Shown here: positions 1 through 64,000 of the stretch, piece after piece
How positions within the stretch are numbered: the first letter of the stretch is position 1
How the letters are laid out: each line of letters starts with the position of its first letter
Source: Comamonadaceae bacterium
GTDB taxonomy: Bacteria; Pseudomonadota; Gammaproteobacteria; Burkholderiales; Burkholderiaceae_C
DNA length: 64,000 nucleotides
Direction of reading: 5' to 3'
NCBI GenBank assembly: GCA_031414805.1
Contig: JANOQJ010000088.1
Location: forward strand, 12,882-76,881
Made by a program: the position numbers and the translations under genes
The notes under the pieces: generated by a model
Told to the model about the DNA's origin: nothing
The model's database searches: none
Seen by the model: only the letters and a program-made list of their open reading frames with translations

Positions 1-4
1 CTTT

Positions 5-1039
5 GTGTATGCCTCGGGCACCACCATGAAGCCGATTTACACCGCCGCCAAAAACGCCTTGAAAAAGCGCGTGGCGTACGCGGAAGGCGAAGAAGAGCGC
101 GTGCTGCGCGCCGCCCAAATCGTGGTGGACGAAGGCCTGGCCCGTCCGACCTTGATTGGTCGCCCTGCGGTGATTGCCCAGCGCATCGAGAAATTTGGCC
201 TGCGCTTGAAAGAAGAACTGGACTACGACGTGGTGAACGTAGAGCAAGACGTGCGCTACCGCGATTTCTGGCAAACCTACCACCGCATGGCCGAGCGCAA
301 GGGCGTGACCAGGCAAGGCGCCAAAATCGAAATGCGTCGGCGCTTGACCCTGATCGGCTCCATGCTGCTGCACAAAGGCGATGTGGACGGCATGATTTGC
401 GGCACCTGGGGCACCACCGCGATGCATTTGCATTACATCGACCAGGTGATTGGCAAACGCGTGGGCGGCAGCCCCAGCACGCCGCAAGACGTGCAGATTT
501 ACGCGTGCATGAACGGCCTCATGTTGCCGGGCCGACAGGTGTTTTTAGTCGACACGCATGTGAACTATGACCCGACACCCGAAGAATTGACCGAAATCAC
601 CGTGATGGCTGCCGAAGAAATGATGCGCTTCGGCCTGAAACCCAAGGCTGCACTGCTGTCGCACAGCAATTTCGGCCAGAGCAGCCAGCCCAGCGCCGTC
701 AAAATGCGCCAGACCTTGGCGCTGCTGCAAACCCAGGCCCCGTGGCTGGAAGTTGACGGTGAAATGCATGGCGACATAGCGCTGGACGGTGCCGCCCGCC
801 ACGCGATGATGCCCAACAGCACCCTGGCTGGGGACGCCAATTTGCTGGTGTTTCCCAACATTGACGCCGCAAATATTTCTTACAACCTTCTCAAAACTGC
901 CGCGGGCGGCAACATCGCCATCGGCCCCGTGCTGCTGGGTGCGGCCAAACCGGTGCATATTTTGACCGCTAGCACCACTGTGCGACGTATTGTGAATATG
1001 ACAGCACTTACCGTAGCGGACGCAAACGCCGTCCGATAA
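5..1039 (+). CDS. maeB: NADP-dependent malic enzyme, C-terminal phosphotransacetylase-like domain (N-terminus lies upstream of the window)
   Basis: ORF is open to the window edge. PTA-type motifs SHSNFG, EVDGEMHGDIAL and LLVFPNIDAANISYNLLK. Confidence 0.8.
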   Translation: MYASGTTMKPIYTAAKNALKKRVAYAEGEEERVLRAAQIVVDEGLARPTLIGRPAVIAQRIEKFGLRLKEELDYDVVNVEQDVRYRDFWQTYHRMAERKGVTRQGAKIEMRRRLTLIGSMLLHKGDVDGMICGTWGTTAMHLHYIDQVIGKRVGGSPSTPQDVQIYACMNGLMLPGRQVFLVDTHVNYDPTPEELTEITVMAAEEMMRFGLKPKAALLSHSNFGQSSQPSAVKMRQTLALLQTQAPWLEVDGEMHGDIALDGAARHAMMPNSTLAGDANLLVFPNIDAANISYNLLKTAAGGNIAIGPVLLGAAKPVHILTASTTVRRIVNMTALTVADANAVR

Positions 1040-1236
1040 AGCGTTGAAGAACAGCGTGCGCTAACTTTTTTGAGTTGAAGCGGATGTAAAGCCCTTGGCT
1101 TCGTGCTCAAATTTTGTGCAATGGCTTGCCTTTGTCGGGTGATTCGGGCAAACTCGCGCCTTCCGATTTTCGGGTTAACCCGGTAGCACAGTTCGGTGAC
1201 AAATTTCACTGCTGCTGCCTGGAAACGATTTCACCC

Positions 1237-1635
1237 GTGTCGAAACAAACCTTTTTTGGAAACCCTGTGCATCTTGCGCGCATTGCTGTTGTCGGTCTGC
1301 TGTCACTGGTGCTGCTAAGCACTGGCGCGCAGGCACGATCGCTCGCCGAGGACTCCATCCCTCTGGCTCAATTGCCCGCACAAGGCCGCGACACTTACGC
1401 CCTGATCACCCAGGGCGGCCCGTTTCCCTACGACAAAGACGGCAGCGTGTTTGGTAACCGTGAACGCCTGTTGCCCAAGCACCCGCGCGGCCATTACCGC
1501 GAGTACACCGTCAAGACACCCGGCGCGCGTAACCGGGGTGCCCGAAGAATCGTATGCGGTGGCCCCGCCAAGACACCCGAGGTTTGCTACTACACGGCAG
1601 ACCACTACAGCAGCTTTCGAAAGATTGCGCCCTAA
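1237..1635 (+). CDS. secreted guanyl-specific ribonuclease (barnase / RNase Sa / N1-T1 family)
   Basis: Lies in ORF 1114..1635. GGPFPYDKDGSVFGNRERLLP, YREYTV, RGARRIV and YYTADHYSSF match the microbial RNase fold. GTG at 1237 yields a signal peptide (IAVVGLLSLVLLSTGAQA). The start is uncertain; ATG 1114 is the alternative. Confidence 0.75.
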   Translation: MSKQTFFGNPVHLARIAVVGLLSLVLLSTGAQARSLAEDSIPLAQLPAQGRDTYALITQGGPFPYDKDGSVFGNRERLLPKHPRGHYREYTVKTPGARNRGARRIVCGGPAKTPEVCYYTADHYSSFRKIAP

Positions 1636-1712
1636 GCGTTTTGCTCGGTGCCCCAAAGGTGCTGAGCTTCAGACACAAGAACTATTTTTTGACTATAGAA
1701 AGTGAAGCGGAG

Positions 1713-2114
1713 ATGGACATGCCACTTCGTAGCGTACGACCCAACATCGTGCAATCGATTCGCGCCTTCCGGGTGCAAGACTTACAGGAAGCGGCCCAAT
1801 CCTTGGGCCAGCACTTCCTGTATGCCAATTTATCCAACGCGCAGGCCAAGCAGGATGTGTTGGATTTAATTGCCGATCAATTTACGTTCCCAGCGCATTT
1901 CGGCAAAAACTTCGATGCGCTGTACGACTGCATGACGGATTCAGTCCACAAATCGGGCCCTCAACCCGGCTTCATTGTGGTGCTGGAGCAGATTCCGGCG
2001 AACCTGAAGTTCGACAAAGAGGCCCGCGAGCAATTGCTGGACATCTTCCGCGACGCTGCAGATTATTGGGGGGAGCGAAAAATACCGTTTCGCTGCTTCT
2101 ATTCTTTTCTGTAG
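1713..2114 (+). CDS. barstar-family ribonuclease inhibitor (immunity protein for the upstream RNase)
   Basis: ATG 1713 inside ORF 1554..2114. Motif FPAHFGKNFDALYDCMTD. Located directly downstream of the RNase gene. Confidence 0.75.
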   Translation: MDMPLRSVRPNIVQSIRAFRVQDLQEAAQSLGQHFLYANLSNAQAKQDVLDLIADQFTFPAHFGKNFDALYDCMTDSVHKSGPQPGFIVVLEQIPANLKFDKEAREQLLDIFRDAADYWGERKIPFRCFYSFL

Positions 2115-2417
2115 CCCGTTCTGCATCCACCAGCCAAGCAGAACGGGCGAACGAGGCCAGCGGCATCAGCGCGCCCACCGGCATTGCCATCGGCGGCACA
2201 CACACCACCGATGACGGCGAAAAAATGCCCACCGATCTATTGATTGACGTATCGCCCCTGGCGCTGCGCATGAGCAGCCCGTTCAACGCGGGTTATTGGT
2301 TGGCAGCGGCCTGACGCTCATGACGGGATGACGCAGCCGCTGCACAGCTTGCATGACAGATGACGGACGACCGTCACCCGTCATGGCGCGCAGCGCCGTC
2401 ATTCATGCGCAGCGAGG

Positions 2418-3221
2418 TCATGGGCGCGCCAGCGCCGTCATCTTCATGGCCAGCGCCACGTATTCATCAACAGGCACCTCTTCGGCACGACGTTGCGCAT
2501 CAAAAGGCTCGTCGTGCTGATGTTCTTCCAGCCAGCGCCCCAGCGTGTGCCGCAAAATTTTGCGGCGCTGGCTGAACGCCACCTGCACGATTTCCGAGAG
2601 CAGTTTGACATCGACGTCGGGTGGCTGCGCCAGCGGCACCATGCGCACCACCGAGCTGTCGACACGGGGCGGTGGGTTGAATGATTCGGGGGGCACATGC
2701 AAAACGTGCTCCATGGTGTAGCGCCATTGCAGCATCACACTCAGGCGGCTGTAATCCGCCGTGGCAGGCCTGGCCAGCATGCGGTCGACCACCTCTTTTT
2801 GCAGCATGAAGTGCTGGTCTTGTATGTGCTGTGCGAATGGCAAGAGATGAAACAGGATGGGCGTGGAGATGTTGTAGGGCAAGTTGCCCACCACACGCAG
2901 TGAGCCACGATTTGCTACTGAATTAATAGCTGTTTCAGCAGTATTTATAAGGGCAAAGTCCACTTTTAATACATCGGCCTCAATCACCGTCAACTGCGGG
3001 TGCTCACGCAGCCGCACCGCGAGGTCGCGGTCCAGCTCGATCACGGTGAGATGGCCCAGTCGCTCAACCAGGGGCTGCGTCAGTGCGGCCAGACCCGGGC
3101 CGATTTCGACCATGTGCTGGCCCGGCTCTGGCGCAATGGCGGAAACGATGGCCTCAATGATCCCGCCGTCGGCCAGAAAGTGCTGACCAAAGCGCTTGCG
3201 GGCAACGTGCTTCATGCTCAC
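2418..3221 (-). CDS. rsmA: 16S rRNA (adenine1518/1519-N6)-dimethyltransferase
   Basis: [19 protein letters not shown] and [17 protein letters not shown] motifs. ATGA overlap with the surA stop. Contains repeat copy 2914..2970 in frame. Confidence 0.93.
2914..2970 (+). repeat. structured ~60-nt repeat, copy inside rsmA (forward orientation)
   Basis: gctactgaattaatagctgtttcagcagtatttataagggc plus tail. Confidence 0.8.
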
Positions 3222-4597
3222 TCAGGTTGCGCGCGCAACTCCACAAACGCCCGGCCACGCACCTCTTGCGCCCAGGTCAGGTACGCCTCTTCCAGCTTTT
3301 TCTCTTTGACCATGCCGCGCGCCAGCTCGCGTTGCTCGCGCTGGCCCAGGGTGGTCTGGCGGCGCTCTTGCACCTCGATCAGGTGCACGCCGAAGCGTGA
3401 AACCAGCGGCTCGGCCATTTGCCCGGGGTTCAGGTTGTTCATCACGTCTTCAAACTCCGGCACAAACTGCCCGGGGTTGGCCCAGCCCAAGTCGCCGCCA
3501 CTGGCGGCACTGCCGTCTTGCGAATGCTCGCGTGCGAGCGCCGCAAAGTCGGCTTGGCCAGCCTGGATGCGACGTTTGTAGTCTGCCAACCGGGACACCG
3601 CGGCGGACTGCGACAGCTGGGCACCGGTGCGCAACAGGATGTGCCGCGCACGGGTTTGCGTGACGCTCATGCCCGGCATGCCGGCCTGGCGCTTTTCAAG
3701 CACTTTAAGGATGTGAAAACCGGCACCCGTTCGCACCAGCGGGCTGACGCCGCCTTCGCGCAGATCAGCCGTGGCCTGCACAAAAGCCGGGGGGTAGCGC
3801 TCGGCACTGCGCAGGCCAAACTGACCTCCGCTGGCGGCATTCGTACCCTCGGACGTTTCGCGCGCCAGCTTGGCGAAGTCTTCACCGGCCAATGCACGCG
3901 CCAGCACCTGCTGGGCGCGCGCCTGGATGGCGGCGACCTGGGCTGACGTGGCGTTTTCGGGCACCACCAGCAGCACATGCGCCAGGTTGATTTCCATGTT
4001 TTGCAAGTCGGTGCTGCCCTCCTGCTCGCGCAGGAATTGGTCCACCTCGACGTCGCTGACGCGGATGCGGGCATCGACCTCTCGCTCGCGCAAGCGCGTC
4101 AGCAAAATCTGGTTGCGCAACTCGTCGCGAAACTGGCCCACGCTCACACCGTCGGCCAGCAGTTGACGGCGCATTTGCGGCACCTCCAGCTGGTTTTGCC
4201 GCGCCACGGTGCGTTCGGCCTCGTCTACGGTGTTGTCGTCGGCCCGCACACCCGAGTCGCGCGCCAACTGCAGCTGGGCGCGCTCACCAATGAGCCGCTC
4301 CAGCACCTGCGCGGTCAACTCCGCGCGCGGCGGCAGGGGGGAGCCTTGTGCGGTCAGCTGCTGCTCGACCCGCACCAAACGGGCTCGCACCTCGTTATTG
4401 GTAATCGGCTCGGAATTGACCACGGCCACGATGAAGTCCGCCGAGCGCGGCGTGGTGTCCACGGCGCGCTGGATCGTGACGGCGGGGGCACGGCTGCCAC
4501 CCAGTTGGGGGGTGGAGCGCAACTGGGCCTGCGCGGGCCACGGCGCAAGCGCCGCATAAACCAAAGACACAGCAACGACGAAATTAAGCTTTTGCAT
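3218..4597 (-). CDS. surA: periplasmic chaperone / peptidyl-prolyl isomerase SurA
   Basis: Signal peptide and two parvulin-type PPIase segments (HILL..., GGDLGW...). Sits in the conserved position between lptD and rsmA. Confidence 0.9.
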
Positions 4598-4624
4598 GGG
4601 GCGTGCCTGTATCAGAAAAAGTGA

Positions 4625-7060
4625 CTAATCAAACTGCGTGAACCGGCTGGGTGTGGTGGTTTTTTCGCGCAGGTACTGGTAGCGCGGAATATTGTCGCGC
4701 AGGGTGCGCAGCGGGTTGGTGCCCAGGCGGGTGAAGCCGACAAACTCCAGCTGGAACAAAACGCGCTTGTTGGAAGTGGCCGCGCCCGCCGTGGTGGTGC
4801 CACTAGCCAGGCGCTCCAGCACGATGCGGCCCAGCCAGCAACCGGCGTCGTATTCCAGACCGATCACGGTGTCCACCAGTTTTTTCTCTTTCAGGCTCAT
4901 GTTCAGGCGACCGACGCTGTACCAGCGACCCTCGCCCTGCCCCTGCCCTGCGCCCAACTCCTGGCCGCGGTCGCCCCAAATGTCGTTGAGCGGCCACTGC
5001 CAGCCGATGTCCAGTTGCTCGCTGACGCCTTGCTGGCGGCGGTACGCGGCACTGACGACGCGGTAATTGCTGGGGCTGTAGCGGCCACTGACCACGGTAC
5101 GCACCGAGCTTTTGGTCTCTACGTTGTATTGCACGGTGGCATCGGCCGTCCAGCGTGGGTCCCACGCGAGCCCGGCACCCAGCAGCACATCGCTGACGCC
5201 TTTTTTCTCGGGCACACCACCGGGCAAGGTCACGCGCTGATCGGCGAAGCGCAGGCGCTGAGCGATGTCAAAGCGCGCCACCTGCACGCCGGTGGGCAGC
5301 AAGAAACGCGAGGTCACACCCAGCGTCAGCAAGTTGTTGTCGGATATGCGGTCTTGACCACCAAACGCGTTCTCCGTGTAGACGGTGGCGAAGTTGAAGT
5401 CGTTGGCGCCCGAGTCGTAGTTGGGCAGCAGGCTCTGGTCGCGAAACGGCGTGCGGGTGTAGAAGGCCCGCGGCTCCAGGGTCTGCGTCAAGTCTTTGCC
5501 AAACCATTGCGTGTCGCGCTCAAACACCAGTCCCGAATCCACACTGAAGGTGGGCAGCGAGCGGCTGGCGGACATGGCACCGTTGGTCAGCGGGGTTTCA
5601 AACTGGTAGCGCGTGCTGTTCAGCTGCAACTTGGGAATTGCAAACCAGCCGGGCGTGCGCCACGGGTAGCTGATCTGGGCCTGCCCGTAGCTGCGCCGCG
5701 CATTTGGCTGGCCCGTGAGCACGCGGTCGGAGCGAAAACGGGTGGTGTCCAGGTCGGCCTGCATTTCGAAGCCGGCCACATTGGGGTTCAGGTAGCGGCC
5801 AGCCAGTTGCGGGCTGCGGTCATACGGCGGCAAGATGGGCGACGTGACGTCTTGCAAGGTTTGCCATTTCAGGCTGCGCAGACTGGCGGAGTAATTGCCC
5901 TGTGCCCACGACAGTTTCATGTCGTTGGACAGCAGGCGCTGGGTCAGGGACGTGCCGCTGCGGGCAAAGTCGCGCCAGTAGTTGTCATCACTCACCCGGT
6001 TCAAGTTCACATTCAGCCCCAGCGTGCCCACGCCCGGCACACCGGTTTGCAGCAACGCATCGTGCACCACCGATGCGCCCCAGCGGGAGCGGTCGCGCAG
6101 CTTGTCGCTGGGCATGAAGTTCAGCCGGGTCTGGCCCTGGTAGTCGTTTTCCAGGTAGCGGAATTCACCACCCAGGTCCACACCGCGTTTGGTCAACCAG
6201 GCCGGAAAGAAAGTAGCGTCACGGTTGGGTGCAATGTTCCAGTAGTACGGCTGGGTGATTTCCACGCCATTGAGGTTGTCCACCCCGATGGTGGGTGGCA
6301 AAAAGCCCGATTTGCGTTTGTCCGTCAGAGGGAAACTCATGCTGGGCACCACCAGCAGCGGCACTTCCATGAAGCTGAGTACCGCGTTGGTGGCCTGACC
6401 GACTTCCTCTTCCGAATCAATGCGCACGCTGGCGGCGCGCAGGATCCAGTCGGGCAGCCAGCTGGGGCCGGGCTGGCGCTTGCAGGTGGTGTAGGTGGCG
6501 TTGCGGATGGTAGAGCGCTTGTCGTCTACAAAATCAATGCGGTCGGCGCTGCCGTGTGCGCCATTCTTGAGCAACTGGTAACTTGGCTGGAGGAAAAAGC
6601 CCTCAAACGCATCGACTTTCAGCTCCAGTTGCGGCCCTTCAAATAGGTCGCCCGCGCGGTTGATGCGCACATTGCCATTGGCCCGAACCCGGTCGTCGGG
6701 CTGGTAGTACTCCAGGCGGTCGGCGCGAATGACGGTGTCGCCCCGGCGCAGCTCCACGTTGCCCTCGAGCACGGTTTCCAGGTCGGGCCGTCCCGAGGCG
6801 CTGTCGCTGGTGGTGAAGGTGGGCAAAGCGCCACGCTCGCCGTCGGGCACCACCGGGCGCAACTCGAGGCTGGGCATCAGGCGCAAGGCGTCAGCGGGCT
6901 GCGTCGCGGGTGACGGTTCTGGCTGGGCTGGCCCCGGCGTGGTCTGGACAGGCTGAGCCTGCGCCGCTTGACCAACCACCACCAGCACCACGGCTGCAAC
7001 CGGATGGAGGGGAAAACGGCTGCCAGGGGACGGTGTGCGATTGAAAGCGGAGCGTGTCAC
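4625..7060 (-). CDS. lptD: LPS-assembly outer-membrane protein LptD
   Basis: 811 aa with a signal peptide, an OstA-like N-terminal domain (GNVELRRGD..IRADRLEY) and a long beta-barrel region. Located upstream of surA. Confidence 0.92.
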   Translation of the reverse strand: MTRSAFNRTPSPGSRFPLHPVAAVVLVVVGQAAQAQPVQTTPGPAQPEPSPATQPADALRLMPSLELRPVVPDGERGALPTFTTSDSASGRPDLETVLEGNVELRRGDTVIRADRLEYYQPDDRVRANGNVRINRAGDLFEGPQLELKVDAFEGFFLQPSYQLLKNGAHGSADRIDFVDDKRSTIRNATYTTCKRQPGPSWLPDWILRAASVRIDSEEEVGQATNAVLSFMEVPLLVVPSMSFPLTDKRKSGFLPPTIGVDNLNGVEITQPYYWNIAPNRDATFFPAWLTKRGVDLGGEFRYLENDYQGQTRLNFMPSDKLRDRSRWGASVVHDALLQTGVPGVGTLGLNVNLNRVSDDNYWRDFARSGTSLTQRLLSNDMKLSWAQGNYSASLRSLKWQTLQDVTSPILPPYDRSPQLAGRYLNPNVAGFEMQADLDTTRFRSDRVLTGQPNARRSYGQAQISYPWRTPGWFAIPKLQLNSTRYQFETPLTNGAMSASRSLPTFSVDSGLVFERDTQWFGKDLTQTLEPRAFYTRTPFRDQSLLPNYDSGANDFNFATVYTENAFGGQDRISDNNLLTLGVTSRFLLPTGVQVARFDIAQRLRFADQRVTLPGGVPEKKGVSDVLLGAGLAWDPRWTADATVQYNVETKSSVRTVVSGRYSPSNYRVVSAAYRRQQGVSEQLDIGWQWPLNDIWGDRGQELGAGQGQGEGRWYSVGRLNMSLKEKKLVDTVIGLEYDAGCWLGRIVLERLASGTTTAGAATSNKRVLFQLEFVGFTRLGTNPLRTLRDNIPRYQYLREKTTTPSRFTQFD

Positions 7061-7122
7061 AGTGCGAGGGGCTTGGGAGGGGCGGGTCTTACCGATAAGC
7101 CCGTTCGTACAATCGATTATCC

Positions 7123-8208
7123 ATGACCCACCCGACCGAACCGACCACTGTCTCCAACCCCATTGTGTGGGCCGATCACGAGCGACAAACGGCGTTCAAC
7201 AAATGGCTGGCCACGGTCAGCGGCCCACAGGCATTGATGCCCGAAAGCCTACGCAGTGCCTCGGCCGACGCCAGTTTTCGCCGTTACTTTCGCATTGATC
7301 AGGCCGCAGGCGGCAGCCGCATCATCATGGACGCGCCGCCCACGCTGGAAGACTGCAAACCGTTTGTCAATGTGGCTGCGTTGATGCGCCAGGCCGGCTT
7401 GCAAGTGCCAGACGTCCTGGCGTGGGACGAAACCCAGGGCTTTATGCTGCTCAGTGATGTGGGTCAGCACACCATGATGCAGGTGCTGAAGCCAGACGAG
7501 CCGCAGGCCAATCAGGCTTTGTTTCTGCAAGCGGCCGATGAGTTGGTGCGCTGGCAACTGGCTTCCCAGCCCGGCGTGCTGCCCGTCTACGACGCGCCGC
7601 TGCTGACCCGCGAACTGGCCTTGTTTCCCGACTGGTACATCGCGCGCCACCGCGCGGTGGTGCTGAGCGACAAGCACCAAGCCATTCTGGACAAAGCGTT
7701 GCAACTGATTGTTCAGCGAAATCTCGCCGCCGCCAGCGTCTATGTGCACCGCGATTTCATGCCCCGGAATTTGATGATGCCCACGGGAGACAACACCCGC
7801 CTGTCGATCCTGGACTTTCAGGACGCTGTCTATGGCCCCATCACCTACGACATTGCCAGCCTGATGCGCGACGCCTTCATTAGCTGGGACGAGGAATTCG
7901 TGCTGGACATCACGGTGCGCTACTGGCAGCGCGCCCAGAAAGCCGGGCTGCCGGTCGACGCGGACTTTGGCGACTTTTACCGCGCGGTGGAGTGGATGGG
8001 CTTGCAGCGCCATTTGAAAATAGCGGGCATTTTTGCCCGCATCACCCTGCGGGACGGCAAACCCAAATACCTGGCTGACACGCCACGCTTCATCGGCTAC
8101 ATCCGCGCCACCTGTAACCGCTACCGCGAGCTGGGGCCGCTGCTGCAGGTGATTGACCACATCGAAGGCACGCAGGCTGCCACGGGTTACGCGTTTGGGC
8201 GCGTGTAG
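7123..8208 (+). CDS. aminoglycoside-phosphotransferase-fold kinase (AmgK-like MurNAc/GlcNAc anomeric kinase candidate)
   Basis: APH-fold catalytic motif VHRDFMPRNLM and ILDFQDA. The divergent arrangement with lptD is typical for amgK. No murU follows it here. Confidence 0.6.
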   Translation: MTHPTEPTTVSNPIVWADHERQTAFNKWLATVSGPQALMPESLRSASADASFRRYFRIDQAAGGSRIIMDAPPTLEDCKPFVNVAALMRQAGLQVPDVLAWDETQGFMLLSDVGQHTMMQVLKPDEPQANQALFLQAADELVRWQLASQPGVLPVYDAPLLTRELALFPDWYIARHRAVVLSDKHQAILDKALQLIVQRNLAAASVYVHRDFMPRNLMMPTGDNTRLSILDFQDAVYGPITYDIASLMRDAFISWDEEFVLDITVRYWQRAQKAGLPVDADFGDFYRAVEWMGLQRHLKIAGIFARITLRDGKPKYLADTPRFIGYIRATCNRYRELGPLLQVIDHIEGTQAATGYAFGRV

Positions 8209-8220
8209 TGCTGTTTGTGG

Positions 8221-8277
8221 CACTTTTAGGCCTCTAGCCCTTGTAAATACTGCTCAAGCAGCTATTGAATTAATAGC
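8221..8277 (-). repeat. structured ~60-nt repeat, intergenic copy (reverse orientation)
   Basis: cacttttaggcctctagcccttgtaaatactgctcaagcagctattgaattaatagc. Confidence 0.9.
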
Positions 8278-8292
8278 AAAATAAAACAAACC

Positions 8293-9027
8293 ATGCCCCG
8301 TTTTCACTGCCCCACCCCGCTGCATACGGGCTTGAGTCTGGATCTGCCGCCCAGCGCCGCTCGGCACGTGCAGGTGCTGCGACTGCAGCCGGGCAGCGCC
8401 ATCACCCTGTTCAACGGCGAGGGCGGTGAATACGCCGCGCAGGTTGAACTCATGGGGCGAAGCGACGTGCGCGTGACGGTGGGCGCGCATGACCCGGTGG
8501 CGCGTGAAGCAGCCCGCGCCGTCCACCTGTTGGTGGGTATGCCCACCAACGAGCGCATGGACTGGCTGGTGGAAAAAGCCACCGAACTGGGTGCCGCCAG
8601 CATCACGCCCCTGGTAACCGAGCGCACCGTGCTCAAGCTGTCCGGCGAGCGGGCCGATAAAAAACGCGCCCACTGGCAGGCTATTGCGGTGGCGGCCTGC
8701 GAGCAGTGCGGGCGCAACCGGGTGCCGGTGGTGCATGCGGTGCGGGCTTTTGGCGCGGAAATAACGACAGGTTTGGCTGCGACCACCCCGCAGCGTTGGG
8801 TCCTCAGCCTGAGCCCGCAGGCGCAAAGCCTTCATGGCTTGCTCACGGCGGCTGCGCCACCGGCTGTCACCCTGCTGTCCGGGCCCGAAGGCGGCTTGAG
8901 CGCAGCCGAGGAGGCCCAGGCCCTGGCGCAGGGCTATGCTGCGCTGTCGCTGGGTCAGCGCACACTGCGCGCTGAAACCGCACCGCTGGCTGCCTTGGCT
9001 GCGATTGACTTGTTACTCCTGAATTAA
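8293..9027 (+). CDS. rsmE: 16S rRNA (uracil1498-N3)-methyltransferase
   Basis: MPRFHCP start, and LVGMPTNERMDWLVEKATELG and LSGPEGGLS motifs. The stop codon lies inside repeat copy 9014..9077. Confidence 0.88.
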   Translation: MPRFHCPTPLHTGLSLDLPPSAARHVQVLRLQPGSAITLFNGEGGEYAAQVELMGRSDVRVTVGAHDPVAREAARAVHLLVGMPTNERMDWLVEKATELGAASITPLVTERTVLKLSGERADKKRAHWQAIAVAACEQCGRNRVPVVHAVRAFGAEITTGLAATTPQRWVLSLSPQAQSLHGLLTAAAPPAVTLLSGPEGGLSAAEEAQALAQGYAALSLGQRTLRAETAPLAALAAIDLLLLN

Positions 9028-9077
9028 TAGCTGCTTGAGCAGTATTTACAAGGGCTGGAGCCCGATTTGACATAAAA
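9014..9077 (+). repeat. structured ~60-nt repeat, spans the rsmE stop codon
   Basis: tactcctgaattaatagctgcttgagcagtatttacaagggctggagcccgatttgacataaaa. Confidence 0.9.
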
Positions 9078-9088
9078 AGAACCCCACC

Positions 9089-10270
9089 ATGAACCGCAAC
9101 CTCTGGCTGTTGGCGCTATGCCAAGGCCTGTTTCTCACCAACAACGTGACCTTCATCGCCATCAACGGCCTGGTCGGCCTGGCCCTGGCCCCGTTAGGTT
9201 GGATGGCGACGTTACCGGTGATGGGGTACGTCGTGGGCGGGGCGCTGTCGACCGTGCTGGTGGCGCACACGCAAGCGCGGCATGGGCGCAAGCGATCGTT
9301 TCAAATGGGCGCGGTGGTGGCTTTCGTGAGTTGCCTGCTGTGCGCTTGGGCGGCGATTGAAAAACAATTTTGGTGGCTGTGTGCAGCCACGGTGGTGGCG
9401 GGTTACTACAACGCCAATGCACAGTTGTACCGCTTTGTTGCCGCTGAATTGGCCAAGCCTGAAGCGCGAGAAAAAGCCGTCTCCATCGTGATGGCGGGCG
9501 GCCTGCTGGGTGCCGTGGCGGGGCCGAATCTGGCGGCTTACACGCGCACCGCCCTGGGCGTTCCGTTTGCCGGGGCCTATGTGGCGCTGGCGGGGGTGGC
9601 GGTCTTGAGTTTGTTGCTGCTGTCGGTGATTGACTTTCCCCCGCCACCGCCCAAAAACACCGCAGCGGGCGGACGGCCACTGAGCGAAATCATCCGCCAG
9701 CCGATCTTCATCGTCGCCGCGGCCGCCGGGGCTCTGGGTTACGGCGTGATGAACCTGCTGATGGCCGCCACGCCGCTGGCCATGCAGCAATGCGGCCTGC
9801 CGTTCTCTGACGCGGCGCTGGTGCTGCAGTGGCATGTGATTGGCATGTTTGCGCCCGGGTTTTTCACCGGGCACCTGATCAAACGCTTTGGCGCGTTACC
9901 CATCATGGGCGTGGGCGTGGCGCTGAATGCGGCTTGCATTGCGGTGGCCTTGTCGGGCGTGGACTTGCATCAGTTTCTGCTGGCATTGTTGATGCTGGGC
10001 GTGGGCTGGAATTTTTTGTTCACGGGCAGCACCACCCTGTCGCTGCAGGCCTTTCGGCCAGAAGAAAAAGACCGGGCACAGGGCGCTTTGAACTTTTGCG
10101 TGTTTGCCACCTTGGCTGTGACCTCGCTGGCCTCAGGCGTGCTGGTCACGACGCAGGGCTGGGCGCTGCTGAATTGGGGGTCGCTGCTGCCGGTGGCGGT
10201 GACAGCGGGGGCGCTGGTCTGGCTTGCAGTTGTCACCCGGCGCGTCCAGAATGCACCGTCGGTTAGCTAA
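9089..10270 (+). CDS. MFS transporter
   Basis: 393 aa with about 12 hydrophobic helices. Confidence 0.8.
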   Translation: MNRNLWLLALCQGLFLTNNVTFIAINGLVGLALAPLGWMATLPVMGYVVGGALSTVLVAHTQARHGRKRSFQMGAVVAFVSCLLCAWAAIEKQFWWLCAATVVAGYYNANAQLYRFVAAELAKPEAREKAVSIVMAGGLLGAVAGPNLAAYTRTALGVPFAGAYVALAGVAVLSLLLLSVIDFPPPPPKNTAAGGRPLSEIIRQPIFIVAAAAGALGYGVMNLLMAATPLAMQQCGLPFSDAALVLQWHVIGMFAPGFFTGHLIKRFGALPIMGVGVALNAACIAVALSGVDLHQFLLALLMLGVGWNFLFTGSTTLSLQAFRPEEKDRAQGALNFCVFATLAVTSLASGVLVTTQGWALLNWGSLLPVAVTAGALVWLAVVTRRVQNAPSVS

Positions 10271-10295
10271 ATCGACTTAACTTCAGGAGCACAGC

Positions 10296-10763
10296 ATGGG
10301 ATTATTGGATTCGGTTTTAGGCGCAGTCGCGGGACAAATGGGTGGGCAACAAAATCAGGCGGCGGCTGGTGGGCTGGGTGGCATTTTGAGCATGGTGGCC
10401 AACAACCCACAGATGCTGCAGGTCATCACCGGCATGCTGGGTAACGACGGCCAGCAAGGTGGCCTGGGCGGCTTGATGGACAAATTCCAGCAGGCTGGCA
10501 TGGGCGACGTGATGGGCTCCTGGGTGGGCGGTGGCCAGAATCAAGCCATCAATGGCGACCAGCTCAGCCAGGTGCTGGGTGGCGATGCGCTCAGCAGCAT
10601 TGCCGAACGACTGGGCATGTCGCAAGGCGACGCGGCGGGCCAACTGTCGCAAATTCTGCCGGGGCTGATTGACCAGCTCACACCGCAAGGTCAGGCACCT
10701 GCCGGTGGCCTGGGTAACAGCGGTGATTTGATGGGAATGCTGGGTGGTTTGCTATCTAAATAA
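10296..10763 (+). CDS. YidB-family (DUF937) glycine-rich protein
   Basis: MGLLDSVLGAV start, G/Q-rich middle and GMLGGLL end. The stop lies inside repeat copy 10751..10812. Confidence 0.7.
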   Translation: MGLLDSVLGAVAGQMGGQQNQAAAGGLGGILSMVANNPQMLQVITGMLGNDGQQGGLGGLMDKFQQAGMGDVMGSWVGGGQNQAINGDQLSQVLGGDALSSIAERLGMSQGDAAGQLSQILPGLIDQLTPQGQAPAGGLGNSGDLMGMLGGLLSK

Positions 10764-10812
10764 TAGCTGTTTGAGCAGTATTGATAAGGGCTGACGGCTC
10801 TTATCATCAAAA
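10751..10812 (+). repeat. structured ~60-nt repeat, spans the yidB-like stop codon
   Basis: gctatctaaataatagctgtttgagcagtattgataagggctgacggctcttatcatcaaaa. Confidence 0.88.
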
Positions 10813-10832
10813 TTTTGGCAACTGGGTGCGCG

Positions 10833-11786
10833 CTACTCGCTACCCATGGGCGTAAATTCTGTGGGCATCATGCTGCGGCTGACAGGGGCTTGCTTGAAGT
10901 GCAGATCCAGCCACTGGCACAGCTGGTCAAACACCTGTGCCCTGCGCACTTCGTTGAACAGCTCGTGATACAGGTCGGGAAAGCATTTGCTGGTCACCAC
11001 TGCGCGTGGCGCGGCTTGCTCGAAGGCCCGGCTGCCTTGCGGATTGACCAGCTTGTCTTGTCCGGCATACATCAGCAAAGTGGGCAGCGTCCATTGCGCC
11101 GCTCGGGCCACCACGGCAGGGCCTGTGTCGGCAATGAACCGTGCCAGACGCCCCGATATCCGGTCGTGAACCAACGGGTCGTTTTGGTACGCCTGGATGA
11201 CCGCAGCGTCGTGTGAAATGTATTGGCTGTCCAGGCCGTTGCTCAAGGTCAGGTTCGGTGCCACGCGGGGCACGATGGACAGCAGCAATTTTTGAAACAA
11301 ACCGAGCCCCGCGTCCAGCGCGGGTGACGACAAAATCAGGCCGTTCAGTGGCGGTTTGAATCGGCCGCTCGCGCCCCCCATGCCGGGCGTCTGGGACATC
11401 AGCGACACATAACGCGCTGCCACCAGACCCCCCATGCTGTGCCCCAGCAACAACAGCGGCACGTCCGCATCCATTCGGCCCCGCGTGCTTTCCACCACAT
11501 CGGCCAGGTCTTCAATCAAGCGGTTGTCGTGCGGCAACGTGCCGCGCACACCCGCCGAGTCGCCATGGCCGTAGTGGTCGTAGCCGCGCACCGCGAAACC
11601 CCAGTCGTTCAGCTGGCGGGCCACATGGTCGTAGCGACCCGCGTGCTCACCCAGCCCGTGCACGATGAGCACCACACCGCGCAAAGCGCCTTCGTGCCCG
11701 GCCACGGGCCAGTCTTGCACGGCCAGGTTGTCACCTTGTACCGACGTGTAGGTGGACAGGGTGGAGTCGTTGGTGTCGCTGGCCAT
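10833..11786 (-). CDS. alpha/beta hydrolase (lysophospholipase / monoacylglycerol-lipase-like)
   Basis: HGLGEHAGRY plus the nucleophile elbow GHSMGG. ATG at 11786 (MASDTND). The longer ORF to 12068 would overlap the neighbouring gene. Confidence 0.8.
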   Translation of the reverse strand: MASDTNDSTLSTYTSVQGDNLAVQDWPVAGHEGALRGVVLIVHGLGEHAGRYDHVARQLNDWGFAVRGYDHYGHGDSAGVRGTLPHDNRLIEDLADVVESTRGRMDADVPLLLLGHSMGGLVAARYVSLMSQTPGMGGASGRFKPPLNGLILSSPALDAGLGLFQKLLLSIVPRVAPNLTLSNGLDSQYISHDAAVIQAYQNDPLVHDRISGRLARFIADTGPAVVARAAQWTLPTLLMYAGQDKLVNPQGSRAFEQAAPRAVVTSKCFPDLYHELFNEVRRAQVFDQLCQWLDLHFKQAPVSRSMMPTEFTPMGSE

Positions 11787-11854
11787 AACGCTTGGGTGTT
11801 GGGGAGGTGTTCTAAAAACGTTTGGGCTTAAGCAGTCGATTGCGCAGATGGTAC

Positions 11855-13369
<1,515 letters not shown>

Positions 13370-13459
13370 GGGTGAGCTCCTGAAAGTGGCCGTTCGACAA
13401 ATAGCCACCACTTTACGCCGCCTGCACGGCACCACACAGTCACCTGGGTGCTTTGTTGC

Positions 13460-14035
13460 TCAGGCTACGAATTTTTTACTCAGCCATTGCAACAAGACCC
13501 GTTGATCAGCCGCAGTGGCGCGCCGAACCTGTACGAGCAATTTGGTGAGATCCGGACGCTGCAACGTCAAATTCGACGCACCTTCGTTACAGACCGAGCA
13601 GATCGCACGCAAGTTACCTGGCTCGTCTCCTCCACCCAGGCTTTTGTCGATGACGTGCCCAATATGCAGCCTCGTTTTACGGGTTGCATCGTAAGGATGT
13701 ACTTCGCCAGCGACAGCGCCGCACATCTGGCAAGTGAATCCATTGCGATCCAGCACAAAGGCTCGCGCTTCTTTGGAGATTTCCCGTGCAAAAGCGGGGC
13801 GGGGCTTGCCACTTTCCAATAGGTATTGCCCAGGTTTGAGTTGCGCGCGGTCGTTATGGGTCTGGATTAAGTAACCTTCCTCATTGCGCAACTCACGGAC
13901 GCGGCGCGCCCATTCGCTGATGCCGCCAGCCACGGCACGCAGCTCCTCGGAGTCCACAACACGCCCCAAATTGGCCAGGAAATGCGCGCGCAACTTGGCT
14001 CTTGCCCCGCGCGAAACTTTGGCGTTGGTCGTCAT
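13460..14035 (-). CDS. HNH endonuclease (candidate type II restriction enzyme)
   Basis: HIGHVIDKSLGGGDEPGNLRAICSVCN is an HNH/beta-beta-alpha-metal motif. Its start overlaps the methyltransferase stop by 4 nt. Confidence 0.75.
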   Translation of the reverse strand: MTTNAKVSRGARAKLRAHFLANLGRVVDSEELRAVAGGISEWARRVRELRNEEGYLIQTHNDRAQLKPGQYLLESGKPRPAFAREISKEARAFVLDRNGFTCQMCGAVAGEVHPYDATRKTRLHIGHVIDKSLGGGDEPGNLRAICSVCNEGASNLTLQRPDLTKLLVQVRRATAADQRVLLQWLSKKFVA

Positions 14036-14991
14036 GCCGCCCTGCGCAAGACTCGGCCAGCCGCCGCTGTTTCGATGGCCAGGGCGATTTGACCGCTAAC
14101 GGCCTGGGCGACAGGTGGCGGAAATGCATTTCCTACTTGGCGATAGCTAGTCGTTTTCTTACCGAAAAGCGCCCAGTCATCGGGAAAACCCTGAACCCGC
14201 GCGCACATGCGAACCGTTAGCCGGGGCATTCCAACAAAGTCTGCGTCAGGTGCAGCATCGGCCAGACTGCGGCCTTCTACACCCAGGCTAGCCCAAGCCG
14301 CTCGAGCTCGTGTGGGACCCAAGTCAGGCCCTCCATGTTTTTTGCTGCCTCCCACCAACGTAGGTGCGATGTCGTTCGCACGCCTGCGCCAAGCATCAGC
14401 GCCACGCCAGCCGTTAGCCGCCATCAAGTCGTGTAGCAACTGGCCCACGGTCGGAGGCAGCCGCATGATCGGTGCAGGCCACTGAAAGTGCTGAGCCACG
14501 TCTTTTCGCAGGGCCACAAAAACCACGCGTGGGCGCAGTTGGCAAACTCCAAAGTCCGATGCGTTGAACAAATGCCAGTCGGTCCAATAGCCCAGAGCCT
14601 GCAATTGCGCAGCAATCTTTTGCCGGTAATCCACAAAAACCGCGTCTAACAAACCTCGGACATTTTCCAACATCACGGCTTGTGGACGGGTTTCATCAAC
14701 CACCCGAATAGCCTGAGGAAACAAATCGCGCGCGTCCTGCTCGCCTAATTGTTGGCCCGCTTTTGAAAAGGGCGGGCATGGGACGCCGCCGGCCACCAAG
14801 TCCACCCCTTGATAAGGGCGTGCATCGAACGCCGCCACGTCACCCTCGATCACATTCCATGCTGGACGATTCAAGCGCAGGGTGCTACAGGCCGCAGCAT
14901 CCAGTTCGACCAACGCTTCATGTTCAAAGCCTGAACGCTCCAGACCCAAGGCTTGACCGCCCGCGCCGGCACACATTTCTAATGAGTTCAT
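14032..14991 (-). CDS. dcm: DNA (cytosine-5)-methyltransferase
   Basis: Motif I EMCAGAGG, motif IV GGVPCPPFS, motif VI ENVRGL and a C-terminal QVGNAFPP. Confidence 0.9.
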   Translation of the reverse strand: MNSLEMCAGAGGQALGLERSGFEHEALVELDAAACSTLRLNRPAWNVIEGDVAAFDARPYQGVDLVAGGVPCPPFSKAGQQLGEQDARDLFPQAIRVVDETRPQAVMLENVRGLLDAVFVDYRQKIAAQLQALGYWTDWHLFNASDFGVCQLRPRVVFVALRKDVAQHFQWPAPIMRLPPTVGQLLHDLMAANGWRGADAWRRRANDIAPTLVGGSKKHGGPDLGPTRARAAWASLGVEGRSLADAAPDADFVGMPRLTVRMCARVQGFPDDWALFGKKTTSYRQVGNAFPPPVAQAVSGQIALAIETAAAGRVLRRAA

Positions 14992-15077
14992 GTTTGGATC
15001 GTTTGCTAGATAAATCTGATCTGTTGGTCACGCTTTGCAGAGTCACTGACAAGCATTAAGACGCAGCACTTTACCCC

Positions 15078-16457
15078 CTAGCCGACCAGAAAGCTCTTAA
15101 TCAGTAAACCCGCCACCGCGCAGCCCGCAATCACGGGAATCACCCCAGCCTTTTGGCTGAACAGCATCCACGCAGCGGCCAGCATGACGACCACTGCCGC
15201 CCAGTCGATTTGGGCATAAAAAGGGCCTTCAGCCCTTTTATTGATTGCTACAGCAGCTATAAAAAACAGAGCAAGATGTGCCATCACACCTACCACCGCC
15301 GCGCTGATGGCTGTCAATGGTGCGGTGAACCCCAGCTTGCCGTGGGTCGATTCCACCAGGGGACCGCCCGCCAGGATGAAGATGAATGAGGGTAAGAAGG
15401 TGAACCAGGTCACGACCACCGCGGCCATTGCGGCCCCCATAAACAGCATGTCGGGCCCTAGCACCTGCCGGGCCCAGCCCCCCAAAAAGCCGACAAAAGC
15501 CACCACCATGATCAGCGGGCCCGGCGTGGTCTCGCCCAGGGCCAAACCATCGATCATTTGCGCCGCCGTCAGCCACTGGAAATGTTCCACCGCGCCCTGG
15601 TACACATAGGGCAGCACTGCATAAGCACCGCCAAAGGTCAGCAGCGCAGCTTTGGTAAAAAACCAGGCCATTTGCGTCACCGTGCCCTGCCAGCCAAAGC
15701 TCAGCAGCAAAGCCGCCATGGGCAGCAACCACAGCGCCGCACCGACCACCAGCACGGTGGCCAGGCGGCTTCGGGAAAAGCGTGCGTGGATGGGCGTGGG
15801 CGTGCCATCGTCGATCGCTGCGGGTGGGTGCGCCGCATCCGTCTCAGCTTTCCCCGCATGACCGCCCGGTCCCGCAAATTGCCCCGGTGCCCAGCGCGAG
15901 CCCAGCCAACCAACCACCGTGGCCACCAGCACGACCGCTGGAAACGGCACGTTCAAGAACGCAATTGCTATAAAACTCATAGCTGCCAGAGCAGTTAATA
16001 CAGGGGCCTTTGTCGGTTTCTTCAATACTTTGCTGCCGATTCGCCAAACCGCGTGCACCACAATGGCCGCCACCGCAGGCTTGATGCCGTACAGCAGCGC
16101 GGCCACCCACGGCACCTGGCCAAACACCACATACACCCAGCTCAGCGCTATCAAAATGAACAGCGACGGCAGCACAAACAGCACGCCCGCCGCCACGCCG
16201 CCCCAGGTGCGGTGCATGAGCCAGCCGATGTAGGTGGCCAGTTGCTGCGCCTCCGGTCCGGGCAGCAACATGCAGTAATTCAGCGCGTGCAGAAAACGCC
16301 TGTCGGAAATCCACCGGCGCTCATCCACCAGCACACGGTGCATCAGCGCGATCTGCCCGGCCGGGCCGCCAAAGCTGATAAAGCCCAGCTTGAACCAGAA
16401 GGCCAGCGCTTGGGTGAATGAAATGGTGTTTGGGTTGTGGTCGGTGGTGGCGATCAT
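15078..16457 (-). CDS. chrA: chromate efflux transporter ChrA
   Basis: Two CHR halves (FGGPAGQIALMH, TFGGAYAVLPY). Start taken at ATG 16457; upstream in-frame ATGs exist. Carries two degenerate repeat copies in frame. Confidence 0.88.
   Translation of the reverse strand: MIATTDHNPNTISFTQALAFWFKLGFISFGGPAGQIALMHRVLVDERRWISDRRFLHALNYCMLLPGPEAQQLATYIGWLMHRTWGGVAAGVLFVLPSLFILIALSWVYVVFGQVPWVAALLYGIKPAVAAIVVHAVWRIGSKVLKKPTKAPVLTALAAMSFIAIAFLNVPFPAVVLVATVVGWLGSRWAPGQFAGPGGHAGKAETDAAHPPAAIDDGTPTPIHARFSRSRLATVLVVGAALWLLPMAALLLSFGWQGTVTQMAWFFTKAALLTFGGAYAVLPYVYQGAVEHFQWLTAAQMIDGLALGETTPGPLIMVVAFVGFLGGWARQVLGPDMLFMGAAMAAVVVTWFTFLPSFIFILAGGPLVESTHGKLGFTAPLTAISAAVVGVMAHLALFFIAAVAINKRAEGPFYAQIDWAAVVVMLAAAWMLFSQKAGVIPVIAGCAVAGLLIKSFLVG
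15231..15267 (-). repeat. degenerate repeat copy inside chrA (reverse orientation)
   Basis: agcccttttattgattgctacagcagctataaaaaac has about 27/38 ungapped matches to the reverse consensus. Its reading frame is the same as the dprA copy. Confidence 0.5.
15967..16007 (+). repeat. degenerate repeat copy inside chrA (forward orientation)
   Basis: gctataaaactcatagctgccagagcagttaatacaggggc has 31/41 ungapped matches to the consensus. Confidence 0.65.
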
Positions 16458-16522
16458 TTGGAGTTTCTCTTTTCTTGCGCGTCGTCTTGCCGCTTCAGCC
16501 TTGCGCCGCCACTCGGCGGTGT

Positions 16523-17455
16523 TCATGGCTGCTTCCAGTTGTGCGCCTCGTCTTGTGCCAGCACCTTGTCGCAGCACCAGGCGTAGAGCGCGTCATACAG
16601 CGGTAGGGCAGCTTGCAGCATGGTGTGGTCATCGGCGTGCAGTCGCGACAAACCCAGCGAAAACGCCAGCAAACCAGCGGATTGCGCTGCCAAGTCCAGC
16701 CGGTCGGTATCCGCCCCGCGCACGATGCGGGCCAGCAAATCCAGCGCGGGGTTTTTAAGTTCAAACCCGCCCAACAATGCATCAAAGCTGCACAACTCAC
16801 CCACATGCGAGACCGGCGCGCCGGGAATGTCGTAGGCCACCGCGTTCAAGCGCCTGGCTTCTTCAAACACCTGGGGTGTGGGCACGTAAAAAAATTCGGC
16901 GCGCGGGTCGATGAAGCGGCTAATTAACCAGGGGCAGGCAATGCGATCAATCTTGGGTCGCTCGCGTGTGATCCAATGCGAGGCGTGCTCGCCCGTGACG
17001 CCCCAATCGGGTCGCTTGCGCAGGGTGAGCGCGGGGTTCCCCCGCCACTGCTTCGTGTTCTGCGGTGTGTCCTCGCCGTCTTGCCCGCCTTCGATGCCAC
17101 CTTCGAGCGCGCAGGCATTCCAACCCGCTGCACGCAACTGCGCCACCGCATCGGCGCTGACGTTATGGCCATAGACGCAATACACCACCACCTCGCGCGG
17201 TGGCTGGCTGGCCGCCCATGCGGCCACGTCTTCGGGCTTGCAGCGCTGCGCGGTGGCGATGAGGTGGGGGCTTGAAGCAAACTTTTCTTCGCGCCGCACA
17301 TCGAGCACCAGCGGCGCGTCAGGTCTCCCCAAACGAAGGTTCAACGCCTGTGGGGAAGTGGAAAAAGCACGGTTGAACGCAGAGGGATTTGCAGATGCAA
17401 TTGAGGTGTCCACGGATAACTCCAAGTGAGAATTACCAGCGCTTGGACGGGACAC
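16523..17455 (-). CDS. rhodanese domain fused to a ChrB C-terminal (chromate resistance) domain
   Basis: N-terminal rhodanese-like segment (VLDVRREEKF...YCVYGHNVS). C-terminal ChrB-type motif RPKIDRIACPWLISRFIDP. Located directly upstream of chrA. Confidence 0.75.
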   Translation of the reverse strand: MSRPSAGNSHLELSVDTSIASANPSAFNRAFSTSPQALNLRLGRPDAPLVLDVRREEKFASSPHLIATAQRCKPEDVAAWAASQPPREVVVYCVYGHNVSADAVAQLRAAGWNACALEGGIEGGQDGEDTPQNTKQWRGNPALTLRKRPDWGVTGEHASHWITRERPKIDRIACPWLISRFIDPRAEFFYVPTPQVFEEARRLNAVAYDIPGAPVSHVGELCSFDALLGGFELKNPALDLLARIVRGADTDRLDLAAQSAGLLAFSLGLSRLHADDHTMLQAALPLYDALYAWCCDKVLAQDEAHNWKQP

Positions 17456-17556
17456 CGTCTATCTGTGAAGCAGGAGTTTCAAGATTCGGGAGGCTGCTTT
17501 CCCGATAGCTCAGATGATAGCTTGCGTTTTGATTCGACTCGCCAACTCACTCCGGG

Positions 17557-17949
17557 TTACTGCCCGAAGATCCACCGCGTGCCCGCAAACGCCACGCCAA
17601 ACAACGCGGCGTAGCCGAACACATGCCAGCTGAACTCGCGGCGGTTTTCGCGCCAGGCGCGCAGCCGCTCCACCAATACGCCTGCCAGGGTGGGTGCCAG
17701 CAGGAGGTTGAGCAATTGCAGCCCAGCAGAGCGAATGGCCAGCTCAGGGAAGAAATACAAAGTAGCAGCACCCGCGAGCACGCCAGTGATTACCGACCAA
17801 GCCACTTCATGTTCTGGCTTTAGTTTGTGTTCACGGCCCGTGGCCTTATACCAACCGGCTTTGGCCCCGCCGCCCAGCGCTTCGGTGAAAAGCTGCAGCA
17901 AAAACTCGCCGAAGAAGTTGAAGATCAACTCAAACAAAAATTCCAGCAT
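17557..17949 (-). CDS. small membrane protein, unknown function
   Basis: 130-aa ORF with 3-4 hydrophobic segments that fits the gap. I recognised no family. Confidence 0.5.
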   Translation of the reverse strand: MLEFLFELIFNFFGEFLLQLFTEALGGGAKAGWYKATGREHKLKPEHEVAWSVITGVLAGAATLYFFPELAIRSAGLQLLNLLLAPTLAGVLVERLRAWRENRREFSWHVFGYAALFGVAFAGTRWIFGQ

Positions 17950-17955
17950 GCGGGC

Positions 17956-18864
17956 TCAGCCTGCCAGCCGATCAAAAGCTTCCTGGTACTTGGCCGCGGT
18001 TTGCGCAATCACGGCTTGCGGCAGCACGGGTGCAGGCGGTGCCTTGTTCCAGGGCTGGCCATCAATGCGCACCTGCTCCAGCCAGTCGCGCAAAAACTGC
18101 TTGTCAAAGCTGGGCGGGTTGCGGCCTTGGGCAAAGGCCTGCGCGTAGCTGTCTGCGGGCCAGTAGCGCGAGCTGTCGGGCGTCAGCACCTCGTCCATCA
18201 GCACCAGGGTTCCGTCAGCGTCGAGCCCAAACTCAAACTTGGTGTCGGCAATGATGATGCCTTTGGCCTGCGCAATCTCGCTGGCGGCGCGGTACAGCGC
18301 CAGGCTGATGGTTTTGATGCGGGTCGCCAAGTCCAGCCCAATCAACTCCACAGTGCGCTCAAAGCTGATGTTCTCGTCGTGCTCACCCGCTTCAGCCTTG
18401 GCTGCGGGGGTGTAAATCGGATGGGGCAGCGGGCTGGCATTGCGCAGGCCACCGGGCAGAAGCACACCGCAAACCGAATGGCTTTGCTGGTATTCGGCCC
18501 AGCCACTACCCGCCAAATAGCCACGCACCACCGCTTCCACCATGATGGGTTTCAGGCGCTTGACCAACATGGACCGCCCTTGCACCTGCGGCACCTCAGC
18601 GGGTGTGACCACGCTCTCGGGTGCAACGCCAGTTAAATGATTCGGGCAAATGTGACCCAACTGGTCAAACCAGAACAAAGCCATTTGCGTCAGCAGCGCG
18701 CCCTTGCCCGGAATCGGCTGGCCCATGATCACGTCAAACGCGCTGATGCGGTCACTGGCCACCATCAGGATGCGGTCAGTGCCGACGGCGTAGTTGTCGC
18801 GGACTTTGCCGCGGGCCAATAAGGGCAGGGAGGTGATGGCGCTGGTGTGAACGGCAGTGGTCAT
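17956..18864 (-). CDS. purC: phosphoribosylaminoimidazole-succinocarboxamide synthase
   Basis: [20 protein letters not shown] and [10 protein letters not shown] motifs. ATG 18864 lies inside ORF 17956..18969. Confidence 0.92.
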
Positions 18865-18893
18865 GTTCTTGTGGAAGGCTGGTGGGGCACGTC

Positions 18894-20768
18894 TCAAAGC
18901 TTCAACGCGTCCAATCCCTTGATGAAGTTTCGCTTGGCTTTGTATTCTGCCCGCAGGCGTGCCAGCCACTGACCGTGGTCTGGCTGCTTCATGAGAGACG
19001 CTACTTCCGCAACCAGCTCCAACACGTCGGTGTAGGGCGTGCTGGCTTGCGGCATGCGCGCTGCGAAAACGCGGTGCAGCAGCGCCAAAGCCTCTGCCGG
19101 TTTTGTGTCGCGAATCTTTTTGGCAAGCGTGTAGAGCAATTTATCGTCACACGCATGCGGGGGCTGCACCAGCGCCAGCGCCTCATCGGTTTTGCTTTCG
19201 TGCAGCAACCAGGTCGCTCGCGTGGTGACGGATCGCCCTGTGTTTGTGGGTCTTGAAAAGTACAGGCGTGACGGCTTGGATTTCGCGTCCTGCACTTCAC
19301 GTGCCGCCACCCACTCGTACAGGGATGCGCGGTAAGTCTGGCGGTCATGCCCCGCCGCCACAGCAGCTTTCAGCACGGCGTCAAACTTCTCGGGGCTGGG
19401 GTTGTGCTCCAGGCGGGTGCGATGAATGGCCAAGGCTTCCGCGTCCCAGCCATCGCGCTCGTAGCAGCGCAGCAAGTCGTCCTGGATGCGCCAGTCTTGC
19501 GGAAAGAGTTTGCGCGCCTTGAGCGCGTAGTCCAAGGCCTCGCGCATTTTGTTCATCGACTCACACCAGGCGATCAGCTCGCTGTGTTCGTGTGCCTCCT
19601 GCAGGCTGGCAGACAGCGCTTGCAGCACGGCTGCGTCATCGCCTTGACGCTTCAGGTCTTCGATGTAGCGTCGGCGCAGCTGCGATCGCTCGGCATCCCA
19701 TCCCCCAGAAACACCCGTGAAAATCAGGCTACGTGCCTTGCGCTTGCCCTGGGCATCAAACGAGGTTTGCTCAGACATTGACTGAACACAAGCCAACCAA
19801 TCGGCTTGCACCCGCTCGCTGTAACGTTTTTGCACCAATGGCCCTGCAACTTCGAGCACGTCGGACTCGCGCCACAAGCCCCAGGGGTCGGCCTCCATCA
19901 ACGCAAACCATTCGTCCAGCCATTGCGCAGGCGGCGGCGCGGCCTTCAGTGTCTTGAGCAGCAAGGCTTGCACGCCATACATCAGGTCGCCAATCATGCC
20001 GCCCGAATCGTCAGCGTGTTCGCCCACCTTGTACAGCTTGCGCAGCGCATAGGCGCAGGCTGCGCGGCCTTGTTCGGGCGAAGCGTGTGCAATTCTCTCA
20101 AGCAGGGGATAGACCGCCTCGGCACGTCTGGCGTAGGCGTTGGATTCAGCCCAGCCATAAAAACTGCGCGACTTCTCCAACATGGTGGCAATGGCGTCTT
20201 TCCAGCCACCCGGTTCCTGCACCGCCACGCTCTGCGCATGCCACGACTTCAACACCGCCATCAGGTCGCGGTCTGTCTCGGCCAACTGCCACAGCTTCTC
20301 AGCCAAACTGGTGGCGTCCTGGGCAAACACAAAGGCCTTGAGTGCATCCCGCTTGCTGGCGACGGTGGCCTGGCGTTTTTGGGACGCTATTGATTTAATA
20401 GCTGCTTGAGCAGTATTTGCAAGGGCTGGAGCGGCATTTCCTTCTAATTTACAGCGCCAGAAGAGGCCTGCGGCCACCATGTGCTTGCAAAACGCGCCTT
20501 CTTGCGCATGCGGGCAGGTACATGCCGTGTGCAGGCCTACGTCTTCAAAATACAACTCGGTGCTGTAGGTCTGCGTGCCTTTGACCGTGAACGTTGCATT
20601 GCCTCCGCCATCACGCGGCATGCTGACCTTGCCTGCGGAAAAATAGGCATGCCCGCGTTCAAATATGTCTTCGCCCGCCATCTCACGCAGCGCATCGTCT
20701 GACAACTTTTCGGCCCAGTTGTCAGTAATCTCTGCCCAACGTGCCGCGAAGTCTTTTTTTACTGCCAT
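18894..20768 (-). CDS. SWIM zinc-finger protein with a long helical-repeat C-terminal region
   Basis: CxCx(n)CxH signature [14 protein letters not shown] near residue 90. The remainder is alpha-helical repeat-like. Repeat copy 20386..20445 is in frame just after the SWIM motif. Confidence 0.75.
20386..20445 (+). repeat. structured ~60-nt repeat, copy inside the SWIM gene
   Basis: gctattgatttaatagctgcttgagcagtatttgcaagggctggagcggcatttcc. Confidence 0.9.
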
Positions 20769-20920
20769 GCCCAGCTCCCTACTGATACATCAGGTGGCCG
20801 AAAAGACGCTGTTTATGCGGCACAACGCCCAGCACCACATACGCTTCATTACACACAGCCTGTGTGCGGTTGAATTATGCGGTTGTGGCAGGCTGGCAGT
20901 TTTCAACCGACACTTTTCGC

Positions 20921-21907
20921 ATGATTGCCTTACCTGAACTGGATCCCGGCGCGCAGATGATTTTTGTCATCAATGCGGCGGCTGGACGTCACGACGAGCA
21001 GGCCAAGCGTGACGTCATTGAGATGGCGTTGCACAAGGCCGGGCGCACGGGTGAGTTGGTGTTTGCCGAGCCTGCGCAATTGCCAGCCGCTGCACAGCGT
21101 GCTGCGCAGCAGGCGCTGGCCATGCACACAGCGATGGTGGCCGTCGGCGGCGACGGCACCATCAACACCGTGGCGCAGGCGGCACATGCAACCGGTTGTG
21201 CGATGGGCGTCGTGCCCCAAGGCACGTTCAACTATTTCGCCCGCGCACACGGCATTCCGCCCGACCCGGCCGACGCGATGCAATTGCTGTTTGACGGCGC
21301 GGTGAAGCCGGTGCAGGTGGGAACCATCAACGAGCAGATATTTTTGGTGAATGCCAGCCTCGGTCTGTACCCGCAACTGCTGGAAGACCGCGAAGCCTAC
21401 AAAGCCCGCTTTGGCCGCAGCCGCTGGGTGGCGTTGGGCGCGGCCTGCCTGACGCTGCTGCGGGCGCACCGCCAGTTGCAGCTGCACATTGACTTGGGCG
21501 ATCAGGGGCGTGATGTGCGCACACCCACGCTGTTTGTGGGCAACAACCGGCTGCAACTGGAGCAGGTCGGCGTGCCCGTGGCGTTGTGCCCGGTACGCGG
21601 TTTTGACAACGGCCGCGTGTCGGCGGTGATGCTTCGTGCCAGTAGCACGTGGGACATGATGCGGGTGATGTTGCACGGTGCAATCGGTCGGTTGGGCGAA
21701 GCCGAGGGTGTGGAGAGTTTTGAGTTTGACCGCATGCGCATCAAACCGCGACTGGCGTACGGCGCGCGCAAGGTCAAGGTTGCGTTTGATGGCGAGGTCA
21801 AGTGGATGCCGTGGCCCATCGAGTTTGCTGTGCCCGAGAAACCTTTGTACTTAGTGATGCCCCGAGCAGGCGACGCGTCGGCTCCCGAGCAGCAGGCGCC
21901 CGCATGA
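20921..21907 (+). CDS. diacylglycerol/lipid kinase family protein (YegS-like)
   Basis: FVINAAAG start of the DAGK catalytic domain and VAVGGDGTINTV. Several alternative in-frame starts exist (20864, 20921, 20957). Confidence 0.75.
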   Translation: MIALPELDPGAQMIFVINAAAGRHDEQAKRDVIEMALHKAGRTGELVFAEPAQLPAAAQRAAQQALAMHTAMVAVGGDGTINTVAQAAHATGCAMGVVPQGTFNYFARAHGIPPDPADAMQLLFDGAVKPVQVGTINEQIFLVNASLGLYPQLLEDREAYKARFGRSRWVALGAACLTLLRAHRQLQLHIDLGDQGRDVRTPTLFVGNNRLQLEQVGVPVALCPVRGFDNGRVSAVMLRASSTWDMMRVMLHGAIGRLGEAEGVESFEFDRMRIKPRLAYGARKVKVAFDGEVKWMPWPIEFAVPEKPLYLVMPRAGDASAPEQQAPA

Positions 21908-22713
21908 CGGTGCTGCTGCAAATTTCAGACACGCACTTTGGCACCGAGCAACCCGCCGTCGTGCAAGCTTTGCTGGCGCTGGCCGCGCAACAGCGGCCTG
22001 ACCTGGTCGTGCTGTCCGGCGACATCACCCAGCGCGCGCGGCCCTCGCAGTTTCGCGCTGCACGATCGTTTGCCGACCAACTGGGCGCGCCAGTATTGGC
22101 CATTCCCGGTAACCACGACATTGCCCTGTTTAACCTGATGGCCCGCGCGCTCTACCCCTACGCGGCCTATACCAATGCGTTTGGGCATGACCTGGAGCCG
22201 GTCTTTACTTCCGCGCAGTTGATGGTGGTGGGTGTGAAGACCACGCGCCGCTACCGCCACAAGCATGGCGAGGTGTCAGCCGATCAGGTCCAGCGCGTGG
22301 CCCAATTGCTGCAAACCGCCACCCCGGATCAGCTGCGCGTGGTGGTGGTGCACCAACCAATCGCCGTGGCCCACCCGTCGGACGTGAACAACCGCTTACG
22401 CGGGCATGCCGATGCACAGCGAACCTGGGCAGCGGCGGGCGCAGACATCGTGATGAGCGGACACATTCACCTGTCGTATGTACTGCCGCTCACGGATCTG
22501 CCGCGCCCCATGTGGGTGGTGCAAGCCGGAACCGCTGTTTCACGGCGGCTGCGCCAGGGGTTGCCCAATTCAGTGAATCTGCTGCGTTGGAGCGGGGCGG
22601 GTTCAGGCGGGCGTTGTCTGGTTGAGCAGTGGGACTATGTTGCGGCGCTGGAAACTTTTGGCTTGGTAAACGTCACTGACATTGCGCCTGCAAGGGCAGT
22701 ACAAACTACATAG
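21904..22713 (+). CDS. metallophosphoesterase (calcineurin-like)
   Basis: ISDTHFG, SGDIT, GNHD and GHIH motifs. ATGA overlap with the upstream kinase stop. Confidence 0.8.
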   Translation: MTVLLQISDTHFGTEQPAVVQALLALAAQQRPDLVVLSGDITQRARPSQFRAARSFADQLGAPVLAIPGNHDIALFNLMARALYPYAAYTNAFGHDLEPVFTSAQLMVVGVKTTRRYRHKHGEVSADQVQRVAQLLQTATPDQLRVVVVHQPIAVAHPSDVNNRLRGHADAQRTWAAAGADIVMSGHIHLSYVLPLTDLPRPMWVVQAGTAVSRRLRQGLPNSVNLLRWSGAGSGGRCLVEQWDYVAALETFGLVNVTDIAPARAVQTT

Positions 22714-22723
22714 AAAGCATTTT

Positions 22724-23206
22724 GTGGAAACAACCGCTTTATGGGTGCTCTGCGGAGCGTTGATTTTGGTGGGCTTGGCGGGCACCGTGCTGCCCGCCCT
22801 GCCGGGCACGTTGTTTGTGCTGGCGGGCATTGTGCTGGGTGCATGGATTGACGATTTCACCCGCGTCACCTGGGTCACGGTGACCGCCGTGAGCGTGCTG
22901 GCCGCGCTGGCCTGGGTGCTGGACTACGTGGCCGGGCTGTTGGGCGCGCGCAAGGTCGGGGCCAGCCGGCAGGCCATCATTGGCGCCGTCATCGGCACAG
23001 TGGCCGGTGTTTTCATGGGCCTGGTGGGCGTGCTGTTCATGCCGTTGGTGGGCGCTGCGGCGGGTGAATACATCGCCCAAAAAGACCGCGATCGGGCGGT
23101 CAAAGTGGGCGTTGCCACCTGGCTGGGCATCATGGCCGGTCTGGTTGCCAAGGTCGTGATCGCCCTCATGATGATTGGCATCTTTGTGGTGGCATTGATT
23201 TTTTAA
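22724..23206 (+). CDS. DUF456-like small membrane protein
   Basis: Four hydrophobic helices and G/A-rich segments. GTG 22724 inside ORF 22682..23206; the start is uncertain. Confidence 0.55.
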   Translation: METTALWVLCGALILVGLAGTVLPALPGTLFVLAGIVLGAWIDDFTRVTWVTVTAVSVLAALAWVLDYVAGLLGARKVGASRQAIIGAVIGTVAGVFMGLVGVLFMPLVGAAAGEYIAQKDRDRAVKVGVATWLGIMAGLVAKVVIALMMIGIFVVALIF

Positions 23207-23214
23207 AGAGAGGC

Positions 23215-23589
23215 TTGGCAATGAGAACTTTGATTTGGGCCATTGCCGCCATCGTGGCAGTGCTGGTCACCCTCACCGTGCTGGTCTTGGCATCGGCCAT
23301 TGGCTGGATGGTTGACCTGACGCCTGGCGCGCTGGAAAGCGTGGGCCGTGTGGCGCAATGGCCAGTACCCGCATGGCTGGCCCTGTGGGTTGACCCGGCG
23401 CAAGTCGAGCAGGTGCTGGGTCAGTTGTCCAAATGGCTACAAACCGCCGCCACACAAGCCCCATGGCTGTCGTCGTTGCTGGGCTGGATCGTTCCCGTGC
23501 TGTGGGGCTTCTGGGCCCTGGTGATGCTGTGCCTGCTGGCCCTGACGGGGCTGGTGCATGCGCTGGTGGGTAAGAGCATGGCCAGTTAG
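23215..23589 (+). CDS. membrane protein, unknown function
   Basis: 124-aa ORF with N- and C-terminal hydrophobic helices. Starts 8 nt after the previous gene. Confidence 0.5.
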   Translation: MAMRTLIWAIAAIVAVLVTLTVLVLASAIGWMVDLTPGALESVGRVAQWPVPAWLALWVDPAQVEQVLGQLSKWLQTAATQAPWLSSLLGWIVPVLWGFWALVMLCLLALTGLVHALVGKSMAS

Positions 23590-23638
23590 TGCTACGGCCC
23601 GAAGAAGTATCAATAGTGTGTGGCTCCGAGGAATAGTC

Positions 23639-23702
23639 GCTACTAAATCAATAGCTGCTTGAGCAGTATTCGCAAGGGCTAGTGGCCGATTTGGCACTAA
23701 AA
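23639..23702 (+). repeat. structured ~60-nt repeat, intergenic
   Basis: gctactaaatcaatagctgcttgagcagtattcgcaagggctagtggccgatttggcactaaaa. Confidence 0.9.
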
Positions 23703-23708
23703 CGGCAT

Positions 23709-23781
23709 GTTTTGCGCCCTCCCCTCCCGGGGAGGGCTGGGGTGGAGCCGGCTGTTCAACTGCCCGGCTCGCGTGACTTGG
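23709..23781 (+). repeat. second repeat module (C-rich hairpin plus gttcaact...gacttgg), copy A
   Basis: gttttgcgccctcccctcccggggaggg...tgttcaactgcccggctcgcgtgacttgg is roughly 75% similar by eye to 25792..25866. Confidence 0.7.
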
Positions 23782-23892
23782 CACGACCGAGTGTGGTGTT
23801 GCATTCTTCCTGCAAGATAAGAATGCGTCCATTCCCCGATCAATGCAATTGTGTTCAACATGCCGCCACACCCAAACCCGGTTTACTGACTG

Positions 23893-25707
23893 ATGCAGAA
23901 CAACCACCCGACGCCCGCAGCAACTTCACCCCTCAGCTTGTCGCTCAGCGATCTCAGCATGGCGGGTCGGCTACGGCTGCTGGAAATTGCCTATGCCAGA
24001 TTCAGATTTGGCCTGTTTGCCATGCCCTTGGTGGCAGGTCTGTTTGCCTGGTACTACCGGCAAAGCAGCAGCGATTCGCGCGTCTTGATCTGGGCGGTTT
24101 GCTATGTTGGTGTTTCAGCACTAGCCGTGGTGCAATACAAAATTTACCAGCGCGACTGGCAGCGCCTGTCTGCGCAAGACATGTTCAATCGATGGCTGCC
24201 GCGCATCGAAACCACCGCCCTGCTGCACGGGTTTGGTCTGGCTTTGGTGCTGCCGCTGGTGGCTCAAACAGCGTCCATCGAATTCAAATACCTCTACCTG
24301 GTCACGCTGACCGCCATCATGGCGAGCAACGGCATTGACCAATCGCCCATGGTGAGCGTGTTCCACCGGTTTCTGATTTCAGGGTGGCATGTGACCGTGT
24401 TGATGATTCCCTGGTCTTTTCCCGACCACTGGCCGTTTTTGCTGCCTCTGACGGCTATTTTCGGTGCCATGAAATACTGGAACTCCACAGACTCCAGCAA
24501 CTTTTTTACCCAGCTTGTCTGGCATGAAGAAGAAGGCAAACGCCTGGTGACGGTTTACAAGGCGGCCAACGAAGAGGCTGCCCGGGCATTGAATGAGAAA
24601 AACCTCTTCCTGGCGACCGCCAGCCACGACCTGCGCCAGCCCATCCATGCCATGTCGATGCTGGTCGAAGCCATCCGGTTGCGCAGCCATGACAGTGCCG
24701 TGCAGCCACTGCTGACCGACTTGAAAAGCAGCATGAATTCAATGAACCAAATGTTCAATTCGCTGTTGGATTTGTCCAAGCTTGAAGCCGGGCAATTGCA
24801 TAGCCATGCGCAGACGCTGCCGCTGGCCCCTTACTTGCGCGAGTGCGTAGACATGTTTCGTGAGCTGGCCGCCTCAAATGGGCTGCAACTGCGGCTACGC
24901 CTGCCCGAGCGCGAAGCGTTTGTCTTTGCCGACCCTGCCCTGCTGCGGCAAGCACTGGTCAATTTAACCCATAACGCGGTGCGATTTACCCAAAGTGGCG
25001 GTGTTCTGATCGGGCTGCGCCGACGCCGCAATGCCTGGTTGATTGAGGTGTGGGACACCGGCATGGGAATTGCCACGCAAGACGCCAATCAAGTATTCAG
25101 CCCGTATTACCGAAGCGAGCTGGCTTGGCAAATTGACAGCGCCGGGCACGGCCTGGGCCTGGCCGTGGTGGCGCGCTGCGCCAAGTTGATGAACGCCACC
25201 TACGGCGTGTCCTCCCGTATGGGCAAGGGCTCTTGTTTTTGGTTGCAGCTGGCTGAGGCGGTTCACATCCCGCCCGATCGCTTCGGCGCGCCTACCGCAC
25301 ACCCTGCAGCACAAGCTGGTCAAGGCCAGCAGCTGGTCGGCAAGTGCCTGGTGCTTGACGACGACATACGCGTGATTGCAGCCTGGCGGGCCATGCTGGA
25401 AGGCTGGGGTGTTCAGGGGCGTTACGCCGCAAATGCTTTAGAAGCCATCGCGCATCTTGACGCAGGCTTCACGCCAGATGCCATTTTTTGCGATCAACGG
25501 CTGCGCTCGGGTGAAAGCGGACTGGATGTTTTCAAAGCGCTGCTGTTGCGCTGCCCGACCGCAAGTGGCGCCATGGTCAGCGGAGAGTTCAACTCGCCGG
25601 AATTGACGAAAGCCGAAAACGATGGCTATCTGGTGCTGCGCAAACCGCTGGACTTGACCGAACTGCGTGCCATTTTGGAGACGTGGCTTCAAAAGGCCCA
25701 GGGTTGA
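23893..25707 (+). CDS. hybrid sensor histidine kinase / response regulator (membrane N-terminal sensor)
   Basis: H-box ASHDLRQPIHAM, N-box LTHNAVRFT and G-boxes DTGMGI and GHGLGL. C-terminal receiver domain (LVLDDD...FCDQRL...LRKP). About 6 N-terminal TM helices. Confidence 0.88.
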   Translation: MQNNHPTPAATSPLSLSLSDLSMAGRLRLLEIAYARFRFGLFAMPLVAGLFAWYYRQSSSDSRVLIWAVCYVGVSALAVVQYKIYQRDWQRLSAQDMFNRWLPRIETTALLHGFGLALVLPLVAQTASIEFKYLYLVTLTAIMASNGIDQSPMVSVFHRFLISGWHVTVLMIPWSFPDHWPFLLPLTAIFGAMKYWNSTDSSNFFTQLVWHEEEGKRLVTVYKAANEEAARALNEKNLFLATASHDLRQPIHAMSMLVEAIRLRSHDSAVQPLLTDLKSSMNSMNQMFNSLLDLSKLEAGQLHSHAQTLPLAPYLRECVDMFRELAASNGLQLRLRLPEREAFVFADPALLRQALVNLTHNAVRFTQSGGVLIGLRRRRNAWLIEVWDTGMGIATQDANQVFSPYYRSELAWQIDSAGHGLGLAVVARCAKLMNATYGVSSRMGKGSCFWLQLAEAVHIPPDRFGAPTAHPAAQAGQGQQLVGKCLVLDDDIRVIAAWRAMLEGWGVQGRYAANALEAIAHLDAGFTPDAIFCDQRLRSGESGLDVFKALLLRCPTASGAMVSGEFNSPELTKAENDGYLVLRKPLDLTELRAILETWLQKAQG

Positions 25708-25720
25708 GTCGTATTCAAGC

Positions 25721-25784
25721 GCTATCGAATACGTAGCTGCCTGAGCAATCAATTCAAAGGCTGTAGCCGTATTTGGCAGTGAAC
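25721..25784 (+). repeat. structured ~60-nt repeat, diverged intergenic copy
   Basis: gctatcgaatacgtagctgcctgagcaatcaattcaaaggctgtagccgtatttggcagtgaac. Confidence 0.75.
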
Positions 25785-25791
25785 TGAGCCA

Positions 25792-25866
25792 GTTTTGCTT
25801 CCTCCCCTCCCCTCCCGGGGGCAGGTGTGGGTCAGGTTGTTCAACTCCCCTGTTCGCTTGACTTGG
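25792..25866 (+). repeat. second repeat module, copy B
   Basis: gttttgcttcctcccctcccctcccggggg...tgttcaactcccctgttcgcttgacttgg. Confidence 0.7.
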
Positions 25867-26053
25867 TTGGCAAGCGACGGCCAGCGGGGTATGCGCTGGA
25901 GAAAATCTTCGCAATCACGCGAATCGGGTTTTGTAGGACTTTGAAGTCCGCGCCGCGCCTTGCTGCGATTTTTCCATCCCACACCCGACTGCCCTGCGTA
26001 ACGGAAATTGTTGGACCGGCGGGGAAACGATCCGGTCGCCGCGTCGATTGGGA

Positions 26054-27172
26054 TCAACCGAACTCCATCATTGACTCACTTGCTCGTACTCGAATCCAGC
26101 CCAGGAGGGCCAAATTTCGAACTGCGTCAGCGACCGCATCTTTCTTTCCCGGAGTATTCCAAGCCTTCTTCCAATCGAGTACATAGTCAAATATCTGTTG
26201 CTCCTCCACTATGGCTGTCCTGTCGCCCTTCTTAACCTGTCGACTCGCAAAGAGAACCGTGAGCACTTCTTCGGCTTGCTCTGTGTTTTTGATCCGGCTA
26301 AACAAGTCAACAGTCTTGTCGATCGTCTTACGGTGCCGATCAATGTCAAGTGCAAACTTGCTGCGTTCCCTCTCAAACTGTTCGCCTACGGTCAATACGA
26401 CCATCCTTCCAAGCGGTTTTTCCTGGAGCCAGTTTCTATTGGCAAAGTCATGCAACACAGGTTTCACATCAGCTGAGAACGGGCCGTAACTGCCTTTGCC
26501 AAATTCGAAACCAGTCGTGACGCCCAGTTCAGTAACGACGTAGCAGATCTTCTGAAAGATTGTTCGACCCACCGGCGGCGCATACGGCTGACCTTGAAGT
26601 TCTCTCAGCACTTCCATAAGCGTTACCCAGCCAGGATTCATTTTTTCGTGCTTGCGCCCTTTTCCTTCCAAAGAGAGCTGAGCGGGCGCGGCGAGGAAAT
26701 CGGTCTTCAACTCGGCACTAGGCGTCCCGTAAGGGGCGAAAACCTCGATGTCGATTGGAAGGCAGTGGAGTTTGCGATAGATGAGTGGCCCGACCTCAGA
26801 CCACTCAAGTCCGCCGTTGCCGCAACCAAGAGGGGGCATAGAAATGCTCTCAATGCCCCAGCCTTGATAGTGATTAGCCAAATACGTTAGACCATGGTCG
26901 ATATCGATAAGGCGCGACGCGGAGCGCCAGTGATCCTTTGTCGGGAAGTTAAGAATGCGGAGCCCCGACCTGTCCTCGTAGAGGTAAGGTTCGCCAAGCC
27001 GAACCATCTTCCGTGCACACCTCTGTGCGTAGTCCTCAAACATGCCAGGAAAACGCTCCTTAAATTTGAGCGCGACCCCCTTGCCCATCACACCGACACA
27101 GTTGACTGTGTTCACAATTGTTTGCGCATCGGTGGCGAACATGTCGCCGATAAGTGCCTTGAAGTTTCCCAT
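26054..27172 (-). CDS. darG: DarG-type macrodomain antitoxin (DNA ADP-ribosyl glycohydrolase)
   Basis: N-terminal macrodomain motifs NTVNCVGVMGKGVALKF and PPLGCGNGGL, plus a ~200-aa C-terminal domain. Starts 6 nt downstream of darT. Confidence 0.8.
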   Translation of the reverse strand: MGNFKALIGDMFATDAQTIVNTVNCVGVMGKGVALKFKERFPGMFEDYAQRCARKMVRLGEPYLYEDRSGLRILNFPTKDHWRSASRLIDIDHGLTYLANHYQGWGIESISMPPLGCGNGGLEWSEVGPLIYRKLHCLPIDIEVFAPYGTPSAELKTDFLAAPAQLSLEGKGRKHEKMNPGWVTLMEVLRELQGQPYAPPVGRTIFQKICYVVTELGVTTGFEFGKGSYGPFSADVKPVLHDFANRNWLQEKPLGRMVVLTVGEQFERERSKFALDIDRHRKTIDKTVDLFSRIKNTEQAEEVLTVLFASRQVKKGDRTAIVEEQQIFDYVLDWKKAWNTPGKKDAVADAVRNLALLGWIRVRASESMMEFG

Positions 27173-27178
27173 ATGACG

Positions 27179-27772
27179 CTACCGGAAAAAGAAATCAGGA
27201 TTAATGTTTATAGGGAGGGCAAAGCCTTCTTCGACCAGGGTCATCCGAGCGGCCTCATTCGGTACATACGCCCCAATCAGCATAGACGCTTGGACAAGAT
27301 TCGGAATCAGCACCTCAGCACACTTGCGCGACTTGTGGCGATATCCACGTATCGCGTCATCAGGATGTGTCCAGTCACGGGCAAAGATGTCATCGAAGTC
27401 GAGATATCGCCATTGCGACGGAGCGAGGAATCGAACGTAGTCGCTCGCAGCATTCTGATCGGTGATCGCTACTCCCCGTAGTTGCAGGACTCCGACCGAG
27501 ACGCGGAGAACGCACACATCTTCGTTTCGCCGCTTGTAAAGCATCGGATTTCGCGCGTGGAAGTAGAGATTGGCGTACTGATGCAACTTCAGCCCACCCG
27601 GGACTGCCTTTACGTCTCGTTTGTCCTGTATGACTTGCATCGCCACGCTGTGATGCTTCAGCTTCGAAGCGCCTTCATGCGACAGGATGCCATGCGCAAG
27701 TACCGAAGGAATGTTCCCAATGGGCATGATGCAATGTAGTTCAGAGACTCGGTTGTCCATGCTCGTATTCAT
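27179..27772 (-). CDS. darT: DarT-type (DUF4433) ssDNA thymidine ADP-ribosyltransferase toxin
   Basis: HCIMPIGNIPSVLAHGIL, YANLYFHARNPMLY and catalytic-type CAEVLIP motifs. ATG 27772 is preceded by aagggatc. The longer ORF to 27928 was rejected. Confidence 0.78.
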   Translation of the reverse strand: MNTSMDNRVSELHCIMPIGNIPSVLAHGILSHEGASKLKHHSVAMQVIQDKRDVKAVPGGLKLHQYANLYFHARNPMLYKRRNEDVCVLRVSVGVLQLRGVAITDQNAASDYVRFLAPSQWRYLDFDDIFARDWTHPDDAIRGYRHKSRKCAEVLIPNLVQASMLIGAYVPNEAARMTLVEEGFALPININPDFFFR

Positions 27773-27861
27773 GATCCCTTTTTTGCGTCTCAGGATGTAG
27801 CGTGCTCCTACAGAACCTACGCCAAATCCACTTGCGCGCTTCTTGACAGCATAACCAAAAA

Positions 27862-27877
27862 CTGTATTTGTGTACAG
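27862..27877. promoter_or_regulatory. consensus LexA (SOS) box CTGT-N8-ACAG in the darTG promoter region
   Basis: aaCTGTatttgtgtACAGtt lies about 90 nt upstream of the darT ATG. On the minus strand it overlaps a candidate -35 TGTACA, and a candidate -10 TATGCT begins 9 nt past it (17-nt spacer between the hexamers). Confidence 0.55.
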
Positions 27878-27954
27878 TTGTGGTAGGTGGGCGCCACCGA
27901 CTGTCACAAGCGCGCAAACGAAACACAACCCCCTTGCTCAATCGGGTGCTAAAT

Positions 27955-29019
27955 TCAATTCACAACCTGCTCCAACTCCCCCCGCGCATACCTCCCCGCC
28001 ACTACCTGCAAGCTATCCCCCTTGACCTTAGACCCCTGCCCTTCACACCCAAACTGCACATACCGCTGCATACAAATCTGCTTGGCAGCTTCGCGGGCGG
28101 GTTTCAGGTAGTCACGTGGGTCAAACTTGTCGGGGTTTTCAAACATGTACTTGCGGATGGCAGCGGTCATGGCCAAACGGATGTCGGTGTCGATGTTGAT
28201 TTTGCGCACGCCGAATTTGATGGCTTCCTGAATCTCTTCGACCGGCACGCCGTAGGTCTCGCGCAGGTCGCCGCCGTATTGGCGGATGGTGGCCAGCAGG
28301 TCTTGGGGCACGCTGGAGCTGCCGTGCATGACCAAATGGGTGTTGGGAATGCGGCGGTGGATTTCCTTGATGCGGCCAATGGCGAGGATGTCGCCGGTGG
28401 GCTTGCGGGTGAATTTGTAGGCGCCGTGGCTGGTGCCGATGGCTATGGCCAGGGCGTCGAGTTGGGTGCGTTTGACGAAATCGGCGGCTTGCTCGGGGTC
28501 GGTGAGCAGTTGGTCCATGGTCATGGTGCTCTCGGTGCCGTGGCCGTCTTCCTTGTCGCCCTGCATGGTCTCCAGGCTGCCCAGGCAGCCCAGCTCGCCT
28601 TCGACGGTGACGCCCAGTTTGTGCGCCATGTCGACCACTTTGCGGGTGACATCGACGTTGTAGTCATAGCTGGCAATGGTCTTGCCGTCGGCCTCCAGGC
28701 TGCCGTCCATCATCACCGAGCTGAAACCCAGGTTCATCGCGCCCTGGCAGATGGCGGGGCTCTGGCCGTGGTCTTGGTGCATGACGACGGGAATGCTGGG
28801 GTAAGACTCGACGGCGGCGGCAATCAGGTGCCTCAAGAAGCCTTCACCGGCGTATTTGCGGGCACCGGCGCTGGCTTGCATGATGACCGGGGCACCCACT
28901 TCTTTGGCCGCTTCCATGATGGCCTGCACCTGCTCCAGGTTGTTTACATTGAAAGCTGGAATGCCGTAGCCATTGGTGGCGGCGTGGTCCAGCAGCTCGC
29001 GCATCGAAACGAGTGCCAT
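27955..29019 (-). CDS. fba: class II fructose-bisphosphate aldolase
   Basis: [30 protein letters not shown] and GTSHGAYKF motifs. Confidence 0.95.
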
Positions 29020-29084
29020 TTTGAAAGTCCCGAGGGTTGGTTACACGTGGGTTACGGCTTGATTGCCGCAGCAGAGCGCGAATT

Positions 29085-29969
29085 TTACGGTGGGGCTTTT
29101 TGGGGCGACTCTTTCACAAAACCCAGCACCTCGGGCAACACCGGCGCGAGCCAGTTCAAGGGGCTGGCCAGCGAGGCCAGTACTGTGACGTGGTTCACCC
29201 GGTCAAACAACATCACGCGGGTCGTGGCTCCGGCGGCTTGCAGGCGCTGGGCCAGTCCGACGGTGTTGCGCTGCGGGTTCACCAGGCTGTCGCTGTTGGC
29301 TGCCAGCAGCAGGCTCCTTGGGGCGGCGGCCGATACGTGGGTAATGGGCTGGGTATCGGGCTGTGTGTTGGGCCACTCAAACGCCACTTGCACGTCACGG
29401 TTGCCAATCGGCAAAAAGTCGTACGGCCCGGCAATGCCCACCCAACCAGCCAGTTGCGCGGGTTTCAGGCCCACGGGGGCGAGCCAGCGCGGGTCCAGTG
29501 CCAGCATGGCGACGTTGTAAGCCCCGGCGCTGTGACCCACCAAGTGAATGCGCGCAGTGTCGCCACCCAGACGGGCGGCGTTTACAAACACCCATTGCGT
29601 GGCCAGCGCGCCATCTTGCAAAAACGCCGGGTAGCGCACCTGAGGGCTCAATCGGTAGTCCGCCACCAGCACCAGCACGCCGTTACGCGCCAGCGCCTCG
29701 CCCACAAAACGGTACTGCGCCCGCTCGCCGGTGGTCCAACTCCCGCCGTAGAAAAACAGCACGACGGGGTGCCCCGCGCCCACGGAGTTTTGCAAGGGGC
29801 GATAAATATCGAGCTGCTGGCGCGCCTCAGGGCCGTAAGCCACGCCCGGCTCCATGCGATGGCTGTCGCTGGGGACCAGTTTGTCCAGCACGCCGGATGC
29901 GGAGCAGCCCGAAAGCAGAGCGCTGAAAGCGGCGAGCAGGCCGGTGCGACGGGTCATGTGTGTGGGCAT
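29085..29969 (-). CDS. alpha/beta hydrolase lipoprotein (carboxylesterase-like)
   Basis: Lipobox LLSGC. HGGSW-type FYGGSW and nucleophile GHSAGA. Confidence 0.75.
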   Translation of the reverse strand: MPTHMTRRTGLLAAFSALLSGCSASGVLDKLVPSDSHRMEPGVAYGPEARQQLDIYRPLQNSVGAGHPVVLFFYGGSWTTGERAQYRFVGEALARNGVLVLVADYRLSPQVRYPAFLQDGALATQWVFVNAARLGGDTARIHLVGHSAGAYNVAMLALDPRWLAPVGLKPAQLAGWVGIAGPYDFLPIGNRDVQVAFEWPNTQPDTQPITHVSAAAPRSLLLAANSDSLVNPQRNTVGLAQRLQAAGATTRVMLFDRVNHVTVLASLASPLNWLAPVLPEVLGFVKESPQKAPP

Positions 29970-30126
29970 AGAGGATCGATCATGCCGACTCTTTACGTAA
30001 CGGAGCGCCCAGTGGTTTCAAATGGTTCGACATCAAAGGGGCAAGCACAGCTTCCTGAAGGGCGGCAGAGCATTCCGTGCGGCAACATCCGCAGCACCGT
30101 TCCCCGCGGAAACAGGCAGTTTATAG

Positions 30127-30182
30127 AGAAAACAGCCATCAGCCCTTATAGATACTGCTCAAGCAGCTATTATAAACGTAGC
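30127..30182 (-). repeat. structured ~60-nt repeat, intergenic (reverse orientation)
   Basis: aaaacagccatcagcccttatagatactgctcaagcagctattataaacgtagc. Confidence 0.88.
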
Positions 30183-30199
30183 AAAAAGCCTCAGAACTA

Positions 30200-30874
30200 T
30201 TAGCTCTGGGGTTTGAGTTGCCCGGTCAGCTTTTGCAGTTTGGCCAAGTCTTCCGGCGCAGTTTGCGGCTGCAGTAGCTCCGCGCGCCCGTGCAGCCGCC
30301 CATTGGTGTAGTTGCTGATGCTGTTGAGCATGCGGGCGGGGTGCAGATTTGCCTTGGACGCATCTTTTAGAAACACTGCCACAAAATCGTTCCAGATGTC
30401 CAGTCGTTGTCCCGTTGTGAACGACTCCAGCAACGCTGGGTTGTAGCCCGACCGGTTGGCCCAGCCAACCAAGGCCAAACCGGCGTCAGGATAAAACCGC
30501 CAACAATCAACGGGGTACTGGTGAAACTCGCCATTGGACGGCGCATTCAAATAAAAAAGCCCCTCCGGTTTGAGCACCCGCAAGACTTCGTTGAACATCA
30601 ACCAGAAAAACTCAACATGCTCAAAGCACGAACTGCTCACCACCGCATCAAAAGATGCCGACTCAAATGGCAGCTGATACGCATCTTGCAGCACGATGTC
30701 CACGCCACGGCCGGCAACGAAGTCCACACCGACACAGCGGGCAGCTCGGGGCGCTACATCACGCAAAGACCCGTTGACGTTCAGCGCACCAATGTCCAGC
30801 ACCACCCGTTCAGCCTCGTCGTTCAGATAGGTCTGGAAAAACAAGCGTCCGTTGTCGACCGCGGTTGGATGCAT
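30200..30874 (-). CDS. class I SAM-dependent methyltransferase
   Basis: VLDIGA motif I and a FDAVVSSSCFEHV / LKPEGLF pattern. Confidence 0.78.
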   Translation of the reverse strand: MHPTAVDNGRLFFQTYLNDEAERVVLDIGALNVNGSLRDVAPRAARCVGVDFVAGRGVDIVLQDAYQLPFESASFDAVVSSSCFEHVEFFWLMFNEVLRVLKPEGLFYLNAPSNGEFHQYPVDCWRFYPDAGLALVGWANRSGYNPALLESFTTGQRLDIWNDFVAVFLKDASKANLHPARMLNSISNYTNGRLHGRAELLQPQTAPEDLAKLQKLTGQLKPQS

Positions 30875-31035
30875 CTAGGTGGTCCCCTGTTCAAAAAGTC
30901 TGGATGGTTCAAATGGGCTCGGGAATCAGGAATTTTGTTGTTTGTTTCACCCCACAAAGCATTCTTGCGGTCATGGATGCTGTAGTAACTAAGCCTGACG
31001 CAGGGTTATAGTCCAGAGGATTAACCCACAAAACG

Positions 31036-32418
31036 GTGTGCAAAATGTCACAGTTTTCCAAATGCTACTTTCGCCTTGGCTTGGGCGGGTTGGTAGGGCT
31101 TGTTTGTGCGGGCGTATCGGCGCAAACAGGGACTGTTGAACCGTTGGACCGACAAAGCGACGAGGCCTTCCGGCAGGTGTTGCAACAGCCTCAAAACCTC
31201 GGGCTCTGGTCTGCATATGCGCAACTCTTGGTCCAAGCTGGCAACTATGAAGGCGGTATCGCTGCTCTGGACCGCTTGCTGCTGAACCCTGACGCGAATC
31301 CATATCTGCGGGTTGAAATTGCACTGCTGTACTTCCGGTTGGGGTCATACGCACCTGCCGAGGCCATGTTGCGCACAGCGCTTCAAGACCCTCGATTGCA
31401 AGGCGACCAGCGCGCATTTGCAAGCACGTTGATGACTGAGGTGGCCAAGCGCAACCAACGTTCACAACTGAGCGGGTCGGTGGTGCTGGGCTTGCGTAGC
31501 CAGACAAACCCCACGTTTCGCACCAACAGCGCGCAGGTTTTGTCTGCCGGTGTTCTTGGCGCGTTGGCTGCTGACCAAAAACCCGATGCTGATACCGATG
31601 TGAGCCTGGGCTTGCGCGTACAACACCTGTACGACCTGGACCTGCAGAATTCGGCAACCATTTCCACCTCGCTGGGCGCCTATCTGGTGAACTACCGGTC
31701 GTCTGCTGGCAGTCAACTACAAGTCAGCCCGACCAAGCCCTATGACCTGCAAGTCGTTGACGTTTCAACAGGGCTGCAATTCAAACCGTTTCCTTCGTCG
31801 TTTTCTGAACTGACGATGCGCCCGCACATTTTGTTGTCAAACGTCGTCGCGCAAGGCCATCAGTACCTGGGAAATCATGGGGTGGGTATTGATTTCACCT
31901 GGCGGCCTGACGAGCGCACGCTGGTGGACGTCACGCTGGATCGTCAAAGGCGAAACTTTGCTAGCCGCATCGACGTGGTCAATGCGGACCTGCTGGACGG
32001 CCATTTATACGGTGTGCGCTCGCGCATCAGCCGTGAAATGGGCTCGGGACAGGTGCTCACGGGGGAATACGCGACCAAACGCAACCGGGCCAAGCGTGAG
32101 TTCTACAACTACGACTCTCATGAGTTTCGCGTGACTTACTCGATGTCGTACAAGAGCCCGATGGCTGACGCTGGTTACTGGACAACAGCCGTGTGGCTGG
32201 GCGCGCTCAATCGGTCTTACGATGCGCCCGATGCGTCTGTCAGCGCCACCGAAACGCGACGCGACCGTGAGGCGCGCATCGGCATTAGCCATCATGTGCC
32301 ACTCACCGCTTCGTGGTCGTTGCTGTTAACTGCCGAACACTCGCGTAACCAGGCAAACCTGCCTAATTTCCGTTACAAAAACACGTCGCTGTCGGGTGCC
32401 GTGGTGCGTGGCTTCTAA
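31036..32418 (+). CDS. outer-membrane protein: N-terminal TPR region plus C-terminal beta-barrel
   Basis: Signal peptide (LVGLVCAGVSAQT) and about 150 aa of TPR-like helices. These are followed by alternating beta-strand patterns ending in the C-terminal aromatic signal ...GAVVRGF. Confidence 0.65.
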   Translation: MCKMSQFSKCYFRLGLGGLVGLVCAGVSAQTGTVEPLDRQSDEAFRQVLQQPQNLGLWSAYAQLLVQAGNYEGGIAALDRLLLNPDANPYLRVEIALLYFRLGSYAPAEAMLRTALQDPRLQGDQRAFASTLMTEVAKRNQRSQLSGSVVLGLRSQTNPTFRTNSAQVLSAGVLGALAADQKPDADTDVSLGLRVQHLYDLDLQNSATISTSLGAYLVNYRSSAGSQLQVSPTKPYDLQVVDVSTGLQFKPFPSSFSELTMRPHILLSNVVAQGHQYLGNHGVGIDFTWRPDERTLVDVTLDRQRRNFASRIDVVNADLLDGHLYGVRSRISREMGSGQVLTGEYATKRNRAKREFYNYDSHEFRVTYSMSYKSPMADAGYWTTAVWLGALNRSYDAPDASVSATETRRDREARIGISHHVPLTASWSLLLTAEHSRNQANLPNFRYKNTSLSGAVVRGF

Positions 32419-32428
32419 GGAGTAACCC

Positions 32429-33232
32429 ATGAGCCCTCCCATCTCCAAAGACTGGTGGCTGGCTGCCGCCCTGACCAGCGCAGCACTGCCAGCAGCGCTG
32501 GGTCAACCGGCTGCCGGTGAGAATCGTCCTCAAAGTGCCGTTGTCACATCGGCCATAGCCGGTTCACGCACGGCGAACAACACGTCGATCTACATTGATG
32601 GCACCAGTGACCATCGGCTGATCACCGACGCCAAAACAACGATGCACGTACTGTTCTCCGATCAGTCGGCGATCACTTTGGGCCCAAATTCGGAGCTGGT
32701 CATCACGAAATACCAGTTTGATTCGCGGGCCAAAACCGGTCAGCTATTGATCAACATGAGTAAGGGGCTGCTCCGCGTCGTCGGTGGTTTTCTCAGTAAG
32801 AAAAGCGAGACCGTGGTGCGAACAAATACCGCGACCGTGGGCATACGCGGCGGCATTTCCCTGATCGAGAGCGACGACACGCAAACCAACGCCACGTTCC
32901 TTTTCGGGCAACAAATGCGGGTGTCCAGTCTGGACGACACTCAGAATCAGACGGTCACCCGGCCAGGGTTCGGCGTCACAACATCGAGCAATGGGCCATC
33001 AAGCCCGTTCCGCAGGCCGATTGGCGAGATTTCCAGCCAATTGCGGCAGCTGGATCTGACCAACGAGTCAGAACAAGGGTCAACACCTCCCACCGCCCAG
33101 TTGCCGTCTGATGATGTCAACGCGTACGCGCCAGACCGGGTCAATGCAGTTGGGGACGATCCTGACATGGGATTCCAGGCCCCGACGTTGAGAGATGTTC
33201 TGGGCAGCCAGTCGCCCGGCAATCAGTCCTGA
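32429..33232 (+). CDS. secreted FecR-domain protein with a low-complexity C-terminal tail
   Basis: Signal peptide with no lipobox Cys. FecR-like segment MHVLFSDQSAITLGPNSELVI. Starts 10 nt after the OMP gene. Confidence 0.6.
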   Translation: MSPPISKDWWLAAALTSAALPAALGQPAAGENRPQSAVVTSAIAGSRTANNTSIYIDGTSDHRLITDAKTTMHVLFSDQSAITLGPNSELVITKYQFDSRAKTGQLLINMSKGLLRVVGGFLSKKSETVVRTNTATVGIRGGISLIESDDTQTNATFLFGQQMRVSSLDDTQNQTVTRPGFGVTTSSNGPSSPFRRPIGEISSQLRQLDLTNESEQGSTPPTAQLPSDDVNAYAPDRVNAVGDDPDMGFQAPTLRDVLGSQSPGNQS

Positions 33233-33277
33233 GTTCGGTCAGTCGTGCCGTCATCCGTCCAGAGGCTGCGCTGAGCC

Positions 33278-34315
33278 ATGCGCGTCCTGTTTGTCTCCGA
33301 TTACCCGCACTTACCTGACATCAAAGGTGGGCTGCAAACCACCACGCACGATCTATGTCGCGCCATCCAGTTGATGGGGGCAGAAGCCGCCGTTTTGTGC
33401 GGCCTCAGTGAACACCGACCCGCGGATGCAGCGAGTCAGACGATCAGTGATGATTCATTGGGTTACCTGTGCATGCGCGCTGCCTCGCCCGACACGGCGC
33501 TAGCACTTGTTGCTGCAGCGTGGGGCGCTTCGATCGTCGTGGTTCAGAGCGGCATGGCCCTGTCATCCATGGTGCTGGCCAGTTTGCGCACGGGTTGCGC
33601 AACGGCCGTATACCTGCACAATGTGGAGGTACATCAACTGCGCGGCACCCTCATTCCCGACCCATCGCTGTTGTACCTGGCTAATTCGGTATTCACTGCG
33701 CAGCGGTGGCACGCCCTGTGTGGTCTGCGATGCCAGGTTGTCCCCCCGGTCATAGCTGCAGAAAACTACATGGCGGACGGTGGTGTGGGTAGGGGTGAGA
33801 AGGTTTTGTTTGTCAATCCCACGCCTGTCAAGGGTGTGGAAATCATGTTTGCGCTGGCTGCGCACTGCCCTGATGTTTCCTTTCTCGTCGTGGAAAGCTG
33901 GGGTTTGGAGCCAAACTGGCAGCGGCTGTGCCAAATGAGAGCGCGGGCCCTCGGAAATGTGCAGTGGCTTGGCGCGACGGACAACATGCAGGCTGTTTAT
34001 GCACAAGCGCGTTTGCTGCTGATGCCGTCGGTGTGGGAGGAGTCTTTTGGCCGCACAGCTGTGGAAGCCCAGCTCAACGGGATTCCCGTGCTGGCCAGTC
34101 AGCGTGGCGCGCTAGCCGACACCATTGGTGCCGGTGGCATTGCAGTGGATCCGCATGCACCTGTTCTAGCATGGGCGCAGGCCCTGCGTCACTTGCTGGC
34201 CGAGCATGCGCAGTTCAGCGCTGCAGCCCGAGCGCATGCCTTGCAATACACGGCGGCAACACCGCTTGTCGTCGCGCAGTTATTAACCCTGTTGGCAGAG
34301 CATTCCCTGCGATAG
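33278..34315 (+). CDS. glycosyltransferase family 4 (GT-B fold)
   Basis: EX7E motif PSVWEESFGRTAVEAQLNGIPVLAS. Confidence 0.8.
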   Translation: MRVLFVSDYPHLPDIKGGLQTTTHDLCRAIQLMGAEAAVLCGLSEHRPADAASQTISDDSLGYLCMRAASPDTALALVAAAWGASIVVVQSGMALSSMVLASLRTGCATAVYLHNVEVHQLRGTLIPDPSLLYLANSVFTAQRWHALCGLRCQVVPPVIAAENYMADGGVGRGEKVLFVNPTPVKGVEIMFALAAHCPDVSFLVVESWGLEPNWQRLCQMRARALGNVQWLGATDNMQAVYAQARLLLMPSVWEESFGRTAVEAQLNGIPVLASQRGALADTIGAGGIAVDPHAPVLAWAQALRHLLAEHAQFSAAARAHALQYTAATPLVVAQLLTLLAEHSLR

Positions 34316-34319
34316 GCGG

Positions 34320-37300
34320 ATGGCAACCGACACCGCCGTGCACCAGATTGCAACCGCTTGGCAGTGCTTTGCGGCCGGTAATCTCGACGATGCACTGAGC
34401 CTTGCACGCGACGCGTACGCAGCGTCTCCGATGCACCGCAAGGTATGTGCAGCGCTTGGGTTTTTTTTGATTCAGGCGGGCTTACTTGATGACGCTGCAG
34501 CGGTGTTGCAACCAGCCATTGAGAACGACCCCGAGTACGCGCCCTTGCATTGGTACAACGGCTACCTACGCTCTCGCCAAGGCGATGTTGCCGGTGCAGC
34601 ACTCGCTTTCCAGTGCGCCTGCGAGTTAGACCCAGGGCTTGATGAGGCGGCTTTCGCCCTGGCCTGGGCCTTGCACGACCTTGGGCGAACAAAAGAAGCA
34701 CTCCCGTGGGCAAGCCATGCACTGACGTTGATGCGAACGCCTGCACGTTTGATGCAGATGGGTTGGTTGCAGCAAGTTCTGGGCAATCTGGAATTGGCGG
34801 TTCAAGCTTATAGGGAAGCTATCGCGGGGTTTGACCCACAAGCCGCCGAACAGCCCCGTCTTCGCCTTCACTTGTCGCAGTGTCTCGTTCGGCTGGGGCA
34901 ATCTGCAGAGGCTGCGTTATTGCTGCGTGACGCTGTAAAACAGTGGCCAGACAACGCTGAGTTACGGACCGAAGCAGCGTGGCGTGAGCATGCGCAGGGA
35001 CACTTCCCGTATGCGCTACAGCTGGCGCGCGACTTGGTTCGGGATCACCCGCACCGGGCTGAAAGCTGGCACCTCTTGGGCGTGCTGCACCAGGACTCAG
35101 GTGACTTGAAAGCCGCCGACCAGGCCTTTCTGGAGGCCCACCAGCGTGATCTGGGCCTGACCGATGCGCTGGTGCGTCGTGCGCGGATCCAGCGGGAATT
35201 CAAGCAATTCGAGGGTGCGAAGTGGTTACTGGGCCTGGCACTGCAACACCGCGCCAACGATGACGCGGCTCAGGATCAGCTTGCCCAAATCCTGCTTGAT
35301 CTGCAAGAAACCGACGAAGCACGCCGGTTACTGCATCGACGCCTTCGCGTGCGGCCCGATAGCGCTGACTTGTGGCGTCTGCTGGCGGTGGGACAGCTGC
35401 GTAAACAGCGGCCCCAAGCTGCAGCACGTGCATTGCGCAAGGCGCTGTCACTCGAGCCAGGCAGTGTCGAGGCGCAGCGCATGCTTGGCTGGCTGAGCCT
35501 GGAGGAAGGTGAGCTGGTGCAAGCCGTCTCCATCGTGCGGCACCTGGTAGCCCGGCTTCCGCACGACACTGCGGCCCAAGTTCAGGCAGCGTTTGTTCTG
35601 TCGCGGGCGGGGCACCTCGCTGAGGCTGAGCATTGGGCACAAAAAGCCGTGGCGCAAGCGCCCGCACTGGCCGAGGCTTGGCGGGCGCTGTCGCATGTTC
35701 GCTTGCGTCAGGGGTGGCTGAGTGAGGCGGAGTTTGCTGTCCAGCAGGCTTTACAGCTCGTGCCGGGACAGCCCGACAGCCTGCGGCACCTCGGGTGGGT
35801 ACTGTTGGCGTCGGCGCGCCTTGGCGAAGCCCAACTAGCCTTCCTGCGAGCGATCGAGGCCGTGCCGGGTGACCCAGTTCCAAAACTTGAACTGGGCGAA
35901 GCCCAGCGCCGAGCCGGTCAATTCACCGTCGCATTACAGGGCGTCAATGCCTTGCTGGCAGCGCGCCCCACATGGCAGCCAGCCTTGCTGTTGCGAGCCC
36001 GGTTGATGGTGGAAGGGGGCGTTGACGGTGCCGCTGATACCTGCGCCCAGTTGTTGCGAAGTGATGTACGCAACGCGGATGCTGTGAAGGTGTGCCTGCG
36101 CCTGACGGGTCTTGGTAACCCGCGTGCCCGGCGCTTGCTGTCGATGGCGGCGCTGGATGTTCTGCGTACGGTCTGGCGAGATGCCATCGTCGAAGCAAGC
36201 CACACCCAAGGACAAGCGTATCTGGCGATGTTGATTCGGGCTGCCAGCGAAGACATGGATACGGATCCGTGGATCGCGACTGCAGCGCTGTATGCCAACG
36301 CGCTGTCACCACAGTCAACTGCTGTTGGGTTGGCCGTTCAGGCGCGCGACTGGTACCGTGGGCTGAAGGTGCGCAGCGGCCTGGCGCCTTTTGCGGCTGC
36401 GCCTTTGCATCGCAGGTCGGACGAACGCCCCCGCATTGCGTATGTAGCCAGTCAACTGCATCAGAGCCTGCTGCGTCGGGTGTTGGCTGCGCACACGGCG
36501 GATCAAGCGCAGGTTTTTCTCTACACCTGCCATCCCTTTTACGGTCTGCCGTCGCATATTCACTTGTTGCCGTTGGTGCCTGAAACGCTGGCTGAGTCCT
36601 GTGCAGCCAACCGGATTGATGTGGTGATTGATGTCGGCGGTCTGCACCCGTTCGAGGGCCAATTTGGCTTGCTGGAAGCTTATGCGCGCCGACTGGCCCC
36701 GGTGCAGTTGGGCTGGCTGGGTTGCTGGGGTAGCACTGGCGGCTTGTTTGACGGTTTGCTGGCCGACGATGCGGCAATTCCGCCGCAGCACGCGGTTGGC
36801 TATGAGGAACCGGTATTCCCGCTGCGCGGCGGTCAATGGTGTTGGGATCCGCCGTTGGCTGCGCCTGATACGCGCCCGCCCCCGTCATTGACCCATGGCG
36901 GCACCACCTACGGCGTGACGGCACGCAGCCTCAAACTGAGCGAGCCCTGCCTGGACGCATTCGCGCGTGTCGTCGCGCGCACGCCGATGTCGACGATTCG
37001 GTTCATTGGCCGCGTCGCCGACGATTGGCCCCTGCGCAGACAAGTGCTGGCTTGCATGCACGCGCACGGTGTGGGCACAGGGCGCGTGTTTTTTGATCCG
37101 TTTCGACCGCATGCGGCTTATCTGGAATGGTTTGGTCGGGTCGATGTCGTCCTGGACAGTTTTCCATTCAACGGCGGCTTGAGCCTGCTGGACCCGTTGT
37201 GGATGGGTGTGCCTGTGGTGACGCTGGCGGGAAGCTGGGCTGGTGCCCGGCAAGGGGCTTCTGTTCTGGCAGCGCTGGGGTTGACAGGATGGGTAGCGGA

Positions 37301-39518
37301 GAACGAGCAAGGGTTTTGCGACACTGCAATCGCGATCGCCAACAACCGTGGTGCCTTGTCAGCGCACCGCGCTGCATTGAGGTCACGCATCAGGGGTTCT
37401 GCCCTGTTGGATGGACGTCGCGTTGCATCGCAAATCGAGCAGATCTGTGCGCAGCTAACGCGCGCCAGCACTGCCATCGCCTTCGCGGCAGATGCGAAGA
37501 CGCGTACAAGAGCGCATGCTCAATGGGCGTTAGACGGTTGGCTGAGCCAACCCCGCTGCATCAGCTTGCCGACTCCGGCGTCGGACGCGACACCGGATCT
37601 ATCGGTTGTGGTGGTGCTTTTCAACCAGGCGGGCCTGTCACGCCGCACCCTGCAGGCTTTGGCAGACCAGCAGGGTGTGCGGTTTGAAACCATTGTTGTC
37701 GACAACGCATCAAGTGACCGCACACCGCAGTTGTTGAATCAATTGCAAGGTGCTCGCATCGTCCGCAACACCGCGAACTTGGGATTTTTGCGTGCTGCCA
37801 ACCAAGGCGCAGAGTTGGCGACGGGGCGCTATTTGGCCTTCCTGAACAGTGACGCCATCTTGCAGGAAGGCGCGTTGGCCGCCGCACTGCAGGCGATTCA
37901 GGCTGACTGCAGGATCGGCGCTTTGGGCGGGCGCGTGGTGCTGACCGACGGTGGGCTGCAGGAAGCCGGAAATGTGATCTTCTGCGACGGCAGTGCAGCA
38001 GGAATTGGGCGCGCAGAAGACCCATTTGGATATGCTGCCCGCGCCGCACGGTCAACTGACTATGTATCGGGCGTTTTTCTCCTGACGCCTGTACCGCTGT
38101 GGCGCAGGTTGGGTGGCTTCGACGAGGCATTTGCTCCTGCTTACTACGAAGACACCGATTACTGCGTGCGCGTGTGGCAAACCGGCATGCGTGTGGTCTA
38201 TGAGCCTGCTGTGTTGCTGGAGCACCTGGAGTGGGGCAGCGCCACCGGTGAAAGTGCCACGCACCTCATGCAGCACAACCGCGAGCTGTTTTGCGAACGC
38301 CACAGTGCCTGGCTGCAAGACCAACCACGGCCCGCAGCGCAGCCGCTGGATGCAGACCCTTGGCGCTCGCCAGAAGACCATCCGCGCCGTCCCCGTGTGC
38401 TGTTTGTCGACAATGAAGTGCCGCATATGTTCAAAGGCGGAGGCCTTCCCAGAGCCCGCTTGATGTTGCAGGCCCTGCGCGATTGGCCGGTAACACTGTT
38501 TCCGTTGTGGGCGCTGCACGACGACTGGCGTGCGGTGTACGCCTCGCTTCCAGGCAGCGTTGAAGTTGCGTTGGGACATGGGATGGCGGGACTCGAAGCT
38601 TTTTTGGAACGGCGGCTAGGTGTCTACGACGTATTGCTGGTCAGTCGGCCGCCCAATCTGCAGGCACTGCAACCGCTACGCACTCGCAGACCCGAGCTGT
38701 TTGCGGGCATGCGCCTGGTGTATGACGCCGAAGCGCTGTTTGCAATGCGTGACATTGCCATGGCCGAGGTACAAGGCAGACCGCTTCCGGTGGCCACTGC
38801 GCAGGCGCGTATCGACTGCGAAGTTGCCCTGGCTGCTGATGCGAGCGATGTGCTCGTCGTGTCCGACGGCGACGCTCGACATTTCCAGGCGGCGGGGCAT
38901 CGCACCCACATCCTGAGCCATGGCATTGCCGTGCGTCGCGGTGTACCCGGGTTGAGCCGTCGCAGTGGGCTGTTGTTCATCGGCGCGCTGCACCCTGGAA
39001 CACCCAACGAGGATGGGCTGCTCTGGTTCATCCGCGAGGTGCTACCGCTGCTGCGCCAGAACACGCCCATCGCACCCAAGTTGTCGGTCGTGGGCGTCTG
39101 CCTGTCCGACAAGGTGGCCGCATTCGCCGGACCTGACATTACCGTGCTGGGTCCGCAGGACTCACTGGAGCCGCATTACGACGCCGCACGCGTGTTTGTT
39201 GCACCCGTGCGTTTCGCTGGCGGTGTGCCCGCCAAAGTGATTGAAGCCGCTGCCAACGGCTTACCCACGGTGGCATCGGCGTTGTTGGTGCAGCAGTTGG
39301 GCTGGCGTGACGGGCTGGATATCGTCGGGGCCCGGGATGCCCTCACATTCGCTTCCGGCATCACACGCTTGTTGGACGATGATGTGGCATGGCAGAACCA
39401 ACAACACGCTGCCTGGCAGCAATGCGCACAGCGCTACGACCCTGAACTGTTTGGCCGCGCCTTGCGTGCCGTGCTCAATGCTACCGATGCCGGTGGATCA
39501 AAGGCTCAACGACCCTGA
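34320..39518 (+). CDS. 1732-aa multidomain protein: TPR array, GT41 (OGT/SPINDLY-like), GT2 and GT1/GT4-like domains
   Basis: The TPR array spans about nt 34320-36000. The GT41-type pattern runs from RIAYVAS to IDVVIDVGG, QLGWLG, DVVLDSFPFNGGLSLLDPLWMGVPVVTLAG (about nt 36420-37460). The GT2 part has VVVVLFNQ, VVDNASSDRT, FLNSDA and YYEDTDYC (about nt 37590-38310). The GT-B part has FVAPVRFAGGVPAKVIEAAANGLPTV (about nt 38385-39515). No TM helices were seen. Confidence 0.8.
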   Translation: MATDTAVHQIATAWQCFAAGNLDDALSLARDAYAASPMHRKVCAALGFFLIQAGLLDDAAAVLQPAIENDPEYAPLHWYNGYLRSRQGDVAGAALAFQCACELDPGLDEAAFALAWALHDLGRTKEALPWASHALTLMRTPARLMQMGWLQQVLGNLELAVQAYREAIAGFDPQAAEQPRLRLHLSQCLVRLGQSAEAALLLRDAVKQWPDNAELRTEAAWREHAQGHFPYALQLARDLVRDHPHRAESWHLLGVLHQDSGDLKAADQAFLEAHQRDLGLTDALVRRARIQREFKQFEGAKWLLGLALQHRANDDAAQDQLAQILLDLQETDEARRLLHRRLRVRPDSADLWRLLAVGQLRKQRPQAAARALRKALSLEPGSVEAQRMLGWLSLEEGELVQAVSIVRHLVARLPHDTAAQVQAAFVLSRAGHLAEAEHWAQKAVAQAPALAEAWRALSHVRLRQGWLSEAEFAVQQALQLVPGQPDSLRHLGWVLLASARLGEAQLAFLRAIEAVPGDPVPKLELGEAQRRAGQFTVALQGVNALLAARPTWQPALLLRARLMVEGGVDGAADTCAQLLRSDVRNADAVKVCLRLTGLGNPRARRLLSMAALDVLRTVWRDAIVEASHTQGQAYLAMLIRAASEDMDTDPWIATAALYANALSPQSTAVGLAVQARDWYRGLKVRSGLAPFAAAPLHRRSDERPRIAYVASQLHQSLLRRVLAAHTADQAQVFLYTCHPFYGLPSHIHLLPLVPETLAESCAANRIDVVIDVGGLHPFEGQFGLLEAYARRLAPVQLGWLGCWGSTGGLFDGLLADDAAIPPQHAVGYEEPVFPLRGGQWCWDPPLAAPDTRPPPSLTHGGTTYGVTARSLKLSEPCLDAFARVVARTPMSTIRFIGRVADDWPLRRQVLACMHAHGVGTGRVFFDPFRPHAAYLEWFGRVDVVLDSFPFNGGLSLLDPLWMGVPVVTLAGSWAGARQGASVLAALGLTGWVAENEQGFCDTAIAIANNRGALSAHRAALRSRIRGSALLDGRRVASQIEQICAQLTRASTAIAFAADAKTRTRAHAQWALDGWLSQPRCISLPTPASDATPDLSVVVVLFNQAGLSRRTLQALADQQGVRFETIVVDNASSDRTPQLLNQLQGARIVRNTANLGFLRAANQGAELATGRYLAFLNSDAILQEGALAAALQAIQADCRIGALGGRVVLTDGGLQEAGNVIFCDGSAAGIGRAEDPFGYAARAARSTDYVSGVFLLTPVPLWRRLGGFDEAFAPAYYEDTDYCVRVWQTGMRVVYEPAVLLEHLEWGSATGESATHLMQHNRELFCERHSAWLQDQPRPAAQPLDADPWRSPEDHPRRPRVLFVDNEVPHMFKGGGLPRARLMLQALRDWPVTLFPLWALHDDWRAVYASLPGSVEVALGHGMAGLEAFLERRLGVYDVLLVSRPPNLQALQPLRTRRPELFAGMRLVYDAEALFAMRDIAMAEVQGRPLPVATAQARIDCEVALAADASDVLVVSDGDARHFQAAGHRTHILSHGIAVRRGVPGLSRRSGLLFIGALHPGTPNEDGLLWFIREVLPLLRQNTPIAPKLSVVGVCLSDKVAAFAGPDITVLGPQDSLEPHYDAARVFVAPVRFAGGVPAKVIEAAANGLPTVASALLVQQLGWRDGLDIVGARDALTFASGITRLLDDDVAWQNQQHAAWQQCAQRYDPELFGRALRAVLNATDAGGSKAQRP

Positions 39519-40450
39519 ACGGGCGCTTCGCTGCTGGCGCGATGAGAGCGCGCAATCACGCAGCTGAAGTGGTGCTCCAAGCGTCCCAATCGATCCCAGT
39601 CGTCTTCCGTATCGATCAACGCCTGCAGCCAGGGCTTGGCCTCGGGCGCATGAAAGTTCTGGGCGACATCGGCCAGCAGCACATGCAGCAGTGAGCCGCC
39701 ATAAGGCCGCTGTGCCACGACCCGAAAGTGCGTTGAGAGCAGCGGCACAATTTGCGATGAATGCACCGCCTCGCTCGGGTCAATCGCCACCACCTCGGCT
39801 ACCGTGGGCGCACGGAAACCTCCCTTGACCATGCCGACTTTGGTGGTGAGCAAACGGTCAGGCAGCAGATCAGCCAGCGCTATGAGCTGCGCGATATTGG
39901 CAGGCGAATACTGGAAACGATCAGGCCCGACGTATTCGTCCAGATAAAACCAGCCTCCTGGTACGAGCAACTGCCTCAGCGCCGAATACAAGCTGCCCAG
40001 CTCTGAGCAATGGTGAACACTTGCGACGCCGATCACGGCATCGAAACTGCCGGGAAGAAAAGGGGCCTGCCCAACCGGTATGTCGTCCATGCTGGCCAGC
40101 ACGTGCTGTATTGACGCGATACCGGACGATGCCTGCGCTGCCACGGCAAGCACTTTAGGCGATAAGTCGAAAGCCACGATCTGTTTTGCCCAGCCCGTGG
40201 CATACAACTCCCGCTCCACATGGCCGGCACCGCAGCCCAGCACCAGCACGCGGCCTAACGGCAAACTGCATGCGGCTGCCAGGTGCTGGCCAAACCAGGC
40301 CAGGGGTGTCACGTCCGGATCGCCGCTGACCCGACGGTTGATCAGTCGCTGGATTTCGTCCAGATGCGCCCACTGCTGGCCATTGGCCACCCAGGTGTCG
40401 GGGTTGCCCCACGCAAGATCCAGCTTGTCCGAGAGGGTGCTCTCAGGCAT
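39506..40450 (-). CDS. class I SAM-dependent methyltransferase
   Basis: VLVLGCGAGH motif I and FDAVIGVASVHH. Start ATG at 40450 (MPESTL). Its 3' end overlaps the convergent giant gene by 13 nt. Confidence 0.75.
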   Translation of the reverse strand: MPESTLSDKLDLAWGNPDTWVANGQQWAHLDEIQRLINRRVSGDPDVTPLAWFGQHLAAACSLPLGRVLVLGCGAGHVERELYATGWAKQIVAFDLSPKVLAVAAQASSGIASIQHVLASMDDIPVGQAPFLPGSFDAVIGVASVHHCSELGSLYSALRQLLVPGGWFYLDEYVGPDRFQYSPANIAQLIALADLLPDRLLTTKVGMVKGGFRAPTVAEVVAIDPSEAVHSSQIVPLLSTHFRVVAQRPYGGSLLHVLLADVAQNFHAPEAKPWLQALIDTEDDWDRLGRLEHHFSCVIARSHRASSEAPVQGR

Positions 40451-41204
40451 CGATTGAATCTTGTCGCGCGGGGCGTTCGCAGACGACCGTGAAGAGCACC
40501 ACCTCCCGGCCACCCTCTGCGGGCTGCGGTTGGCTGTGAAATATCACCCGGGCTTCGGTAAAGCCTAACAAGCCCAAGGCAGAGATAAAAAACTGCGGCG
40601 TGAAATGCCACCAGGTGTGCACCTGCTCCACACCGCGGTGAGGAAGAAAGGCACACGCAGCCTGCTCGCCTAGCGACGCGTTGTAAACCTCAGTTACCAC
40701 GACTGTTTTGCGGGTGCGCAGTGCAACACTTTCCAGCAGATCAAACGGACGTCGGCAATGCAGGAGCACAGCAGCCAGCACGCCGATATCAAATCTGCCA
40801 ATCGCTTCAGGTATTTTGTACGGATCGACTTCAATCATGCGTACCGACGAGTTGAACTCGCGGTGTACATACCAAAACGAGTTGCGCACCCGCTCGATCT
40901 GACGGGCAAAGTCGCGCCGCCACGCGGCCAGGTCAAACCCTTCAAACGGAATCACATCCCACAGATGAGACATGGGTGGCTCAAGGCAGGTCACCGTGGC
41001 ACCCGCGTGCTCCATGTAGAACGACAAAAAGCCGCTGGCCGGACCAACCTCCAGAACCGAACGCCCCGCAAAGTCAACGTGCCCCAGGTAAGCGGCGGTT
41101 TGGGCTCGCAAATCCCATTGCCCCATCACCTCACCGCTGGGTAACGAGAAGGAGTGATAAAAGTCACAGTCTTCACGATTTGGGAAGCGCGGCTGAATAT
41201 GCAT
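40443..41204 (-). CDS. class I SAM-dependent methyltransferase (DUF1698/CmoB-like fold suspected)
   Basis: FYHSFSLPSGEV and VLEVGPASGF motif I. Overlaps the downstream methyltransferase start by 8 nt. Confidence 0.68.
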   Translation of the reverse strand: MHIQPRFPNREDCDFYHSFSLPSGEVMGQWDLRAQTAAYLGHVDFAGRSVLEVGPASGFLSFYMEHAGATVTCLEPPMSHLWDVIPFEGFDLAAWRRDFARQIERVRNSFWYVHREFNSSVRMIEVDPYKIPEAIGRFDIGVLAAVLLHCRRPFDLLESVALRTRKTVVVTEVYNASLGEQAACAFLPHRGVEQVHTWWHFTPQFFISALGLLGFTEARVIFHSQPQPAEGGREVVLFTVVCERPARQDSIDA

Positions 41205-41274
41205 GGGCTTTGAGTGTGGGGACGCGGGACGTCCATGGCAGGAATCCTACAATAGGTTTTCTGTCGGAGTACGC

Positions 41275-42099
41275 ATGGGTTTTCCACCTGGACACTATTA
41301 CTCACCCGTTGTCGATCCTGCAGATTTGCAGCGACGCGACGCGGAAATCTGGGCACCTCGATCCAGTCTGGTGGGGGTAGACATGCAGATCCCCGCGCAA
41401 CTGGAGTTACTGCAACAGCTGGGCCCTCATGTCACAGCGCTGGACTACCCGGTAGAGGCCCCGCCCGAGCCCGACCGTTACTTCTACCAAAACGGTATGT
41501 TTCCCGTGCTGGACGCAGAGTTCCTGTTCGGCGCTCTGTGCCTGTTCAAGCCCCGACGGGTCATCGAGGTCGGTTCGGGTTATTCGTCGCTGGTGATGGC
41601 AGATGCAAACCGGCGCGTTTTTGGCAGCAGCATCGACATCACGTGCATTGAGCCCTACCCGCGTGATTTTCTGGTGAACGGGGTTGCCGGCATCACACGA
41701 CTGGTGCCTTCGCGCCTGGAGACGCTCGATCCCGCGATGTTTGAGCAACTGGCGGCGGGCGACCTGCTGTTCATTGACTCCTCGCATGTTTGCAAAACCG
41801 GCAGTGACGTGAATTTCCTGTTTTTCCAGGTGCTGCCCAGACTGCAACCCGGCGTGTACGTTCACCTGCACGACATTTTTCTTCCCGACGAATACCCCAA
41901 ACCGTGGTTGCTGCAAGAGGGCCGCAGCTGGAACGAGCAATACCTGTTGCACGCCTTCCTGATGCACAACCACCACTGGCGGGTGGTCTGGATGGCGCAT
42001 TACCTGCTAACCCGTCACCCGCAGGCCATCAACTCGGTGTTTCCGCGCTGCCCGATGCTAGGCGGGGGTGGCAGCTTCTGGATGCAGCGGGTGAAGTAG
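41275..42099 (+). CDS. class I SAM-dependent methyltransferase (Methyltransf_24-like)
   Basis: PPGHYYSPV, VIEVGSGYSS and LLFIDSSH motifs. ATG 41275 inside ORF 41203..42099. Confidence 0.7.
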   Translation: MGFPPGHYYSPVVDPADLQRRDAEIWAPRSSLVGVDMQIPAQLELLQQLGPHVTALDYPVEAPPEPDRYFYQNGMFPVLDAEFLFGALCLFKPRRVIEVGSGYSSLVMADANRRVFGSSIDITCIEPYPRDFLVNGVAGITRLVPSRLETLDPAMFEQLAAGDLLFIDSSHVCKTGSDVNFLFFQVLPRLQPGVYVHLHDIFLPDEYPKPWLLQEGRSWNEQYLLHAFLMHNHHWRVVWMAHYLLTRHPQAINSVFPRCPMLGGGGSFWMQRVK

Positions 42100-42116
42100 T
42101 CAGCCTGCTGTGCGCT

Positions 42117-43583
42117 TCACGCCACGCGGCAGATTTTCAGCATGTTCGTCCCGCCCGGCGCGCCCATGGGCTCGCCGCAGGTGATGGCATACACATCACC
42201 ACTGCTGACGATGCCGCGCTTTTTTAGATGGCCTTCGGCTTCCAGCAGCGCGGTGTCGCGGTCGACGCTGGTGTCCATCAGCAGCGGGCGCACGTTGCGG
42301 TACAGCGCCATTTTTCGCTGCGTGGTCACGCGCGGCGTGAGGGCGTAAATGGGCACATGAATGCGGTGGCGGCTCATCCACAAGGCGGTCGAGCCGCTGT
42401 CGGTCAGCGCCACGATGGCTTTGGCACCCAGGTGGTGGGCGGTGAACAAAGCGCCCATGGCAATCGACTGGTCGATGCGGTTGAAGGCCATGTCGGTGAA
42501 GTCGGCGTCCAGCTTCACGTCTTCGGCTTTTTCGGCTTCCAGACAGATGTTGGCCATCTCGATCACGGTTTCCAGCGGGTATTTGCCCGCAGCCGTCTCG
42601 GCGCTGAGCATGACGGCGTCGGTACCGTCCAGCACGGCGTTGGCCACGTCGCTCACCTCGGCGCGGGTGGGCACCGGGTTGGTGATCATCGACTCCATCA
42701 TTTGCGTGGCGGTGATCACCACCTTATCGCTCTCGCGGGCCATGCGGATCATGCGTTTTTGCAGCGCGGGTACCGCCGCGTTGCCCACTTCCACCGCCAG
42801 ATCACCGCGCGCCACCATGATGCCGTCGCTGGCGTCCAGAATGGCTTGCAGGTGCGGAATGGCCTCGGCGCGCTCGATTTTGGCAATCATTCCCGGCTTG
42901 TGCCGCCACTCGGCCCCGGCCACGTTGCACAGCTGACGGGCCATTTCCATGTCGGTGGCGTTTTTGGGGAAGCTCACCGCCACGTAATCAGCCTGAAAGC
43001 TCATGGCGGTTCGAATGTCTTCCATGTCTTTGGCTGTCAACGCCGGGGCGGTGAGGCCACCGCCTTGTTTGTTGATGCCTTTGTTATTCGACAACTCGCC
43101 GCCCAGTTTGACGGTGGTGTGCACCTCTTCGCCATGCACCGCGTCCACAGTGAGCACGATCAAACCGTCGTTGAGCAGCAGCAGATCGCCGGCTTTTACA
43201 TCGCGCGGCAGCTCTTTGTAGTCCAGCCCCACGCCGTTGATGTCGCCTGGCTCGGTACGCGAGGCATCCAGCACAAACTGGGCACCAGGCTCCAGCATCA
43301 CCTTGCCTTCTGAAAACTTGCCCACGCGTATTTTTGGCCCTTGCAGGTCGGCCATGATGGCCACCTCGCGCCCCGCACGGGTGGCAGCGGCGCGCACCAG
43401 AGCGGCTCGGTCAATGTGGTCTTGCGCCTTGCCATGGCTGAAGTTCAGCCGCACCACGTTCACACCGGCCTCAATGATTTTTTGAAGCAACGCGGGGTCG
43501 CTGGAGGCGGGGCCCAGGGTGGCGACGATTTTGGTGGCGCGGCGAGGGGCCGGGCTGGGGGTGCTTTTTTGGCGGTTTGGCAA
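42117..43583 (-). CDS. pyk: pyruvate kinase
   Basis: TKIVATLGPAS, NFSHG, MVARGDLAVE and ITATQMLESM-like motifs. Confidence 0.95.
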   Translation of the reverse strand: MPNRQKSTPSPAPRRATKIVATLGPASSDPALLQKIIEAGVNVVRLNFSHGKAQDHIDRAALVRAAATRAGREVAIMADLQGPKIRVGKFSEGKVMLEPGAQFVLDASRTEPGDINGVGLDYKELPRDVKAGDLLLLNDGLIVLTVDAVHGEEVHTTVKLGGELSNNKGINKQGGGLTAPALTAKDMEDIRTAMSFQADYVAVSFPKNATDMEMARQLCNVAGAEWRHKPGMIAKIERAEAIPHLQAILDASDGIMVARGDLAVEVGNAAVPALQKRMIRMARESDKVVITATQMMESMITNPVPTRAEVSDVANAVLDGTDAVMLSAETAAGKYPLETVIEMANICLEAEKAEDVKLDADFTDMAFNRIDQSIAMGALFTAHHLGAKAIVALTDSGSTALWMSRHRIHVPIYALTPRVTTQRKMALYRNVRPLLMDTSVDRDTALLEAEGHLKKRGIVSSGDVYAITCGEPMGAPGGTNMLKICRVA

Positions 43584-43656
43584 GGCTGTCTCCGTTCGGT
43601 TGAGCCTATATTCTTACCGCACGGGGTTACCAATTGGGTACAGGTTTGAATTGGTT

Positions 43657-43720
43657 GCTATTAGTTATATAGCTGGTTGAGCAGTATTTAAAAGGGCTAG
43701 AAGGCTATTTCACTCATAAA
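43657..43720 (+). repeat. structured ~60-nt repeat, pyk-pgk intergenic
   Basis: gctattagttatatagctggttgagcagtatttaaaagggctagaaggctatttcactcataaa. Confidence 0.88.
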
Positions 43721-43730
43721 CAATGCACCC

Positions 43731-44933
43731 TTAGCTGGACGAAGCAACGGCCCGTTTTTGCAAAATCTCGAACGCAGGCAGTGTTTTGCCCTCCAGCACC
43801 TCCAGAAAAGCACCGCCGCCGGTAGAGATGTAGTCCACCTCTTTTTCGATGCCGTATTTGGCAATGGCCGCCAGCGTGTCGCCGCCGCCAGCAATGCTGA
43901 AGGCGTTCGACGCGGCAATCGCGCGCGCAAGGGTCTCGGTGCCCCCGGCAAAGGCGTCGAACTCGAACACGCCCACCGGGCCGTTCCACACAATCGTGCC
44001 GGCCTTCTGCAGTTGCGTGGCCAGGCGGGCGGCGGTTTGCGGGCCGATGTCCAGAATCAAATCATCGGGCTCTACGTCGGTGGCGGCTTTGGTGGTGGCC
44101 ACCGCGTCGGCAGCAAAGGTTTTGGCTGTGACCACGTCGGTGGGAATGGGCACCTCGGCACCGCGTGCGCGCATCGCATCCATCACGGCTTTGGCGTCGC
44201 CCACCAAATCGGCTTCGGCCAGGCTCTTGCCAATGGGCAAACCAGCGGCCAGCAAGAAGGTGTTGGCAATGCCGCCGCCCACAATCAGTTGATCCACCTT
44301 GCCCGCCAGGGCTTGCAAAATCGTCAATTTGCTGGACACCTTGGAACCGCCCACGATGGCCACCAGGGGACGCCTGGGCTTGGCCAGGGCCAGCGTGATG
44401 GCATCCATCTCGGCGGCCAGTAAAGGTCCAGCACAGGCCACAGCCGCAAACTGGGCAATGCCGTAGGTGGACGCTTCGGCGCGGTGGGCGGTTCCAAAGG
44501 CATCGTGTACAAAGATGTCGCACAGCGCAGCCATTTTTTGAGCCAGCGTGGCGCTGTTTTTCTTCTCGCCCACGTTCACACGGCAGTTTTCCAGCAGCAC
44601 CAATTGGCCCGGTTCCACAACCACGCCGTCCAACCAATCAGCCCGCAGCGGCACCGGGCGGCCAAGCAGTTCCGACAGGCGATCGGCCACGGGCTGCAGC
44701 GAGTCTTGCGGCTGAAACTGACCTTCAGTGGGCCGCCCCAGGTGCGACGTGACCATGACGGCAGCGCCCGCGTCCAGCGCCATCCGGATGCAGGGCAGCG
44801 AGGCCCGAATGCGCGTGTCTTCGGTGATATTTCCCGCGTCGTCTTGCGGCACGTTCAGGTCAGCACGAATAAAAACCCGTTTGCCAGCCACGAGGCCTTG
44901 GGCACAGAGATCGGAAAAGCGGATGACGTTCAT
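43731..44933 (-). CDS. pgk: phosphoglycerate kinase
   Basis: RADLNVP, SHLGRP, GGAKVSxK-type GGSKVSSK and GGGDT motifs. ATG 44933 (MNVIRF). Confidence 0.95.
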
Positions 44934-44968
44934 GGCGGTGTGCACGGGTTAAGTGAAACGATTGAGTT

Positions 44969-45031
44969 GCTATTAAAATAATAGCTGCTTGAGCATATTT
45001 TATAAGGGCTGATAGCCGTTTTGATACAAAA
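44969..45031 (+). repeat. structured ~60-nt repeat, pgk-azlD intergenic
   Basis: gctattaaaataatagctgcttgagcatattttataagggctgatagccgttttgatacaaaa. Confidence 0.88.
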
Positions 45032-45049
45032 CAGTTACGGGTCGGCCTG

Positions 45050-45385
45050 TCACCACCCCAGCCCCAGGCGCAAGGGCAGGTAAACCGCCATGCCCACCAC
45101 GATGGTGCCCAGCACACCTTTGCGCCAGAAAAACCAGGCGCTGCCAGCGGCTGCAGCAAACAGGGGCGCGTCTTGCCAGGTGTTCACCAATTGCCCTTGC
45201 GTGGCCACCACCTCCGGCACCACCACGGCGGCGAGCGCGGCAATCGGCGCGTAGGGCAGGCCGCGGGCGGCCCAGGCGGGCAGCGGCCAAGGTTTGCTGG
45301 CAATGAAGAAAAAGCAGCGGGTCAGCACCGTCATGCCTGCCAGGCACGCAATGATGAGCAGGGTGTAGCCGTCGGTCTGGTTCAT
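45050..45385 (-). CDS. azlD: AzlD-family branched-chain amino acid transport protein
   Basis: 111-aa hydrophobic protein. ATGA-type 4-nt overlap with the azlC stop. Confidence 0.75.
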   Translation of the reverse strand: MNQTDGYTLLIIACLAGMTVLTRCFFFIASKPWPLPAWAARGLPYAPIAALAAVVVPEVVATQGQLVNTWQDAPLFAAAAGSAWFFWRKGVLGTIVVGMAVYLPLRLGLGW

Positions 45386-46125
45386 GGGGTCGCCCGGCTT
45401 TGCGCATCCCGCTCGGGCCAGCGGCCTTCCAGCCACACGCACAGCAACACCGCCACGGCAATGGCCACCACGATGTTCAGTTTCAGGGGCAATGCGTAGG
45501 CCGCCACCGCCGCCGCACCCGAAGCCGCCACCGCTACCACCCGCAGGCGCGTGGTGGCCAGCGAGCTCATCACGCCGAGCAGGCAGAGCACGCCAGCGAA
45601 ACCCAGGCCCCAGCGGGTGGGTATGAAATTGGCCAGCGCAATGCCCACGCCGCTGGCGAGCACCCAGCTGGCCCAGGTGCCAAAGCAGTGACCCGCGAGG
45701 AACGATTCTTGCGCCAGATGCTGCGCAGGCGTTTGCCCGGGCGTGGGAAAGCGCTGGGTGAACTGCACATACGTCATGTCAGTCGTGAGAAAGCCGTGGG
45801 TGAGGCGCTGGCGCAGCGGCAGGTGCATCAGGTAGTCGCGCAGGTGCAGGCTGAACACGGCAAACCGCAGGTTCACGCAGAACGCCGCACCCAAAATCAC
45901 CCACAGAGGCGCTGCGGCCACGATGAGCGGGATGGCGGCGAGCTGGGCGCTGCCAGCATAGACCAGCAGCGTCATGGCGACCGACTCGAACACACTCAAA
46001 CCCGACTTGACCATGGCCACGCCGGTCATGAGACCCCAGGCGGCAATGCCAGCTGCTTGCGGCAGCATGGTTTGCAAGCCGGTTTTGAATTCAGGGTGGG
46101 TGTAGTGCTTGCGCAGGAAAAACAT
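45382..46125 (-). CDS. azlC: AzlC-family branched-chain amino acid permease
   Basis: Polytopic membrane protein; the pairing with azlD supports the call. ATG 46125 (MFFLRK). Confidence 0.78.
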   Translation of the reverse strand: MFFLRKHYTHPEFKTGLQTMLPQAAGIAAWGLMTGVAMVKSGLSVFESVAMTLLVYAGSAQLAAIPLIVAAAPLWVILGAAFCVNLRFAVFSLHLRDYLMHLPLRQRLTHGFLTTDMTYVQFTQRFPTPGQTPAQHLAQESFLAGHCFGTWASWVLASGVGIALANFIPTRWGLGFAGVLCLLGVMSSLATTRLRVVAVAASGAAAVAAYALPLKLNIVVAIAVAVLLCVWLEGRWPERDAQSRATP

Positions 46126-46132
46126 GGTTTGG

Positions 46133-47125
46133 TCAGGACGGGTTGGGCGCAGGCGGGCCGCCAAACACCATACCGGGCTTCAATTCAAAGCCACGCAAAA
46201 AGTCAGCGACCGCCAGGCGCTTGCCGCCAGCGCGCTGCAGCTCGGTGATGCGCAGGGTACCGCTGCCGTCATGACCACAGACCACCCCAATGGCTTCGTC
46301 ATTTACATAAGAAATAGTGCCACAGACCTTGTCAATACTGCTCAAGCAGCTATCAATTTCGCAGTGCCAAAGCTTGATGACTTCGCCATTCAAGGTGGTA
46401 AACGCACCCGGAAACGGGTTGAAGGCGCGCACCTGGCGGGTCAGGCTGGCGGCATCTTGCTGCCAGTCCAGCGCGGCTTCGGCTTTTTCAATTTTGTGGG
46501 CGTAGCTGATGCCGGTTTCGGGTTGTTTGACCGGTTTCAGTGCGCCTTGACTTGCCAATTGCAGCGCTTGCACCATCAGCCGCCCACCCATCTGCGCCAG
46601 CGCATCGTGCAGGCTGCCGGTGGTGTCGGTGTCGGCAATGGGCAAGGCTTGCGTCAGCAGCATGTCGCCGGTGTCCAGGCCCGCGTCCATCTGCATGATG
46701 GTGATGCCCGTTTGCGTGTCGCCTGACTGCACGGCGCGGTGAATCGGTGCCGCGCCGCGCCAACGGGGCAGCAGGGAGGCATGAATATTGAAAGCGCCCA
46801 GACGTGGCGCGTCCAGCACCCATTGCGGCAGGATCAAGCCATAGGCGGCGACGACCATGGCGTCGGCCTGTGCCGCCAGGATAGCTTCGCGCGCAGCCTG
46901 CGCGTCGTCAGGAAACTTGCCGTCCAGACGAAGGCTGCGGGGCTGGGCCACCGGGATCTGGTGCGACTGGGCAAACTGCTTGACGGCAGACGCGTGTAGT
47001 TTCAATCCCCGTCCTGCGGGGCGATCCGGCTGGGTGAGCACCAGCGCAATCGAAAACCCGCTGGTATGCAGCTGCTGCAGGGCAATGCTTGCGAACTCGG
47101 GCGTGCCCGCGAAGATGATGCGCAC
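46133..47125 (-). CDS. fmt: methionyl-tRNA formyltransferase
   Basis: [26 protein letters not shown] motifs. Located downstream of def. Repeat copy 46324..46367 is in frame in the C-terminal domain. Confidence 0.93.
46324..46367 (-). repeat. repeat core inside fmt (reverse orientation)
   Basis: agaccttgtcaatactgctcaagcagctatcaatttcgcagtgc. Confidence 0.8.
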
Positions 47126-47128
47126 GAC

Positions 47129-47635
47129 TTATTCCCGATCGGGCGCGTTGACAAACTCCATGCCCGGGTGGGCGCGTTGCACGCGGTTGGCGCTGTCCAG
47201 GTAGACCCAGAAAAACATGTCACTGCCATCGCTCCAGCGGTAGGTCAGGATGTCGCCCGGCCAACTCGATACCCGGTCCAGCATGGCGGGCGGGCCAAAT
47301 TCGCGCTCCACATCGGCACGGCTCCATTTGCCTATTTCAATGCGTGAAAACTCGGTGAGGGTGAGTACCTGGCGCGCGGAAACAACGCGTCCAGCACTGT
47401 CGATGTCCACCATCACCGCCTCCTGGCCACGCGGCTGTAGTGAGTACTGCAGACGCTCACCTGGCTGGCCGTTCACCACGAGGGGCACCCGCCGGGTGGG
47501 TGTGCCCAGTTGGTCAATGGCGGCTTGGCGTGTGGTGCCCGGTGCGACGCTAAAGCCGCGGAAAGGGTTGTTCATGGGGTTGCCAGCGCAACCGACCAGC
47601 AGCAGTACAAACATGAACGCCAGGGACTTAATCAC
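47129..47635 (-). CDS. lipoprotein, unknown function
   Basis: Lipobox LLLVGC. 168 aa. 8-nt overlap with the def stop. Confidence 0.6.
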
Positions 47636-48140
47636 GCTCAGCCTCCCGTCTTGCCTTGACCATCTTGGTTTTGATGCGGTTGCGCTTCAAGGGCGACAGG
47701 TATTCCACAAATACTTTGCCCAGCAAATGGTCCATTTCATGCTGCATGCACACCGCTAGCAGATCCTGCGCCTCAATCGTGCGCTGCTGACCGTGTTCGT
47801 CCAACGCGCGCACGTGAACCGCCAGCGCACGCTGCACGCCGTCGTAAATACCGGGCACTGACAAACAACCTTCTTCGTTCAGCTTGGTTTCCGGGCTCGC
47901 CCAGATAATTTCGGGATTAACCAGCACCAGAGGCTGGTCGTGGTCTTGCGACACGTCCATCACGATCAACCGTTCATGCACATCCACCTGGGTAGCTGCC
48001 AGGCCAATGCCTTGTGCGCCGTACATGGTTTCAAACATATCGGCAATCAGCTGTTTGACGCGCGCGTCAACCGCCTGAACCGGGCGGGCCACCGTGTGCA
48101 GGCGGGGATCGGGATAACAAAGGATGGAAAGTTGGGCCAT
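47628..48140 (-). CDS. def: peptide deformylase
   Basis: [14 protein letters not shown] and HEMDHL motifs. Confidence 0.95.
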
Positions 48141-48368
48141 ATCAAGCTAATAAGTTGTCTCTATTTTCGCTAATATTCAGCGCACAGACGATGCGAACCG
48201 GCAATAAACGTTGATCAATCAAGGGCTTGAGCGCAGAATCGTGCGTAATTTCTTAAGACTTTTGGGTATCAAATCAGAGTCTTATTAACCTGAGCTATGT
48301 AACTTGTCTAACCTGTCTCGTGAGGTGATTCGTTGAGCAACACCAACCCCATCTCTCAAAAGGACGCT

Positions 48369-49601
48369 ATGCATTCAGCCACGCCAAACCCTAAATACCC
48401 ATCCTCGTTTCGCGCGGGCTGCACTGTAGCCGCATTGGCAAGCCTTGTGTTTGCTGTGAGCCCGTCAGGGGCGCAAAACCTGCCGATCTCGCCCTCCCAG
48501 CGGGCCACGGCCCAGCAAGTGGCACAAGCCGGTGTGCCGATTTCCGAGTTGGCGCCCAACGCGCCCGACAGCTACACCGTCAAACCGCGCGACACGCTGT
48601 GGGGCATTTCCCGACTTTTCCTGAAAAGCCCGTGGCGCTGGCCCGAGTTGTGGGGCATGAACCTGCAGGAAATCCGCAACCCGCACCGCATTTACCCCGG
48701 CCAGCAGTTGGTGCTGGACAAATTGAATGGCCGTGCCACCCTGCGCATGGGCACCGCCCGCACCGACGGCCCGCCGACGGACACCATTAAAGTTTCGCCG
48801 CGCACACGCATTCAGTCGCTGGCAGATTCCTCATTACCCACTCTGCAAAACAACCTGATCGAGCCCTACCTGAACGAGGCGCTGATTGTTGACGAATTGA
48901 CCTTGCAGCAAGCGCCACGCATCGTGGCGGCGCAAGACGAACGGGTTTTGCTCACACGCGGTGACCGGGCTTACGTGCGCAGCAGCACCGGTGTGCCGCT
49001 CACAGACGAAGTGGGCAAGCCGTTGGATTTCCGGGTGTTTCGCAATGCCACGCCGCTGAAGGATCCCGTCACCAATGTGGTGCTGGGTTATGAAGCGCAA
49101 TACTCTGGCAAGGCTTCGCTGATACGTGGCGAAAGCATTCAAGACGTACAAGGCGCTGACGGAAAAATACAGCCGACGCCGGTGCCCGCCACGATTGACA
49201 TCGTGGGTGCCAAGCAGGAAATGCGGATTGGAGACCGCTTGTTGCCGGAACCCGCACGCCAGCTGGTCAGCTACGTGCCGCGCGCACCGGACACCAAAAT
49301 TTCCGGCAGCATCGTGTCGGTGTATGGCGACGCCGTGACCAATGCTGCGCAAAGCCAGGTGGTGGTGATCAACCGTGGTGCGGCCGACGGCCTGGAAAGC
49401 GGTCATGTGCTGGTCATCCTGAAAGACGGGCAACGCATGGTGGACAAAACCGAGCAGGGCAAACTGACCGATATCAAGCTGCCGAACGAACGCAATGGCT
49501 TGATGATGGTGTTTCGGACGTTCGACAAACTGTCTTACGCCTTGATTCTGGAAATCACCGACGGCGTCAAAGTCGGCGATCGCATCGCCAGCCCGCGCTG
49601 A
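48369..49601 (+). CDS. LysM peptidoglycan-binding domain protein
   Basis: Signal peptide and LysM segment YTVKPRDTLWGISRLFL...IYPGQQLVL. ATG 48369 inside ORF 48333..49601. Located divergent from def-fmt. Confidence 0.8.
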   Translation: MHSATPNPKYPSSFRAGCTVAALASLVFAVSPSGAQNLPISPSQRATAQQVAQAGVPISELAPNAPDSYTVKPRDTLWGISRLFLKSPWRWPELWGMNLQEIRNPHRIYPGQQLVLDKLNGRATLRMGTARTDGPPTDTIKVSPRTRIQSLADSSLPTLQNNLIEPYLNEALIVDELTLQQAPRIVAAQDERVLLTRGDRAYVRSSTGVPLTDEVGKPLDFRVFRNATPLKDPVTNVVLGYEAQYSGKASLIRGESIQDVQGADGKIQPTPVPATIDIVGAKQEMRIGDRLLPEPARQLVSYVPRAPDTKISGSIVSVYGDAVTNAAQSQVVVINRGAADGLESGHVLVILKDGQRMVDKTEQGKLTDIKLPNERNGLMMVFRTFDKLSYALILEITDGVKVGDRIASPR

Positions 49602-49633
49602 ACGAAGTTTTACCTCTGACATCACAGCTGCCG

Positions 49634-50830
49634 GTGACCGCTTCGGTGTGGGACTCGGATGAACTGGCCGCCTGGTTGCGGCTGTTGCTGACACCGGGCA
49701 TCGGCAACACCAGTGCGCGCAGCCTGCTCAAGGCATTCGGCCCGCCGCAAGCTATTTTTGACCAGCCTGTCAGTGCTTTGCGCCAATGCGTCAGCGCGGC
49801 GCAGGCAGCTGCACTACACACCCCACCGCCCAGCCTGCCCGCGTTACTGCTGTCCACAACGCAGTGGCTAGCAGACTCGCAAGCGGAAGGCGCCAGCCCG
49901 CCACCTATTCGCCGCTTGCTCACGCTGGCCGACGCGAACTACCCCTCGGCACTGCTGGAAATGGACGACCCGCCATTGCTGTTGTACACGCTAGGAGCGG
50001 GCACCTTTGTCACCACGCTGCCAATGCGGGCCATCGCCGTGGTGGGTAGTCGCAACCCCACACCGCAGGGACTGGTGAATGCCCAGGCGTTTGGGAAAAG
50101 CCTTGCGCAAGCGGGCCTGACCGTGATTTCCGGTCTGGCACTCGGCATCGACGGGGCGGCACACGAAGGTGCGCTGCAGGGCGCGGCAGACGGCCAGTTG
50201 TCCACCGTTGCCGTGGTGGGCACCGGGCTGGACCGCGTCTACCCCAAACAGCACCTGGCGCTGGCGCGGCGCATTGCGCAGCAAGGTTTGCTGATCAGCG
50301 AGTATCCCTTGGGCACACCCCCCTTGCCTGCCAATTTCCCCAAGCGCAACCGCATCATTGCGGCGCTGAGTTCGGGCACGCTGGTGGTCGAAGCAGCGCT
50401 CAAATCAGGCTCATTGATCACGGCGCGTCAGGCACTGGAGCAAGGCAAAGAGGTGTTTGCGATTCCGGGCTCCATCCACACCACACAGGCGCGCGGTTGC
50501 CATTGGTTGATACGCCAGGGAGCCAAACTGGTGGAGTCGGCGCAGGACGTACTGGAAGAGCTTCGAATCCCCGCTCCGGCCTTAGACACTCCTGATTTAA
50601 TAGCTGCTCAAGCAATATTCACAAGGGCTGCAGCGTCAAATGAGTCTAAACCAGGACGATCGAACAGTCTGTTAAGCGATTTGGGTTATGACCCCATCAC
50701 CCTGGACGCCTTGATGAACCGCACGGGTCAGGACGCTGCGACGCTGCAAGCGCACCTGTTGGAGTTGGAACTGGAAGGCTTGGTGGCGCGCATGCCCGGC
50801 GGCCAGTTTCAGCGCATTGCGAGCGCCTGA
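49634..50830 (+). CDS. dprA: DNA-processing protein DprA (Smf)
   Basis: VVGSRNPT, SGLALGIDGAAH, NRIIAALS and GSLITA motifs, plus a C-terminal winged-helix segment. Repeat copy 50588..50636 is in frame in the interdomain linker. Confidence 0.9.
   Translation: MTASVWDSDELAAWLRLLLTPGIGNTSARSLLKAFGPPQAIFDQPVSALRQCVSAAQAAALHTPPPSLPALLLSTTQWLADSQAEGASPPPIRRLLTLADANYPSALLEMDDPPLLLYTLGAGTFVTTLPMRAIAVVGSRNPTPQGLVNAQAFGKSLAQAGLTVISGLALGIDGAAHEGALQGAADGQLSTVAVVGTGLDRVYPKQHLALARRIAQQGLLISEYPLGTPPLPANFPKRNRIIAALSSGTLVVEAALKSGSLITARQALEQGKEVFAIPGSIHTTQARGCHWLIRQGAKLVESAQDVLEELRIPAPALDTPDLIAAQAIFTRAAASNESKPGRSNSLLSDLGYDPITLDALMNRTGQDAATLQAHLLELELEGLVARMPGGQFQRIASA
50588..50636 (+). repeat. repeat copy inside dprA, central loop inverted
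   Basis: actcctgatttaatagctgctcaagcaatattcacaagggctgcagc. It shares the actcctga left arm with copy 9014. Confidence 0.8.
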
Positions 50831-50836
50831 AATAAA

Positions 50837-50969
50837 GCCCCCGCGCTTGCCACTTCGTGTGCTGCGCTGCCCCCCGAGGGGGAGCGTTTCGCCTTGGGGC
50901 GGCCCAGCGGCGAAACAAGTGCCCCCGCGCTTGCCACTTCGTGTGCTGCGCTGCCCCCCCGAGGGGGAG
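50837..50969 (+). repeat. tandem pair of a 48/49-nt GC-rich unit separated by a 36-nt hairpin spacer
   Basis: gcccccgcgcttgccacttcgtgtgctgcgctgccccc(c)gagggggag occurs at 50837..50884 and 50921..50969. The spacer contains the stem GTTTCGCC...GGCGAAAC. Located between the convergent dprA and DUF1631 genes. Confidence 0.85.
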
Positions 50970-50988
50970 GCGGCGAAACCGAGCTCAA

Positions 50989-53451
50989 TTAACCCAACAG
51001 ACGTTCCGGGTTGGCTTCCAGCTTGGCCATCGCATCACGCGTCGCGCGTACCGTGAGTAACTCTTCCTCGGCGGGAAGCAACAGTCCGGCTTGCAGATAG
51101 GCGGCCAGGCGGCGCGCTTGAATCAGGTAGCTGCGGCCATCGCTGGAGGCAAACAGGTGCAGCTGCTTGCGATCGCTGCGCCACGCGTATTGAACCTGGA
51201 TAACCTTTGCGCTGTGGTCCAGCGTGAACCAGTTGCCTTGCTGCAACTCGCCGGCCCAGGCCATCATGGCCGCGCTCGGGTTAGAGCCGCCATCTGCCAC
51301 GACTTCAATCATGGAAGCATCAATACCCAAAATCAGCTCAATGCTGTCTTGATCCAGTGGCAAATCACCGGCTGGGTCGTCGCTGATGAAATCTTCCAGA
51401 TTGGCCAGGCGATTGGCCATGGCGTCAATCTGGGCGCGTGGCACGGCTTCGGTTTTGGACTGGAAGGCGTCTGCCAGCACCTCACCAATCGTCTTGATGT
51501 GTGCCTCTTGGGCGGGGGCTTGCACGCCCAGCAAGCTCATGCCCTGACGCAACCGCTGCAATAAATTGGGCAAGTCTTGAATCACCCGCGTACGGTCGTC
51601 GCGGTTGGGTTTGGCGCTCGCCGCCCACAGCAAATCGGTTGCCGACTTCTTGAGCATCAAGGTGTCGGCATGCTGTGCGCCATTTTTCACAGCGGCTATC
51701 GCCAGCACTTCAGCCCAGACTTTGAATAGAAACTCCCGCAACTCGTCGCGCACCGGCATGTCGTTGAGCATTTTGCGCATTTCGATGGTGTATTGAATCG
51801 CCATCGTTTCCTTTTGCTCAACCTGCTGCGCTACGCTGACCAATCGCTGCGTATTGCCTTTTTCAGTCAGGAATTTGGCAAGGAATTTTTGGAACTCGTC
51901 ATACACCAATTGATAAACACGTCGCCCCGTTTCCGGGTATTGCTCGATGACCTGCACAACCCGCTTGATTTCAACTTCAAGCGCGCTGCCATTGATCGCG
52001 CTAGCGTCAAAGCCCATCACACACGAGCCCATACGGTCAATCAGTTGGCGCGCTGGGTGCTGCAAGGTGCCAAAAAACTCGGGTTCAGCCAGGGCGACCC
52101 GCAGCACGGGCATCTGCAGCCTGGCAAACCACACGCGCATGGCTGGCGGAATACGCTCTTCTGCCAGGATGGCCTGAAACATCAAGGCCACGATTTCGAT
52201 GGTGGCCTTCTCACTGGCGGTGGATGCCTTCTTCTTCAGCTCGGCGCTGCGCTGGCGCACCGCCACCACCGCATGCTCGACATCCCCCGTGTCATACCCT
52301 ATCTGCGCGCCACCTTGCATGCTGATCGCTGTAGTCGAACCACCGCTGTGCTGGTGTTGCGTGGCTTGATGTTGCGTGACCTGGTGTTGGGTCAAAGCAG
52401 CAGCGAGCGCCGGGGAGGGGCGGGTGGGCGCCGTCAGTCCGTCAAATCCTGCCACTCGGTCCGTCAGCATGCGCCGCAGCTGCCCCAAAATTCCCTGGGC
52501 GCGTTGGCGAGCACGCCCCAGCGGCGTCCCCGCTGTCAGCATGCGGGTTTCCTCCTCGTGGTACGCAGCCGCACGTGCGCTGGCGCGGCCCGCGCCAGCT
52601 TGCATTTGCGGGGCGGTCTGCCCGGGGCGACCCGGTGGACTGCGTCCTAACCCACTCTGGGGCATGTACTCGGGGATGGGCATGGTTCCACGCCCACTAG
52701 AACCATAGCCACTGCTGTTCGGTTGCCCTTGGGCAGGTGACTGATTGGCACTTTCGGGCTTGGTTTGCGCCCCGCTCGCACCGCCCGCAGTGTTTGCACC
52801 GGGCGTGCGTTTGACCATATTGCGCAAATCGACCTCGGGCATCACGCCGGCCTTGATCAGGATCTGATTGACCTGCTGATAGCCCTCCAGCGTACGCTTG
52901 ACCACCTGCTGTTGAATAACGTCCTTAGCCAGTTCCCACGCTAATGGCGGCAGTTGGCTGGCAGTCCACTGGTCCACCAGCACCTGCGCCACCACTTCGG
53001 GGCGAAGCACGTCGGTGATGGCCCACTCCTGACCACCCTCCAGCTCCTGCATGCGCAGCTTGAGGTCGTTGAGCTCCCAGCTCGATTTATCCTGGATCAC
53101 CTGGGCCAGACGCGAGGCCAGGATCTTTTTCTCCACAATGTCGTCGCCGATCAACGAGAGGCTGGACATGGACAGCTGCGTGCGGGCGCTGGCCGACGGC
53201 GAAACCAGCGCTCGCCGCAAAGCGGCCGGCGTGGCCCGAACCCATGCGCCGCGTTGCTTTTCATAGGCCATCAGCGCATCGCGCCGCTCGTGCATATCTC
53301 TGGTGCTGGTGCCCTGATCCATGGCCTCGGCGAGCCGGGTACGTGTCGCGTCCGAGAGCGGCACCATCATGCCTTCCAGGTAGGCAACGAAATGCTCACG
53401 GACCCGCGCTGCGAGTAACGCGCCTGCTGAACGTGGTGACTCCGTGGACAT
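50989..53451 (-). CDS. DUF1631-like large cytoplasmic protein
   Basis: 820 aa. The segment RVWFARLQMPVLRVALAEPEFFGTLQHPARQLIDRM resembles DUF1631 family proteins. The assignment is from memory only. Confidence 0.6.
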   Translation of the reverse strand: MSTESPRSAGALLAARVREHFVAYLEGMMVPLSDATRTRLAEAMDQGTSTRDMHERRDALMAYEKQRGAWVRATPAALRRALVSPSASARTQLSMSSLSLIGDDIVEKKILASRLAQVIQDKSSWELNDLKLRMQELEGGQEWAITDVLRPEVVAQVLVDQWTASQLPPLAWELAKDVIQQQVVKRTLEGYQQVNQILIKAGVMPEVDLRNMVKRTPGANTAGGASGAQTKPESANQSPAQGQPNSSGYGSSGRGTMPIPEYMPQSGLGRSPPGRPGQTAPQMQAGAGRASARAAAYHEEETRMLTAGTPLGRARQRAQGILGQLRRMLTDRVAGFDGLTAPTRPSPALAAALTQHQVTQHQATQHQHSGGSTTAISMQGGAQIGYDTGDVEHAVVAVRQRSAELKKKASTASEKATIEIVALMFQAILAEERIPPAMRVWFARLQMPVLRVALAEPEFFGTLQHPARQLIDRMGSCVMGFDASAINGSALEVEIKRVVQVIEQYPETGRRVYQLVYDEFQKFLAKFLTEKGNTQRLVSVAQQVEQKETMAIQYTIEMRKMLNDMPVRDELREFLFKVWAEVLAIAAVKNGAQHADTLMLKKSATDLLWAASAKPNRDDRTRVIQDLPNLLQRLRQGMSLLGVQAPAQEAHIKTIGEVLADAFQSKTEAVPRAQIDAMANRLANLEDFISDDPAGDLPLDQDSIELILGIDASMIEVVADGGSNPSAAMMAWAGELQQGNWFTLDHSAKVIQVQYAWRSDRKQLHLFASSDGRSYLIQARRLAAYLQAGLLLPAEEELLTVRATRDAMAKLEANPERLLG

Positions 53452-53459
53452 GCGTGCGA

Positions 53460-54419
53460 TTACACCGTAGCACCCGCGTTCGGGTCATTGGGGTCTTCAT
53501 CTTTTCGCGTGGGACCGGCAGATTTAACCAGGTCTTCACGCTTGATACCCAGCCACATGGCAATCGCAGCCGCCACAAAAACAGAGGAGTAGATGCCGAA
53601 CAAGATACCAATGGTCAACGCCAGCGCGAAATAGTGCAACGTGGGACCGCCGAATACCAACATCGATAACACCATGATTTGCGTCGATCCGTGGGTGATG
53701 ATGGTGCGGCTGATCGTGGAAGTGATGGCGTTGTCGATGATTTCTTCGGTATTCATCTTGCGGTAACGGCGAAAATTTTCACGGATTCGATCAAAAATCA
53801 CCACGGATTCGTTGACGGAGTAGCCCAGTACTGCGAGCACCGCAGCCAGAACTGCTAGAGAAAACTCCCACTGGAAGAACGCAAAAAACCCAAGAATGAT
53901 GATCACATCGTGCAGGTTGGCGATGATGGCCGCCACTGAAAACTTCCACTCGAAGCGGAAGGCCAGATAAATCATGATGCCGACGATCACGAAAGCTAGC
54001 GCCTTCAGACCATCGACCGCCAACTCGTCGCCGACGGATGGGCCTACAAACTCGCTGCGTCGTAGAGTGACATCCGGACTTCCCGCCTTTAGCGCAGTCA
54101 TGACTGCTTCGCTTTGCTGCGCGGAGGTCACGCCCTTTTGTACAGGTAAACGAATCAGCACATCGCGGGCGGTGCCAAAAGTCTGCACTTGCACATCTGT
54201 AAAGCCCAAGCCAGCCACCGTGCCACGCACCTTTTCTAGCTCTGCCGACTGGGTGTAGTTGACCTCCATCAGCGTTCCGCCAGTGAATTCCACTGACAAA
54301 TGCAGACCGCGGGAAAACAAAAAGAACACAGCGGCTGCAAACGTCAGGAACGACACCACGTTGAACCACAGGGCATGCCGCATAAACGGAATGTCGCGTT
54401 TGATTTTGAAAAATTCCAT
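53460..54419 (-). CDS. secF: protein translocase subunit SecF
   Basis: MEFFKIKRDIPFM start and polytopic SecF topology. Follows secD. Confidence 0.92.
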   Translation of the reverse strand: MEFFKIKRDIPFMRHALWFNVVSFLTFAAAVFFLFSRGLHLSVEFTGGTLMEVNYTQSAELEKVRGTVAGLGFTDVQVQTFGTARDVLIRLPVQKGVTSAQQSEAVMTALKAGSPDVTLRRSEFVGPSVGDELAVDGLKALAFVIVGIMIYLAFRFEWKFSVAAIIANLHDVIIILGFFAFFQWEFSLAVLAAVLAVLGYSVNESVVIFDRIRENFRRYRKMNTEEIIDNAITSTISRTIITHGSTQIMVLSMLVFGGPTLHYFALALTIGILFGIYSSVFVAAAIAMWLGIKREDLVKSAGPTRKDEDPNDPNAGATV

Positions 54420-54429
54420 TTTTTTCCTG

Positions 54430-56310
54430 TCAGTCGGCTTGCGCCAATGCCGGTTGGCCGTCCGGGCGCCATACCGTACCAATCGACACGCTCTTGAGTT
54501 TCTTTTGCCGGCCGTACCACAGGTTGACCAGTCCGCGTGAAAAGAACACGGCCGAGAACATGGAGGTCAGAATGCCCAGGCAATGCACCACCGCAAAGCC
54601 ACGCACGGCACCGGAGCCAAAGGCCAGCAAGGCCAGGCCCGCAATCAGGGTGGTGATGTTGGAGTCCAGAATCGTTGCCCAGGCCCGGTCATACCCGGTG
54701 TGAATCGCAGCCTGCGGTGCTGCCCCGTTGCGCAACTCTTCCCGCACCCGCTCGTTGATCAAGACGTTCGCGTCAATGGCCATTCCCAGCACCAGCGCAA
54801 TCGCGGCCATTCCCGGCAGTGTCAGCGTTGCCTGCAACATTGACAACACCGCCACCAGGAGCAACAAGTTAAAGCCCAAAGCTATGCTGGAGAACATACC
54901 AAACAGCATGTAGTACAGGCACATGAACACGGCCACTGCCAGAAAACCGTAGCTCACACTGCGAAAGCCTTTGTCGATGTTTTCAGCGCCCAGGCTGGGA
55001 CCAATCACCCGCTCTTCAATGATTTCCATCGGCGCGGCCAGGGAGCCTGCGCGCAGCAGCAGGGCCAGATCGTTGGCCTCGCTCACCGTCATGGAGCCAG
55101 AGATTTGAAAACGGTTGCCCAGTTCGCTTTGAATCACCGGGGCGGTCAAGACTTCGGCTTTTTTCTTCTCGATCAGCAAAATCGCCATACGCTTTTTGAT
55201 GTTTTCGCGGCTGGTATCACGCATGATGCGACCACCCTTGGCATCCACCGTCAGGTCGACCTTGGGCTGCTGGGTTTGTGAGTCAAAGCCGGGTTGGGCA
55301 TCCGAGAGACTGTCGCCGGTCAGGATGATCTGTTTTTTCACAATCACCGGGCGGCCGTCGCGCTCCAGAAAACGCTCCGAGCCAAACGGCACCGGACCGC
55401 GGCCACTTTCCGCCTCGCGGCCCTCACTGCTTTCGTCGACCAGACGCATCTCCAGCGTCGCGGTACGACCAATGATGTCTTTCACTTTGGCGGGGTCTTG
55501 AATGCCCGGCAATTGAATGACGATGCGATCCGCGCCCTGCTGTTGAATCACCGGCTCGGCCACGCCCAGTTCATTGATGCGGTTGTGCAGGGTTGTGATG
55601 TTTTGCTTGAGTGACTGCTCTTGCAGCAAGCGAGCCGACTCGGGCTTGATGGTGAGCTTCAGGCGGAAGTCTTCCTGGCCTGGCACCTCCACGGCTTGCA
55701 GATCAGCAAACTGGTCGCTCACCAGGTTGCGGATTGCGTTACGGGTGGTGGCGTCTTTGGCGCGGACCTCGATGCTTTGCCCGTCGGTGCTCAAGCCACC
55801 ATGGCGGATGTTTTTCTCGCGCAAGGCACTGCGCAAATCACCTTCAAACGTTCGCACCCGCTTGACCAGCGCAGCCGACAAATCCACCTGCATCACGATG
55901 TGTACGCCGCCGCGCAAGTCCAAACCCAGGTACATGGGGAACGCATGCAGCGACGACAACCACTTGGGCGACAGCGACACGAGGTTTAACGCCACAACGT
56001 AACGCGCTTCGTCTTTGTTGGGCACTAACTCCTTTTCGATGGCGTCGCGTGCCCTGCTTTGCGTGTCGGGCGTGTCGAACCGGGCTTTCACGCCGGTGCT
56101 GTCCACCGCGACAGAAACCGGTTTGATGCTGGCGGCGGCCAAGGCCTTTTCGACCCGGGACATGGTTTCTTCATCAACCTTGACGTTCGACTTGATGGCC
56201 GAGATTTGCACCGCCGGTGCTTCACCAAAAAAATTGGGCAGTGTGTACAACGCCCCAATAATCAGCGCAAAAACAATAACGGCGTATTTCCAGACGGGGT
56301 ATCGATTCAT
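54430..56310 (-). CDS. secD: protein translocase subunit SecD
   Basis: MNRYPVWKY start and a large periplasmic domain. LGLDLRGG motif. Confidence 0.93.
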   Translation of the reverse strand: MNRYPVWKYAVIVFALIIGALYTLPNFFGEAPAVQISAIKSNVKVDEETMSRVEKALAAASIKPVSVAVDSTGVKARFDTPDTQSRARDAIEKELVPNKDEARYVVALNLVSLSPKWLSSLHAFPMYLGLDLRGGVHIVMQVDLSAALVKRVRTFEGDLRSALREKNIRHGGLSTDGQSIEVRAKDATTRNAIRNLVSDQFADLQAVEVPGQEDFRLKLTIKPESARLLQEQSLKQNITTLHNRINELGVAEPVIQQQGADRIVIQLPGIQDPAKVKDIIGRTATLEMRLVDESSEGREAESGRGPVPFGSERFLERDGRPVIVKKQIILTGDSLSDAQPGFDSQTQQPKVDLTVDAKGGRIMRDTSRENIKKRMAILLIEKKKAEVLTAPVIQSELGNRFQISGSMTVSEANDLALLLRAGSLAAPMEIIEERVIGPSLGAENIDKGFRSVSYGFLAVAVFMCLYYMLFGMFSSIALGFNLLLLVAVLSMLQATLTLPGMAAIALVLGMAIDANVLINERVREELRNGAAPQAAIHTGYDRAWATILDSNITTLIAGLALLAFGSGAVRGFAVVHCLGILTSMFSAVFFSRGLVNLWYGRQKKLKSVSIGTVWRPDGQPALAQAD

Positions 56311-56333
56311 GGTGGGCGGTGATCCAAAGGGGC

Positions 56334-56666
56334 TTACTTGATGGTGCCTTTGGGCAGCACCTGAACCACGGCACTGCGTTGCACTTGCACTTCGACACTG
56401 CCGGCAATTTCCACCGACACATACATATCACCCAGCTTGCTGACTTTGCCCAGCATGCCGCCAGAGGTGACGATTTCGTCGCCTTTGGCCAGGGCGTCGA
56501 TCATGGACCGGTGCTCTTTCTGGCGCTTCATTTGGGGGCGGATCATCACGAAATACAGCACCACAAACATCAGCACCAGCGGCAACATGCTCATCAAAGA
56601 CGATTGCATGCCGCCTTCGGGGGCAGCGGCGGGGGCGGTTTGGGCGTAGGCAGAGGAAATCAACAC
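56334..56666 (-). CDS. yajC: preprotein translocase subunit YajC
   Basis: LPLVLMFVVLYFVMIRPQMKRQKEH motif. GTG 56666 is preceded by GGAG. The ORF extends to 56708, so the start is uncertain. Confidence 0.85.
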   Translation of the reverse strand: MLISSAYAQTAPAAAPEGGMQSSLMSMLPLVLMFVVLYFVMIRPQMKRQKEHRSMIDALAKGDEIVTSGGMLGKVSKLGDMYVSVEIAGSVEVQVQRSAVVQVLPKGTIK

Positions 56667-56778
56667 GGACACTCCAGGCAGGCAGGGCTGCGAACAGACA
56701 CACAACAATGAGCCGCGGATTGTATGCGTCGCATCGCCCGCCGACGCGATTACATGAAGTCACAACAAACCACATGTT

Positions 56779-56836
56779 GCTATTATTTATATAGCTGTTT
56801 GAGCAGTTTCCACAAGGGCTGAAGGCACTTTTAGCC
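56779..56836 (+). repeat. structured ~60-nt repeat, abuts the stop codon of the oxidoreductase gene
   Basis: gctattatttatatagctgtttgagcagtttccacaagggctgaaggcacttttagcc. Confidence 0.85.
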
Positions 56837-59800
56837 TCAAGCGGCCTGTTTTTCCGTGTTTTGCGTCGTTTGCCACTGCTGCACCAACTGGGTCCAACGC
56901 TGGCGTGCCGCCACCAGGTTGCGCTCCTTCACATGTCCAAAACCGCGAATCTGCTCGGGAATCCGGGCGATGTCGATGGCGATCGCATGGTTGTGGGCTG
57001 CCAGCCCCGGCAGCACCGCGGCGATGCTCTGGCGGTACTCTTCAATCAGCGCCCGCTCCATACGGCGCTCATCGGTTTTGCCAAACATGTCCAGCGCTGT
57101 GCCGCGCAAGACTTTGAGCGGCGCCAGGAAACGAAAAGCCACGCGCATCCAAGGGCCAAATTTAGACTTTTGCAGTTCGCCCTTGTCGTTTTTCTTGGCA
57201 ATCAGCGGCGGGGCGAGGTGGTAGTTCAGCTTGTAGTCACCCTCAAACATGTTGCTGATCTTGTCGTGGAAGCTACGGTCGGTGTGCAGACGGGCCACTT
57301 CGTATTCGTCTTTGTAGGCCATCAGTTTGAACAGGTAGCGGGCCACGGACTCGGTCAGTACCGTTTTACCGAGCGGTGCCTCGGCGAGGCGCACCTGCTC
57401 GACGAAGGCTTGGTAAGTCTGCGCGTAGGTGGCGTTTTGATAAGCCGTCAAGAACTCGACGCGTCGGGCCACCAGGCTATCCACTGTTTCGCGTTTCTTG
57501 AATTCGATCACCTGCGCGCCCGCGCCATTGACCAGGCTTTGCACCGATGGCAAATCGTGCGCGGCGCGGCGACCCCAGGCAAACGCCGCCTTGTTTTGCT
57601 CAATGGCCACGGCATTCAGCTCAATGGCCAGCGTCAAAGATTCAAAGCCTAACGGTACCCAGCCTTTTTGCCACGCGTAGCCCAGCAGCATGGGGTTGGT
57701 GTAAATGCTGTCACCCATCAGCTTGGTTGCAGCACCATCGGCATCAAACAGGCCCGTCGCGTCGGCACCGACGGCTTGCGCAATGGAGGCGGCGCAGGCG
57801 TCAGCTGGGTTGTTCCAGTTGGCGTTTTTCACAAATGCCGCCGTGGGCGTGCTGTGGGTGTTCAGCGCCACATGGGTGCGGCCCGCGCGCATGCGAAGCA
57901 GGGTTTCTTTGCCAGCCGCCACCAACGGATCGCAGCCAATGATGAGGTCGGCCGCCGCCATACTGACCCGGGTGGTGCGAATGGCGTCCGCATCGTCGCC
58001 AATCAACACATGGCTCCAGGTGGCACCGCCTTTTTGCGCCAGACCACCCGCGTCTTGCGTGACCACGCCTTTGCCTTCCAGGTGCGCGGCCACGCCCAGT
58101 AGCTGGCCAATGGTGATGACGCCGGTGCCGCCCACACCTGCCACCACAATGCCCCACACGGTTTGGCCGGCGGTTTGCGGAATCACCGGATCGGGCAACT
58201 CACCCAAGCTGAAAGGCGACGGCACTTGCGCCTTGGCCTTCTTTTTGAGCTGCCCGCCCTCCACGGTGACAAAGCTGGGGCAAAAGCCTTTAACGCAGCT
58301 GATGTCTTTGTTGCAGGTGCTCTGGTTGATGGTGCGCTTGCGGCCAAACTCGGTTTCAAGCGGCTCCACAGACAAGCAGTTGGACTGCACCCCGCAGTCG
58401 CCGCAGCCCTCGCACACCAGCTCGTTGATCACCACGCGTTTGGCCGGATCCACCATCGTGCCGCGCTTGCGGCGGCGGCGCTTTTCGGTGGCGCAGGTCT
58501 GGTCGTAAATGATGCAGGTCGTGCCTTTGATCTCGCGGAACTGCTTTTGAATCGCGTCCAGCTCGTCGCGGTGGTGCACGGTCACCCCAGCGGCCAGCGC
58601 CACGCCTTCATATTTTTCGGGCTCGTCGGTCACCACAACGGTTTTCATAGCGCCTTCCGCCAGCAGGCTCTGGGCGATCTGTACAACCGAGTGACCTTCA
58701 GGCCGCTCGCCGACTTGTTGGCCACCCGTCATGGCCACGGCATCGTTGTACAGAATCTTGTAAGTGATGTTCACGCCCGCCGCAATCGCCTGGCGAATCG
58801 CCAGCAGGCCGCTGTGAAAGTAGGTGCCGTCGCCCAGGTTGGCAAAAATGTGCTGGTCGGTGGTGAACGGCTGCTGGCCCACCCAGGGCACGCCCTCGCC
58901 GCCCATTTGCGTAAAGCCCACCGTGCTGCGGTCCATCCACGTGGCCATGAAGTGACAGCCGATGCCGGCCATGGCGCGCGAGCCCTCGGGCACCTTGGTG
59001 CTGGTGTTGTGCGGGCAACCGGAGCAAAACCACGGTTGGCGGTCTGCGCCTTGCACGCCGCCCAGTTGCAGCGTTTGCATGGACGTTTCTTTGGCTTGCA
59101 GGATGGCTAGCTGCGCATCGATACGCGCCGCCATGTCGCCACCAACCCCCAGCTTTTTCAGGCGCTGGGCAATGGCTTTGGCAATGATGGCGGGCGACAG
59201 GTCGGCGTTCGCGCGCAGCAGGGTGTTGGCGGTGGGGTTGGCCATCGACCACTCGCCACCCTCCGCTTCGTCAAACTTGCCCAGCACATTGGGGCGCACG
59301 TCGGCGCGCCAGTTGTACAGCTCTTCTTTCAGTTGGTACTCAATAACCTGGCGCTTTTCTTCCACCACCAGAATCTCGCGCAGCCCGGTCGCAAATTCGC
59401 GTGTGCCCTGCGCCTCCAGCGGCCAGACCACGCCCACCTTGTGCAGCCGAATGCCGAGCTGGCGGCAGGCGTCGTCGTCCAGGCCCAGGTCGATCAAGGC
59501 CTGGCGGGTGTCGTTGTAAGCCTTGCCGCTGGCGATCAGGCCGAAGCGGTCGTTCGGGCCTTCCACCACGTTGTAGTTCAATCGGTTGGCGCGGATGTAG
59601 GCCAGCGCGGCATACCACTTGTAGTCAAACAGTCGCGCTTCCTGCTCCAGCGCATGGTCGGGCCAGCGAATGTGCAGGCCGCCAGGCGGCATCTGAAAAT
59701 CGGCGGGGATCTTGATCTGCACTCGATGCGGATCAATCATGGCCGTGGCGCTGGATTCCACGATTTCCTGAATCGTCTTCATGCCCGCCCACACGCCTGA

Positions 59801-60412
59801 AAACCGGCTCATCGCAAACGCGTGAATGCCCAGATCCAGAATCTCCTGCACGGTCGCCGGAAAGAACACAGGCAAGCCACAGGCCTTGAAAATGTGATCG
59901 CTCTGGTGGGCAGCTGTGGAGCTTTTGGAGACGTGGTCGTCGCCCGCCACCGCAATCACGCCGCCCCACTCGGTGGTGCCTGCCATGTTGGCGTGCTTGA
60001 ACACATCGGAGCAGCGGTCAACGCCCGGGCCTTTGCCGTACCAGATGCCGAACACACCGTCGTACTTATTGGTACCCGGCGGCGAAAAACCCAGTTGCTG
60101 CGTGCCCCACAAGGCGGTAGCGGCCAGCTCCTCGTTCACACCCGGCTGAAACACGATGTGCTGCGCTTTGAGGTACTTGGCTGCTTTCCACAGCGACTGG
60201 TCATAGCCGCCCAAGGGTGAGCCCCGGTAGCCGCTGATGAAGCCCGCTGTGTTTTTGCCCTGCAGCGCATCGCGCTGACGCTGCAGCATGGGCAGCTTGA
60301 CCAGCGCCTGCACGCCACTCATGAAGGCCCGGCCGTAGTCCAGGCTGTATTTATCGTCCAGCGTGACGGTTTCCAGCGCTTTGCGAATGTGCTCGGGCAG
60401 AGGGGCGTTCAT
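56837..60412 (-). CDS. indolepyruvate ferredoxin oxidoreductase family protein (fused alpha/beta)
   Basis: TPP-binding region GDGTYFHSG and 4Fe-4S motif CEGCGDCGVQSNC. ATG 60412 (MNAPLPEH). Confidence 0.85.
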   Translation of the reverse strand: MNAPLPEHIRKALETVTLDDKYSLDYGRAFMSGVQALVKLPMLQRQRDALQGKNTAGFISGYRGSPLGGYDQSLWKAAKYLKAQHIVFQPGVNEELAATALWGTQQLGFSPPGTNKYDGVFGIWYGKGPGVDRCSDVFKHANMAGTTEWGGVIAVAGDDHVSKSSTAAHQSDHIFKACGLPVFFPATVQEILDLGIHAFAMSRFSGVWAGMKTIQEIVESSATAMIDPHRVQIKIPADFQMPPGGLHIRWPDHALEQEARLFDYKWYAALAYIRANRLNYNVVEGPNDRFGLIASGKAYNDTRQALIDLGLDDDACRQLGIRLHKVGVVWPLEAQGTREFATGLREILVVEEKRQVIEYQLKEELYNWRADVRPNVLGKFDEAEGGEWSMANPTANTLLRANADLSPAIIAKAIAQRLKKLGVGGDMAARIDAQLAILQAKETSMQTLQLGGVQGADRQPWFCSGCPHNTSTKVPEGSRAMAGIGCHFMATWMDRSTVGFTQMGGEGVPWVGQQPFTTDQHIFANLGDGTYFHSGLLAIRQAIAAGVNITYKILYNDAVAMTGGQQVGERPEGHSVVQIAQSLLAEGAMKTVVVTDEPEKYEGVALAAGVTVHHRDELDAIQKQFREIKGTTCIIYDQTCATEKRRRRKRGTMVDPAKRVVINELVCEGCGDCGVQSNCLSVEPLETEFGRKRTINQSTCNKDISCVKGFCPSFVTVEGGQLKKKAKAQVPSPFSLGELPDPVIPQTAGQTVWGIVVAGVGGTGVITIGQLLGVAAHLEGKGVVTQDAGGLAQKGGATWSHVLIGDDADAIRTTRVSMAAADLIIGCDPLVAAGKETLLRMRAGRTHVALNTHSTPTAAFVKNANWNNPADACAASIAQAVGADATGLFDADGAATKLMGDSIYTNPMLLGYAWQKGWVPLGFESLTLAIELNAVAIEQNKAAFAWGRRAAHDLPSVQSLVNGAGAQVIEFKKRETVDSLVARRVEFLTAYQNATYAQTYQAFVEQVRLAEAPLGKTVLTESVARYLFKLMAYKDEYEVARLHTDRSFHDKISNMFEGDYKLNYHLAPPLIAKKNDKGELQKSKFGPWMRVAFRFLAPLKVLRGTALDMFGKTDERRMERALIEEYRQSIAAVLPGLAAHNHAIAIDIARIPEQIRGFGHVKERNLVAARQRWTQLVQQWQTTQNTEKQAA

Positions 60413-60686
60413 GGTGGGCTCCGGTTGGGTGCTTGACTCTAGGCGGTCGCAAAGTGTAGGTCGGCATAACGGATCAGTCATTGCGTTTTATGCCGATTTA
60501 CCCAGTCGTGAGGAAAGCTTGTTGCCGACAACGCCTCAGGTGAGGTGGAAAACATTCCTGTTTTGACACGCAAGACATCTCGGTCACCGCCAACCCCTGA
60601 TCTCACTTGGTTTTGTGACGATTCACAGCTTCGTCACATACGCGCTGAATGATGTGTGGCTTTTTGTTAATTTTTTGGAGCAACCC

Positions 60687-63110
60687 ATGAGCGAATCCAC
60701 GATGAACAATGCCATTTCTTTGGCCGATCCAGACGATCTGGACAACAACACCAGCGGCAACCCACACATGAATGACGTGCTGGCCGCGCGTATGCACCGC
60801 CGTTTCGTCCTCAAGGGCGGCGTGGGTGCGATGTCGATGGCCGGTTTGGGCTCTTTGGGCCTGGCCGCTTGCGGTGGCGGCGACGACACTGTTGTGACTG
60901 CACCCGCACCCGCCGCTGCCGCGCCAACCTTCGAAGGCCTGCTGAAATTCAATGCAGTCAACAAATCCATTGCCGACCGCGTAATCGTTCCCGAAGGCTA
61001 CACAGCCACCGTGGTTTACGCGCTGGGCGATTCCATCAGCGCTTCCGTCACCGACTACAAAAATGATGGCACCGACGACAACTTTGCACGCCGGGCCGGC
61101 GACCACCACGATGGTATTCACTACTTTGGCCTGAGCGCCACCGGTACGCCCAGCATCACGGCCAACGACCGCGCCCTGCTGGTGATGAACCATGAAAACA
61201 TTTCTGGCACCGTGCAATTCATGCACGCCAATGGCCAGACCAATACCGCTGCCACCGCCGGCCCACGTCCAGAGGCTGAAGTTGTCAAAGAAATGGATGC
61301 CCACGGCGTGTCCGTCGTCGAGATCGCCAAGTCCGCCACTGGTTTCAGTTATCTCAAGTCGTCCCCGTTCAACCGCCGCATCACCGCCTCCACGCTGATG
61401 GACTTGAACGGTCCTGCGCGCGGTACCAATTTCGTCAAGACACGCTTTTCGCCCGCTGGCACGCAAACCCGCGGCACGGTGAACAACTGCGGTAACGGCT
61501 ACACACCTTGGGGCACCTACCTGACGGCTGAAGAAAACTGGGCGGGCTATTTCCTGCGCGGTGCCGATGCAGCTGTGCGCACCCAAAAAGACAACACGGC
61601 CCACCTGCGCAACGGCATTCGCGGCCCGATTGCACCGTCGACCACCCCGGTTTCGGGCTTTGCCCACCAGCGTTGGGCCAGCGTGGTGCCAGCTGATGCC
61701 ACCAGTACCATGTTCAGCCGCTGGGACATGACAGCCGTGGCCACCAACTCAGCTGATGGCACGGGGGACTTCCGCAACGCGCCAAACACTTTCGGCTACA
61801 TCGTTGAAATTGATCCGTACGACGTGAACTCCACGCCCATCAAGCGCACGGCCCTGGGCCGCCGCGCCAACGAAGGCGCATGGCCAAGTAACCCCGTAGT
61901 GGGCCAACCTCTGGCTTTCTACATGGGCTGCGATTCGCGCGGCGAGTACATCTACAAGTTTGTATCGAAAAAGACTTGGTTGGCTGCCGATGCAAACCGC
62001 ACTGACCGCCTTCGCGTGGGCAACGAGTACATGGACGAAGGCACGATTTACGCTGCCCGCTTCAACGCCAACGGCACCGGCACTTGGGTCAAACTCGATT
62101 TGACCAACCCTGATGTGGTCGCTGGCGTGCCCGTGAGCACCCTGAACCCTGAAGGCTACAAGTTCGACAGCCTGGCTGACATTTGCGTGAACACCCGCCT
62201 GGCGGCTGACGCCGCCAAGGCCACCCGCATGGATCGCCCCGAATGGACTGCTGTAGCCCCGAATGGCGAGATCTACATCACTTGTACCGAGAACCCAGAC
62301 CGCGGCAATACCGCCGCCACGTCAATCTCCGGCAACAACTTCAACAACCCCGATGTAGACCCCGCCAATCCACGCTACTGGCTGGACAGCAAAGGCATCA
62401 CCACGCAAAACGCAGCGGCCAACCCTAACCAGCGCGGCAACGTGAATGGTCACATCGTGCGCATAAAGGAAACCGGCAACACCGCAGCTGCCGAAACCTT
62501 TGCCTGGGACATCTTCCTGTTCGGCGCACAAGCCAACGCAGACGTGGGTGGCGACAATGTGAACTGGCAGCAAAACGTGAACCTGTCGGGCCTGAGCCCG
62601 CTGAATGATCTGTCCAAGCCCGACGGCATCTGGTTCTCCAAGTCCACCGGCATTTTGTGGATTGAGACTGACGACAACACGTTTACCGACCAGTCCAATG
62701 CCATGCTGTTGGCTGCTATTCCTGGCACGCAAGGCGACGGCGGCCAGGTCACCGTGGTCAACAAGGCCAACGGTAGCCCCAACACCACCGTGACCACGGA
62801 CAAGACCGTAACCACGTTTGCCGGCAAGAAAATGACCGACACCACCTTCAAGCGCTTCATGGTGGCCCCACTGGGCGCCGAGATCACCGGCGTGGCCGAG
62901 TCACCAGACGGCACAGCGCTGTTTGTGAACATCCAGCACCCCGGCGAGAACACCACAGCTGCAGGCTTCACTGCCCGCACCTTCGAAAGCAACTGGCCCG
63001 GAAACGGCGCCGGTCTGGCAGCGCCTTACGGCCCCGGCGGCGCAACAGCCCGCCCACGCTCGGCAACCGTGATGATCACGAAAAACGGCGGCGGCAAAAT
63101 CGGTTTGTGA
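60687..63110 (+). CDS. phoX: PhoX-family (DUF839) secreted phosphatase
   Basis: Twin-arginine signal MHRRFVLKGGVGAM. Beta-propeller PhoX motifs (NCGNGYTPWGTYLTAEEN, RPEW, NIQHPGE). Confidence 0.82.
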   Translation: MSESTMNNAISLADPDDLDNNTSGNPHMNDVLAARMHRRFVLKGGVGAMSMAGLGSLGLAACGGGDDTVVTAPAPAAAAPTFEGLLKFNAVNKSIADRVIVPEGYTATVVYALGDSISASVTDYKNDGTDDNFARRAGDHHDGIHYFGLSATGTPSITANDRALLVMNHENISGTVQFMHANGQTNTAATAGPRPEAEVVKEMDAHGVSVVEIAKSATGFSYLKSSPFNRRITASTLMDLNGPARGTNFVKTRFSPAGTQTRGTVNNCGNGYTPWGTYLTAEENWAGYFLRGADAAVRTQKDNTAHLRNGIRGPIAPSTTPVSGFAHQRWASVVPADATSTMFSRWDMTAVATNSADGTGDFRNAPNTFGYIVEIDPYDVNSTPIKRTALGRRANEGAWPSNPVVGQPLAFYMGCDSRGEYIYKFVSKKTWLAADANRTDRLRVGNEYMDEGTIYAARFNANGTGTWVKLDLTNPDVVAGVPVSTLNPEGYKFDSLADICVNTRLAADAAKATRMDRPEWTAVAPNGEIYITCTENPDRGNTAATSISGNNFNNPDVDPANPRYWLDSKGITTQNAAANPNQRGNVNGHIVRIKETGNTAAAETFAWDIFLFGAQANADVGGDNVNWQQNVNLSGLSPLNDLSKPDGIWFSKSTGILWIETDDNTFTDQSNAMLLAAIPGTQGDGGQVTVVNKANGSPNTTVTTDKTVTTFAGKKMTDTTFKRFMVAPLGAEITGVAESPDGTALFVNIQHPGENTTAAGFTARTFESNWPGNGAGLAAPYGPGGATARPRSATVMITKNGGGKIGL

Positions 63111-63150
63111 TGTGCGCTGAGGGCAGGTCTGGCCTGCCCAGCATTTAAAA

Positions 63151-63176
63151 AGCCCGGCAGTGCCGGGCTTTTTTTG
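63151..63176 (+). terminator. rho-independent terminator downstream of phoX
   Basis: AGCCCGGC-agt-GCCGGGCT stem-loop followed by TTTTTTT. Confidence 0.8.
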
Positions 63177-63197
63177 TATCTGTCAACAGATCATATT

Positions 63198-63262
63198 GCT
63201 ATATTAAACATAGCTGCTTGAGCAGTATTTATAAGGGCTAGCGCCCTATTTCGGCCATAAAA
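63198..63262 (+). repeat. structured ~60-nt repeat, tail encodes the mltA C-terminus and stop
   Basis: gctatattaaacatagctgcttgagcagtatttataagggctagcgccctatttcggccataaaa. Confidence 0.9.
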
Positions 63263-64000
63263 TCCACAATTGCAGCGGCTGCTTGAGTCTGCCCGCCAAC
63301 TCCCCGGCTTGAAAACCCGAGCCGGCGTAGTAGTCGGCTCGCACCGCACCGGTGATCGCGCTACCGGTGTCTTGCGCCAGCACCAGGCGCTGCAGATTGG
63401 CCGTGGGCCCGGTGGTGGCCAGCCACACGGGGGTGCCATAGGGAATGCTGCCCGGGTCGACCGCAATCGAGCGGCCAGCGGTCAGCGGCACACCTTGCGC
63501 CCCGCGCGGGCCCAGCGCGCTGTCTTGCTCGGCAATGGCTTCTTCGCGGAAAAACACCATGCGCGGGTTGACCCACAGCATTTCGTTCACACGTTGCGGG
63601 TTTTGCACCGTCCAGGCCTTGATGCCGGGCCAGGTGGCGTCGCGCACCAGGCCTTGCTGCAAGAGCCAGCTGCCCACGCTGCGGTACGGCTGGTCGTTGG
63701 TGGCGGCAAAGGCCACGCGTACCAGGCGCTGGCTGCCGTCGGCCTCCGTCACGCGCAGGCGGCCCGAGCCTTGAATCTGCAGCACCAGCGCGTCCAGCGG
63801 ATCAGTCACCCAGGCGATTTCGCGTCCGCGCAGTGCAGCCTGCGCCTCGGGCAAGGTGTCCATTTCCTGTCGGGTGTACCAGGGCTTGCGCTGGTTCAGG
63901 TTGGCAGGCGGGCGGTACAGCGGCGCGGTGTGGGTGGCGCTGCGCTGGCGGCTGGCGTCCAGCACCGGCTCGTAGTAACTGGTGAGCAGGCCTTCGGTCG
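63246..64000 (-). CDS. mltA: murein transglycosylase A (N-terminus beyond the window edge)
   Basis: MltA/3D-domain motifs LVLAQDTGSAITGAVRADYYAGSG. The ORF stays open past 63965 to the window end. The last 5 codons and the stop lie in the tail of repeat copy 63198..63262. Confidence 0.85.
   Translation of the reverse strand, partial: TEGLLTSYYEPVLDASRQRSATHTAPLYRPPANLNQRKPWYTRQEMDTLPEAQAALRGREIAWVTDPLDALVLQIQGSGRLRVTEADGSQRLVRVAFAATNDQPYRSVGSWLLQQGLVRDATWPGIKAWTVQNPQRVNEMLWVNPRMVFFREEAIAEQDSALGPRGAQGVPLTAGRSIAVDPGSIPYGTPVWLATTGPTANLQRLVLAQDTGSAITGAVRADYYAGSGFQAGELAGRLKQPLQLWILWPK

Follow-up and report, generated by a model that had tools for sequence, protein, structure and literature searches.

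The region analysed here, referred to as the window, is a 64,000-nt stretch of DNA from a Comamonadaceae bacterium in which a short sequence recurs between and within genes. An nhmmer profile built from the copies listed in a preliminary description returned exactly 16 matches in the window with E-values of 2.9e-21 to 3e-11, while the next match (E = 0.5) was noise. These matches agreed with every start and strand listed previously, including a degenerate copy near position 15231 on the reverse strand. The 16-nt core CTGCTTGAGCAGTATT was matched 13 times at three or fewer mismatches against 0.54 matches expected, and none of 100 shuffles reached 13. The anatomy given earlier, with an inverted repeat, a core, a GC-rich stretch and an A/T tail, was also correct and reads GCTAY-N7-RTAGC, CTGCTTGAGCAGTATT, (A/T)GGGCT, a variable GC-rich stretch and an ATTT...AAAA tail.

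The motif family is AT-rich, interspersed and about 65 nt long, and comprises three modules: on the left the inverted repeat GCTAY-N7-RTAGC, in the centre a lineage-specific sequence that reads CTGCTTGAGCAGTATTTACAA in the window clade, and on the right GGGCT-N3/4-GSCC followed by a T/A tail. Two inverted repeats are internal to the element, GCTAY-N7-RTAGC and CTGC-N4-GCAG, with short hairpin stems of 4-5 bp. The CTGC-TTGA-GCAG hairpin (stem of 4 bp) is directly preceded on its 5' side by (A/G)TAG, usually ATAG, with GTAG in 20 of the 194 family copies aligned. There were no terminal inverted repeats; neither end of the element (TTGCTAT... and ...ATTT-N-AAAA) is an inverted copy of the other.

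The repeats had been described as running through the gaps and several genes. They are indeed mostly intergenic, with ten of the 16 copies between genes, and that description is corrected in that the other six lie inside genuine coding sequences (rsmA, chrA twice, a SWIM zinc-finger protein gene, fmt and dprA). The motif was about 15-fold enriched in intergenic DNA, and among the window spacers of at least 50 nt a copy was carried by 10 of 19 that were tandem or convergent versus none of five that were divergent. With a 12-kb island removed, the spacing of the copies was more even than random (CV 0.59, P = 0.024 in a post hoc test). Their orientation relative to neighbouring genes was mixed.

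The intergenic copies frequently abut gene ends, and several have counterparts in related sequences, given here by their L-numbers. The copy at 8208-8281 (minus strand, E 2.7e-18) lies between an APH kinase gene ending at 8208 and the tandem rsmE starting at 8293, with orthologs in L160, L161, L162 and Rhodoferax L165 and a degenerate form in Polaromonas C04 L164. At 9010-9083 (plus, E 2.9e-21) the element overlaps the last codons and stop of rsmE and ends 6 nt before the start of an MFS transporter gene; it has orthologs in L026/L160 and L161, is a relic in L164 and is missing from L162 (genome C), where a clean indel spans about 75 nt. The copy at 10748-10815 (plus, E 6.7e-17) stands between the convergent yidB-like and hydrolase genes. 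Its left arm forms the YidB C-terminus (GLLSK*), and at this site L026/L160 have the left arm only, L161 is without the element and L162 carries it in the opposite orientation. Two copies are adjacent to a hybrid histidine kinase gene (23893-25707), one upstream of it in a tandem spacer (23635-23707, plus, E 7e-21) and one just past its stop in a convergent spacer facing a DarG-like gene (25718-25791, plus, E 7.8e-15), the latter orthologous to L158 19440-19508.

The left edge of the 12-kb island is marked by a copy between esterase and methyltransferase genes (30115-30185, minus, E 4.9e-18), which has an L156 counterpart at the corresponding pyk-esterase junction. Of the copies in the spacers of the tandem pyk, pgk and azlD genes, the one between pyk and pgk (43653-43727, plus, E 1e-16) is antisense to both and has an ortholog in L156 and a partial one in L158, while the one between pgk and azlD (44964-45038, plus, E 2.6e-17) has orthologs in L156, L158 and L159 that share the site-specific variant GCATATTTTAT. 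The copy at 56775-56846 (plus, E 4.3e-17) exactly fills the gap from the yajC start to the stop of a gene for a 1214-aa oxidoreductase and is orthologous in L156, L158 and L159. The last copy (63195-63267, plus, E 2e-18) is located between the convergent phoX and mltA just past a canonical intrinsic terminator.

Within rsmA/ksgA (2418-3221, minus), the copy at 2910-2975 (plus, E 4e-15) is antisense to the gene and encodes 15 residues in a surface loop within the Pfam RrnaAD domain. This loop exceeds that of the Burkholderia RsmA structure 3uzu by 7 aa, and in comparison with Variovorax, Burkholderia and E. coli the copy is inserted, with a gain of at least 7 aa over outgroups. It occupies the same site in L160, L161 and L162, is degenerate in Polaromonas C04 and has a GC3 of 0.17 versus 0.76 in the remainder of the gene. 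The rsmA copy is an ancient in-frame insertion. The copy in the SWIM zinc-finger protein gene (18894-20768, minus) is also antisense (20383-20454, plus, E 2.4e-19) and encodes 14 residues right after the CxC...CxH motif, with a GC3 of 0.13 versus 0.71 in the remainder of the gene. In dprA the copy (50584-50657, plus, E 6.9e-15; orthologs in L156 and L159) is in sense orientation in a linker ahead of the winged-helix domain as judged by Pfam and a PDB alignment. Here the TGA of the consensus is replaced by CAA, and GC3 is 0.21 versus 0.74 elsewhere in the gene.

The two copies in chrA and the one in fmt arose differently. The degenerate chrA copy (15210-15274, minus, E 3e-11) is in sense orientation and encodes FFIAAVAINKRAEGPF; it is gaplessly colinear with L026, its segment had the same length in 120 of 120 ChrA homologs, and its PWM score was 52.9 versus 1.0 in Rhodoferax. 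The second chrA copy (15963-16036, plus, E 2.7e-13) is antisense and encodes the native segment APVLTALAAMSFIAIAF, which aligns with L026 and all 120 homologs without indels. PWM scores for this site were 39.5 in the window, 30.8 in genome A, -28 in genome B and -60 in genome C, and GC3 was 0.38 versus 0.73 in the remainder of chrA. The residues of the window clade at the chrA segments are derived relative to the consensus of the 120 homologs. The fmt copy (46296-46369, minus, E 5e-16) is in sense orientation and encodes 17 residues in the C-terminal domain, where Pfam Formyl_trans_C spans it, and the segment is equal in length to that of other Comamonadaceae Fmt and 2 aa longer than in E. coli. 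Its PWM score was 60 in the window, 66 in genome A, 37.5 in genome B, 21 in genome C and at most 7.7 in the others. In chrA and fmt the motif was reached by substitution, without insertion or change in length.

At both chrA sites, fmt and rsmA the PWM score rose stepwise from the outgroups to genomes C and B and then to genome A and the window. The left module scored positive in most genomes, while the centre did so in the window clade alone, with its highest scores in the window and genome A. The apparent stepwise gain could in part be differential decay.

About one third of the family copies lie within ORFs, many of them antisense to the coding sequence. These copies fall in protein segments of low conservation and favour a single reading frame, and the peptide NTAQAAI from the bottom strand occurs in many unrelated proteins. 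GC3 over the in-gene copies was 0.13-0.50 against 0.71-0.76 in the remainder of each gene. The copies sit in tolerant parts of genes, with the motif overriding codon bias. Native ChrA (AAMSFIAI) and Fmt (EIDSC) already resemble the left module in distant relatives, which would suit a chance resemblance produced by coding constraints, with the intergenic copies alone forming a family. This is extremely unlikely given the E-values of 3e-11 to 2e-19 for the in-gene copies, their PWM scores of 39-63 against a maximum of -25.7 among 2753 null windows, the local collapse of GC3 and the recurrence of NTAQAAI.

The preliminary description had called the repeats structured, which went beyond what the short inverted repeats support. 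The covariation score was 0.099 versus 0.094 in shuffles, paired cells made up 82.3% versus 81.8% in shuffles with the pairing explained by column composition alone, and RNA folding z-scores against dinucleotide shuffles were about -0.1 to -0.7 in most copies. Compensating changes were absent from the 63 copies with G6>A and the 62 copies with T10>C. Base pairing is not the conserved property. Short hairpins were somewhat more stable than mononucleotide shuffles, an effect that strand-specific G.T/G.U wobble pairs made larger on the top strand. This better folding of the top strand would be compatible with a stage as single-stranded DNA or RNA.

An RNA element acting after transcription, such as a 3'-UTR stabiliser, terminator, processing site or sRNA family, would suit the location of the copies next to gene 3' ends and the modest hairpin stability. 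The mixed orientation to flanking genes, the many antisense copies in coding sequence, the lack of covariation and the dinucleotide-shuffle z-scores near 0 nevertheless make it improbable. A search of Rfam, one of the checks suggested previously, returned no match for the repeat at gathering thresholds or at E <= 1. A promoter or terminator role was rejected as consensus scans gave no consistent site within the elements. The 12:4 strand split in the window had suggested a replication-strand bias, which was rejected by the 117 adjacent pairs of copies (60 in the same orientation versus 57 in opposite orientations).

Eleven of the 12 window copies checked against three to four related genomes had a positional counterpart in one or more of them. 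Fourfold-degenerate sites in three of these genomes were near saturation (identities of 0.62, 0.61 and 0.53), compared with identities in orthologous copies of 0.95, 0.91 and 0.94 for the 16-nt core ATAGCTGCTTGAGCAG, 0.88, 0.85 and 1.0 for the left arm and 0.6-0.7 for the loop. The first 33 nt or so are under purifying selection on sequence rather than on base pairing, and the sequence is maintained even in copies within essential genes. Site-specific variants common to orthologs indicate vertical descent, and the copies have been inherited vertically with positions kept for longer than the time to silent-site saturation. Frequent gene conversion between copies is unlikely on the timescale of these species since orthologs inherit site-specific variants. 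The 12-kb island of the window, which is lineage-specific, contained no copies, and searches of plasmids and viral contigs gave no match to the motif. Recently acquired DNA is without it.

The family was not confined to the window; confinement was the outcome that the preliminary description had named as counting against it. A scan with an exact 20-mer found at least 75 loci in Polaromonas and Comamonadaceae MAGs, and gene-anchored sampling of four genomes gave a density of about one copy per 3-4 kb. The 75 loci were picked by exact core match, so conservation of the core is inflated in the 194-copy alignment, a selection bias from which the ortholog comparison of window copies is free. The family fills a narrow clade near Polaromonas within the Comamonadaceae, with degenerate relatives in Polaromonas and Rhodoferax and no copies in 719 kb from other Comamonadaceae. 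The centre variant TGYYTGCGCYYGT was found in the fmt gene of further Comamonadaceae, in Polaromonas C04 rsmA and in copies between genes in L112, and the left palindrome was kept even in lineages with few copies. On an evenly balanced judgement, the window family is a member-rich, clade-specific version of an old Comamonadaceae motif family. The earlier view that the copies form one dispersed, non-autonomous repeat family and not a CRISPR array holds.

It is unlikely in our view that the copies are insertions of a non-autonomous mobile element (MITE or REP/REPIN) spread by a transposase elsewhere in the genome, with their conservation reflecting recent common descent. The length and internal inverted repeats would fit such an element, copies at gene 3' ends supply stop codons, the (A/G)TAG ahead of the CTGC-TTGA-GCAG hairpin resembles the REP layout of GTAG plus palindrome, and turnover of REP classes is known to go along with that of their RAYTs. 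The filled and empty states at the rsmE-MFS site differ by the indel of about 75 nt and, together with the ancient rsmA insertion, indicate that a copy-and-paste mechanism acted at some time. Set against this are the missing terminal inverted repeats, the orthology of 11 of 12 copies across genomes saturated at silent sites with conservation that is position-specific rather than uniform, the uncolonised 12-kb island and the chrA and fmt copies formed without insertion. No target-site duplication was visible at the single filled/empty site available for comparison (rsmE-MFS, window versus L162), where the flanks have diverged.

As stated in the preliminary description, no transposase or integrase is encoded in the window according to Pfam, and its proposed search for a RAYT or transposase yielded none there. 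A phmmer search with E. coli RayT gave no match in 3844 ORFs from about 720 kb of clade DNA, which is only a few percent of the genomes. Close inverted doublets of the REPIN type were not found; eight of 117 adjacent pairs were closer than 400 nt, at 220-396 nt, and had unrelated interiors. A composite element formed from inverted pairs about 370 nt apart was rejected as the interiors are not homologous, and an IS200/IS605-type PATE is unlikely given the lack of strand bias. The suggested REP/MITE-type behaviour was accordingly not borne out as regards a mobile MITE, the copies being old and orthologous and the island empty, while the motif may have a REP-like role.

The motif might instead be a DNA uptake signal for natural transformation or a 'self' watermark, such that DNA carrying it would be preferentially taken up or recombined, a reading that we hold to be unlikely. 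Mutations that improve the motif would then spread by drive at every tolerant site, genes included. In keeping with this are the substitutions in place without indels in chrA and fmt with codon bias overridden, the lineage-specific centre variants at orthologous sites, the equal frequency of both orientations, the preference for poorly conserved protein segments in one frame, the absence from the island, plasmids and viral contigs and the post hoc evenness of spacing. The motif features also match descriptions of USS and DUS in coding regions (PMC2817400), and the comamonad Verminephrobacter eiseniae transforms sequence-specifically without a known uptake sequence (PMC4212676). Known uptake cores, however, span 9-12 bp, and the motif greatly exceeds them in length and information content. 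It is also sparser than the signals of Neisseria or Haemophilus and strongly enriched in intergenic DNA, some copies are real indels of about 75 nt and the left palindrome is conserved even where copies are few. That the motif is a self-recognition signal for DNA uptake or recombination in this Comamonadaceae clade, and with that a third type of uptake sequence of unusual length and composite build, is a tentative proposal that we think will probably not hold. If it were true, the whole genome with its essential genes would move toward a lineage-specific 'dialect' under biased uptake or conversion, and the signal would supply the missing specificity determinant for the sequence-specific transformation of Verminephrobacter.

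Taking these results together, we see about an even chance that the motif is under selection as a site of sequence-specific DNA recognition, similar to REP/BIME or uptake signals, rather than an active MITE. A function on DNA is what we infer, solely by exclusion of the alternatives. The motif would act as the recognition site of a trans-acting, lineage-specific factor, and the family would be kept uniform by selection or by biased, drive-like fixation because every site is matched to that factor, which would give a REP/BIME-like or uptake-signal-like function. Transposition, if it ever spread the family, would not be the present mechanism of maintenance.

The real indels at rsmE-MFS and rsmA and the better folding of the top strand count against a recognition motif of this kind, and so does its information content. 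The near-invariant 16-nt core and the arms exceed the information of most protein sites, and such information content is more typical of copies made from one master sequence.

If the recognition-motif reading is right, about 1000 sites per genome are held to one 33-nt sequence by a constraint that overrides codon usage and changes residues in Fmt, RsmA, DprA and ChrA, and family positions have been kept since before the Comamonadaceae genera split. The family would offer a natural system in which to ask what keeps dispersed motifs uniform, be it binding-factor selection, biased conversion or uptake bias. It would also be a concrete candidate for work in competent comamonads, and it marks native versus recently acquired DNA. 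Gene callers and repeat annotators will misread the sites, which include stop codons and C-termini supplied by the element and peptides of the NTAQAAI type in unrelated proteins.

Among known repeats, the Rickettsia palindromic elements (RPEs) are similar as palindrome-containing repeats found in frame in genes at tolerant loops, as in rsmA here. RPEs, as reportedly described by Ogata et al. in 2000, are 100-150 bp long and always add 30-50 residues to their host proteins. In contrast, the copies at both chrA sites and in fmt add no residues, and the present family is mainly intergenic.

Two repeats have been described from Polaromonas. In P. naphthalenivorans CJ2, the spaced motif ATAGCT(N)22CAAAAG was noted as a potential novel motif of unknown role with 125 copies, including 101 intergenic, 18 genic and 34 between convergent genes (Tong et al. 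2017, PMC5217627). The ATAGCT block and a related genus are in common, whereas the spacing and right block differ (AAAA is about 45 nt past ATAGCT here) and the density in CJ2 is about 10 times lower. The betaproteobacterial repeat element BRE occurs in Polaromonas sp. JS666 with some copies in coding sequences (Hot et al. 2011, PMC3110155), and the present family is alike in both respects. Identity with BRE was rejected as its sequence, which is 69% GC and includes TTTTTTTGGCCGCGGGCCGCCCAAGGC, is unrelated.

The REP/BIME and REPIN-RAYT systems of Enterobacteria, Pseudomonas and Stenotrophomonas share with the motif an extragenic location at gene 3' ends, both orientations and long vertical persistence. 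REPs number hundreds to thousands of short extragenic copies in lineage-specific sequence classes (10.1101/2021.07.10.451892; PMC3686654), and such classes and the (A/G)TAG tetranucleotide directly 5' of a small hairpin are found here as well. REPs are, however, GC-rich palindromes of 20-25 nt, while the element described here is AT-rich, has stems of 4-5 bp, lacks close inverted doublets and a RAYT in the roughly 720 kb searched, has about one third of its copies in ORFs and gives rise to copies in place within genes.

In comparison with the DUS of Neisseriaceae and the USS of Pasteurellaceae, the conserved block is about 33 nt (65 nt overall) rather than 9-12 bp (about 30 bp with flanks), copies are 3-4 times sparser, the bias toward intergenic DNA is more pronounced and some copies are true indels. 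A short core of 9-12 bp at about one per kb, as in DUS and USS, was not seen, while accumulation in place and equal use of strands were. The motif is further like DUS and USS in that substitution in place extends to coding DNA with a reading-frame preference (PMC2817400), in the lineage 'dialects' at orthologous positions and in its absence from newly acquired DNA.

Starting from the copies of the preliminary description, a profile search returned exactly 16 copies of the element (E-values 2.9e-21 to 3e-11, the next match lying at E = 0.5) and recovered all of the coordinates and strands proposed there. The core CTGCTTGAGCAGTATT had 13 matches in the window at no more than 3 mismatches against a chance expectation of 0.54. 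The element is AT-rich within a window of 60% G+C. An anatomy derived from 194 aligned copies comprised, from the 5' end, (T)TGCTAY, a 7-nt A/T-rich spacer and then RTAGC; CTGC-TTGA-GCAG, fused directly to RTAGC; TATTTACAW; GGGCT-N3/4-GSCC; and ATTT...AAAA at the 3' end. A second short repeat directly follows the copies at 23635 and 25718 (~23712-23760 and ~25795-25845, versions TTTTGCGCCCTCCCCTCCCGGGGAGGGCTGGGGTGGAG and TTTTGCTTCCTCCCCTCCCCTCCCGGGGGCAGGTGTGGG), and this pair brackets a hybrid histidine kinase gene.

Confinement of the copies to the window, raised earlier as the outcome that would count against a genomic repeat family, was not what was found. At least 75 loci in MAGs matched in an exact 20-mer scan with one genome per species; among the matches listed, these MAGs were labelled Polaromonas or Comamonadaceae, plus one Rhizobacter. 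The nearest relatives by Fmt and RsmA delimit a small clade around the window. Their coding nucleotides are identical to those of the window at 85% in genome A (GL133/LIUY22 type), 81% in genome B (bin27, JAAFIW01) and 77% in genome C (JGI Ga0654434), and Fmt of true Polaromonas was ~70% identical. Copy density in DNA of the clade genomes fetched via gene anchors, a sampling with no bias toward repeats, was again ~1 per 3-4 kb. No copies were found in 80 fmt-anchored metagenome loci of other Comamonadaceae (719 kb), which held ~8 related elements with an identical left palindrome and a different centre. A spaced motif reported for P. naphthalenivorans CJ2 as novel and unexplained, ATAGCT(N)22CAAAAG (PMC5217627), shows partial overlap with the element.

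Six of the 16 copies lie in genes (rsmA, chrA with two, a SWIM-domain protein, fmt and dprA), and the remaining 10 fill about one fifth of all intergenic DNA in the window. Among spacers of at least 50 nt, a copy was present in 7 of 14 tandem, 3 of 5 convergent and 0 of 5 divergent spacers. The element is independent of transcription and replication direction, as orientation relative to neighbouring genes was mixed and the 117 adjacent copy pairs from all loci had the same orientation in 60 cases and the opposite in 57. Such a mixture speaks against a fixed role as RNA, and also against single-strand transposition biased to the lagging strand. The only long copy-free stretch of the window, 30.0-42.1 kb, is a glycosyltransferase, TPR and methyltransferase cluster absent from genomes A and C; the element is absent from recently acquired DNA. 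With this island left out, copies were spaced more evenly than at random (CV 0.59, P = 0.024 in a post hoc test), while P = 0.27 with the island included.

The lineage-specific 12-kb island (30031-42109) carries glycosyltransferase, TPR, FecR-like and methyltransferase genes including a 1732-aa fusion of TPR, GT41, GT2 and GT1 domains (34320-39518). Three related-genome loci (L156, L157 and L158) lack it at the junction of the esterase gene with pyk. A C5 cytosine DNA methylase (14032-14991) and an HNH endonuclease (13460-14035) form a module at 13385-15109 that has no repeat copies, is missing here from bin27 (L026) and adjoins chrB in genome C (L167 1-1525); it appears to be mobile, of restriction-modification or Vsr type. 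A chrB-b RNA (RF03086, 17436-17505 on the minus strand, 46.7 bits against a gathering score of 36.5) lies directly upstream of the chromate resistance operon chrB (16523-17455) - chrA (15078-16451). At 26054-27928 on the minus strand, a DarT ssDNA thymidine ADP-ribosyltransferase (27179-27928, PF14487) adjoins a macro-domain protein (26054-27172), and the two are a DarT-DarG toxin-antitoxin pair. Synteny with L160, a related-genome locus, identifies the region 1114-2114 beside rsmA as a ribonuclease of barnase type paired with a barstar inhibitor.

The repeats had been described as structured, which the folding data do not bear out. Dinucleotide-shuffle z values for 6 copies on both strands were about -0.1 to -0.7; one copy stood apart, with -2.3 on one strand and -1.9 on the other. 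Left-arm changes without right-arm compensation were frequent (G>A in 63 and T>C in 62 of 194 copies). In a 65-copy gap-free alignment the four candidate helices had standard pairs in 82.3% of cells against 81.8% in column-preserving shuffles, with 85 of 500 shuffles reaching the observed score and a covariation score of 0.099 against 0.094. What is conserved in the inverted repeats is therefore their sequence. A single strand-specific hint emerged, G.T wobble pairs making the top strand slightly more stable. Consensus scans of the elements gave no consistent sigma-70 promoter or intrinsic terminator, and no Rfam family matched even at E ≤ 1. The BRE of Hot et al. is unrelated in sequence.

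The element copies are old and are held by purifying selection on ~33 nt of sequence. Eleven of 12 checkable window copies had a same-position counterpart in at least one related genome, and the intergenic DNA flanking these no longer aligns; the exception was the chrA copy at 15963, for which the only ortholog available (L026) scored below noise. In the APH-rsmE spacer, where the window has its copy at 8208-8281, an element is present even in a Rhodoferax genome, and Polaromonas sp. C04 has a degenerate one there. For genomes A, B and C in turn, identity to the window was 0.62, 0.61 and 0.53 at fourfold-degenerate sites, 0.95, 0.91 and 0.94 in the 16-nt core, 0.88, 0.85 and 1.0 in the left arm, and 0.69, 0.61 and 0.71 in the 7-nt spacer. 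Copies persist vertically, and orthologs share site-specific deviations such as GCATATTTTAT in the pgk-azlD copy (44964-45038), which indicates vertical descent with infrequent inter-copy conversion on this timescale.

Turnover was also observed. Genome C lacks the rsmE-MFS copy (9010-9083) through a clean indel of ~75 nt, and the yidB copy (10748-10815) is missing from genome A and inverted in genome C. The real indels show that some copy-and-paste process acted in the past, and they are the main basis for crediting the earlier view of an active MITE, which we consider unlikely. The window encodes no transposase or integrase, in agreement with the preliminary description, and plasmids and viral contigs gave no match.

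Most can be learned from the copies inside genes. Five of the six frames of the consensus contain stop codons. The open frame lies on the bottom strand; its peptide recurs in many unrelated proteins, and 27 of 55 copies in a through-ORF use this frame. GC3 was 0.13-0.50 within the six window in-gene copies against 0.71-0.76 in the rest of each gene. The rsmA motif is an ancient in-frame insertion, located at a loop of 8-10 residues in Variovorax-type, Burkholderia and E. coli RsmA that reads xTAQAAIxxIAN in most Comamonadaceae; even in rsmA of Polaromonas C04 the left palindrome is retained in the DNA sequence, as GCTATCGAAGCAATAGC. The motif also originated or was updated by substitution inside genes. 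Both chrA copies (15210 and 15963) lie in segments of identical length across 120 homologs and are not insertions; the window-clade residues are derived relative to the homolog consensus (APVLWAVAAMSFIAIAF and FFIAHIAIKTGATGPF) and use AT-rich synonymous codons. In length the fmt segment matches that of other Comamonadaceae and exceeds that of E. coli by 2 aa, and the widespread C-L-R-P-S-D (TGC TTG CGC CCG ...) is replaced in the window clade by TGC TTG AGC AGT ATT GAC AAG G, the repeat core.

PWM scores were read against the best score per 105-nt window in 2753 windows (mean -73, maximum -25.7). At the orthologous sites, in the order window, genome A, genome B and genome C, they were 39.5, 30.8, -28 and -60 at chrA site 1 (Rhodoferax -8.9); 52.9, 54.6, 18 and 21 at chrA site 2 (Rhodoferax 1.0); 60, 66, 37.5 and 21 at fmt (outgroups 7.7 to -52); and 63, 66, 60 and 18 at rsmA (Polaromonas C04 14.5, Rhodoferax -16). 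Positive scores for the left module were seen in most genomes, whereas those for the centre were confined to the window's clade and highest in the window and genome A. Other Comamonadaceae have an alternative centre, TGYYTGCGCYYGT, which was seen in fmt, in the Polaromonas C04 rsmA gene and in two L112 copies that are intergenic. Since other lineages carry a different centre at the same in-gene sites, lineage-specific and concerted evolution of the centre, even at orthologous in-gene sites, is well supported for four sites, with few outgroup copies sampled.

Other Comamonadaceae have their own element variants at positions differing from the window's, in the dprA N-terminal region (L112 ~1480-1540 and L132 ~7650-7710) and the fmt 3' part (L078, L088, L131 and L132), for example ...SAQLKRAQTATKIIAVN... 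just before the DprA IVGSRNP motif and AAMNSIV in Fmt. The genome A rsmE frame (L161 4188-4940) reads on across the element that follows it and ends at a TAG within the third hairpin, while in the window and genome B it stops within the first hairpin's loop, so the element provides stop codons and C-termini that vary.

The finding holds up and goes beyond a routine MITE, yet is not categorically new. We propose that a trans-acting factor, whose specificity differs between lineages, recognises the motif on DNA, and that uniformity is kept by per-site selection or by fixation bias. REP/BIME sequences, with RAYT, gyrase and IHF as partners, persist vertically and change class together with RAYT (10.1101/2021.07.10.451892; PMC3686654). 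However, none of the REP hallmarks (a GC-rich GTAG palindrome, REPIN doublets and a cognate RAYT) was established for the element, and an E. coli RayT query found no homologs among 3844 ORFs in ~720 kb of clade DNA. DNA uptake sequences accumulate by substitution at tolerant coding positions (PMC2817400). Natural transformation in the comamonad Verminephrobacter eiseniae is sequence-specific and has no known uptake sequence (PMC4212676), which makes an uptake reading testable, but the motif is much longer than any known uptake core and we regard an uptake signal as distinctly improbable. REP/BIME and DNA uptake sequences are known systems that work in the way proposed here, and the element is filed by likeness in the REP-like and uptake-signal-like class of selected interspersed motifs, its unusual feature being a motif written into essential genes against codon bias.

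Follow-up and report, generated by a model that had tools for sequence, protein, structure and literature searches.

The window, that is, the whole stretch of DNA analyzed, comprises 64,000 nucleotides (64 kb) from a Comamonadaceae bacterium and contains an rsmA (ksgA) gene in which a copy of a short interspersed repeat is embedded on the antisense strand. The ORF matched the TIGR00755 equivalog model with 251.1 bits (cut-off, 171; E = 1e-74) over profile positions 2 to 254 of 256, and a 265-aa protein in a public collection (P0001) was 100% identical to the RsmA of the window; exact-match look-ups of P0001 and P0156 gave no result. Within the Comamonadaceae, the source lies near Rhodoferax/Polaromonas. 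PF00398 was annotated on all RsmA homologues retrieved, and structure alignments covered both domains (3UZU, 1.5e-78; E. coli KsgA, 1e-71). The GPG of motif I, the E/D of motif II, the D..F of motif III, and the NLPY of motif IV (as GNLPYNIS) were all kept. By these sequence criteria, the ORF is predicted to encode the RsmA/KsgA 16S rRNA (A1518/A1519) dimethyltransferase. The reading frame was uninterrupted from 2418 to 3221 on the minus strand, in agreement with the preliminary description, which had reported it as open across the repeat; the gene had also been called essential there, but KsgA/RsmA, universally conserved, is non-essential in E. coli (PMC8216452). The features of the locus are as follows.

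2418 to 3221, minus strand: rsmA (ksgA) ORF, intact; start at GTG (267 aa) or ATG (265 aa)
2910 to 2954, plus strand (orientation of the repeat): rsmA repeat copy, 45 nt, 15 in-frame codons, antisense to rsmA
2914 to 2930, plus strand: hairpin or dyad 1 of the rsmA copy, GCTACT-GAATT-AATAGC, loop codons 9 to 14 in the mRNA
2930 to 2941, plus strand: hairpin 2 of the rsmA copy, CTGT-TTCA-GCAG, a degenerate version of the family core CTGC-TTGA-GCAG
2901 to 2909, minus strand: codons R-G-S ahead of LRVVGN, probably the remnant of a displaced native loop tail, judging from loop comparisons
2955 to 2970, minus strand: native sequence encoding K-V-D-F (motif III region), outside the repeat, where the repeat alignment decays

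A profile built from nine strictly intergenic copies matched the rsmA copy at 2908-2960 with an E value of 2.3e-12 (42.3 bits) and gave 0 matches on shuffled sequence; the earlier repeat profile matched it at 2912-2954 (E = 1.6e-10). Together with the codon reading, the intergenic-only match confirmed that the repeat lies in frame and antisense inside rsmA, and the antisense translation originally given was recovered, as a 15-aa peptide. The range first proposed, 2914-2970, was retained only in part, with the repeat-derived sequence spanning 2910-2954 and the remainder, 2955-2970, being the native K-V-D-F coding sequence. The rsmA copy lacked the third hairpin seen in full-length copies. The AT-rich segment had a GC content of 32 to 36%, compared with 60% for the whole window, and the GC3 of the loop was 0.11, compared with 0.71 for the rsmA gene.

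The full element was approximately 57 nt long, AT-rich, and composed of three short hairpins, GCTATT-N5-AATAGC, CTGC-TTGA-GCAG, and GGGCT-N3-5-AGCCC, with AT-rich stems of 4 to 6 bp; the conserved unit was ∼45 to 57 nt, with ∼30 constrained positions. At least 16 copies were found in the window, or about one per 4 kb, and the pattern ATAGCTGNTTNAGCAGTATT gave 13 matches, with 0 expected. The short core was never seen in the window apart from the long element. TAGCTG was the best conserved block, with [A/G]TAG immediately 5' of hairpin 2, and most copies carried ATAG. Copies occurred in both orientations, 12 on the plus and 4 on the minus strand, and in coding regions only within permissive frames; since the GC skew of the window was flat, a replication-orientation bias is uninterpretable. 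In the consensus, antisense frame 1 was the sole open frame, and it was used by rsmA, by a SWIM gene, and by the second of two copies in chrA. The following intergenic copies were identified with the repeat profile.

8227 to 8279, minus strand: intergenic copy (representative)
9012 to 9068, 10749 to 10804, 23636 to 23692, and 25720 to 25774, all plus strand: intergenic copies
30129 to 30184, minus strand: intergenic copy
43654 to 43711, 44966 to 45022, 56776 to 56832, and 63196 to 63252, all plus strand: intergenic copies

Several identities were considered for the element and rejected. It was not a known RNA family, as Rfam covariance models gave no match on any copy (gathering threshold over the whole window; E ≤ 1 over 8150-9150), and a stable RNA structure was not supported, the predicted hairpins being weak and their folding energies no better than those of shuffles on either strand (z ∼0). 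Consensus scans for promoters and terminators gave no enrichment at the copies, which speaks against either role. Identity as a MITE was also rejected: the ends, TTGCTA... and ...GCCnATTT, were not mutually inverted, the flanks of filled intergenic sites could not be aligned with those of empty ones, and neither a target-site duplication nor exact element ends were definable. No transposase was noticed among the ORFs examined in the window, and no match was obtained when viral contigs were scanned with a degenerate repeat pattern. The repeat also has diverged variants particular to certain lineages, so that some members of the family in other genomes may have been missed.

Further copies were found in frame within other genes.

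20385 to 20440, plus strand: full-length copy in a SWIM zinc-finger ORF (18894 to 20768, minus strand), antisense, in frame; E = 2.1e-15
46311 to 46367, minus strand: copy in fmt (46133 to 47125, minus strand), sense, in frame, within Formyl_trans_C; E = 1.3e-10
50586 to 50641, plus strand: linker copy in dprA (49634 to 50830, plus strand), sense, in frame, peptide DLIAAQAIFTRAAAS; E = 2.8e-9
15219 to 15278, minus strand: copy in chrA (15078 to 16577, minus strand), sense, in frame, peptide LALFFIAAVAINKRAEGPF; E = 4e-9
15964 to 16007, plus strand: second copy in chrA, weak and degenerate, antisense, same open frame (VLTALAAMSFIA); E = 1e-5

The SWIM-gene copy shared its reading frame with the rsmA copy and gave a 15-aa peptide, while the fmt copy encoded a 17-aa peptide with zero net length change relative to orthologues. 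In dprA, the central TTGA had become TCAA, removing the stop codon. Domain matches flanked the in-frame copy on both sides in rsmA, fmt, and dprA. Among relatives, the dprA copy was present in L152, decayed in L153, and absent from L154, and this series shows plain insertion with subsequent decay. With 5 to 6 of the 16 copies in the window lying in frame in genes, the analogy to Rickettsia palindromic elements (RPEs) drawn at the outset for rsmA proved apt, and because the repeat is also in frame in the SWIM-domain gene, fmt, dprA, and chrA, it extends to the whole family.

Within RsmA, the copy was located, as previously stated, between the D.L..DF motif and LRVVGN, in the loop joining β3 (VDF) to β4 (LRVVGNLPY). 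PDB alignments put the distance from the F of VDF to LRVVGN at 10 aa for E. coli KsgA and 11 aa for RsmA of B. pseudomallei; in the window protein it measured 18 aa, and the spacer lengths initially given for this protein and for E. coli were correct. VDF was kept in all RsmA orthologues compared, with FNF in E. coli. Loops of 10 to 11 aa were found in E. coli, Burkholderia, Hydrogenophaga, Ramlibacter, Limnohabitans, Acidovorax, and most Comamonadaceae, and loops of 18 to 30 aa in Rhodoferax/Polaromonas-type orthologues, which share a ...TAQAAI..IAN peptide. Lengthening relative to outgroups with 10 to 11 aa supports the proposal that a repeat had become a protein loop; the expansion is real, but the net gain over the ancestral loop amounts to only ∼7 aa in this genome.

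Orthologous rsmA copies were found in dozens of relatives, trimmed differently by lineage. A syntenic relative, L081, shared the rsmA copy plus neighboring intergenic copies, and the rsmA copies of the window and of L081 were ∼22% diverged from each other and had not been homogenized. Repeat-free orthologues with the same loop, the finding that had been named as contradicting an insertion, were not encountered: where a relative had a similar loop, it also carried an orthologous copy and so still resembled the repeat at the nucleotide level, and true outgroups had short, GC-rich native loops. By sequence comparison, the insertion appears to be ancient and is not peculiar to this genome but common to the Rhodoferax/Polaromonas-type lineages, and for that reason repeat-free close relatives would mostly be secondary deletion derivatives or members of more distant genera. 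In the 25-aa loops of relatives, the native tail before LRVVGN was 10 aa. The 18-aa "AQAQ" loops with the distal arm fell in the same clade as 11-aa "AQAQ" loops, so that the latter look like deletion derivatives, in a neighbor-joining RsmA tree of 225 aa that cannot separate one insertion from several. The ∼132 kb of Rhodoferax-type rsmA flanks contained no further repeat copy, and upkeep of the rsmA copy by conversion from neighboring copies was rejected on this basis, with the proviso that lineage-specific variants do exist.

An AF2 model of RsmA contained a 10-residue helix at 88-97 and a low-confidence loop at 93-102, and in this model the first 10 repeat-encoded residues are predicted to take the position of the native αC helix. 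The published 30S contact residues of KsgA/RsmA, R147, K155, R159, R221, R222, and R248 (PMC8216452), were all outside the repeat-derived loop. The first 15 loop residues showed 53% identity where core identity was 93%; because the peptide evolves this fast, it is suggested to be a tolerated passenger.

The nucleotides of dyad 1 behaved differently from the peptide. Loop codon 9 was GCT in 27/27 diverged rsmA orthologues, whereas GCT accounted for 6% of Ala codons elsewhere in rsmA. The codon was GCT in 27/27 sequences with the partner arm compared with 12/25 without it (p = 8e-6); such p values are optimistic, as the sequences are phylogenetically related. In a set of 26 orthologues, codon 9 was GCT in 26/26 and the third base of codon 13 was A in 26/26, the latter despite a varying amino acid, and the outer three pairs of the dyad were invariant in 26 to 27 diverged orthologues. 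Among 53 conserved four-fold-degenerate rsmA columns, only codon 9 had an invariant third base; the loop had a GC3 of 0.33, compared with 0.74 for the core. In fmt, GAA-ATY-GAT-AGC-TG was retained across genera, including Ottowia, in which the gene has a GC3 of 0.89, and was the longest invariant nucleotide run of the gene. Changes suggestive of compensatory covariation in hairpin 1 (GCTCCT/AGGAGC in L091 and L140; GCTAC/GTAGC in several) were noted, but the formal test was not significant, with 72.6% of cells paired compared with 71.8% in shuffles and 144/500 shuffles as high. The signal in dyad 1 is therefore one of invariance, not of compensatory change. Because the bases are constant, silent positions included, as long as both arms are present, the data imply that dyad 1 is under a constraint at the nucleic acid level, which may be exerted on an mRNA or DNA hairpin or on a dyad-symmetric binding site. 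To our knowledge, silent-site invariance that depends on a dyad has never been reported for RPEs.

Taken together, rsmA 2910-2954 is probably what remains of an old copy of a small, palindromic, AT-rich interspersed repeat, lying antisense and in frame, and we infer a single ancient insertion. A 45-nt piece would have landed directly 3' of the Phe codon of VDF, in the αC connection between β3 and β4 of the RsmA Rossmann domain, before the split of the Rhodoferax- and Polaromonas-type lineages. Its survival would be due to two features: apart from the antisense frame in which it landed, the element has no frame that is fully open, and the Ala/Gln-rich helix encoded in this frame is able to replace its native counterpart at the periphery of the protein, on a surface remote from the cleft that binds the 30S subunit. 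In the 25-aa loops, 15 codons would then stem from the repeat and ∼10 from the native loop; most of the native tail would later have been shed in this genome, resulting in the 18-aa loop, and other lineages would also have shed the distal repeat arm, returning to 11 aa. The peptide would have evolved fast as a passenger while the nucleotides of dyad 1 were held constant wherever both arms persisted. A chance or convergent resemblance arising from an Ala-rich helix, with no insertion at all, has effectively been refuted: Ala/Gln-rich helices are inherently similar to the GCTGCTCAAGCAGC core, but the profile match (E = 2e-12) extended across 45 to 53 nt, including the non-helical arm TTGCTACTGAATT, and the shuffles, the codon composition (GC3 of 0.11 in the loop and 0.71 in the gene), and the outgroup loops of 10 to 11 aa all speak against it. 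Two observations, the gap-free alignment of the first 10 repeat codons with native-looking 11-aa loops (AQLAQAQAAPK) and the unchanged length of fmt, are not predicted by simple insertion. They would fit a different reading, in which the repeat did not enter by cut-and-paste but overwrote partly similar native sequence, with the many genomic copies as the source for template switching, gene conversion, or homology-facilitated recombination. Such homology-seeded replacement would hit the same sites repeatedly with little or no length change, seeded by Ala/Gln-rich helices (GCN GCN CAR GCN GC) and I-D-S-C (ATY GAY AGC TGC), which resemble the palindromic core. The native-looking rsmA loop xQLAQAQxAPK, with GC-rich codons, indeed shares A-Q-A-A with the repeat (9/12 nt identical), the fmt segment equals the length in repeat-free orthologues, I-D-[ST] is presumably native in fmt even in E. 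coli, and at Polaromonas loci the rsmA copy has the local variant GCAGG, as in their own intergenic copies. Replacement is nevertheless unlikely, given that the 25-aa loops fit plain insertion, the 11-aa "AQAQ" loops look like deletion derivatives, dprA presents a clean insertion-and-decay series, the rsmA copy persists in Rhodoferax-type genomes where no donor copies were detected in the vicinity, and the window and L081 copies are not homogenized.

The constancy of dyad 1 itself can be read in two ways. The dyad GCUAY-N5-7-RUAGC in rsmA and fmt may be a functional nucleic acid element exapted from the mobile repeat and selected through genus-level divergence, even in genomes in which copies of the dispersed family can no longer be detected in the vicinity; it would act as an mRNA hairpin (in translation, decay, or processing) or as a protein-binding site under purifying selection, with the peptide as a by-product. 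We put this forward tentatively, as a possibility rather than an expectation. It agrees with the finding that silent sites are invariant only while the partner arm is present, with retention in genomes without nearby family copies, with the similar conservation of fmt nucleotides in the face of strong GC3 pressure, and with the greater number of G-U-type intermediates on the mRNA strand (8 versus 4), whereas the nonsignificant covariation, the weak hairpins, the lack of an Rfam match or of a promoter or terminator signal, and the deletion of one arm in some lineages whose gene is still intact count against it. Molecular drive on an uptake-signal-like or other genome-wide motif, through biased uptake and recombination or hairpin-templated quasi-palindrome correction, would account for both the silent-site conservation and the in-place overlay and would require no selection acting on the host gene. 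The motif is abundant in both orientations, tolerated in permissive coding frames, and conserved at orthologous positions, and the partner-arm dependence fits intrastrand template correction, yet this explanation is improbable in view of the length of the conserved unit with its many constrained positions, the absence of free short cores, and the low density of copies. Template correction also predicts co-variation of both arms, of which none was significant, and we know of no uptake specificity in this family.

In-frame palindromic repeats were first seen as a peculiarity of Rickettsia and later sporadically elsewhere, and they are now found in free-living, GC-rich Comamonadaceae. The copies described here represent graded stages, from fresh to decaying to trimmed; in a further one, the loop is back at its original length and its helix is encoded by the repeat instead of by native sequence. 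They form a natural series suited to the study of how selfish or non-coding DNA turns into protein sequence. The partner-arm dependence of silent-site invariance points to nucleic-acid-level constraint in two translation-related genes, and caution is warranted in codon-based selection analyses and gene annotation in these genomes.

DNA uptake sequences (USS of Pasteurellaceae and DUS of Neisseria) have cores of 9 to 12 nt and accumulate by point mutation. They resemble the present element as abundant motifs tolerated in certain frames in variable protein parts and conserved at orthologous positions, but the unit described here is far longer and structured. BRE, known from Polaromonas, Rhodoferax, Acidovorax, and Bordetella, are mostly intergenic, with some copies wholly in coding sequences (Hot et al. 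2011, PMC3110155), and in these respects are comparable to the present element. They are GC-rich units of 75 to 91 bp (69% GC), often tandem, with the core GCCCCCTCGGGGGGCAGC, whereas the rsmA element is AT-rich and without GCCCCCTCGGGGGGCAGC, and identity with BRE was rejected. Separately, two tandem BRE-like units were observed elsewhere in the window, at 50822-50966. Intragenic REPs tagged with GTAG or CGTC and read in frame have been described in Opitutus, Thauera, Xanthomonas, and Stenotrophomonas (Di Nocera, De Gregorio and Rocco 2013, PMC3733652), including REPs at about the same site of recB in two Xanthomonas species. Like these, the present element is a short stem-loop repeat, mostly intergenic, with a minority of copies wholly within genes in frame, and [A/G]TAG precedes its hairpin 2. 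In classical REPs, a single 20- to 40-bp stem is GC-rich and strictly tagged with GTAG or CGTC, and a RAYT gene often accompanies it, in contrast to three short AT-rich hairpins and an ATAG tag in most copies here. RPEs are palindromic repeats found in Rickettsia both in intergenic regions and in frame (Ogata et al. 2000/2002, summarized in PMC10969869 and PMC3733652); dyad-dependent silent-site invariance is not described for them in PMC10969869 or PMC3733652. They measure ∼100 to 150 bp and belong to the AT-rich, reduced genomes of obligate intracellular Alphaproteobacteria, while this element is 45 to 57 nt and AT-rich within free-living Comamonadaceae of 60 to 65% GC. Membership of one of the RPE sequence families was rejected on these differences in length and host. 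The likeness in behavior is close: a palindromic repeat with in-frame copies in functional ORFs, by which RPEs are recognized, was found here as well, in this case with three inverted repeats, the repeat is dispersed both intergenically and in unrelated housekeeping genes whose ORFs are intact, only permissive frames are used, the inserted peptide is located in surface-exposed or variable protein regions, and copies are common to related species. In-frame repeats of the REP and RPE types are already documented, and the present element is a new family or variant among them.

Thirteen matches to the 20-mer pattern ATAGCTGNTTNAGCAGTATT were found in the 64 kb, against 0 expected, and repeat grouping of the window gave 10 plus-strand and 4 minus-strand copies. 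Full-length copies were ~57 nt, with a consensus running TTGCTATT-AATTC-AATAGC, TGC-TTGA-GCA, GTATTTAYAAG, GGCT-NNN-GCC(C) and nATTT, in which three short inverted repeats were recognized (HP1, hereafter the dyad, HP2, and HP3). The element almost filled short intergenic spacers and occurred in both orientations relative to the flanking genes. Terminal inverted repeats were absent from the element, no Rfam family matched the copies in the window, folding was no better than that of shuffled sequence, and promoter or terminator consensus matches in a window scan did not coincide with the copies. When 16 window copies were counted, 12 were in plus and 4 in minus orientation, and the syntenic loci L081 and L152 shared this bias; orientation relative to transcription was unbiased in the window, and GC skew was flat across it.

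One AT-rich segment fell within a gene:

2418..3221, minus strand: full-length rsmA (RsmA/KsgA; TIGR00755, 251 bits against a cut-off of 171)

The product matched the Burkholderia RsmA structure 3UZU at 1.5e-78. GC content dropped to 32 to 36% around 2900-2975, compared with 60% for the window. A profile built from nine strictly intergenic copies alone, with shuffled sequence as a control, matched 2908-2960 at E=2.3e-12 and gave zero matches in the shuffled sequence. The rsmA segment is a member of a genuine dispersed repeat. Its translation agreed with the peptide in the preliminary description, which had placed a repeat core antisense and in frame in rsmA; that reading was essentially right and the finding real. 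The interval proposed there, 2914-2970, held as far as 2954, while 2955-2970 proved to be native sequence coding for K-V-D-F. The repeat-derived stretch is 2910-2954, with 15 codons on the coding strand (GCC CTT ATA AAT ACT GCT GAA ACA GCT ATT AAT TCA GTA GCA AAT). A barnase-like ribonuclease and barstar pair lay immediately downstream of rsmA on the opposite strand (1114-2114, plus), and the Pfam families Ribonuclease and Barstar were recorded at the syntenic L081 locus. The surA-rsmA interval lacked pdxA, in contrast to E. coli.

The lengthened loop reported earlier was also confirmed: between the F of VDF and LRVVGN, 18 residues were present in the window, 10 in E. coli KsgA, and 11 in Burkholderia pseudomallei RsmA. 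Loops of 10 to 11 residues (xxLAxxLxxPK) with GC-rich codons were also present in Hydrogenophaga, Ramlibacter, Limnohabitans, Acidovorax, Caenimonas, and others. In a set of 120 protein homologues at 73 to 89% identity and 150 fetched loci, the Rhodoferax/Polaromonas-type orthologues had 18- to 30-residue loops with the same core as the window, for example, HVHTAQAAIENVAN and LIQPAQSATENIAN. The DNA of these long loops still matched the repeat profile, and the claimed insertion therefore stood, since a similar loop free of repeat resemblance would have argued against it. The syntenic relative L081 (RsmA 89% identical) shared with the window the rsmA copy, at the orthologous site, and three neighboring intergenic copies, and the same sequence in an independent SRA assembly (L082) excluded an assembly artifact. 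The rsmA insertion is thus old and not confined to the window genome.

In the most frequent long loop, of 25 residues, the 15 repeat codons precede a tail of ~10 residues with K or R as the last, and this tail appears to be the displaced native loop. It is mostly lost in the 18- to 19-residue loops of the window and loci L081, L149, L001, L099, and L150. A large group of orthologues had 11-residue loops of the type AQVAQAQAAIK. The DNA of these loops (TTTGATAGCNGCCTGCGCTTGTGC...) shared homology with repeat-bearing loops over the proximal 30 nt of the latter, and the orthologues clustered with 18-residue "AQAQ" loops that keep the distal arm. The simplest reading is that a secondary deletion restored the ancestral length, in which case a repeat-encoded helix would now stand in place of the native one.

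The intergenic-only profile also detected copies in four other genes:

20385-20440: in frame in a SWIM zinc-finger ORF (E=2e-15; 15-aa peptide)
46311-46364: in frame in fmt, inside the C-terminal domain (E=1e-10; 17-aa peptide)
50589-50641: in frame in the dprA linker (E=3e-9)
15219-15278: in frame in chrA (E=4e-9)
15964-16007: weak second copy in chrA

Only one frame of the consensus, antisense frame 1, was fully open (a 19-aa reading), and it is the frame of each of the three coding copies in antisense orientation (rsmA, SWIM, and the second chrA copy). The TGA within the central TTGA loop was gone from the sense frame-1 copies in dprA and chrA; in fmt, the copy used the open stretch of frame 0. 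A chrB-b RNA motif (Rfam RF03086; 17436-17505, minus strand; 46.7 bits against a gathering score of 36.5) lay upstream of the chromate-resistance genes, adjacent to chrA with its one or two in-frame copies.

These sites bear on how the repeat entered rsmA. A native A-Q-A-A helix already in place might have seeded homology-dependent replacement rather than simple insertion, and in fmt the repeat indeed overlays a beta-hairpin segment of unchanged length (window 46133-47125 and loci L152 to L157); the closest relative, L152, encodes there DSCLSSIYKGC, the exact translation of the repeat consensus. The dprA copy, however, is a plain insertion, with a copy in the window and in L152, a decayed one in L153, and none in L154. 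Replacement in rsmA seems improbable. The rsmA segment is probably a relic of the repeat that lies in frame, its peptide a passenger and its dyad under constraint. In an AlphaFold2 model (50-sequence alignment; mean pLDDT, 77), 10 residues of the repeat-derived segment formed a helix at 88-97, the site of the alphaC connection from beta3 to beta4, and the remaining insert fell in a low-confidence loop at 93-102. The contact residues listed for the E. coli KsgA-30S structure (R147, K155, R159, R221, R222, and R248) include none in 98-107, and ksgA-deficient strains are viable, kasugamycin resistant, and cold sensitive (PMC8216452), so that "essential," as rsmA had been called, is too strong. 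The insert peptide diverged far faster than the remainder of RsmA, the first 15 loop residues showing 53% identity at 93% core identity and 39% at 84%, which fits a tolerated passenger.

The silent positions behaved differently from the peptide. Among 26 nonredundant insert-bearing rsmA orthologues (core identity mean, 81%; minimum, 53%), collected with a fully degenerate back-translated pattern that left silent sites unbiased, GC3 was 0.33 in the first 15 loop codons and 0.74 in the remaining gene. Loop codon 9 was GCT in 26/26, a codon used for 6% of Ala residues elsewhere in rsmA, and the third base of codon 13 was always A (26/26) despite encoding I, V, G, or E. Of 53 conserved four-fold-degenerate rsmA columns, codon 9 alone had an invariant third base and alone was A/T dominated. 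The third bases of codons 9 and 13 pair in HP1 (mRNA GCU AUU ... AAU AGC). GCT occupied codon 9 in 27/27 sequences with both arms versus 12/25 11-residue loops without the distal arm, in which GC3 had drifted to 0.62 (Fisher P = 8e-6 for GCT, an optimistic value because the sequences are phylogenetically related). Codon-9 invariance depends on the partner arm. Similarly, in fmt, TGC GAA ATT GAT AGC TGC TTG was identical in four orthologues at 70 to 100% protein identity and formed the longest invariant nucleotide run of the gene, where only 25% of other third positions were invariant; GAA ATY GAT AGC TG was conserved at silent sites from the window genome to Polaromonas and Ottowia, the latter despite a gene GC3 of 0.89.

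Upkeep of the dyad by abundant donor copies was ruled out, as ~132 kb of Rhodoferax-type flanks held no further copy by profile, own-loop self-BLAST, or dyad regex. Caution is nevertheless called for, since the hairpins are weak and the HP1 pair-count covariation test was not significant (72.6% of cells paired versus 71.8% in shuffles), besides the relatedness of the sequences. It was concluded that the dyad is subject to a constraint at the nucleic acid level or else to a correction process that depends on structure. A functional role of the dyad as an exapted cis-element, an idea that is rather doubtful, overlaps this explanation rather than competing with it; codon-9 dependence on the partner arm is in keeping with such a role.

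Lineage-specific variants of the element were found in Polaromonas, Albidiferax/Rhodoferax MAGs, Acidovorax, and Ottowia, which makes the family an old one with a wide distribution among the Comamonadaceae. Copies in the fetched loci were as follows:

L154, 13343-13400: variant copy
L156, 5975-6001 and about 1185 (minus strand): variant copies
L157, 9483-9534: variant copy

An example from these loci reads TTGCTATAAAATTTATAGCTCTTGGCGAGCG...AAGGGCTGAAGG, and the Ottowia variant reads GCTACTTATTGCATAGCTGCCTGCGCTGATGG...GCGCTGGCGGCC. HP1 was retained in the variants and HP2 and HP3 differed, suggesting concerted evolution within lineages. In the window, the copy at 30129-30184 (orthologous to L152 15231-15279) adjoined one edge of a ~12-kb segment (about 30200-42100) that was absent from the syntenic L152 and L153, where pyruvate kinase directly precedes the esterase and aldolase genes. 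This segment encodes glycosyltransferases, a 1732-aa TPR+GT2+GT41+GT1 protein, a FecR-like protein, and several methyltransferases.

Full-text literature searches did not find the AT-rich Comamonadaceae element described. It was distinguished from MITEs, which have terminal inverted repeats and target duplications, and from the Beta-proteobacterial repeat element (BRE), which is GC rich, 75 to 91 bp, and tandem (PMC3110155). Just downstream of dprA, two tandem GC-rich units with 84-nt spacing were BRE-like:

50822-50882: BRE-like unit
50906-50966: BRE-like unit

Read as the reverse complement, these units include CCCCCTCGGGGGGCAGC, which is the BRE core as published (PMC3110155), so a second, unrelated repeat family coexists in the window; a related copy occurs at 5344-5413 of L081. 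The [A/G]TAG preceding HP2 recalls GTAG-tagged REPs, although the architecture of the element differs. Survivorship of permissive frames is known for Rickettsia palindromic elements and intragenic REPs (PMC10969869, PMC3733652), and the coding copies here share that pattern. The element thus behaves as they do, but its length and host set it apart from the Rickettsia family: it is a new repeat family with a known in-frame behavior. What it adds to the known cases is that copies at two orthologous sites have been kept across genera and that the invariance of silent sites depends on the dyad.

Follow-up and report, generated by a model that had tools for sequence, protein, structure and literature searches.

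An AT-rich dispersed motif of approximately 60–70 nt forms a dense family in a Polaromonas/Rhodoferax-like Comamonadaceae genome of ~60% G+C, represented by a 64-kb window (the whole stretch of DNA analysed). It behaves as a DNA-level element, and its intragenic copies are overlaid on the native codons of intact genes, mostly in two alanine-rich reading frames. Searches of the window with nhmmer yielded 16 copies, of which 14 were strong and 2 weak (Table 1). Matches to the 19-nt core with at most two mismatches numbered 11 in the window against 0.00 expected, and a reversed-sequence control of 599 kb gave no score above 9.5 bits. For the wider sample, 77 related loci were added to the window, which brought the number of copies to 203. 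Retrieval of these loci with a canonical 21-mer as bait over-sampled canonical copies, and bait and non-bait copies were therefore counted separately; genes in the 77 loci were called with our own crude codon-model caller.

Table 1. Copies of the repeat in the 64-kb window, with orthologous copies in related loci
Location	Copy	Strand	Score (bits)	Reading or remarks	Orthologous copy
rsmA (2418-3221, -)	2907..2973	+	53.5	antisense-read, NTAQAAI frame; aa 83-105	
chrA (15078-16577, -)	15209..15279	-	50.6	sense-read, IAAxA frame; peptide AHLALFFIAAVAINKRAEGPFYAQI	
chrA, weak copy	15965..16007	+	22 (E=5e-6)	antisense-read; peptide APVLTALAAMSFIAI	
SWIM-finger gene (18894-20768, -)	20381..20447	+	62	antisense-read; 23-residue peptide; perfect core	
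fmt (46133-47125, -)	46303..46371	-	52.7	sense-read, third frame; perfect 19/19 core	
dprA (49634-50830, +)	50582..50650	+	52.2	sense-read, IAAxA frame; linker before winged-helix domain	L078; L082
between APH-like (7123-8208) and rsmE-like (8293-9027) genes	8215..8282	-	61.3		L080, 4826-4880
between rsmE-like and MFS genes	9008..9078	+	69.7	covers final ~20 nt and stop codon of upstream ORF	L080, 4044-4112
3' end of yidB-like gene (10296-10763)	10745..10812	+	58.8	left arm encodes last four codons (LLSK) and stop	L080, left arm only, about 29 nt shorter
upstream of histidine-kinase gene (23893-25707)	23634..23702	+	65.1	in spurious 157-codon antisense ORF	
downstream of histidine-kinase gene, weak copy	25719..25778	+	26.1 (E=2.6e-7)		
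between esterase gene (29085-29969, -) and ORF 30200-30874 (-)	30119..30188	-	59.8		
between pyruvate kinase (42117-43583, -) and pgk (43731-44945, -)	43650..43720	+	57.8		L078, 13617-13682
between pgk and azlD	44963..45032	+	56.7		L078, 12106-12174; L082, 12137-12198
yajC to POR/DUF6537 gene (56837-60481, -)	56772..56840	+	59.6	fills the gap	L078, 253-319
between convergent genes (60615-63110, +; 63246-63965, -)	63192..63260	+	60.8		

The heart of the motif is a quasi-palindrome, AATAGCTGCT-TGA-GCAGTATT, followed by AAGGGCT and ATTT. The two preferred frames are one frame seen from both sides of this quasi-palindrome (GCT GCT ... GCA GC/T), and appear as mirror images in ATAGCTGCT-TGA-GCAGTAT. 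Intragenic and intergenic copies are of the same length, about 60 nt. The element consensus has no terminal inverted repeats, no conserved RNA fold was detected (3 invariant base pairs, -2.6 kcal/mol, no covariation) and no Rfam family matched the repeat.

The initial annotation proposed that intragenic copies reuse two open frames. The antisense-frame peptides that it quoted were located in rsmA (2913-2948, -), the SWIM gene (20385-20420, -) and chrA (LTALAAMSFIA, 15966-15998, -), and the sense-copy peptides LIAAQAIFTRAA and FIAAVAINKRAE at 50597-50632 (+) and 15228-15263 (-); NTAQAAI was also found at 8246 and 46334 (+) and at 9026 and 23650 (-). A codon check confirmed that the three antisense-read copies use one frame. 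The equivalent claim for sense-read copies was correct for dprA and chrA but incomplete, because it overlooked the fmt copy, whose frame is the third, Ser/Cys one. The sense Ala frame of the canonical element contains an in-frame TGA, which has been replaced wherever an intragenic copy is read in this frame; the sense copies in dprA and chrA (15209..15279) owe their open frames solely to a change of TGA to CAA and GTA, respectively. As had been suggested, the antisense Ala frame is open in most intergenic copies (stop-free fraction 0.62–0.72, measured over 67 nt), creating spurious ORFs of at least 150 codons such as 23437-23907 (-), 25438-25914 (-) and 46109-46726 (+). Its openness was slightly above that of column shuffles (60/96 vs 50.0 ± 3.8), and the stop-free fraction of the sense Ala frame was 0–0.06.

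The frame tabulation against expectation, run on the 203 copies, revealed a preference that exceeds stop-codon avoidance and generalises to related genomes. Among the 44 intragenic copies in the window and 77 loci, 23 were read in the antisense and 12 in the sense Ala frame (35/44, 80%). The other four frames were used 5, 2, 2 and 0 times, their stop-free fractions in intergenic copies being ~0, 0.25–0.31, ~0.01 and 0.18–0.33; the last is the YCSSSY frame. Two frames in which the canonical element has a TGA or TAG stop accounted for 17 of the 44. Canonical intragenic copies were nearly all in the antisense frame, with 14 of 15 in one frame against 0.60 expected from stop-codon avoidance (P=0.005), and 21 of 29 diverged copies were in the two Ala frames (P=2e-5); a further frame-census test gave P=4e-10.

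Full-length Pfam matches showed rsmA, chrA, the SWIM-finger gene and dprA to be intact, and together with orthologue alignments indicate that the interrupted genes are not pseudogenes. The Ala-rich parts were helical in structural models, in line with the helix-prone character ascribed to them. In the AF2 model of RsmA a helix (89-100) lies within the element-derived segment. The 15965..16007 copy of chrA coincides with a native transmembrane helix (152-168 in the AF2 model), and the 15209..15279 copy has its left half on the conserved helix end LALFF(A/I) and its right half in a variable loop. The element-derived peptide of the SWIM-finger gene directly follows the zinc finger, and that of fmt presumably belongs to the C-terminal beta-barrel domain, judging from homology to E. 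coli Fmt and its published structure.

The proposal that the element is an inserted segment built to be tolerated within proteins was not borne out: the two Ala frames are one frame viewed from either side of the quasi-palindrome, the sense frame has an in-frame TGA, the open YCSSSY frame is unused, the fmt copy takes a Ser/Cys frame in a presumed beta-barrel domain, and most copies are not insertions of ~23 aa but are overlaid on native codons, the ~60-nt stretches changing protein length by a net 0–14 aa only. No length change was found at either chrA site in 120 orthologues, and site 1 (15965..16007) also lacked an indel relative to distant ChrA homologues. The copies in MutL, where it lies on the ATPase motif, and in Alr likewise gave 0 aa, that in fmt only +2 aa relative to E. 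coli Fmt, and those in AsnB-like, TruB and RumA proteins +3, +4 and +11 aa; RsmA gained 3 to 7 aa relative to PDB homologues. Near-canonical antisense copies comparable with homologues add 3–14 aa, so that some insertion is involved, several of the length comparisons being with distant PDB homologues in loops, which are prone to indels in any case. Inside element segments, residues found in distant homologues as well are retained.

The signal within genes is also evident at the DNA level. Synonymous sites in the segments have been turned into the A/T-rich sequence of the element: GC3 was 0.10–0.58 in element segments against 0.63–0.82 in the remainder of each gene. When the peptide of each copy was recoded synonymously 5000 times, the actual copy outscored the recodings in every case, by 3.6–10 SD; for chrA 15965..16007 this value was 6.4 SD, and 12 of its 13 degenerate codons, counted directly, end in A or T. 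Synonymous codons were conserved at 37/44 positions inside segments and 496/781 outside (P=0.005). A test by codon position was almost flat: the match to the consensus was 0.78 at third positions (controls 0.73) and 0.71 at first positions (controls 0.79). This outcome does not discriminate between conversion and stepwise drive.

Related genomes keep copies at the same intergenic and intragenic positions, and between genomes with 81–89% identical marker proteins the copies are syntenic, not polymorphic. Most RsmA orthologues of 73–89% identity possess a TAQAAI-like loop, whose length varies from 9 to 52 aa. The fmt segment has the same length among the orthologues listed; GAAATTGATAGCTGCTTG is conserved in genomes with ~70% identical Fmt, where an 18-nt stretch of fmt is identical. 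In the element-poor Polaromonas relatives L083 and L084 the intragenic sites have decayed, and the dprA linker is shorter by comparison (about 2 aa and 12 aa, respectively). Copies favour post-genic positions, occurring in 29 of 60 convergent but 8 of 55 divergent regions (P=1e-4), and take either orientation in tandem regions (31:37).

An explanation with roughly even chances of being correct is that a DNA-level repeat gains access to genes when patches of them are replaced or recoded, the encoded protein then acting as a filter. Entry would not be by simple transposition. The many copies across the genome would instead serve as templates for the replacement of short patches (ectopic gene conversion), a DNA-level drive would recode the genes step by step, or both would operate. 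This route is deduced from end states, no replacement event having been caught in progress, and pure conversion must explain away the TGA that a canonical donor would bring into the sense frame. Protein-level selection would then filter the outcomes. The antisense Ala frame may pass because no other frame is stop-free and its product, xNTAQAAIxxIA, is helix-compatible; its mirror, IAAxA(V/I)xTRA, would do so after substitution of the TGA in the loop. The accepting sites would be loose linkers and native helices rich in Ala and Ile. Intragenic copies could be held near the consensus by homogenisation or DNA-level selection for as long as a lineage has an active family; where the family has died out, they would decay into ordinary GC-rich codons.

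It is rather unlikely that point mutation instead builds the motif up in place as a DNA-level signal, in the way that uptake sequences accumulate through biased uptake and recombination, or that the motif is the selected site of a dimeric DNA-binding protein. Under such a reading, coding regions take the motif in frames with acceptable peptides. The zero-indel copies, which cover conserved motifs and whose A/T-ending codons agree with the element, the raised synonymous-site conservation and the equally common orientations with enrichment downstream of genes are all consistent with it, as are conservation of sequence rather than fold, the palindromic core and the orthologous positions of copies, which USS also keep between relatives. 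Hosts include dprA, mutL, uvrC and parC (all but dprA named by eye), and DUS are reportedly enriched in genome-maintenance genes of Neisseria. However, the motif is conserved over 40–70 nt with a core of 19–21 nt, against the 9–12-nt cores (about 30 nt extended) of known uptake sequences. Perfect cores of at least 21 nt common to many copies, and whole intergenic gaps filled by copies, point to copying rather than point mutation, and likeness to the element is only marginally greater at third than at first or second codon positions. In addition, only about a fifth of copies (~22%) are intragenic, in intact hosts, though most sequence in these genomes is coding. Frame bias and in-place accumulation are nevertheless documented for USS/DUS (PMC2817400).

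Transposition of a mobile miniature element into genes, in the manner of the Rickettsia palindromic elements (RPEs), with an evolved open, helix-prone frame yielding a ~23-aa insert tolerated on protein surfaces, is distinctly unlikely. The openness of the antisense frame beyond column shuffles, its near-exclusive use by canonical intragenic copies, the modelled RsmA helix and the net gains of 4–14 aa in loops of RsmA, RumA and TruB accord with such an insert, and in-frame repeat insertion is documented for RPEs and ERIC (PMC10969869). Against it, the full gain of ~20–23 aa was observed in none of the cases tested, four sites (chrA x2, MutL, Alr) showing no gain and fmt two residues; residues of distant homologues persist inside the segments, the consensus is without terminal inverted repeats, copies are syntenic rather than polymorphic and the canonical sense frame contains TGA. 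Chance landing of a few copies in genes, with survival of stop-free frames only, is extremely improbable: most canonical copies have just one stop-free frame, and the window's five or six copies are too few to tell the pattern apart, but the frame open in 18–33% of intergenic copies was used in 0/44, stop-closed frames were used in 17/44 and the bias of canonical copies exceeds stop-codon avoidance.

The element is best read as lying between RPEs and DNA uptake sequences. Comparison with orthologues shows RPEs as discrete insertions tens of residues long, whereas the element overlays native codons over ~60 nt, recodes synonymous sites, has a stop in its canonical sense frame and lies mostly downstream of genes. 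Because native codons are overlaid and there is no full-length insert, it resembles uptake sequences more than these classic in-frame repeats. The element and RPEs are both dispersed palindromic repeats found in intact genes, always in frame, with a recurrent fold-compatible peptide (Ogata et al. 2000, 2002, via PMC10969869), RPEs being about 150 bp. USS of Pasteurellaceae and DUS of Neisseria are similarly over-represented in both orientations, occupy preferred frames at tolerant positions in coding regions and render the encoded peptides more frequent, but 34.5–65% of them are in genes (Findlay & Redfield 2009, PMC2817400).

REP/REPIN sequences, which RAYT transposases mobilise, share high copy number, a mostly downstream location, a palindromic core, vertical inheritance and long persistence (PMC3116915, PMC2817692). 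Unlike them, the element is AT-rich, with no stable G+C-rich stem-loop, no GTAG or CGTC tag in its consensus and no inverted doublet (REPIN) seen. ORFs borne by intragenic ERIC/MITE elements are likewise small intergenic repeats with an open frame and occasional in-frame host fusion (Delihas 2007, cited in PMC10969869), but are rare insertions bounded by terminal inverted repeats, whereas here frame use is systematic and native sequence is replaced in place. The Beta-proteobacterial repeat element BRE occurs in Polaromonas, Rhodoferax and other Comamonadaceae, usually in intergenic regions and in some cases wholly inside a CDS (Hot et al. 2011, PMC3110155). Identity with BRE was rejected, since BRE is 75–91 bp, 69% G+C and arranged in tandem arrays, and the AT-rich, dispersed single copies described here constitute a different family.

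The window, with a G+C content of 60.4%, carries a single AT-rich element, of which 14 copies scored 50-70 bits (strong) and 2 scored 26 and 22 bits (weak) in 64 kb; these were located by direct-repeat search and with an nhmmer model built from the copies. The consensus strand, designated orientation A, reads TTGCTATTAATTTAATAGCTGCTTGAGCAGTATTTAcAAGGGCTggtGGCcgATTTggCtt.aAAA. Its 19-nt core, ATAGCTGCTTGAGCAGTAT, is a quasi-palindrome (ATAgCTGCT-TGA-GCAG-TAT) matched 11 times in the window with up to two mismatches, as against 0.00 expected from shuffled sequences. An exact-match scan for the 21-mer AATAGCTGCTTGAGCAGTATT across a collection of species-representative genomes yielded at least 77 loci and, among the matches listed (77 loci), all came from Comamonadaceae, Polaromonas or Rhizobacter MAGs. 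The nearest relatives of RsmA, Fmt and ChrA of the window were from the Comamonadaceae, with named matches in Rhodoferax, Polaromonas and Variovorax. A total of 203 copies was identified by nhmmer in 599 kb, comprising the window and the 77 loci, which were baited with the canonical core; a reversed-sequence control of 599 kb gave no score above 9.5 bits. No match to the element consensus was found in the plasmid collection.

Well inside genes lay 44 of the 203 copies. Genes in the related loci were called with a purpose-written codon-usage caller trained on long ORFs rather than with a standard tool. In the window, the five Ala-rich peptides and the NTAQAAI occurrences reported in the initial annotation were found at the coordinates and on the strands claimed, in intact host genes: full-length domain matches were obtained for rsmA, chrA, the SWIM-finger gene and dprA, those of rsmA, chrA and dprA as well as that of fmt being to Pfam, and orthologues were conserved on either side of each copy examined. 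A sixth intragenic copy, absent from the earlier list, lies within fmt and has a perfect 19-nt core. The strand opposite this copy contains a spurious 205-aa ORF with NTAQAAI. The best-scoring intragenic copy is held by the SWIM-finger gene, for which no orthologue was recovered by the metagenome scan or by tblastn of all fetched loci.

Coordinates of host genes, copies and other features (positions in the window unless stated otherwise)
Feature	Position	Strand	Description
rsmA	2418-3221	-	intact host, full-length domain match
yidB-like gene, 3' end	10745-10812		element left arm forms final four codons and stop
yidB-like gene, 3' end, in the related locus L080	2336-2366		element left arm forms final four codons and stop
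chrA	15078-16577	-	intact host, full-length domain match
ORF upstream of chrA	16523-17455		presumably chrB
chrB-b motif	17436-17505	-	Rfam RF03086
SWIM-finger gene	18894-20768	-	intact host, full-length domain match
Spurious ORF	46109-46726		opposite the fmt copy
fmt	46133-47125		host, full-length Pfam match
fmt copy	46303-46371	-	sense-read
dprA	49634-50830	+	intact host, full-length domain match
GC-rich repeat 1	50822-50882		61 nt
GC-rich repeat 2	50906-50966		61 nt

Three antisense-read copies share one frame (AAT ACT GCT CAA GCA GCT ATT), as had been proposed. A second shared frame had been claimed for the sense-read copies; it holds for those of dprA and chrA (ATA GCT GCT xxx GCA), but the fmt copy is read in a third, the Ser/Cys frame. 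The canonical element is closed in the sense Ala frame by a stop codon (GCT GCT TGA), and this frame is open in the dprA and chrA copies only through replacement of TGA by CAA and GTA, respectively. Replacements seen among copies in the sense Ala frame were CAA, GTA, TCA, CCA, ACA and CGA.

Frame use of intragenic copies compared with the stop-free fraction (intergenic copies without a stop over 67 nt, per frame)
Frame	Stop-free fraction	Intragenic copies
Antisense Ala	0.62-0.72	23
Sense Ser/Cys	0.25-0.31	2
Antisense Tyr/Cys/Ser	0.18-0.33	0
Sense Ala (TGA)	0-0.06	12
Sense LLEQ (TAG)	~0	5
Antisense ILLKQL (TAA)	~0.01	2

The antisense Ala frame is open in most intergenic copies, in agreement with the initial annotation, and the preference among intragenic copies goes beyond stop-codon avoidance, so that in this sample the outcome named by the initial annotation as refuting it did not occur. 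Of the copies containing the bait 21-mer, 14 of 15 used the antisense Ala frame, where the stop-free fractions predict 0.60 (P=0.005). Of those lacking it, 21 of 29 used one of the two Ala frames, where one third would be expected (P=2e-5). With a stricter filter the count was 17/24. Among strictly intergenic copies of the window and the 77 loci, the antisense Ala frame was stop-free in 60 of 96, as against 50.0 ± 3.8 in column shuffles, 3 of 400 of which reached 60; the other five frames were at expectation. Genes missed by the caller, subfamily structure or weak selection might underlie this slight excess.

Hosts in the related loci, identified by eye, were ordinary housekeeping enzymes, namely ParC, TruB, UvrC, MutL, RumA, Alr, GlnRS, an asparagine-synthase-like enzyme and an ABC ATPase; PDB matches confirmed TruB, RumA, MutL, Alr and the asparagine-synthase-like protein. 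Some proteins carry two element-derived segments, often differing in orientation or frame: MutL (locus L075), the asparagine-synthase-like protein (L030), proteins of 376 aa (L034) and 319 aa (L013), and ChrA of the window. Such pairing looks more frequent than if ~44 intragenic copies had been scattered at random among some 535 genes. The two chrA copies (aa 191-205 and 433-457), one antisense-read and the other sense-read, occupy equivalent positions of two homologous CHR domains, each coinciding with the corresponding helix or with its end.

Two explanations are usual for intragenic repeats of bacteria, tolerated insertion (RPE, ERIC) and a short uptake signal. The initial annotation favoured the former, in that the element seemed built for toleration inside proteins as a short helix-prone segment. 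The peptides are Ala/Ile/Thr-rich and helix-compatible and the copies lie on helices and linkers, but full-length insertion was not seen, the protein gaining 0 aa at both chrA sites, in MutL and in Alr. Intragenic copies were as complete as intergenic ones (median 60 nt aligned), with element-like stretches of 20-23 codons. In fmt, 24 element codons align with 22 residues of Escherichia coli Fmt (+2), and the segment is of constant length in the Comamonadaceae orthologues shown, typically LW.CEIDSC.RP.DV.CGTILSVN. Neither chrA site varied in length in 120 orthologues. Judged against distant homologues, on which several of the length comparisons rest, site 1 (the antisense-read copy) corresponds to a conserved transmembrane helix and the left half of site 2 (the sense-read copy) to a conserved helix end, (S/N)LALFF(A/I); an AF2 model of ChrA (pLDDT 91) puts the former in helix 152-168 and the latter at the end of helix 378-404. 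Because the second CHR domain exceeds the Pfam model by ~25 aa, site 2 was also considered as an ancient full insertion. This reading was rejected on the distant homologues, which place the additional residues in a generally variable loop and the copy's left half on a conserved helix.

In MutL the copy covers the ATPase motif EALAAINAIAATAITSRAGGQ with no indel relative to E. coli, and in alanine racemase (Alr) TLATKLIAVQAISTGSTVGYGS aligns to TLESKVICVRELPAGEPVGYGA, again without an indel. Net gains elsewhere were +3 aa in the asparagine-synthase-like enzyme, +4 aa in TruB, +11 aa in RumA and +3 to +7 in RsmA relative to PDB homologues, the loop of RsmA orthologues measuring 9-52 aa. The dprA linker was shorter in two element-poor Polaromonas loci (by 2 aa in L083 and by 12 aa in L084), which have AALQA at the position of IAAQA in the window. 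Some copies are accompanied by 3-14 extra residues and others overlie conserved motifs with zero indels. On these alignments, the intragenic copies are not ordinary insertions; they appear to overwrite native codons at almost constant length.

Despite this near-constancy of the proteins, the DNA of the segments is, by its sequence, element-derived. Each of the 44 intragenic copies was compared with 5000 synonymous recodings of the peptide that it encodes; the observed score was 3.6-10 SD higher in every case and was attained by no recoding. Third-position G+C (GC3) was 0.10-0.58 in element segments compared with 0.63-0.82 in the rest of each gene. At identical amino acids, with one comparison per gene, codons were identical at 37 of 44 positions inside the segments compared with 496 of 781 outside (P=0.005).

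Copies between genes favoured the 3' sides of genes, occurring in 29 of 60 convergent, 68 of 236 tandem and 8 of 55 divergent intergenic regions (convergent versus divergent, P=1e-4), with no bias in orientation relative to transcription (31:37). In the window and in L080, one of the element-rich relatives, a yidB-like gene takes its final four codons and stop (LLSK*) from the left arm of the element.

Two MAGs whose Fmt, DprA and RsmA are 81-89% identical to those of the window carry copies at the same positions and in the same orientation, both within genes (rsmA, fmt and dprA) and between them (APH-rsmE, rsmE-MFS, azlD-pgk, pgk-pk and yajC-POR). Presence/absence polymorphisms that would show insertion boundaries were not found between the syntenic genomes, save at the yidB-like site of L080, which lacks ~29 nt of the right part and is the only partial or absent copy among the syntenic sites. 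Most RsmA orthologues, to as low as 73% identity, contain a TAQAAI-like loop. The two Polaromonas loci (63-64% G+C, 21 kb each) have almost no copies, and the fmt gene of both retains GAA ATT GAT AGC TG(C/T), in which the element's left half is written in codons ending in A/T. We infer that the family is old and that intragenic copies stay near consensus where it is abundant and decay where it is not. Abundance is 6-7 copies per ~20 kb in the clade comprising the window, L078, L080 and L082 (about 60-61% G+C); in the syntenic Polaromonas loci, decay has affected the fmt site and there is no element match at that of dprA.

Among known systems, DNA uptake sequences, which accumulate in coding regions in preferred frames (PMC2817400), would be the closest in process. 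As with these signals (USS/DUS), the motif is over-represented in both orientations (11 core matches against 0 expected, 203 copies, 31:37). Accumulation in place, as for USS/DUS, would agree with the zero-indel copies and the frame bias, but other copies have 3-14 extra residues, and perfect cores of at least 21 nt occur. Rickettsia palindromic elements (PMC10969869) are the closest in outcome, with host genes intact and copies in frame, but their defining full-length insertion, which adds the whole copy to the protein, is absent here. The element is, to our knowledge, several times longer than any known uptake sequence. With REP and REPIN sequences it has in common a post-genic position and persistence, yet 44 of 203 copies are intragenic, the consensus has ATAGC rather than GTAG, and the stable stem-loop of their 20-40-nt imperfect palindrome is lacking: RNAalifold of 48 intergenic copies gave only a 3-bp invariant hairpin of -2.6 kcal/mol with no covarying pairs. 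A MITE would have terminal inverted repeats, and none was found in the consensus of 48-82 copies, whose ends (TTGCTATTAATT... and ...GATTTGGCTTAAAAA) are not inverted repeats and whose flanks are unconserved. A structured RNA is rejected on the same lack of fold and covariation and on Rfam searches at gathering and at E<=10, in which no copy had a match. Of three scanned copies, one fitted a sigma-70 promoter pattern (antisense) and none a terminator pattern; counts were no higher than in shuffles, and in view of this and of the lack of orientation bias both roles were discarded. The BRE of Betaproteobacteria, as published, is a GC-rich unit of ~75-91 bp and ~69% G+C, often in tandem arrays (PMC3110155), whereas the element is AT-rich and its copies are single; the two are distinct. 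The absence of a fold, the palindromic core and the conserved sequence are together in keeping with a DNA-level motif, such as a protein site or uptake-type signal, or with a copying substrate; the element fits these better than a classic REP hairpin or a MITE.

Two routes into genes may be open to element sequence, singly or in combination: templated replacement of short patches from the numerous copies in the genome, and stepwise recoding driven at the DNA level. Protein-level selection would then filter the outcome. The two favoured frames are one frame read from both sides of the palindrome, in which GCT GCT and GCA GCT specify alanine; the antisense version is the only stop-free frame, and the sense version passes once the TGA of the loop has been replaced. 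The position of copies on helices and linkers is explained by the likeness of their helix-compatible peptides to common native segments. The perfect cores of at least 21 nt and the small indels favour copying, and the zero-indel copies over conserved motifs favour drive; a codon-position test of conversion against stepwise drive was nearly flat. It is conceivable, though we consider it improbable, that the motif is an undescribed DNA-level signal of one Comamonadaceae clade, either a candidate uptake-type sequence of unusual length or a site bound by some abundant dimeric protein. Molecular drive or selection in its favour would then be strong enough to rewrite housekeeping genes at synonymous and tolerant positions, even within conserved motifs (MutL, alanine racemase, ChrA), and the Ala-rich peptides would be its proteome-wide footprint.

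The overwriting of native codons at near-constant length, in two mirror-image frames, by a long, dispersed and mostly extragenic motif constitutes a third pattern beside tolerated insertions and short uptake signals. Should it extend genome-wide, it would make a tractable example of how codon choice and protein sequence can be shaped by a process at the DNA level, one that extends to the conserved motifs of housekeeping enzymes, in a family of bacteria that is environmentally dominant. It would also account for one source of the spurious ORFs (the NTAQAAI peptides) and odd AT-rich patches met in annotation, and would provide a marker of lineage history, since copies persist at orthologous positions and degenerate in lineages from which the family has been lost.

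Just 3' of the dprA stop codon lie two GC-rich direct repeats, 84% identical and spaced 84 nt, which end in a C-run/GAGGGGG hairpin and for which Tandem Repeats Finder made no call; by description they recall, and may resemble, the BRE of Betaproteobacteria. The sole Rfam match, unrelated to the element, was a chrB-b cis-regulatory RNA motif (46.7 bits) at the 5' end of the ORF directly upstream of chrA, which suggests an ordinary chromate-resistance operon leader.

Follow-up and report, generated by a model that had tools for sequence, protein, structure and literature searches.

The window, by which we mean the whole 64,000-nt stretch of DNA that was analysed, carries a two-gene cassette directly downstream of a gene for fructose-bisphosphate aldolase, with the following features (window coordinates):

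25995..27954, minus strand: darTG cassette of 1,960 bp, consisting of the predicted promoter with its LexA box, darT, darG and a 59-nt tail.
27955..29019, minus strand: fba (class II fructose-bisphosphate aldolase), the neighbour on the upstream side in the same orientation, given as context and outside the system.
27860..27879, minus strand: candidate LexA (SOS) operator, a 20-mer that reads AACTGTACACAAATACAGTT on the darT strand, with its core at 27862-27877.
27871..27876, minus strand: predicted -35 hexamer TGTACA, in the left half-site of the operator.
27848..27853, minus strand: predicted -10 hexamer TATGCT, 8 nt downstream of ACAG.
27761..27841, minus strand: inferred 5′ leader of about 80 nt, the transcription start site (TSS) being guessed at about 27841 from the -10 position.
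27179..27760, minus strand: darT, single-stranded DNA (ssDNA) thymidine ADP-ribosyltransferase toxin of 193 aa (Pfam DarT PF14487, E 2.9e-31).
26054..27172, minus strand: darG, macrodomain antitoxin of 372 aa (Pfam Macro, E 9e-14).

The PF14487 match spans the full length of DarT, which resembles the DarT structures 7OMU and 7OMV, and the glutamate in its KCAEVLIP segment aligns to what we take to be the mutated catalytic position of 7OMU. The darG gene is adjacent to darT and co-oriented with it, following the darT stop codon after a gap of 6 nt, and the N-terminal macrodomain of DarG resembles structures of DarG from M. tuberculosis and Thermus (5M3I and 5M31, E 1e-34 and 3e-32). Judged by these domain and structure matches, the locus is a macrodomain-type DarTG toxin-antitoxin (TA) pair. 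An exact-sequence look-up of DarT, in both its 197-aa and 193-aa forms, gave no match, and that of DarG gave one identical contig (L081), which was uninformative, its upstream region also being identical. No DarT relatives were found by tblastn against the PLSDB plasmids or in a scan of IMG/VR viral contigs.

An alternative darT ATG is present at 27772. Because the homologues are nearly all 193 aa long and begin at a conserved ATGGAC, the start at 27760 is the likelier one, and with this start the 20-mer of the box occupies positions -119 to -100. The initial annotation had put the box about 90 nt before the ATG, which holds for the ATG at 27772 (90 nt) and not for the likelier start.

Homology of the window to two contigs of the same genus (L169 and L170), whose fba proteins are 99% and 97% identical to that of the window, ends at 27955 and restarts at 25994. 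Since these contigs align only outside segment 25995-27954, the alignments indicate that this 1,960-bp segment is an insertion specific to the strain, placed in a slot of variable content behind the fba stop codon. The GC content of the cassette is 0.50-0.53 compared to 0.60 for the window, and the box is situated inside the laterally acquired cassette and not in native fba 3′ sequence. In L169, the slot (7066-7992) contains an unrelated 212-aa ORF that has no Pfam match. In L170, the slot (7066-7588) contains a different sequence, and a DUF433 gene and a 112-aa gene, which are likely a TA pair, start just downstream at about 7852. Neither an integrase nor an obvious target duplication was seen at the cassette junctions. 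A non-coding repeat of about 150 nt (core at 23709-23728 and 25792-25811) was found at 23637-23782 and at about 25720-25994, on both sides of a hybrid histidine-kinase gene, such that one copy borders the darTG cassette on its distal side; the repeat recurs at three places in L170. This repeat may be a REP/MITE-like element that marks an insertion hotspot. Elsewhere in the window, an Rfam chrB-b cis-regulatory RNA motif was detected at 17436-17505 on the minus strand (46.7 bits, compared to a gathering score of 36.5).

Positions 27862-27877 of the plus strand read CTGTATTTGTGTACAG, an exact CTGT-N8-ACAG as had been claimed in the initial annotation. This 16-nt core is enclosed by the 20-mer AACTGTATTTGTGTACAGTT at 27860-27879, the flanks of which lengthen the palindrome to AACTGTA-N6-TACAGTT, with 7 + 7 nt around a 6-nt AT-rich centre. 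The box lies within the 194-nt non-coding gap between the fba stop codon and darT, both genes being on the minus strand. It resembles the consensus TACTGTATATATATACAGTA over the full 20 nt, and relative to the E. coli dinD box, which we take to be AACTGTATATAAATACAGTT, the window site differs at only 2 of 20 positions. The host belongs to the Comamonadaceae, and its fba protein is 88-89% identical to the Polaromonas and Rhodoferax homologues. According to a paper on the Comamonadaceae member Acidovorax citrulli, most Betaproteobacteria use CTGT-N8-ACAG, and boxes of this type are located at typical SOS genes in Acidovorax (PMC6595937).

The quality of the site was evaluated with an approximate scoring matrix built from 24 E. 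coli LexA operators. On this matrix the 20-mer scored 23.5 bits, which falls in the middle of the scores of the 24 training operators (14-32 bits), and the runner-up site in the 64-kb window scored only 8.3 bits. The 16-nt core alone is not significant and would be compatible with a functionless chance palindrome: about one CTGT-N8-ACAG core is expected per 64-kb window (0.94 expected, 2 found), 29 of 100 shuffles contained at least 2 core matches, and the region is AT-richer than the genome. The complete 20-mer argues against chance, the exact tail probability of its score, which varies with GC, being about 1e-7 to 1e-8 per position. The sole other exact CTGT-N8-ACAG in the window, CTGTCCACCGCGACAG at 56099-56114, was rejected as a chance match, as it has a GC-rich spacer and a low matrix score and is inside the secD coding region. 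None of the classical SOS genes, including lexA, recA, uvrA, imuA and dnaE2, was found within the 64-kb window.

The initial annotation had also proposed that the box overlaps a candidate -35 (TGTACA) that is paired with a -10 (TATGCT). Both hexamers are present and are separated by a 17-nt spacer, and the gap between ACAG and TATGCT is 8 nt. The predicted promoter has its -35 inside the box and its -10 just beyond it, but it matches the consensus at only 8 of 12 positions and did not reach the threshold of the scan tool. The sequence of the putative leader is moderately conserved among relatives; RNAalifold gave no conserved secondary structure for the leader, and no conserved ORF was found in it among the aligned sub-clade upstream regions. 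A canonical terminator between fba and darT was not found. Because no terminator separates the two genes, read-through from fba, a highly expressed glycolytic gene, may contribute LexA-independent expression of darTG.

To place the box in a phylogenetic context, loci that encode DarT relatives were gathered, 80 from species-representative genomes and 80 from metagenomes, and individual contigs of the closest homologues were added. In a neighbour-joining tree of DarT, the window grouped with L165, L163, L164, L166, L168 and L167, with DarT identities to the window of 84% for L165, 79% for L164, 78% for L166 and 76% for L168. Inclusion in the footprint required at least 100 nt of upstream sequence, and L163 and L167, which have less than 90 nt, were left out. 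It was found that all five readable sub-clade loci, the window included, have a LexA-type box 101-119 nt before the ATG, as follows (sequence, matrix score, position):

Window: AACTGTACACAAATACAGTT, 23.5 bits, -119.
L165: TGCTGTACATGTATACAGCT, 22.0 bits, -119.
L164: TACTGCTTATAAACACAGTG, 18.5 bits, -113.
L166: TGCTGGACGAACGTACAGTA, 16.5 bits, -109.
L168: TGCTGTACAAAAATACAGTT, 24.5 bits, -101.

The sequence on the 5′ side of the box could not be aligned among the five loci, and the only columns before the leader that are invariant in the five-locus alignment are CTG and ACAG of the box and T, A and the final T of the -10. The best promoter candidate is the same in all five, with a -35 at box offset +3, a 17-nt spacer and a -10 at +26. 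The -35-like hexamers are TGTACA in three loci, TGGACG and TGCTTA, and the -10 hexamers are TATGCT, TAGACT, TACAAT and, in two loci, TACACT. The geometry predicted for the window thus appears to be kept across the sub-clade. Given their shared ancestry, these five sites do not count as five separate events. Upstream of the box, the neighbouring gene runs in the same direction as darT in the window (fba), L166 (an unnamed ORF) and L168 (a PIN gene); L165 has a reading frame, ending in a stop codon, that also runs in this direction, and L164 has 82 nt before the box in which no gene was called. Wherever the neighbour is known, darT is therefore the only gene that the box faces.

These comparisons bear on whether the palindrome, with the TTTTT that follows it, could instead be a weak intrinsic terminator of fba. 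In the minus-strand RNA, UUUUUGG would come directly after a 7-bp hairpin (ACUGUAC...). The stem has only 2 G-C pairs, however, and was not flagged by the terminator scan, and the fold z-score is -1.2. In addition, the U-run is missing from L164 and L166, and the sequence is not part of the native fba 3′ region, as L169 and L170 diverge directly after the stop codon. We therefore regard a terminator function as very improbable.

Strong boxes were also found outside the sub-clade of the window. In a second sub-clade (L005, L083/L162, which are the same locus, and L091), they are situated 189-226 nt before the darT ATG and score 26.3 bits in L005, a complete Comamonadaceae genome, 28.5 bits in L083/L162 and 18.7 bits in L091; the singleton L089 has a 21.8-bit box at -88. 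In all four of these loci the box spans a -10-like hexamer, most clearly in L005, where it lies over the -10 of TTGCCA-17-TATATT. The best scores in the 350 nt upstream of darT were bimodal, with a median of -2.4 and a 95th percentile of 7, and outliers at 16.5-28.5 bits. In the 871 kb of loci there were 12 sites of at least 16 bits, 10 of them upstream of darT and 2 in a darG coding motif. At a threshold of at least 16.5 bits, about 0.3 sites upstream of darT would be expected (about 54,000 positions, tail probability about 6e-6), compared to the eight independent boxed loci that were found besides the window. With the box kept in place in four orthologous promoters and recurring in four more, a chance origin of the palindrome is highly unlikely.

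The nine boxes are invariant at C3 T4 G5 and at A15 C16 A17 G18, and their consensus, T-R-CTGTAYAWAWATACAGT-R, equals the E. coli LexA consensus also beyond the core, sharing with it the AT-rich spacer and the T/A-R flanks. A blastn comparison among the loci found no homology outside coding regions, and therefore conservation of the flanks, as far as it can be detected, does not account for the recurrence of the box. In L083, L089 and L091, no Pfam match was obtained for the ORFs that precede the box.

Several weaker or misplaced matches were set aside. A LexA-box-like sequence, AACTGTnGATTTnTTCAGTC, with a score of up to 20 bits, recurs at one position in darG (L054:5431-5450, L072:5411-5430, L005:5455-5474 and L023:5467-5486). 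These matches, which score 12-20 bits and lie about 1.4 kb past the darT start, are a coding coincidence arising from a conserved motif (residues KTVDLFS in the window), and this motif would be a false positive in matrix scans. An exact core match upstream of darT in L069 lies in a coding region and was likewise attributed to chance. In L084, about 88 nt upstream of darT, GTATGTTGTTTTATCCAGTA scored 9.1 bits and has one good LexA half-site; its placement is like that of the boxes of its relatives, and it may be a decayed operator.

The matrix scan upstream of darT found no box in about 130 more distant darTG loci, nor in the Burkholderiales loci L001-L004, including Variovorax and Methylibium, the DarT proteins of which are 72-74% identical. 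The 80 genomes were also scanned upstream of darT for the LexA motifs of other lineages (the alphaproteobacterial GTTC-N7-GTTC, the Gram-positive GAAC-N4-GTTC, and Xanthomonad, Verrucomicrobial and cyanobacterial patterns), and only isolated, chance-level matches were obtained; this lineage-specific scan of 80 genomes gave no evidence for pan-bacterial SOS control of darTG. With a box in 9 of about 165 loci examined, the predicted operator is a trait of a few sub-clades and not of DarTG generally. Because most darTG loci lack a box, SOS control is not required for DarTG function.

If LexA does bind at the box, its main effect could be on something other than a darTG promoter, namely modulation of read-through from fba or control of a small RNA or peptide in the leader. 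The absence of a terminator between fba and darT would permit the former, and the distances in L005, L083, L091 and L089, where the box lies 88-226 nt before the ATG, leave room for the latter. There is also a perfect TTGACA at 27843-27848 on the plus strand, opposite to the darT strand and adjoining the box. On the other hand, the -35/-10 geometry on the darT strand is kept in five loci, and the leader is without a conserved ORF or structure. The opposite-strand TTGACA is not conserved in the relatives and has as its only -10 partner a poor hexamer inside the box; it is probably a coincidence. An effect mainly on read-through or on a small leader feature is thus quite unlikely in our estimation.

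A further question is which protein would bind the palindrome. It could be an operator for a regulator other than the host LexA, such as a LexA paralogue, an S24/XRE repressor of a mobile element whose specificity is similar, or a component of the cassette acting in autoregulation. Autoregulation through palindromic operators is usual in type II TA operons, and some Betaproteobacteria are reported to have a second, non-canonical LexA (Sanchez-Alberola 2015). In L162, moreover, the boxed cassette is in an island rich in HTH regulators, and because a divergent HipB-like gene is located 280 nt from the box, this locus is ambiguous as to the target. However, the cassette of the window codes for no DNA-binding protein apart from DarT and DarG, and the nine sites fit the LexA consensus in their flanks and AT-rich spacer and not in the core alone. 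The box is also found behind genes as unrelated as fba, a globin gene and a PIN gene, which favours a ubiquitous host factor. We consider a regulator other than the host LexA to be unlikely.

The L162 island (L162:1000-11200, the same locus as L083) is of a TA/defence type and was found on a metagenome contig. In addition to the boxed darTG and the divergent HipB-like HTH gene, it contains genes for HipA, a DUF3368 (PIN-like) protein, an HTH-M78 peptidase, a QueC-like protein and a phage-type integrase.

Taken together, the match of the box to the LexA consensus, the -35/-10 geometry kept in the sub-clade and the recurrence of the box elsewhere give computational support to the LexA operator proposed in the initial annotation. 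We conclude that the palindrome is probably a true LexA operator controlling a sigma-70-type promoter that belongs to the darTG operon itself. Because the same arrangement recurs in the closest relatives, the darTG operons of this clade are very probably switched on by the SOS DNA-damage response.

We propose that in an undamaged cell a LexA dimer would be bound to AACTGTA-N6-TACAGTT. Because the predicted -35 is in the left half-site and the -10 is 8 nt past the right half-site, LexA bound across the -35 would shut out RNA polymerase, and both toxin and antitoxin would stay low. Activation of RecA on ssDNA, as a result of DNA damage, stalled forks, phage replication or prophage induction, would lead to LexA self-cleavage and to transcription of darT and darG, presumably on a single mRNA that begins with a leader of about 80 nt. 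The lesions made by DarT could then cause further SOS induction and more DarTG. In E. coli, the thymidine lesions that DarT makes on ssDNA are known to stall replication and to induce RecA/SOS (PMC7003065), and this feedback loop would therefore be potentially self-reinforcing, held back by the co-induced DarG. LexA binding, repression, induction, the TSS, the feedback loop and the physiological purpose are all elements that we infer from the sequence comparisons. As to purpose, we can speculate that the arrangement serves to arm an anti-phage function at prophage induction or phage replication, to act as a brake on replication, or to lower the cost of carrying the cassette. More tentatively, and with considerable doubt on our part, DarTG in this clade might not be a constitutively poised TA module but a dedicated effector of SOS, held by LexA, released by RecA on ssDNA and self-amplifying up to a ceiling set by DarG.

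SOS-regulated TA modules include tisB/istR-1, symE/symR, hokE, dinJ-yafQ and yafNO of E. coli and higBA of Caulobacter. As in these modules, a LexA box in the promoter of the toxin or TA genes would tie toxin expression to DNA damage. The toxins of the known modules attack membranes or mRNA/translation, whereas DarT makes SOS-inducing DNA lesions, and so only in DarT is the product of the toxin also the inducing signal. DarG differs as well, being an enzyme antitoxin and not a DNA-binding autorepressor. The SOS-regulated TA modules have been reviewed (PMC11951105). Compared to the canonical E. coli LexA operators (recA, lexA, umuDC and dinD), the window site shares the core, the AT-rich spacer, the TA/AA flanks and the overlap with promoter hexamers, whereas its predicted target is a laterally acquired, DNA-modifying TA cassette and not a repair, mutagenesis or division gene.

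The characterised DarTG systems are those of Thermus aquaticus, M. tuberculosis and EPEC and the phage-defence systems DarTG1/2 of E. coli (PMC5179494, PMC7689832, PMC7003065, PMC12170906). The locus described here is like them in having darT followed by darG, a DarT domain and a macrodomain DarG. In M. tuberculosis, darTG is transcriptionally linked to dnaB, unlike in the window, and depletion of DarG sets off a DNA-damage response (PMC7689832). In EPEC, RecA rises in response to DarT activity, and a lexA3 strain suffers greater toxicity (PMC7003065). In the characterised systems SOS lies downstream of DarT activity, whereas the LexA box would here place SOS upstream as well.

A comparable link between defence and damage is provided by DdaA, a WYL activator of the Moraxellaceae that regulates the response to DNA damage and also controls anti-phage defence genes (PMC12392091). 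The likeness is in the wiring of defence genes into the DNA-damage response, the rationale being defence during prophage induction. DdaA differs in being an activator and not LexA, and its targets are RM, Zorya and CRISPR-Cas, DarTG being unmentioned (PMC12392091). We found no report of a LexA site on darTG, or of SOS-dependent transcription or LexA control of it, in the full-text literature searched, in agreement with the initial annotation, which knew of no description of such regulation. LexA-regulated TA modules are already known, and a LexA box on darTG is new to the literature searched.

The scope of this finding is limited in that a minority of darTG loci are boxed and LexA-controlled TA modules are a familiar theme. 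Nevertheless, the conserved candidate operator bears on the question of how DarTG is silenced and triggered. It suggests a concrete trigger, readily amenable to testing, for one clade of a system that is widespread and acts in phage defence and growth control. LexA control of the darTG promoter through a conserved site would close a loop between a toxin that makes DNA lesions and the response to DNA damage. The suggested rationale is that DarTG would be armed when prophages are induced or replication is compromised, and if DarTG were a dedicated SOS effector, the cassette would act as a replication brake triggered by damage, deliver a burst of anti-phage activity that coincides with prophage induction or the replication of phage DNA, or do both. 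With its own LexA-gated promoter, it would be plug-and-play in any host that has a LexA of the CTGT-N8-ACAG type. A mobile defence cassette that brings along an operator of the host regulon would bear on how defence islands are integrated into global regulation.
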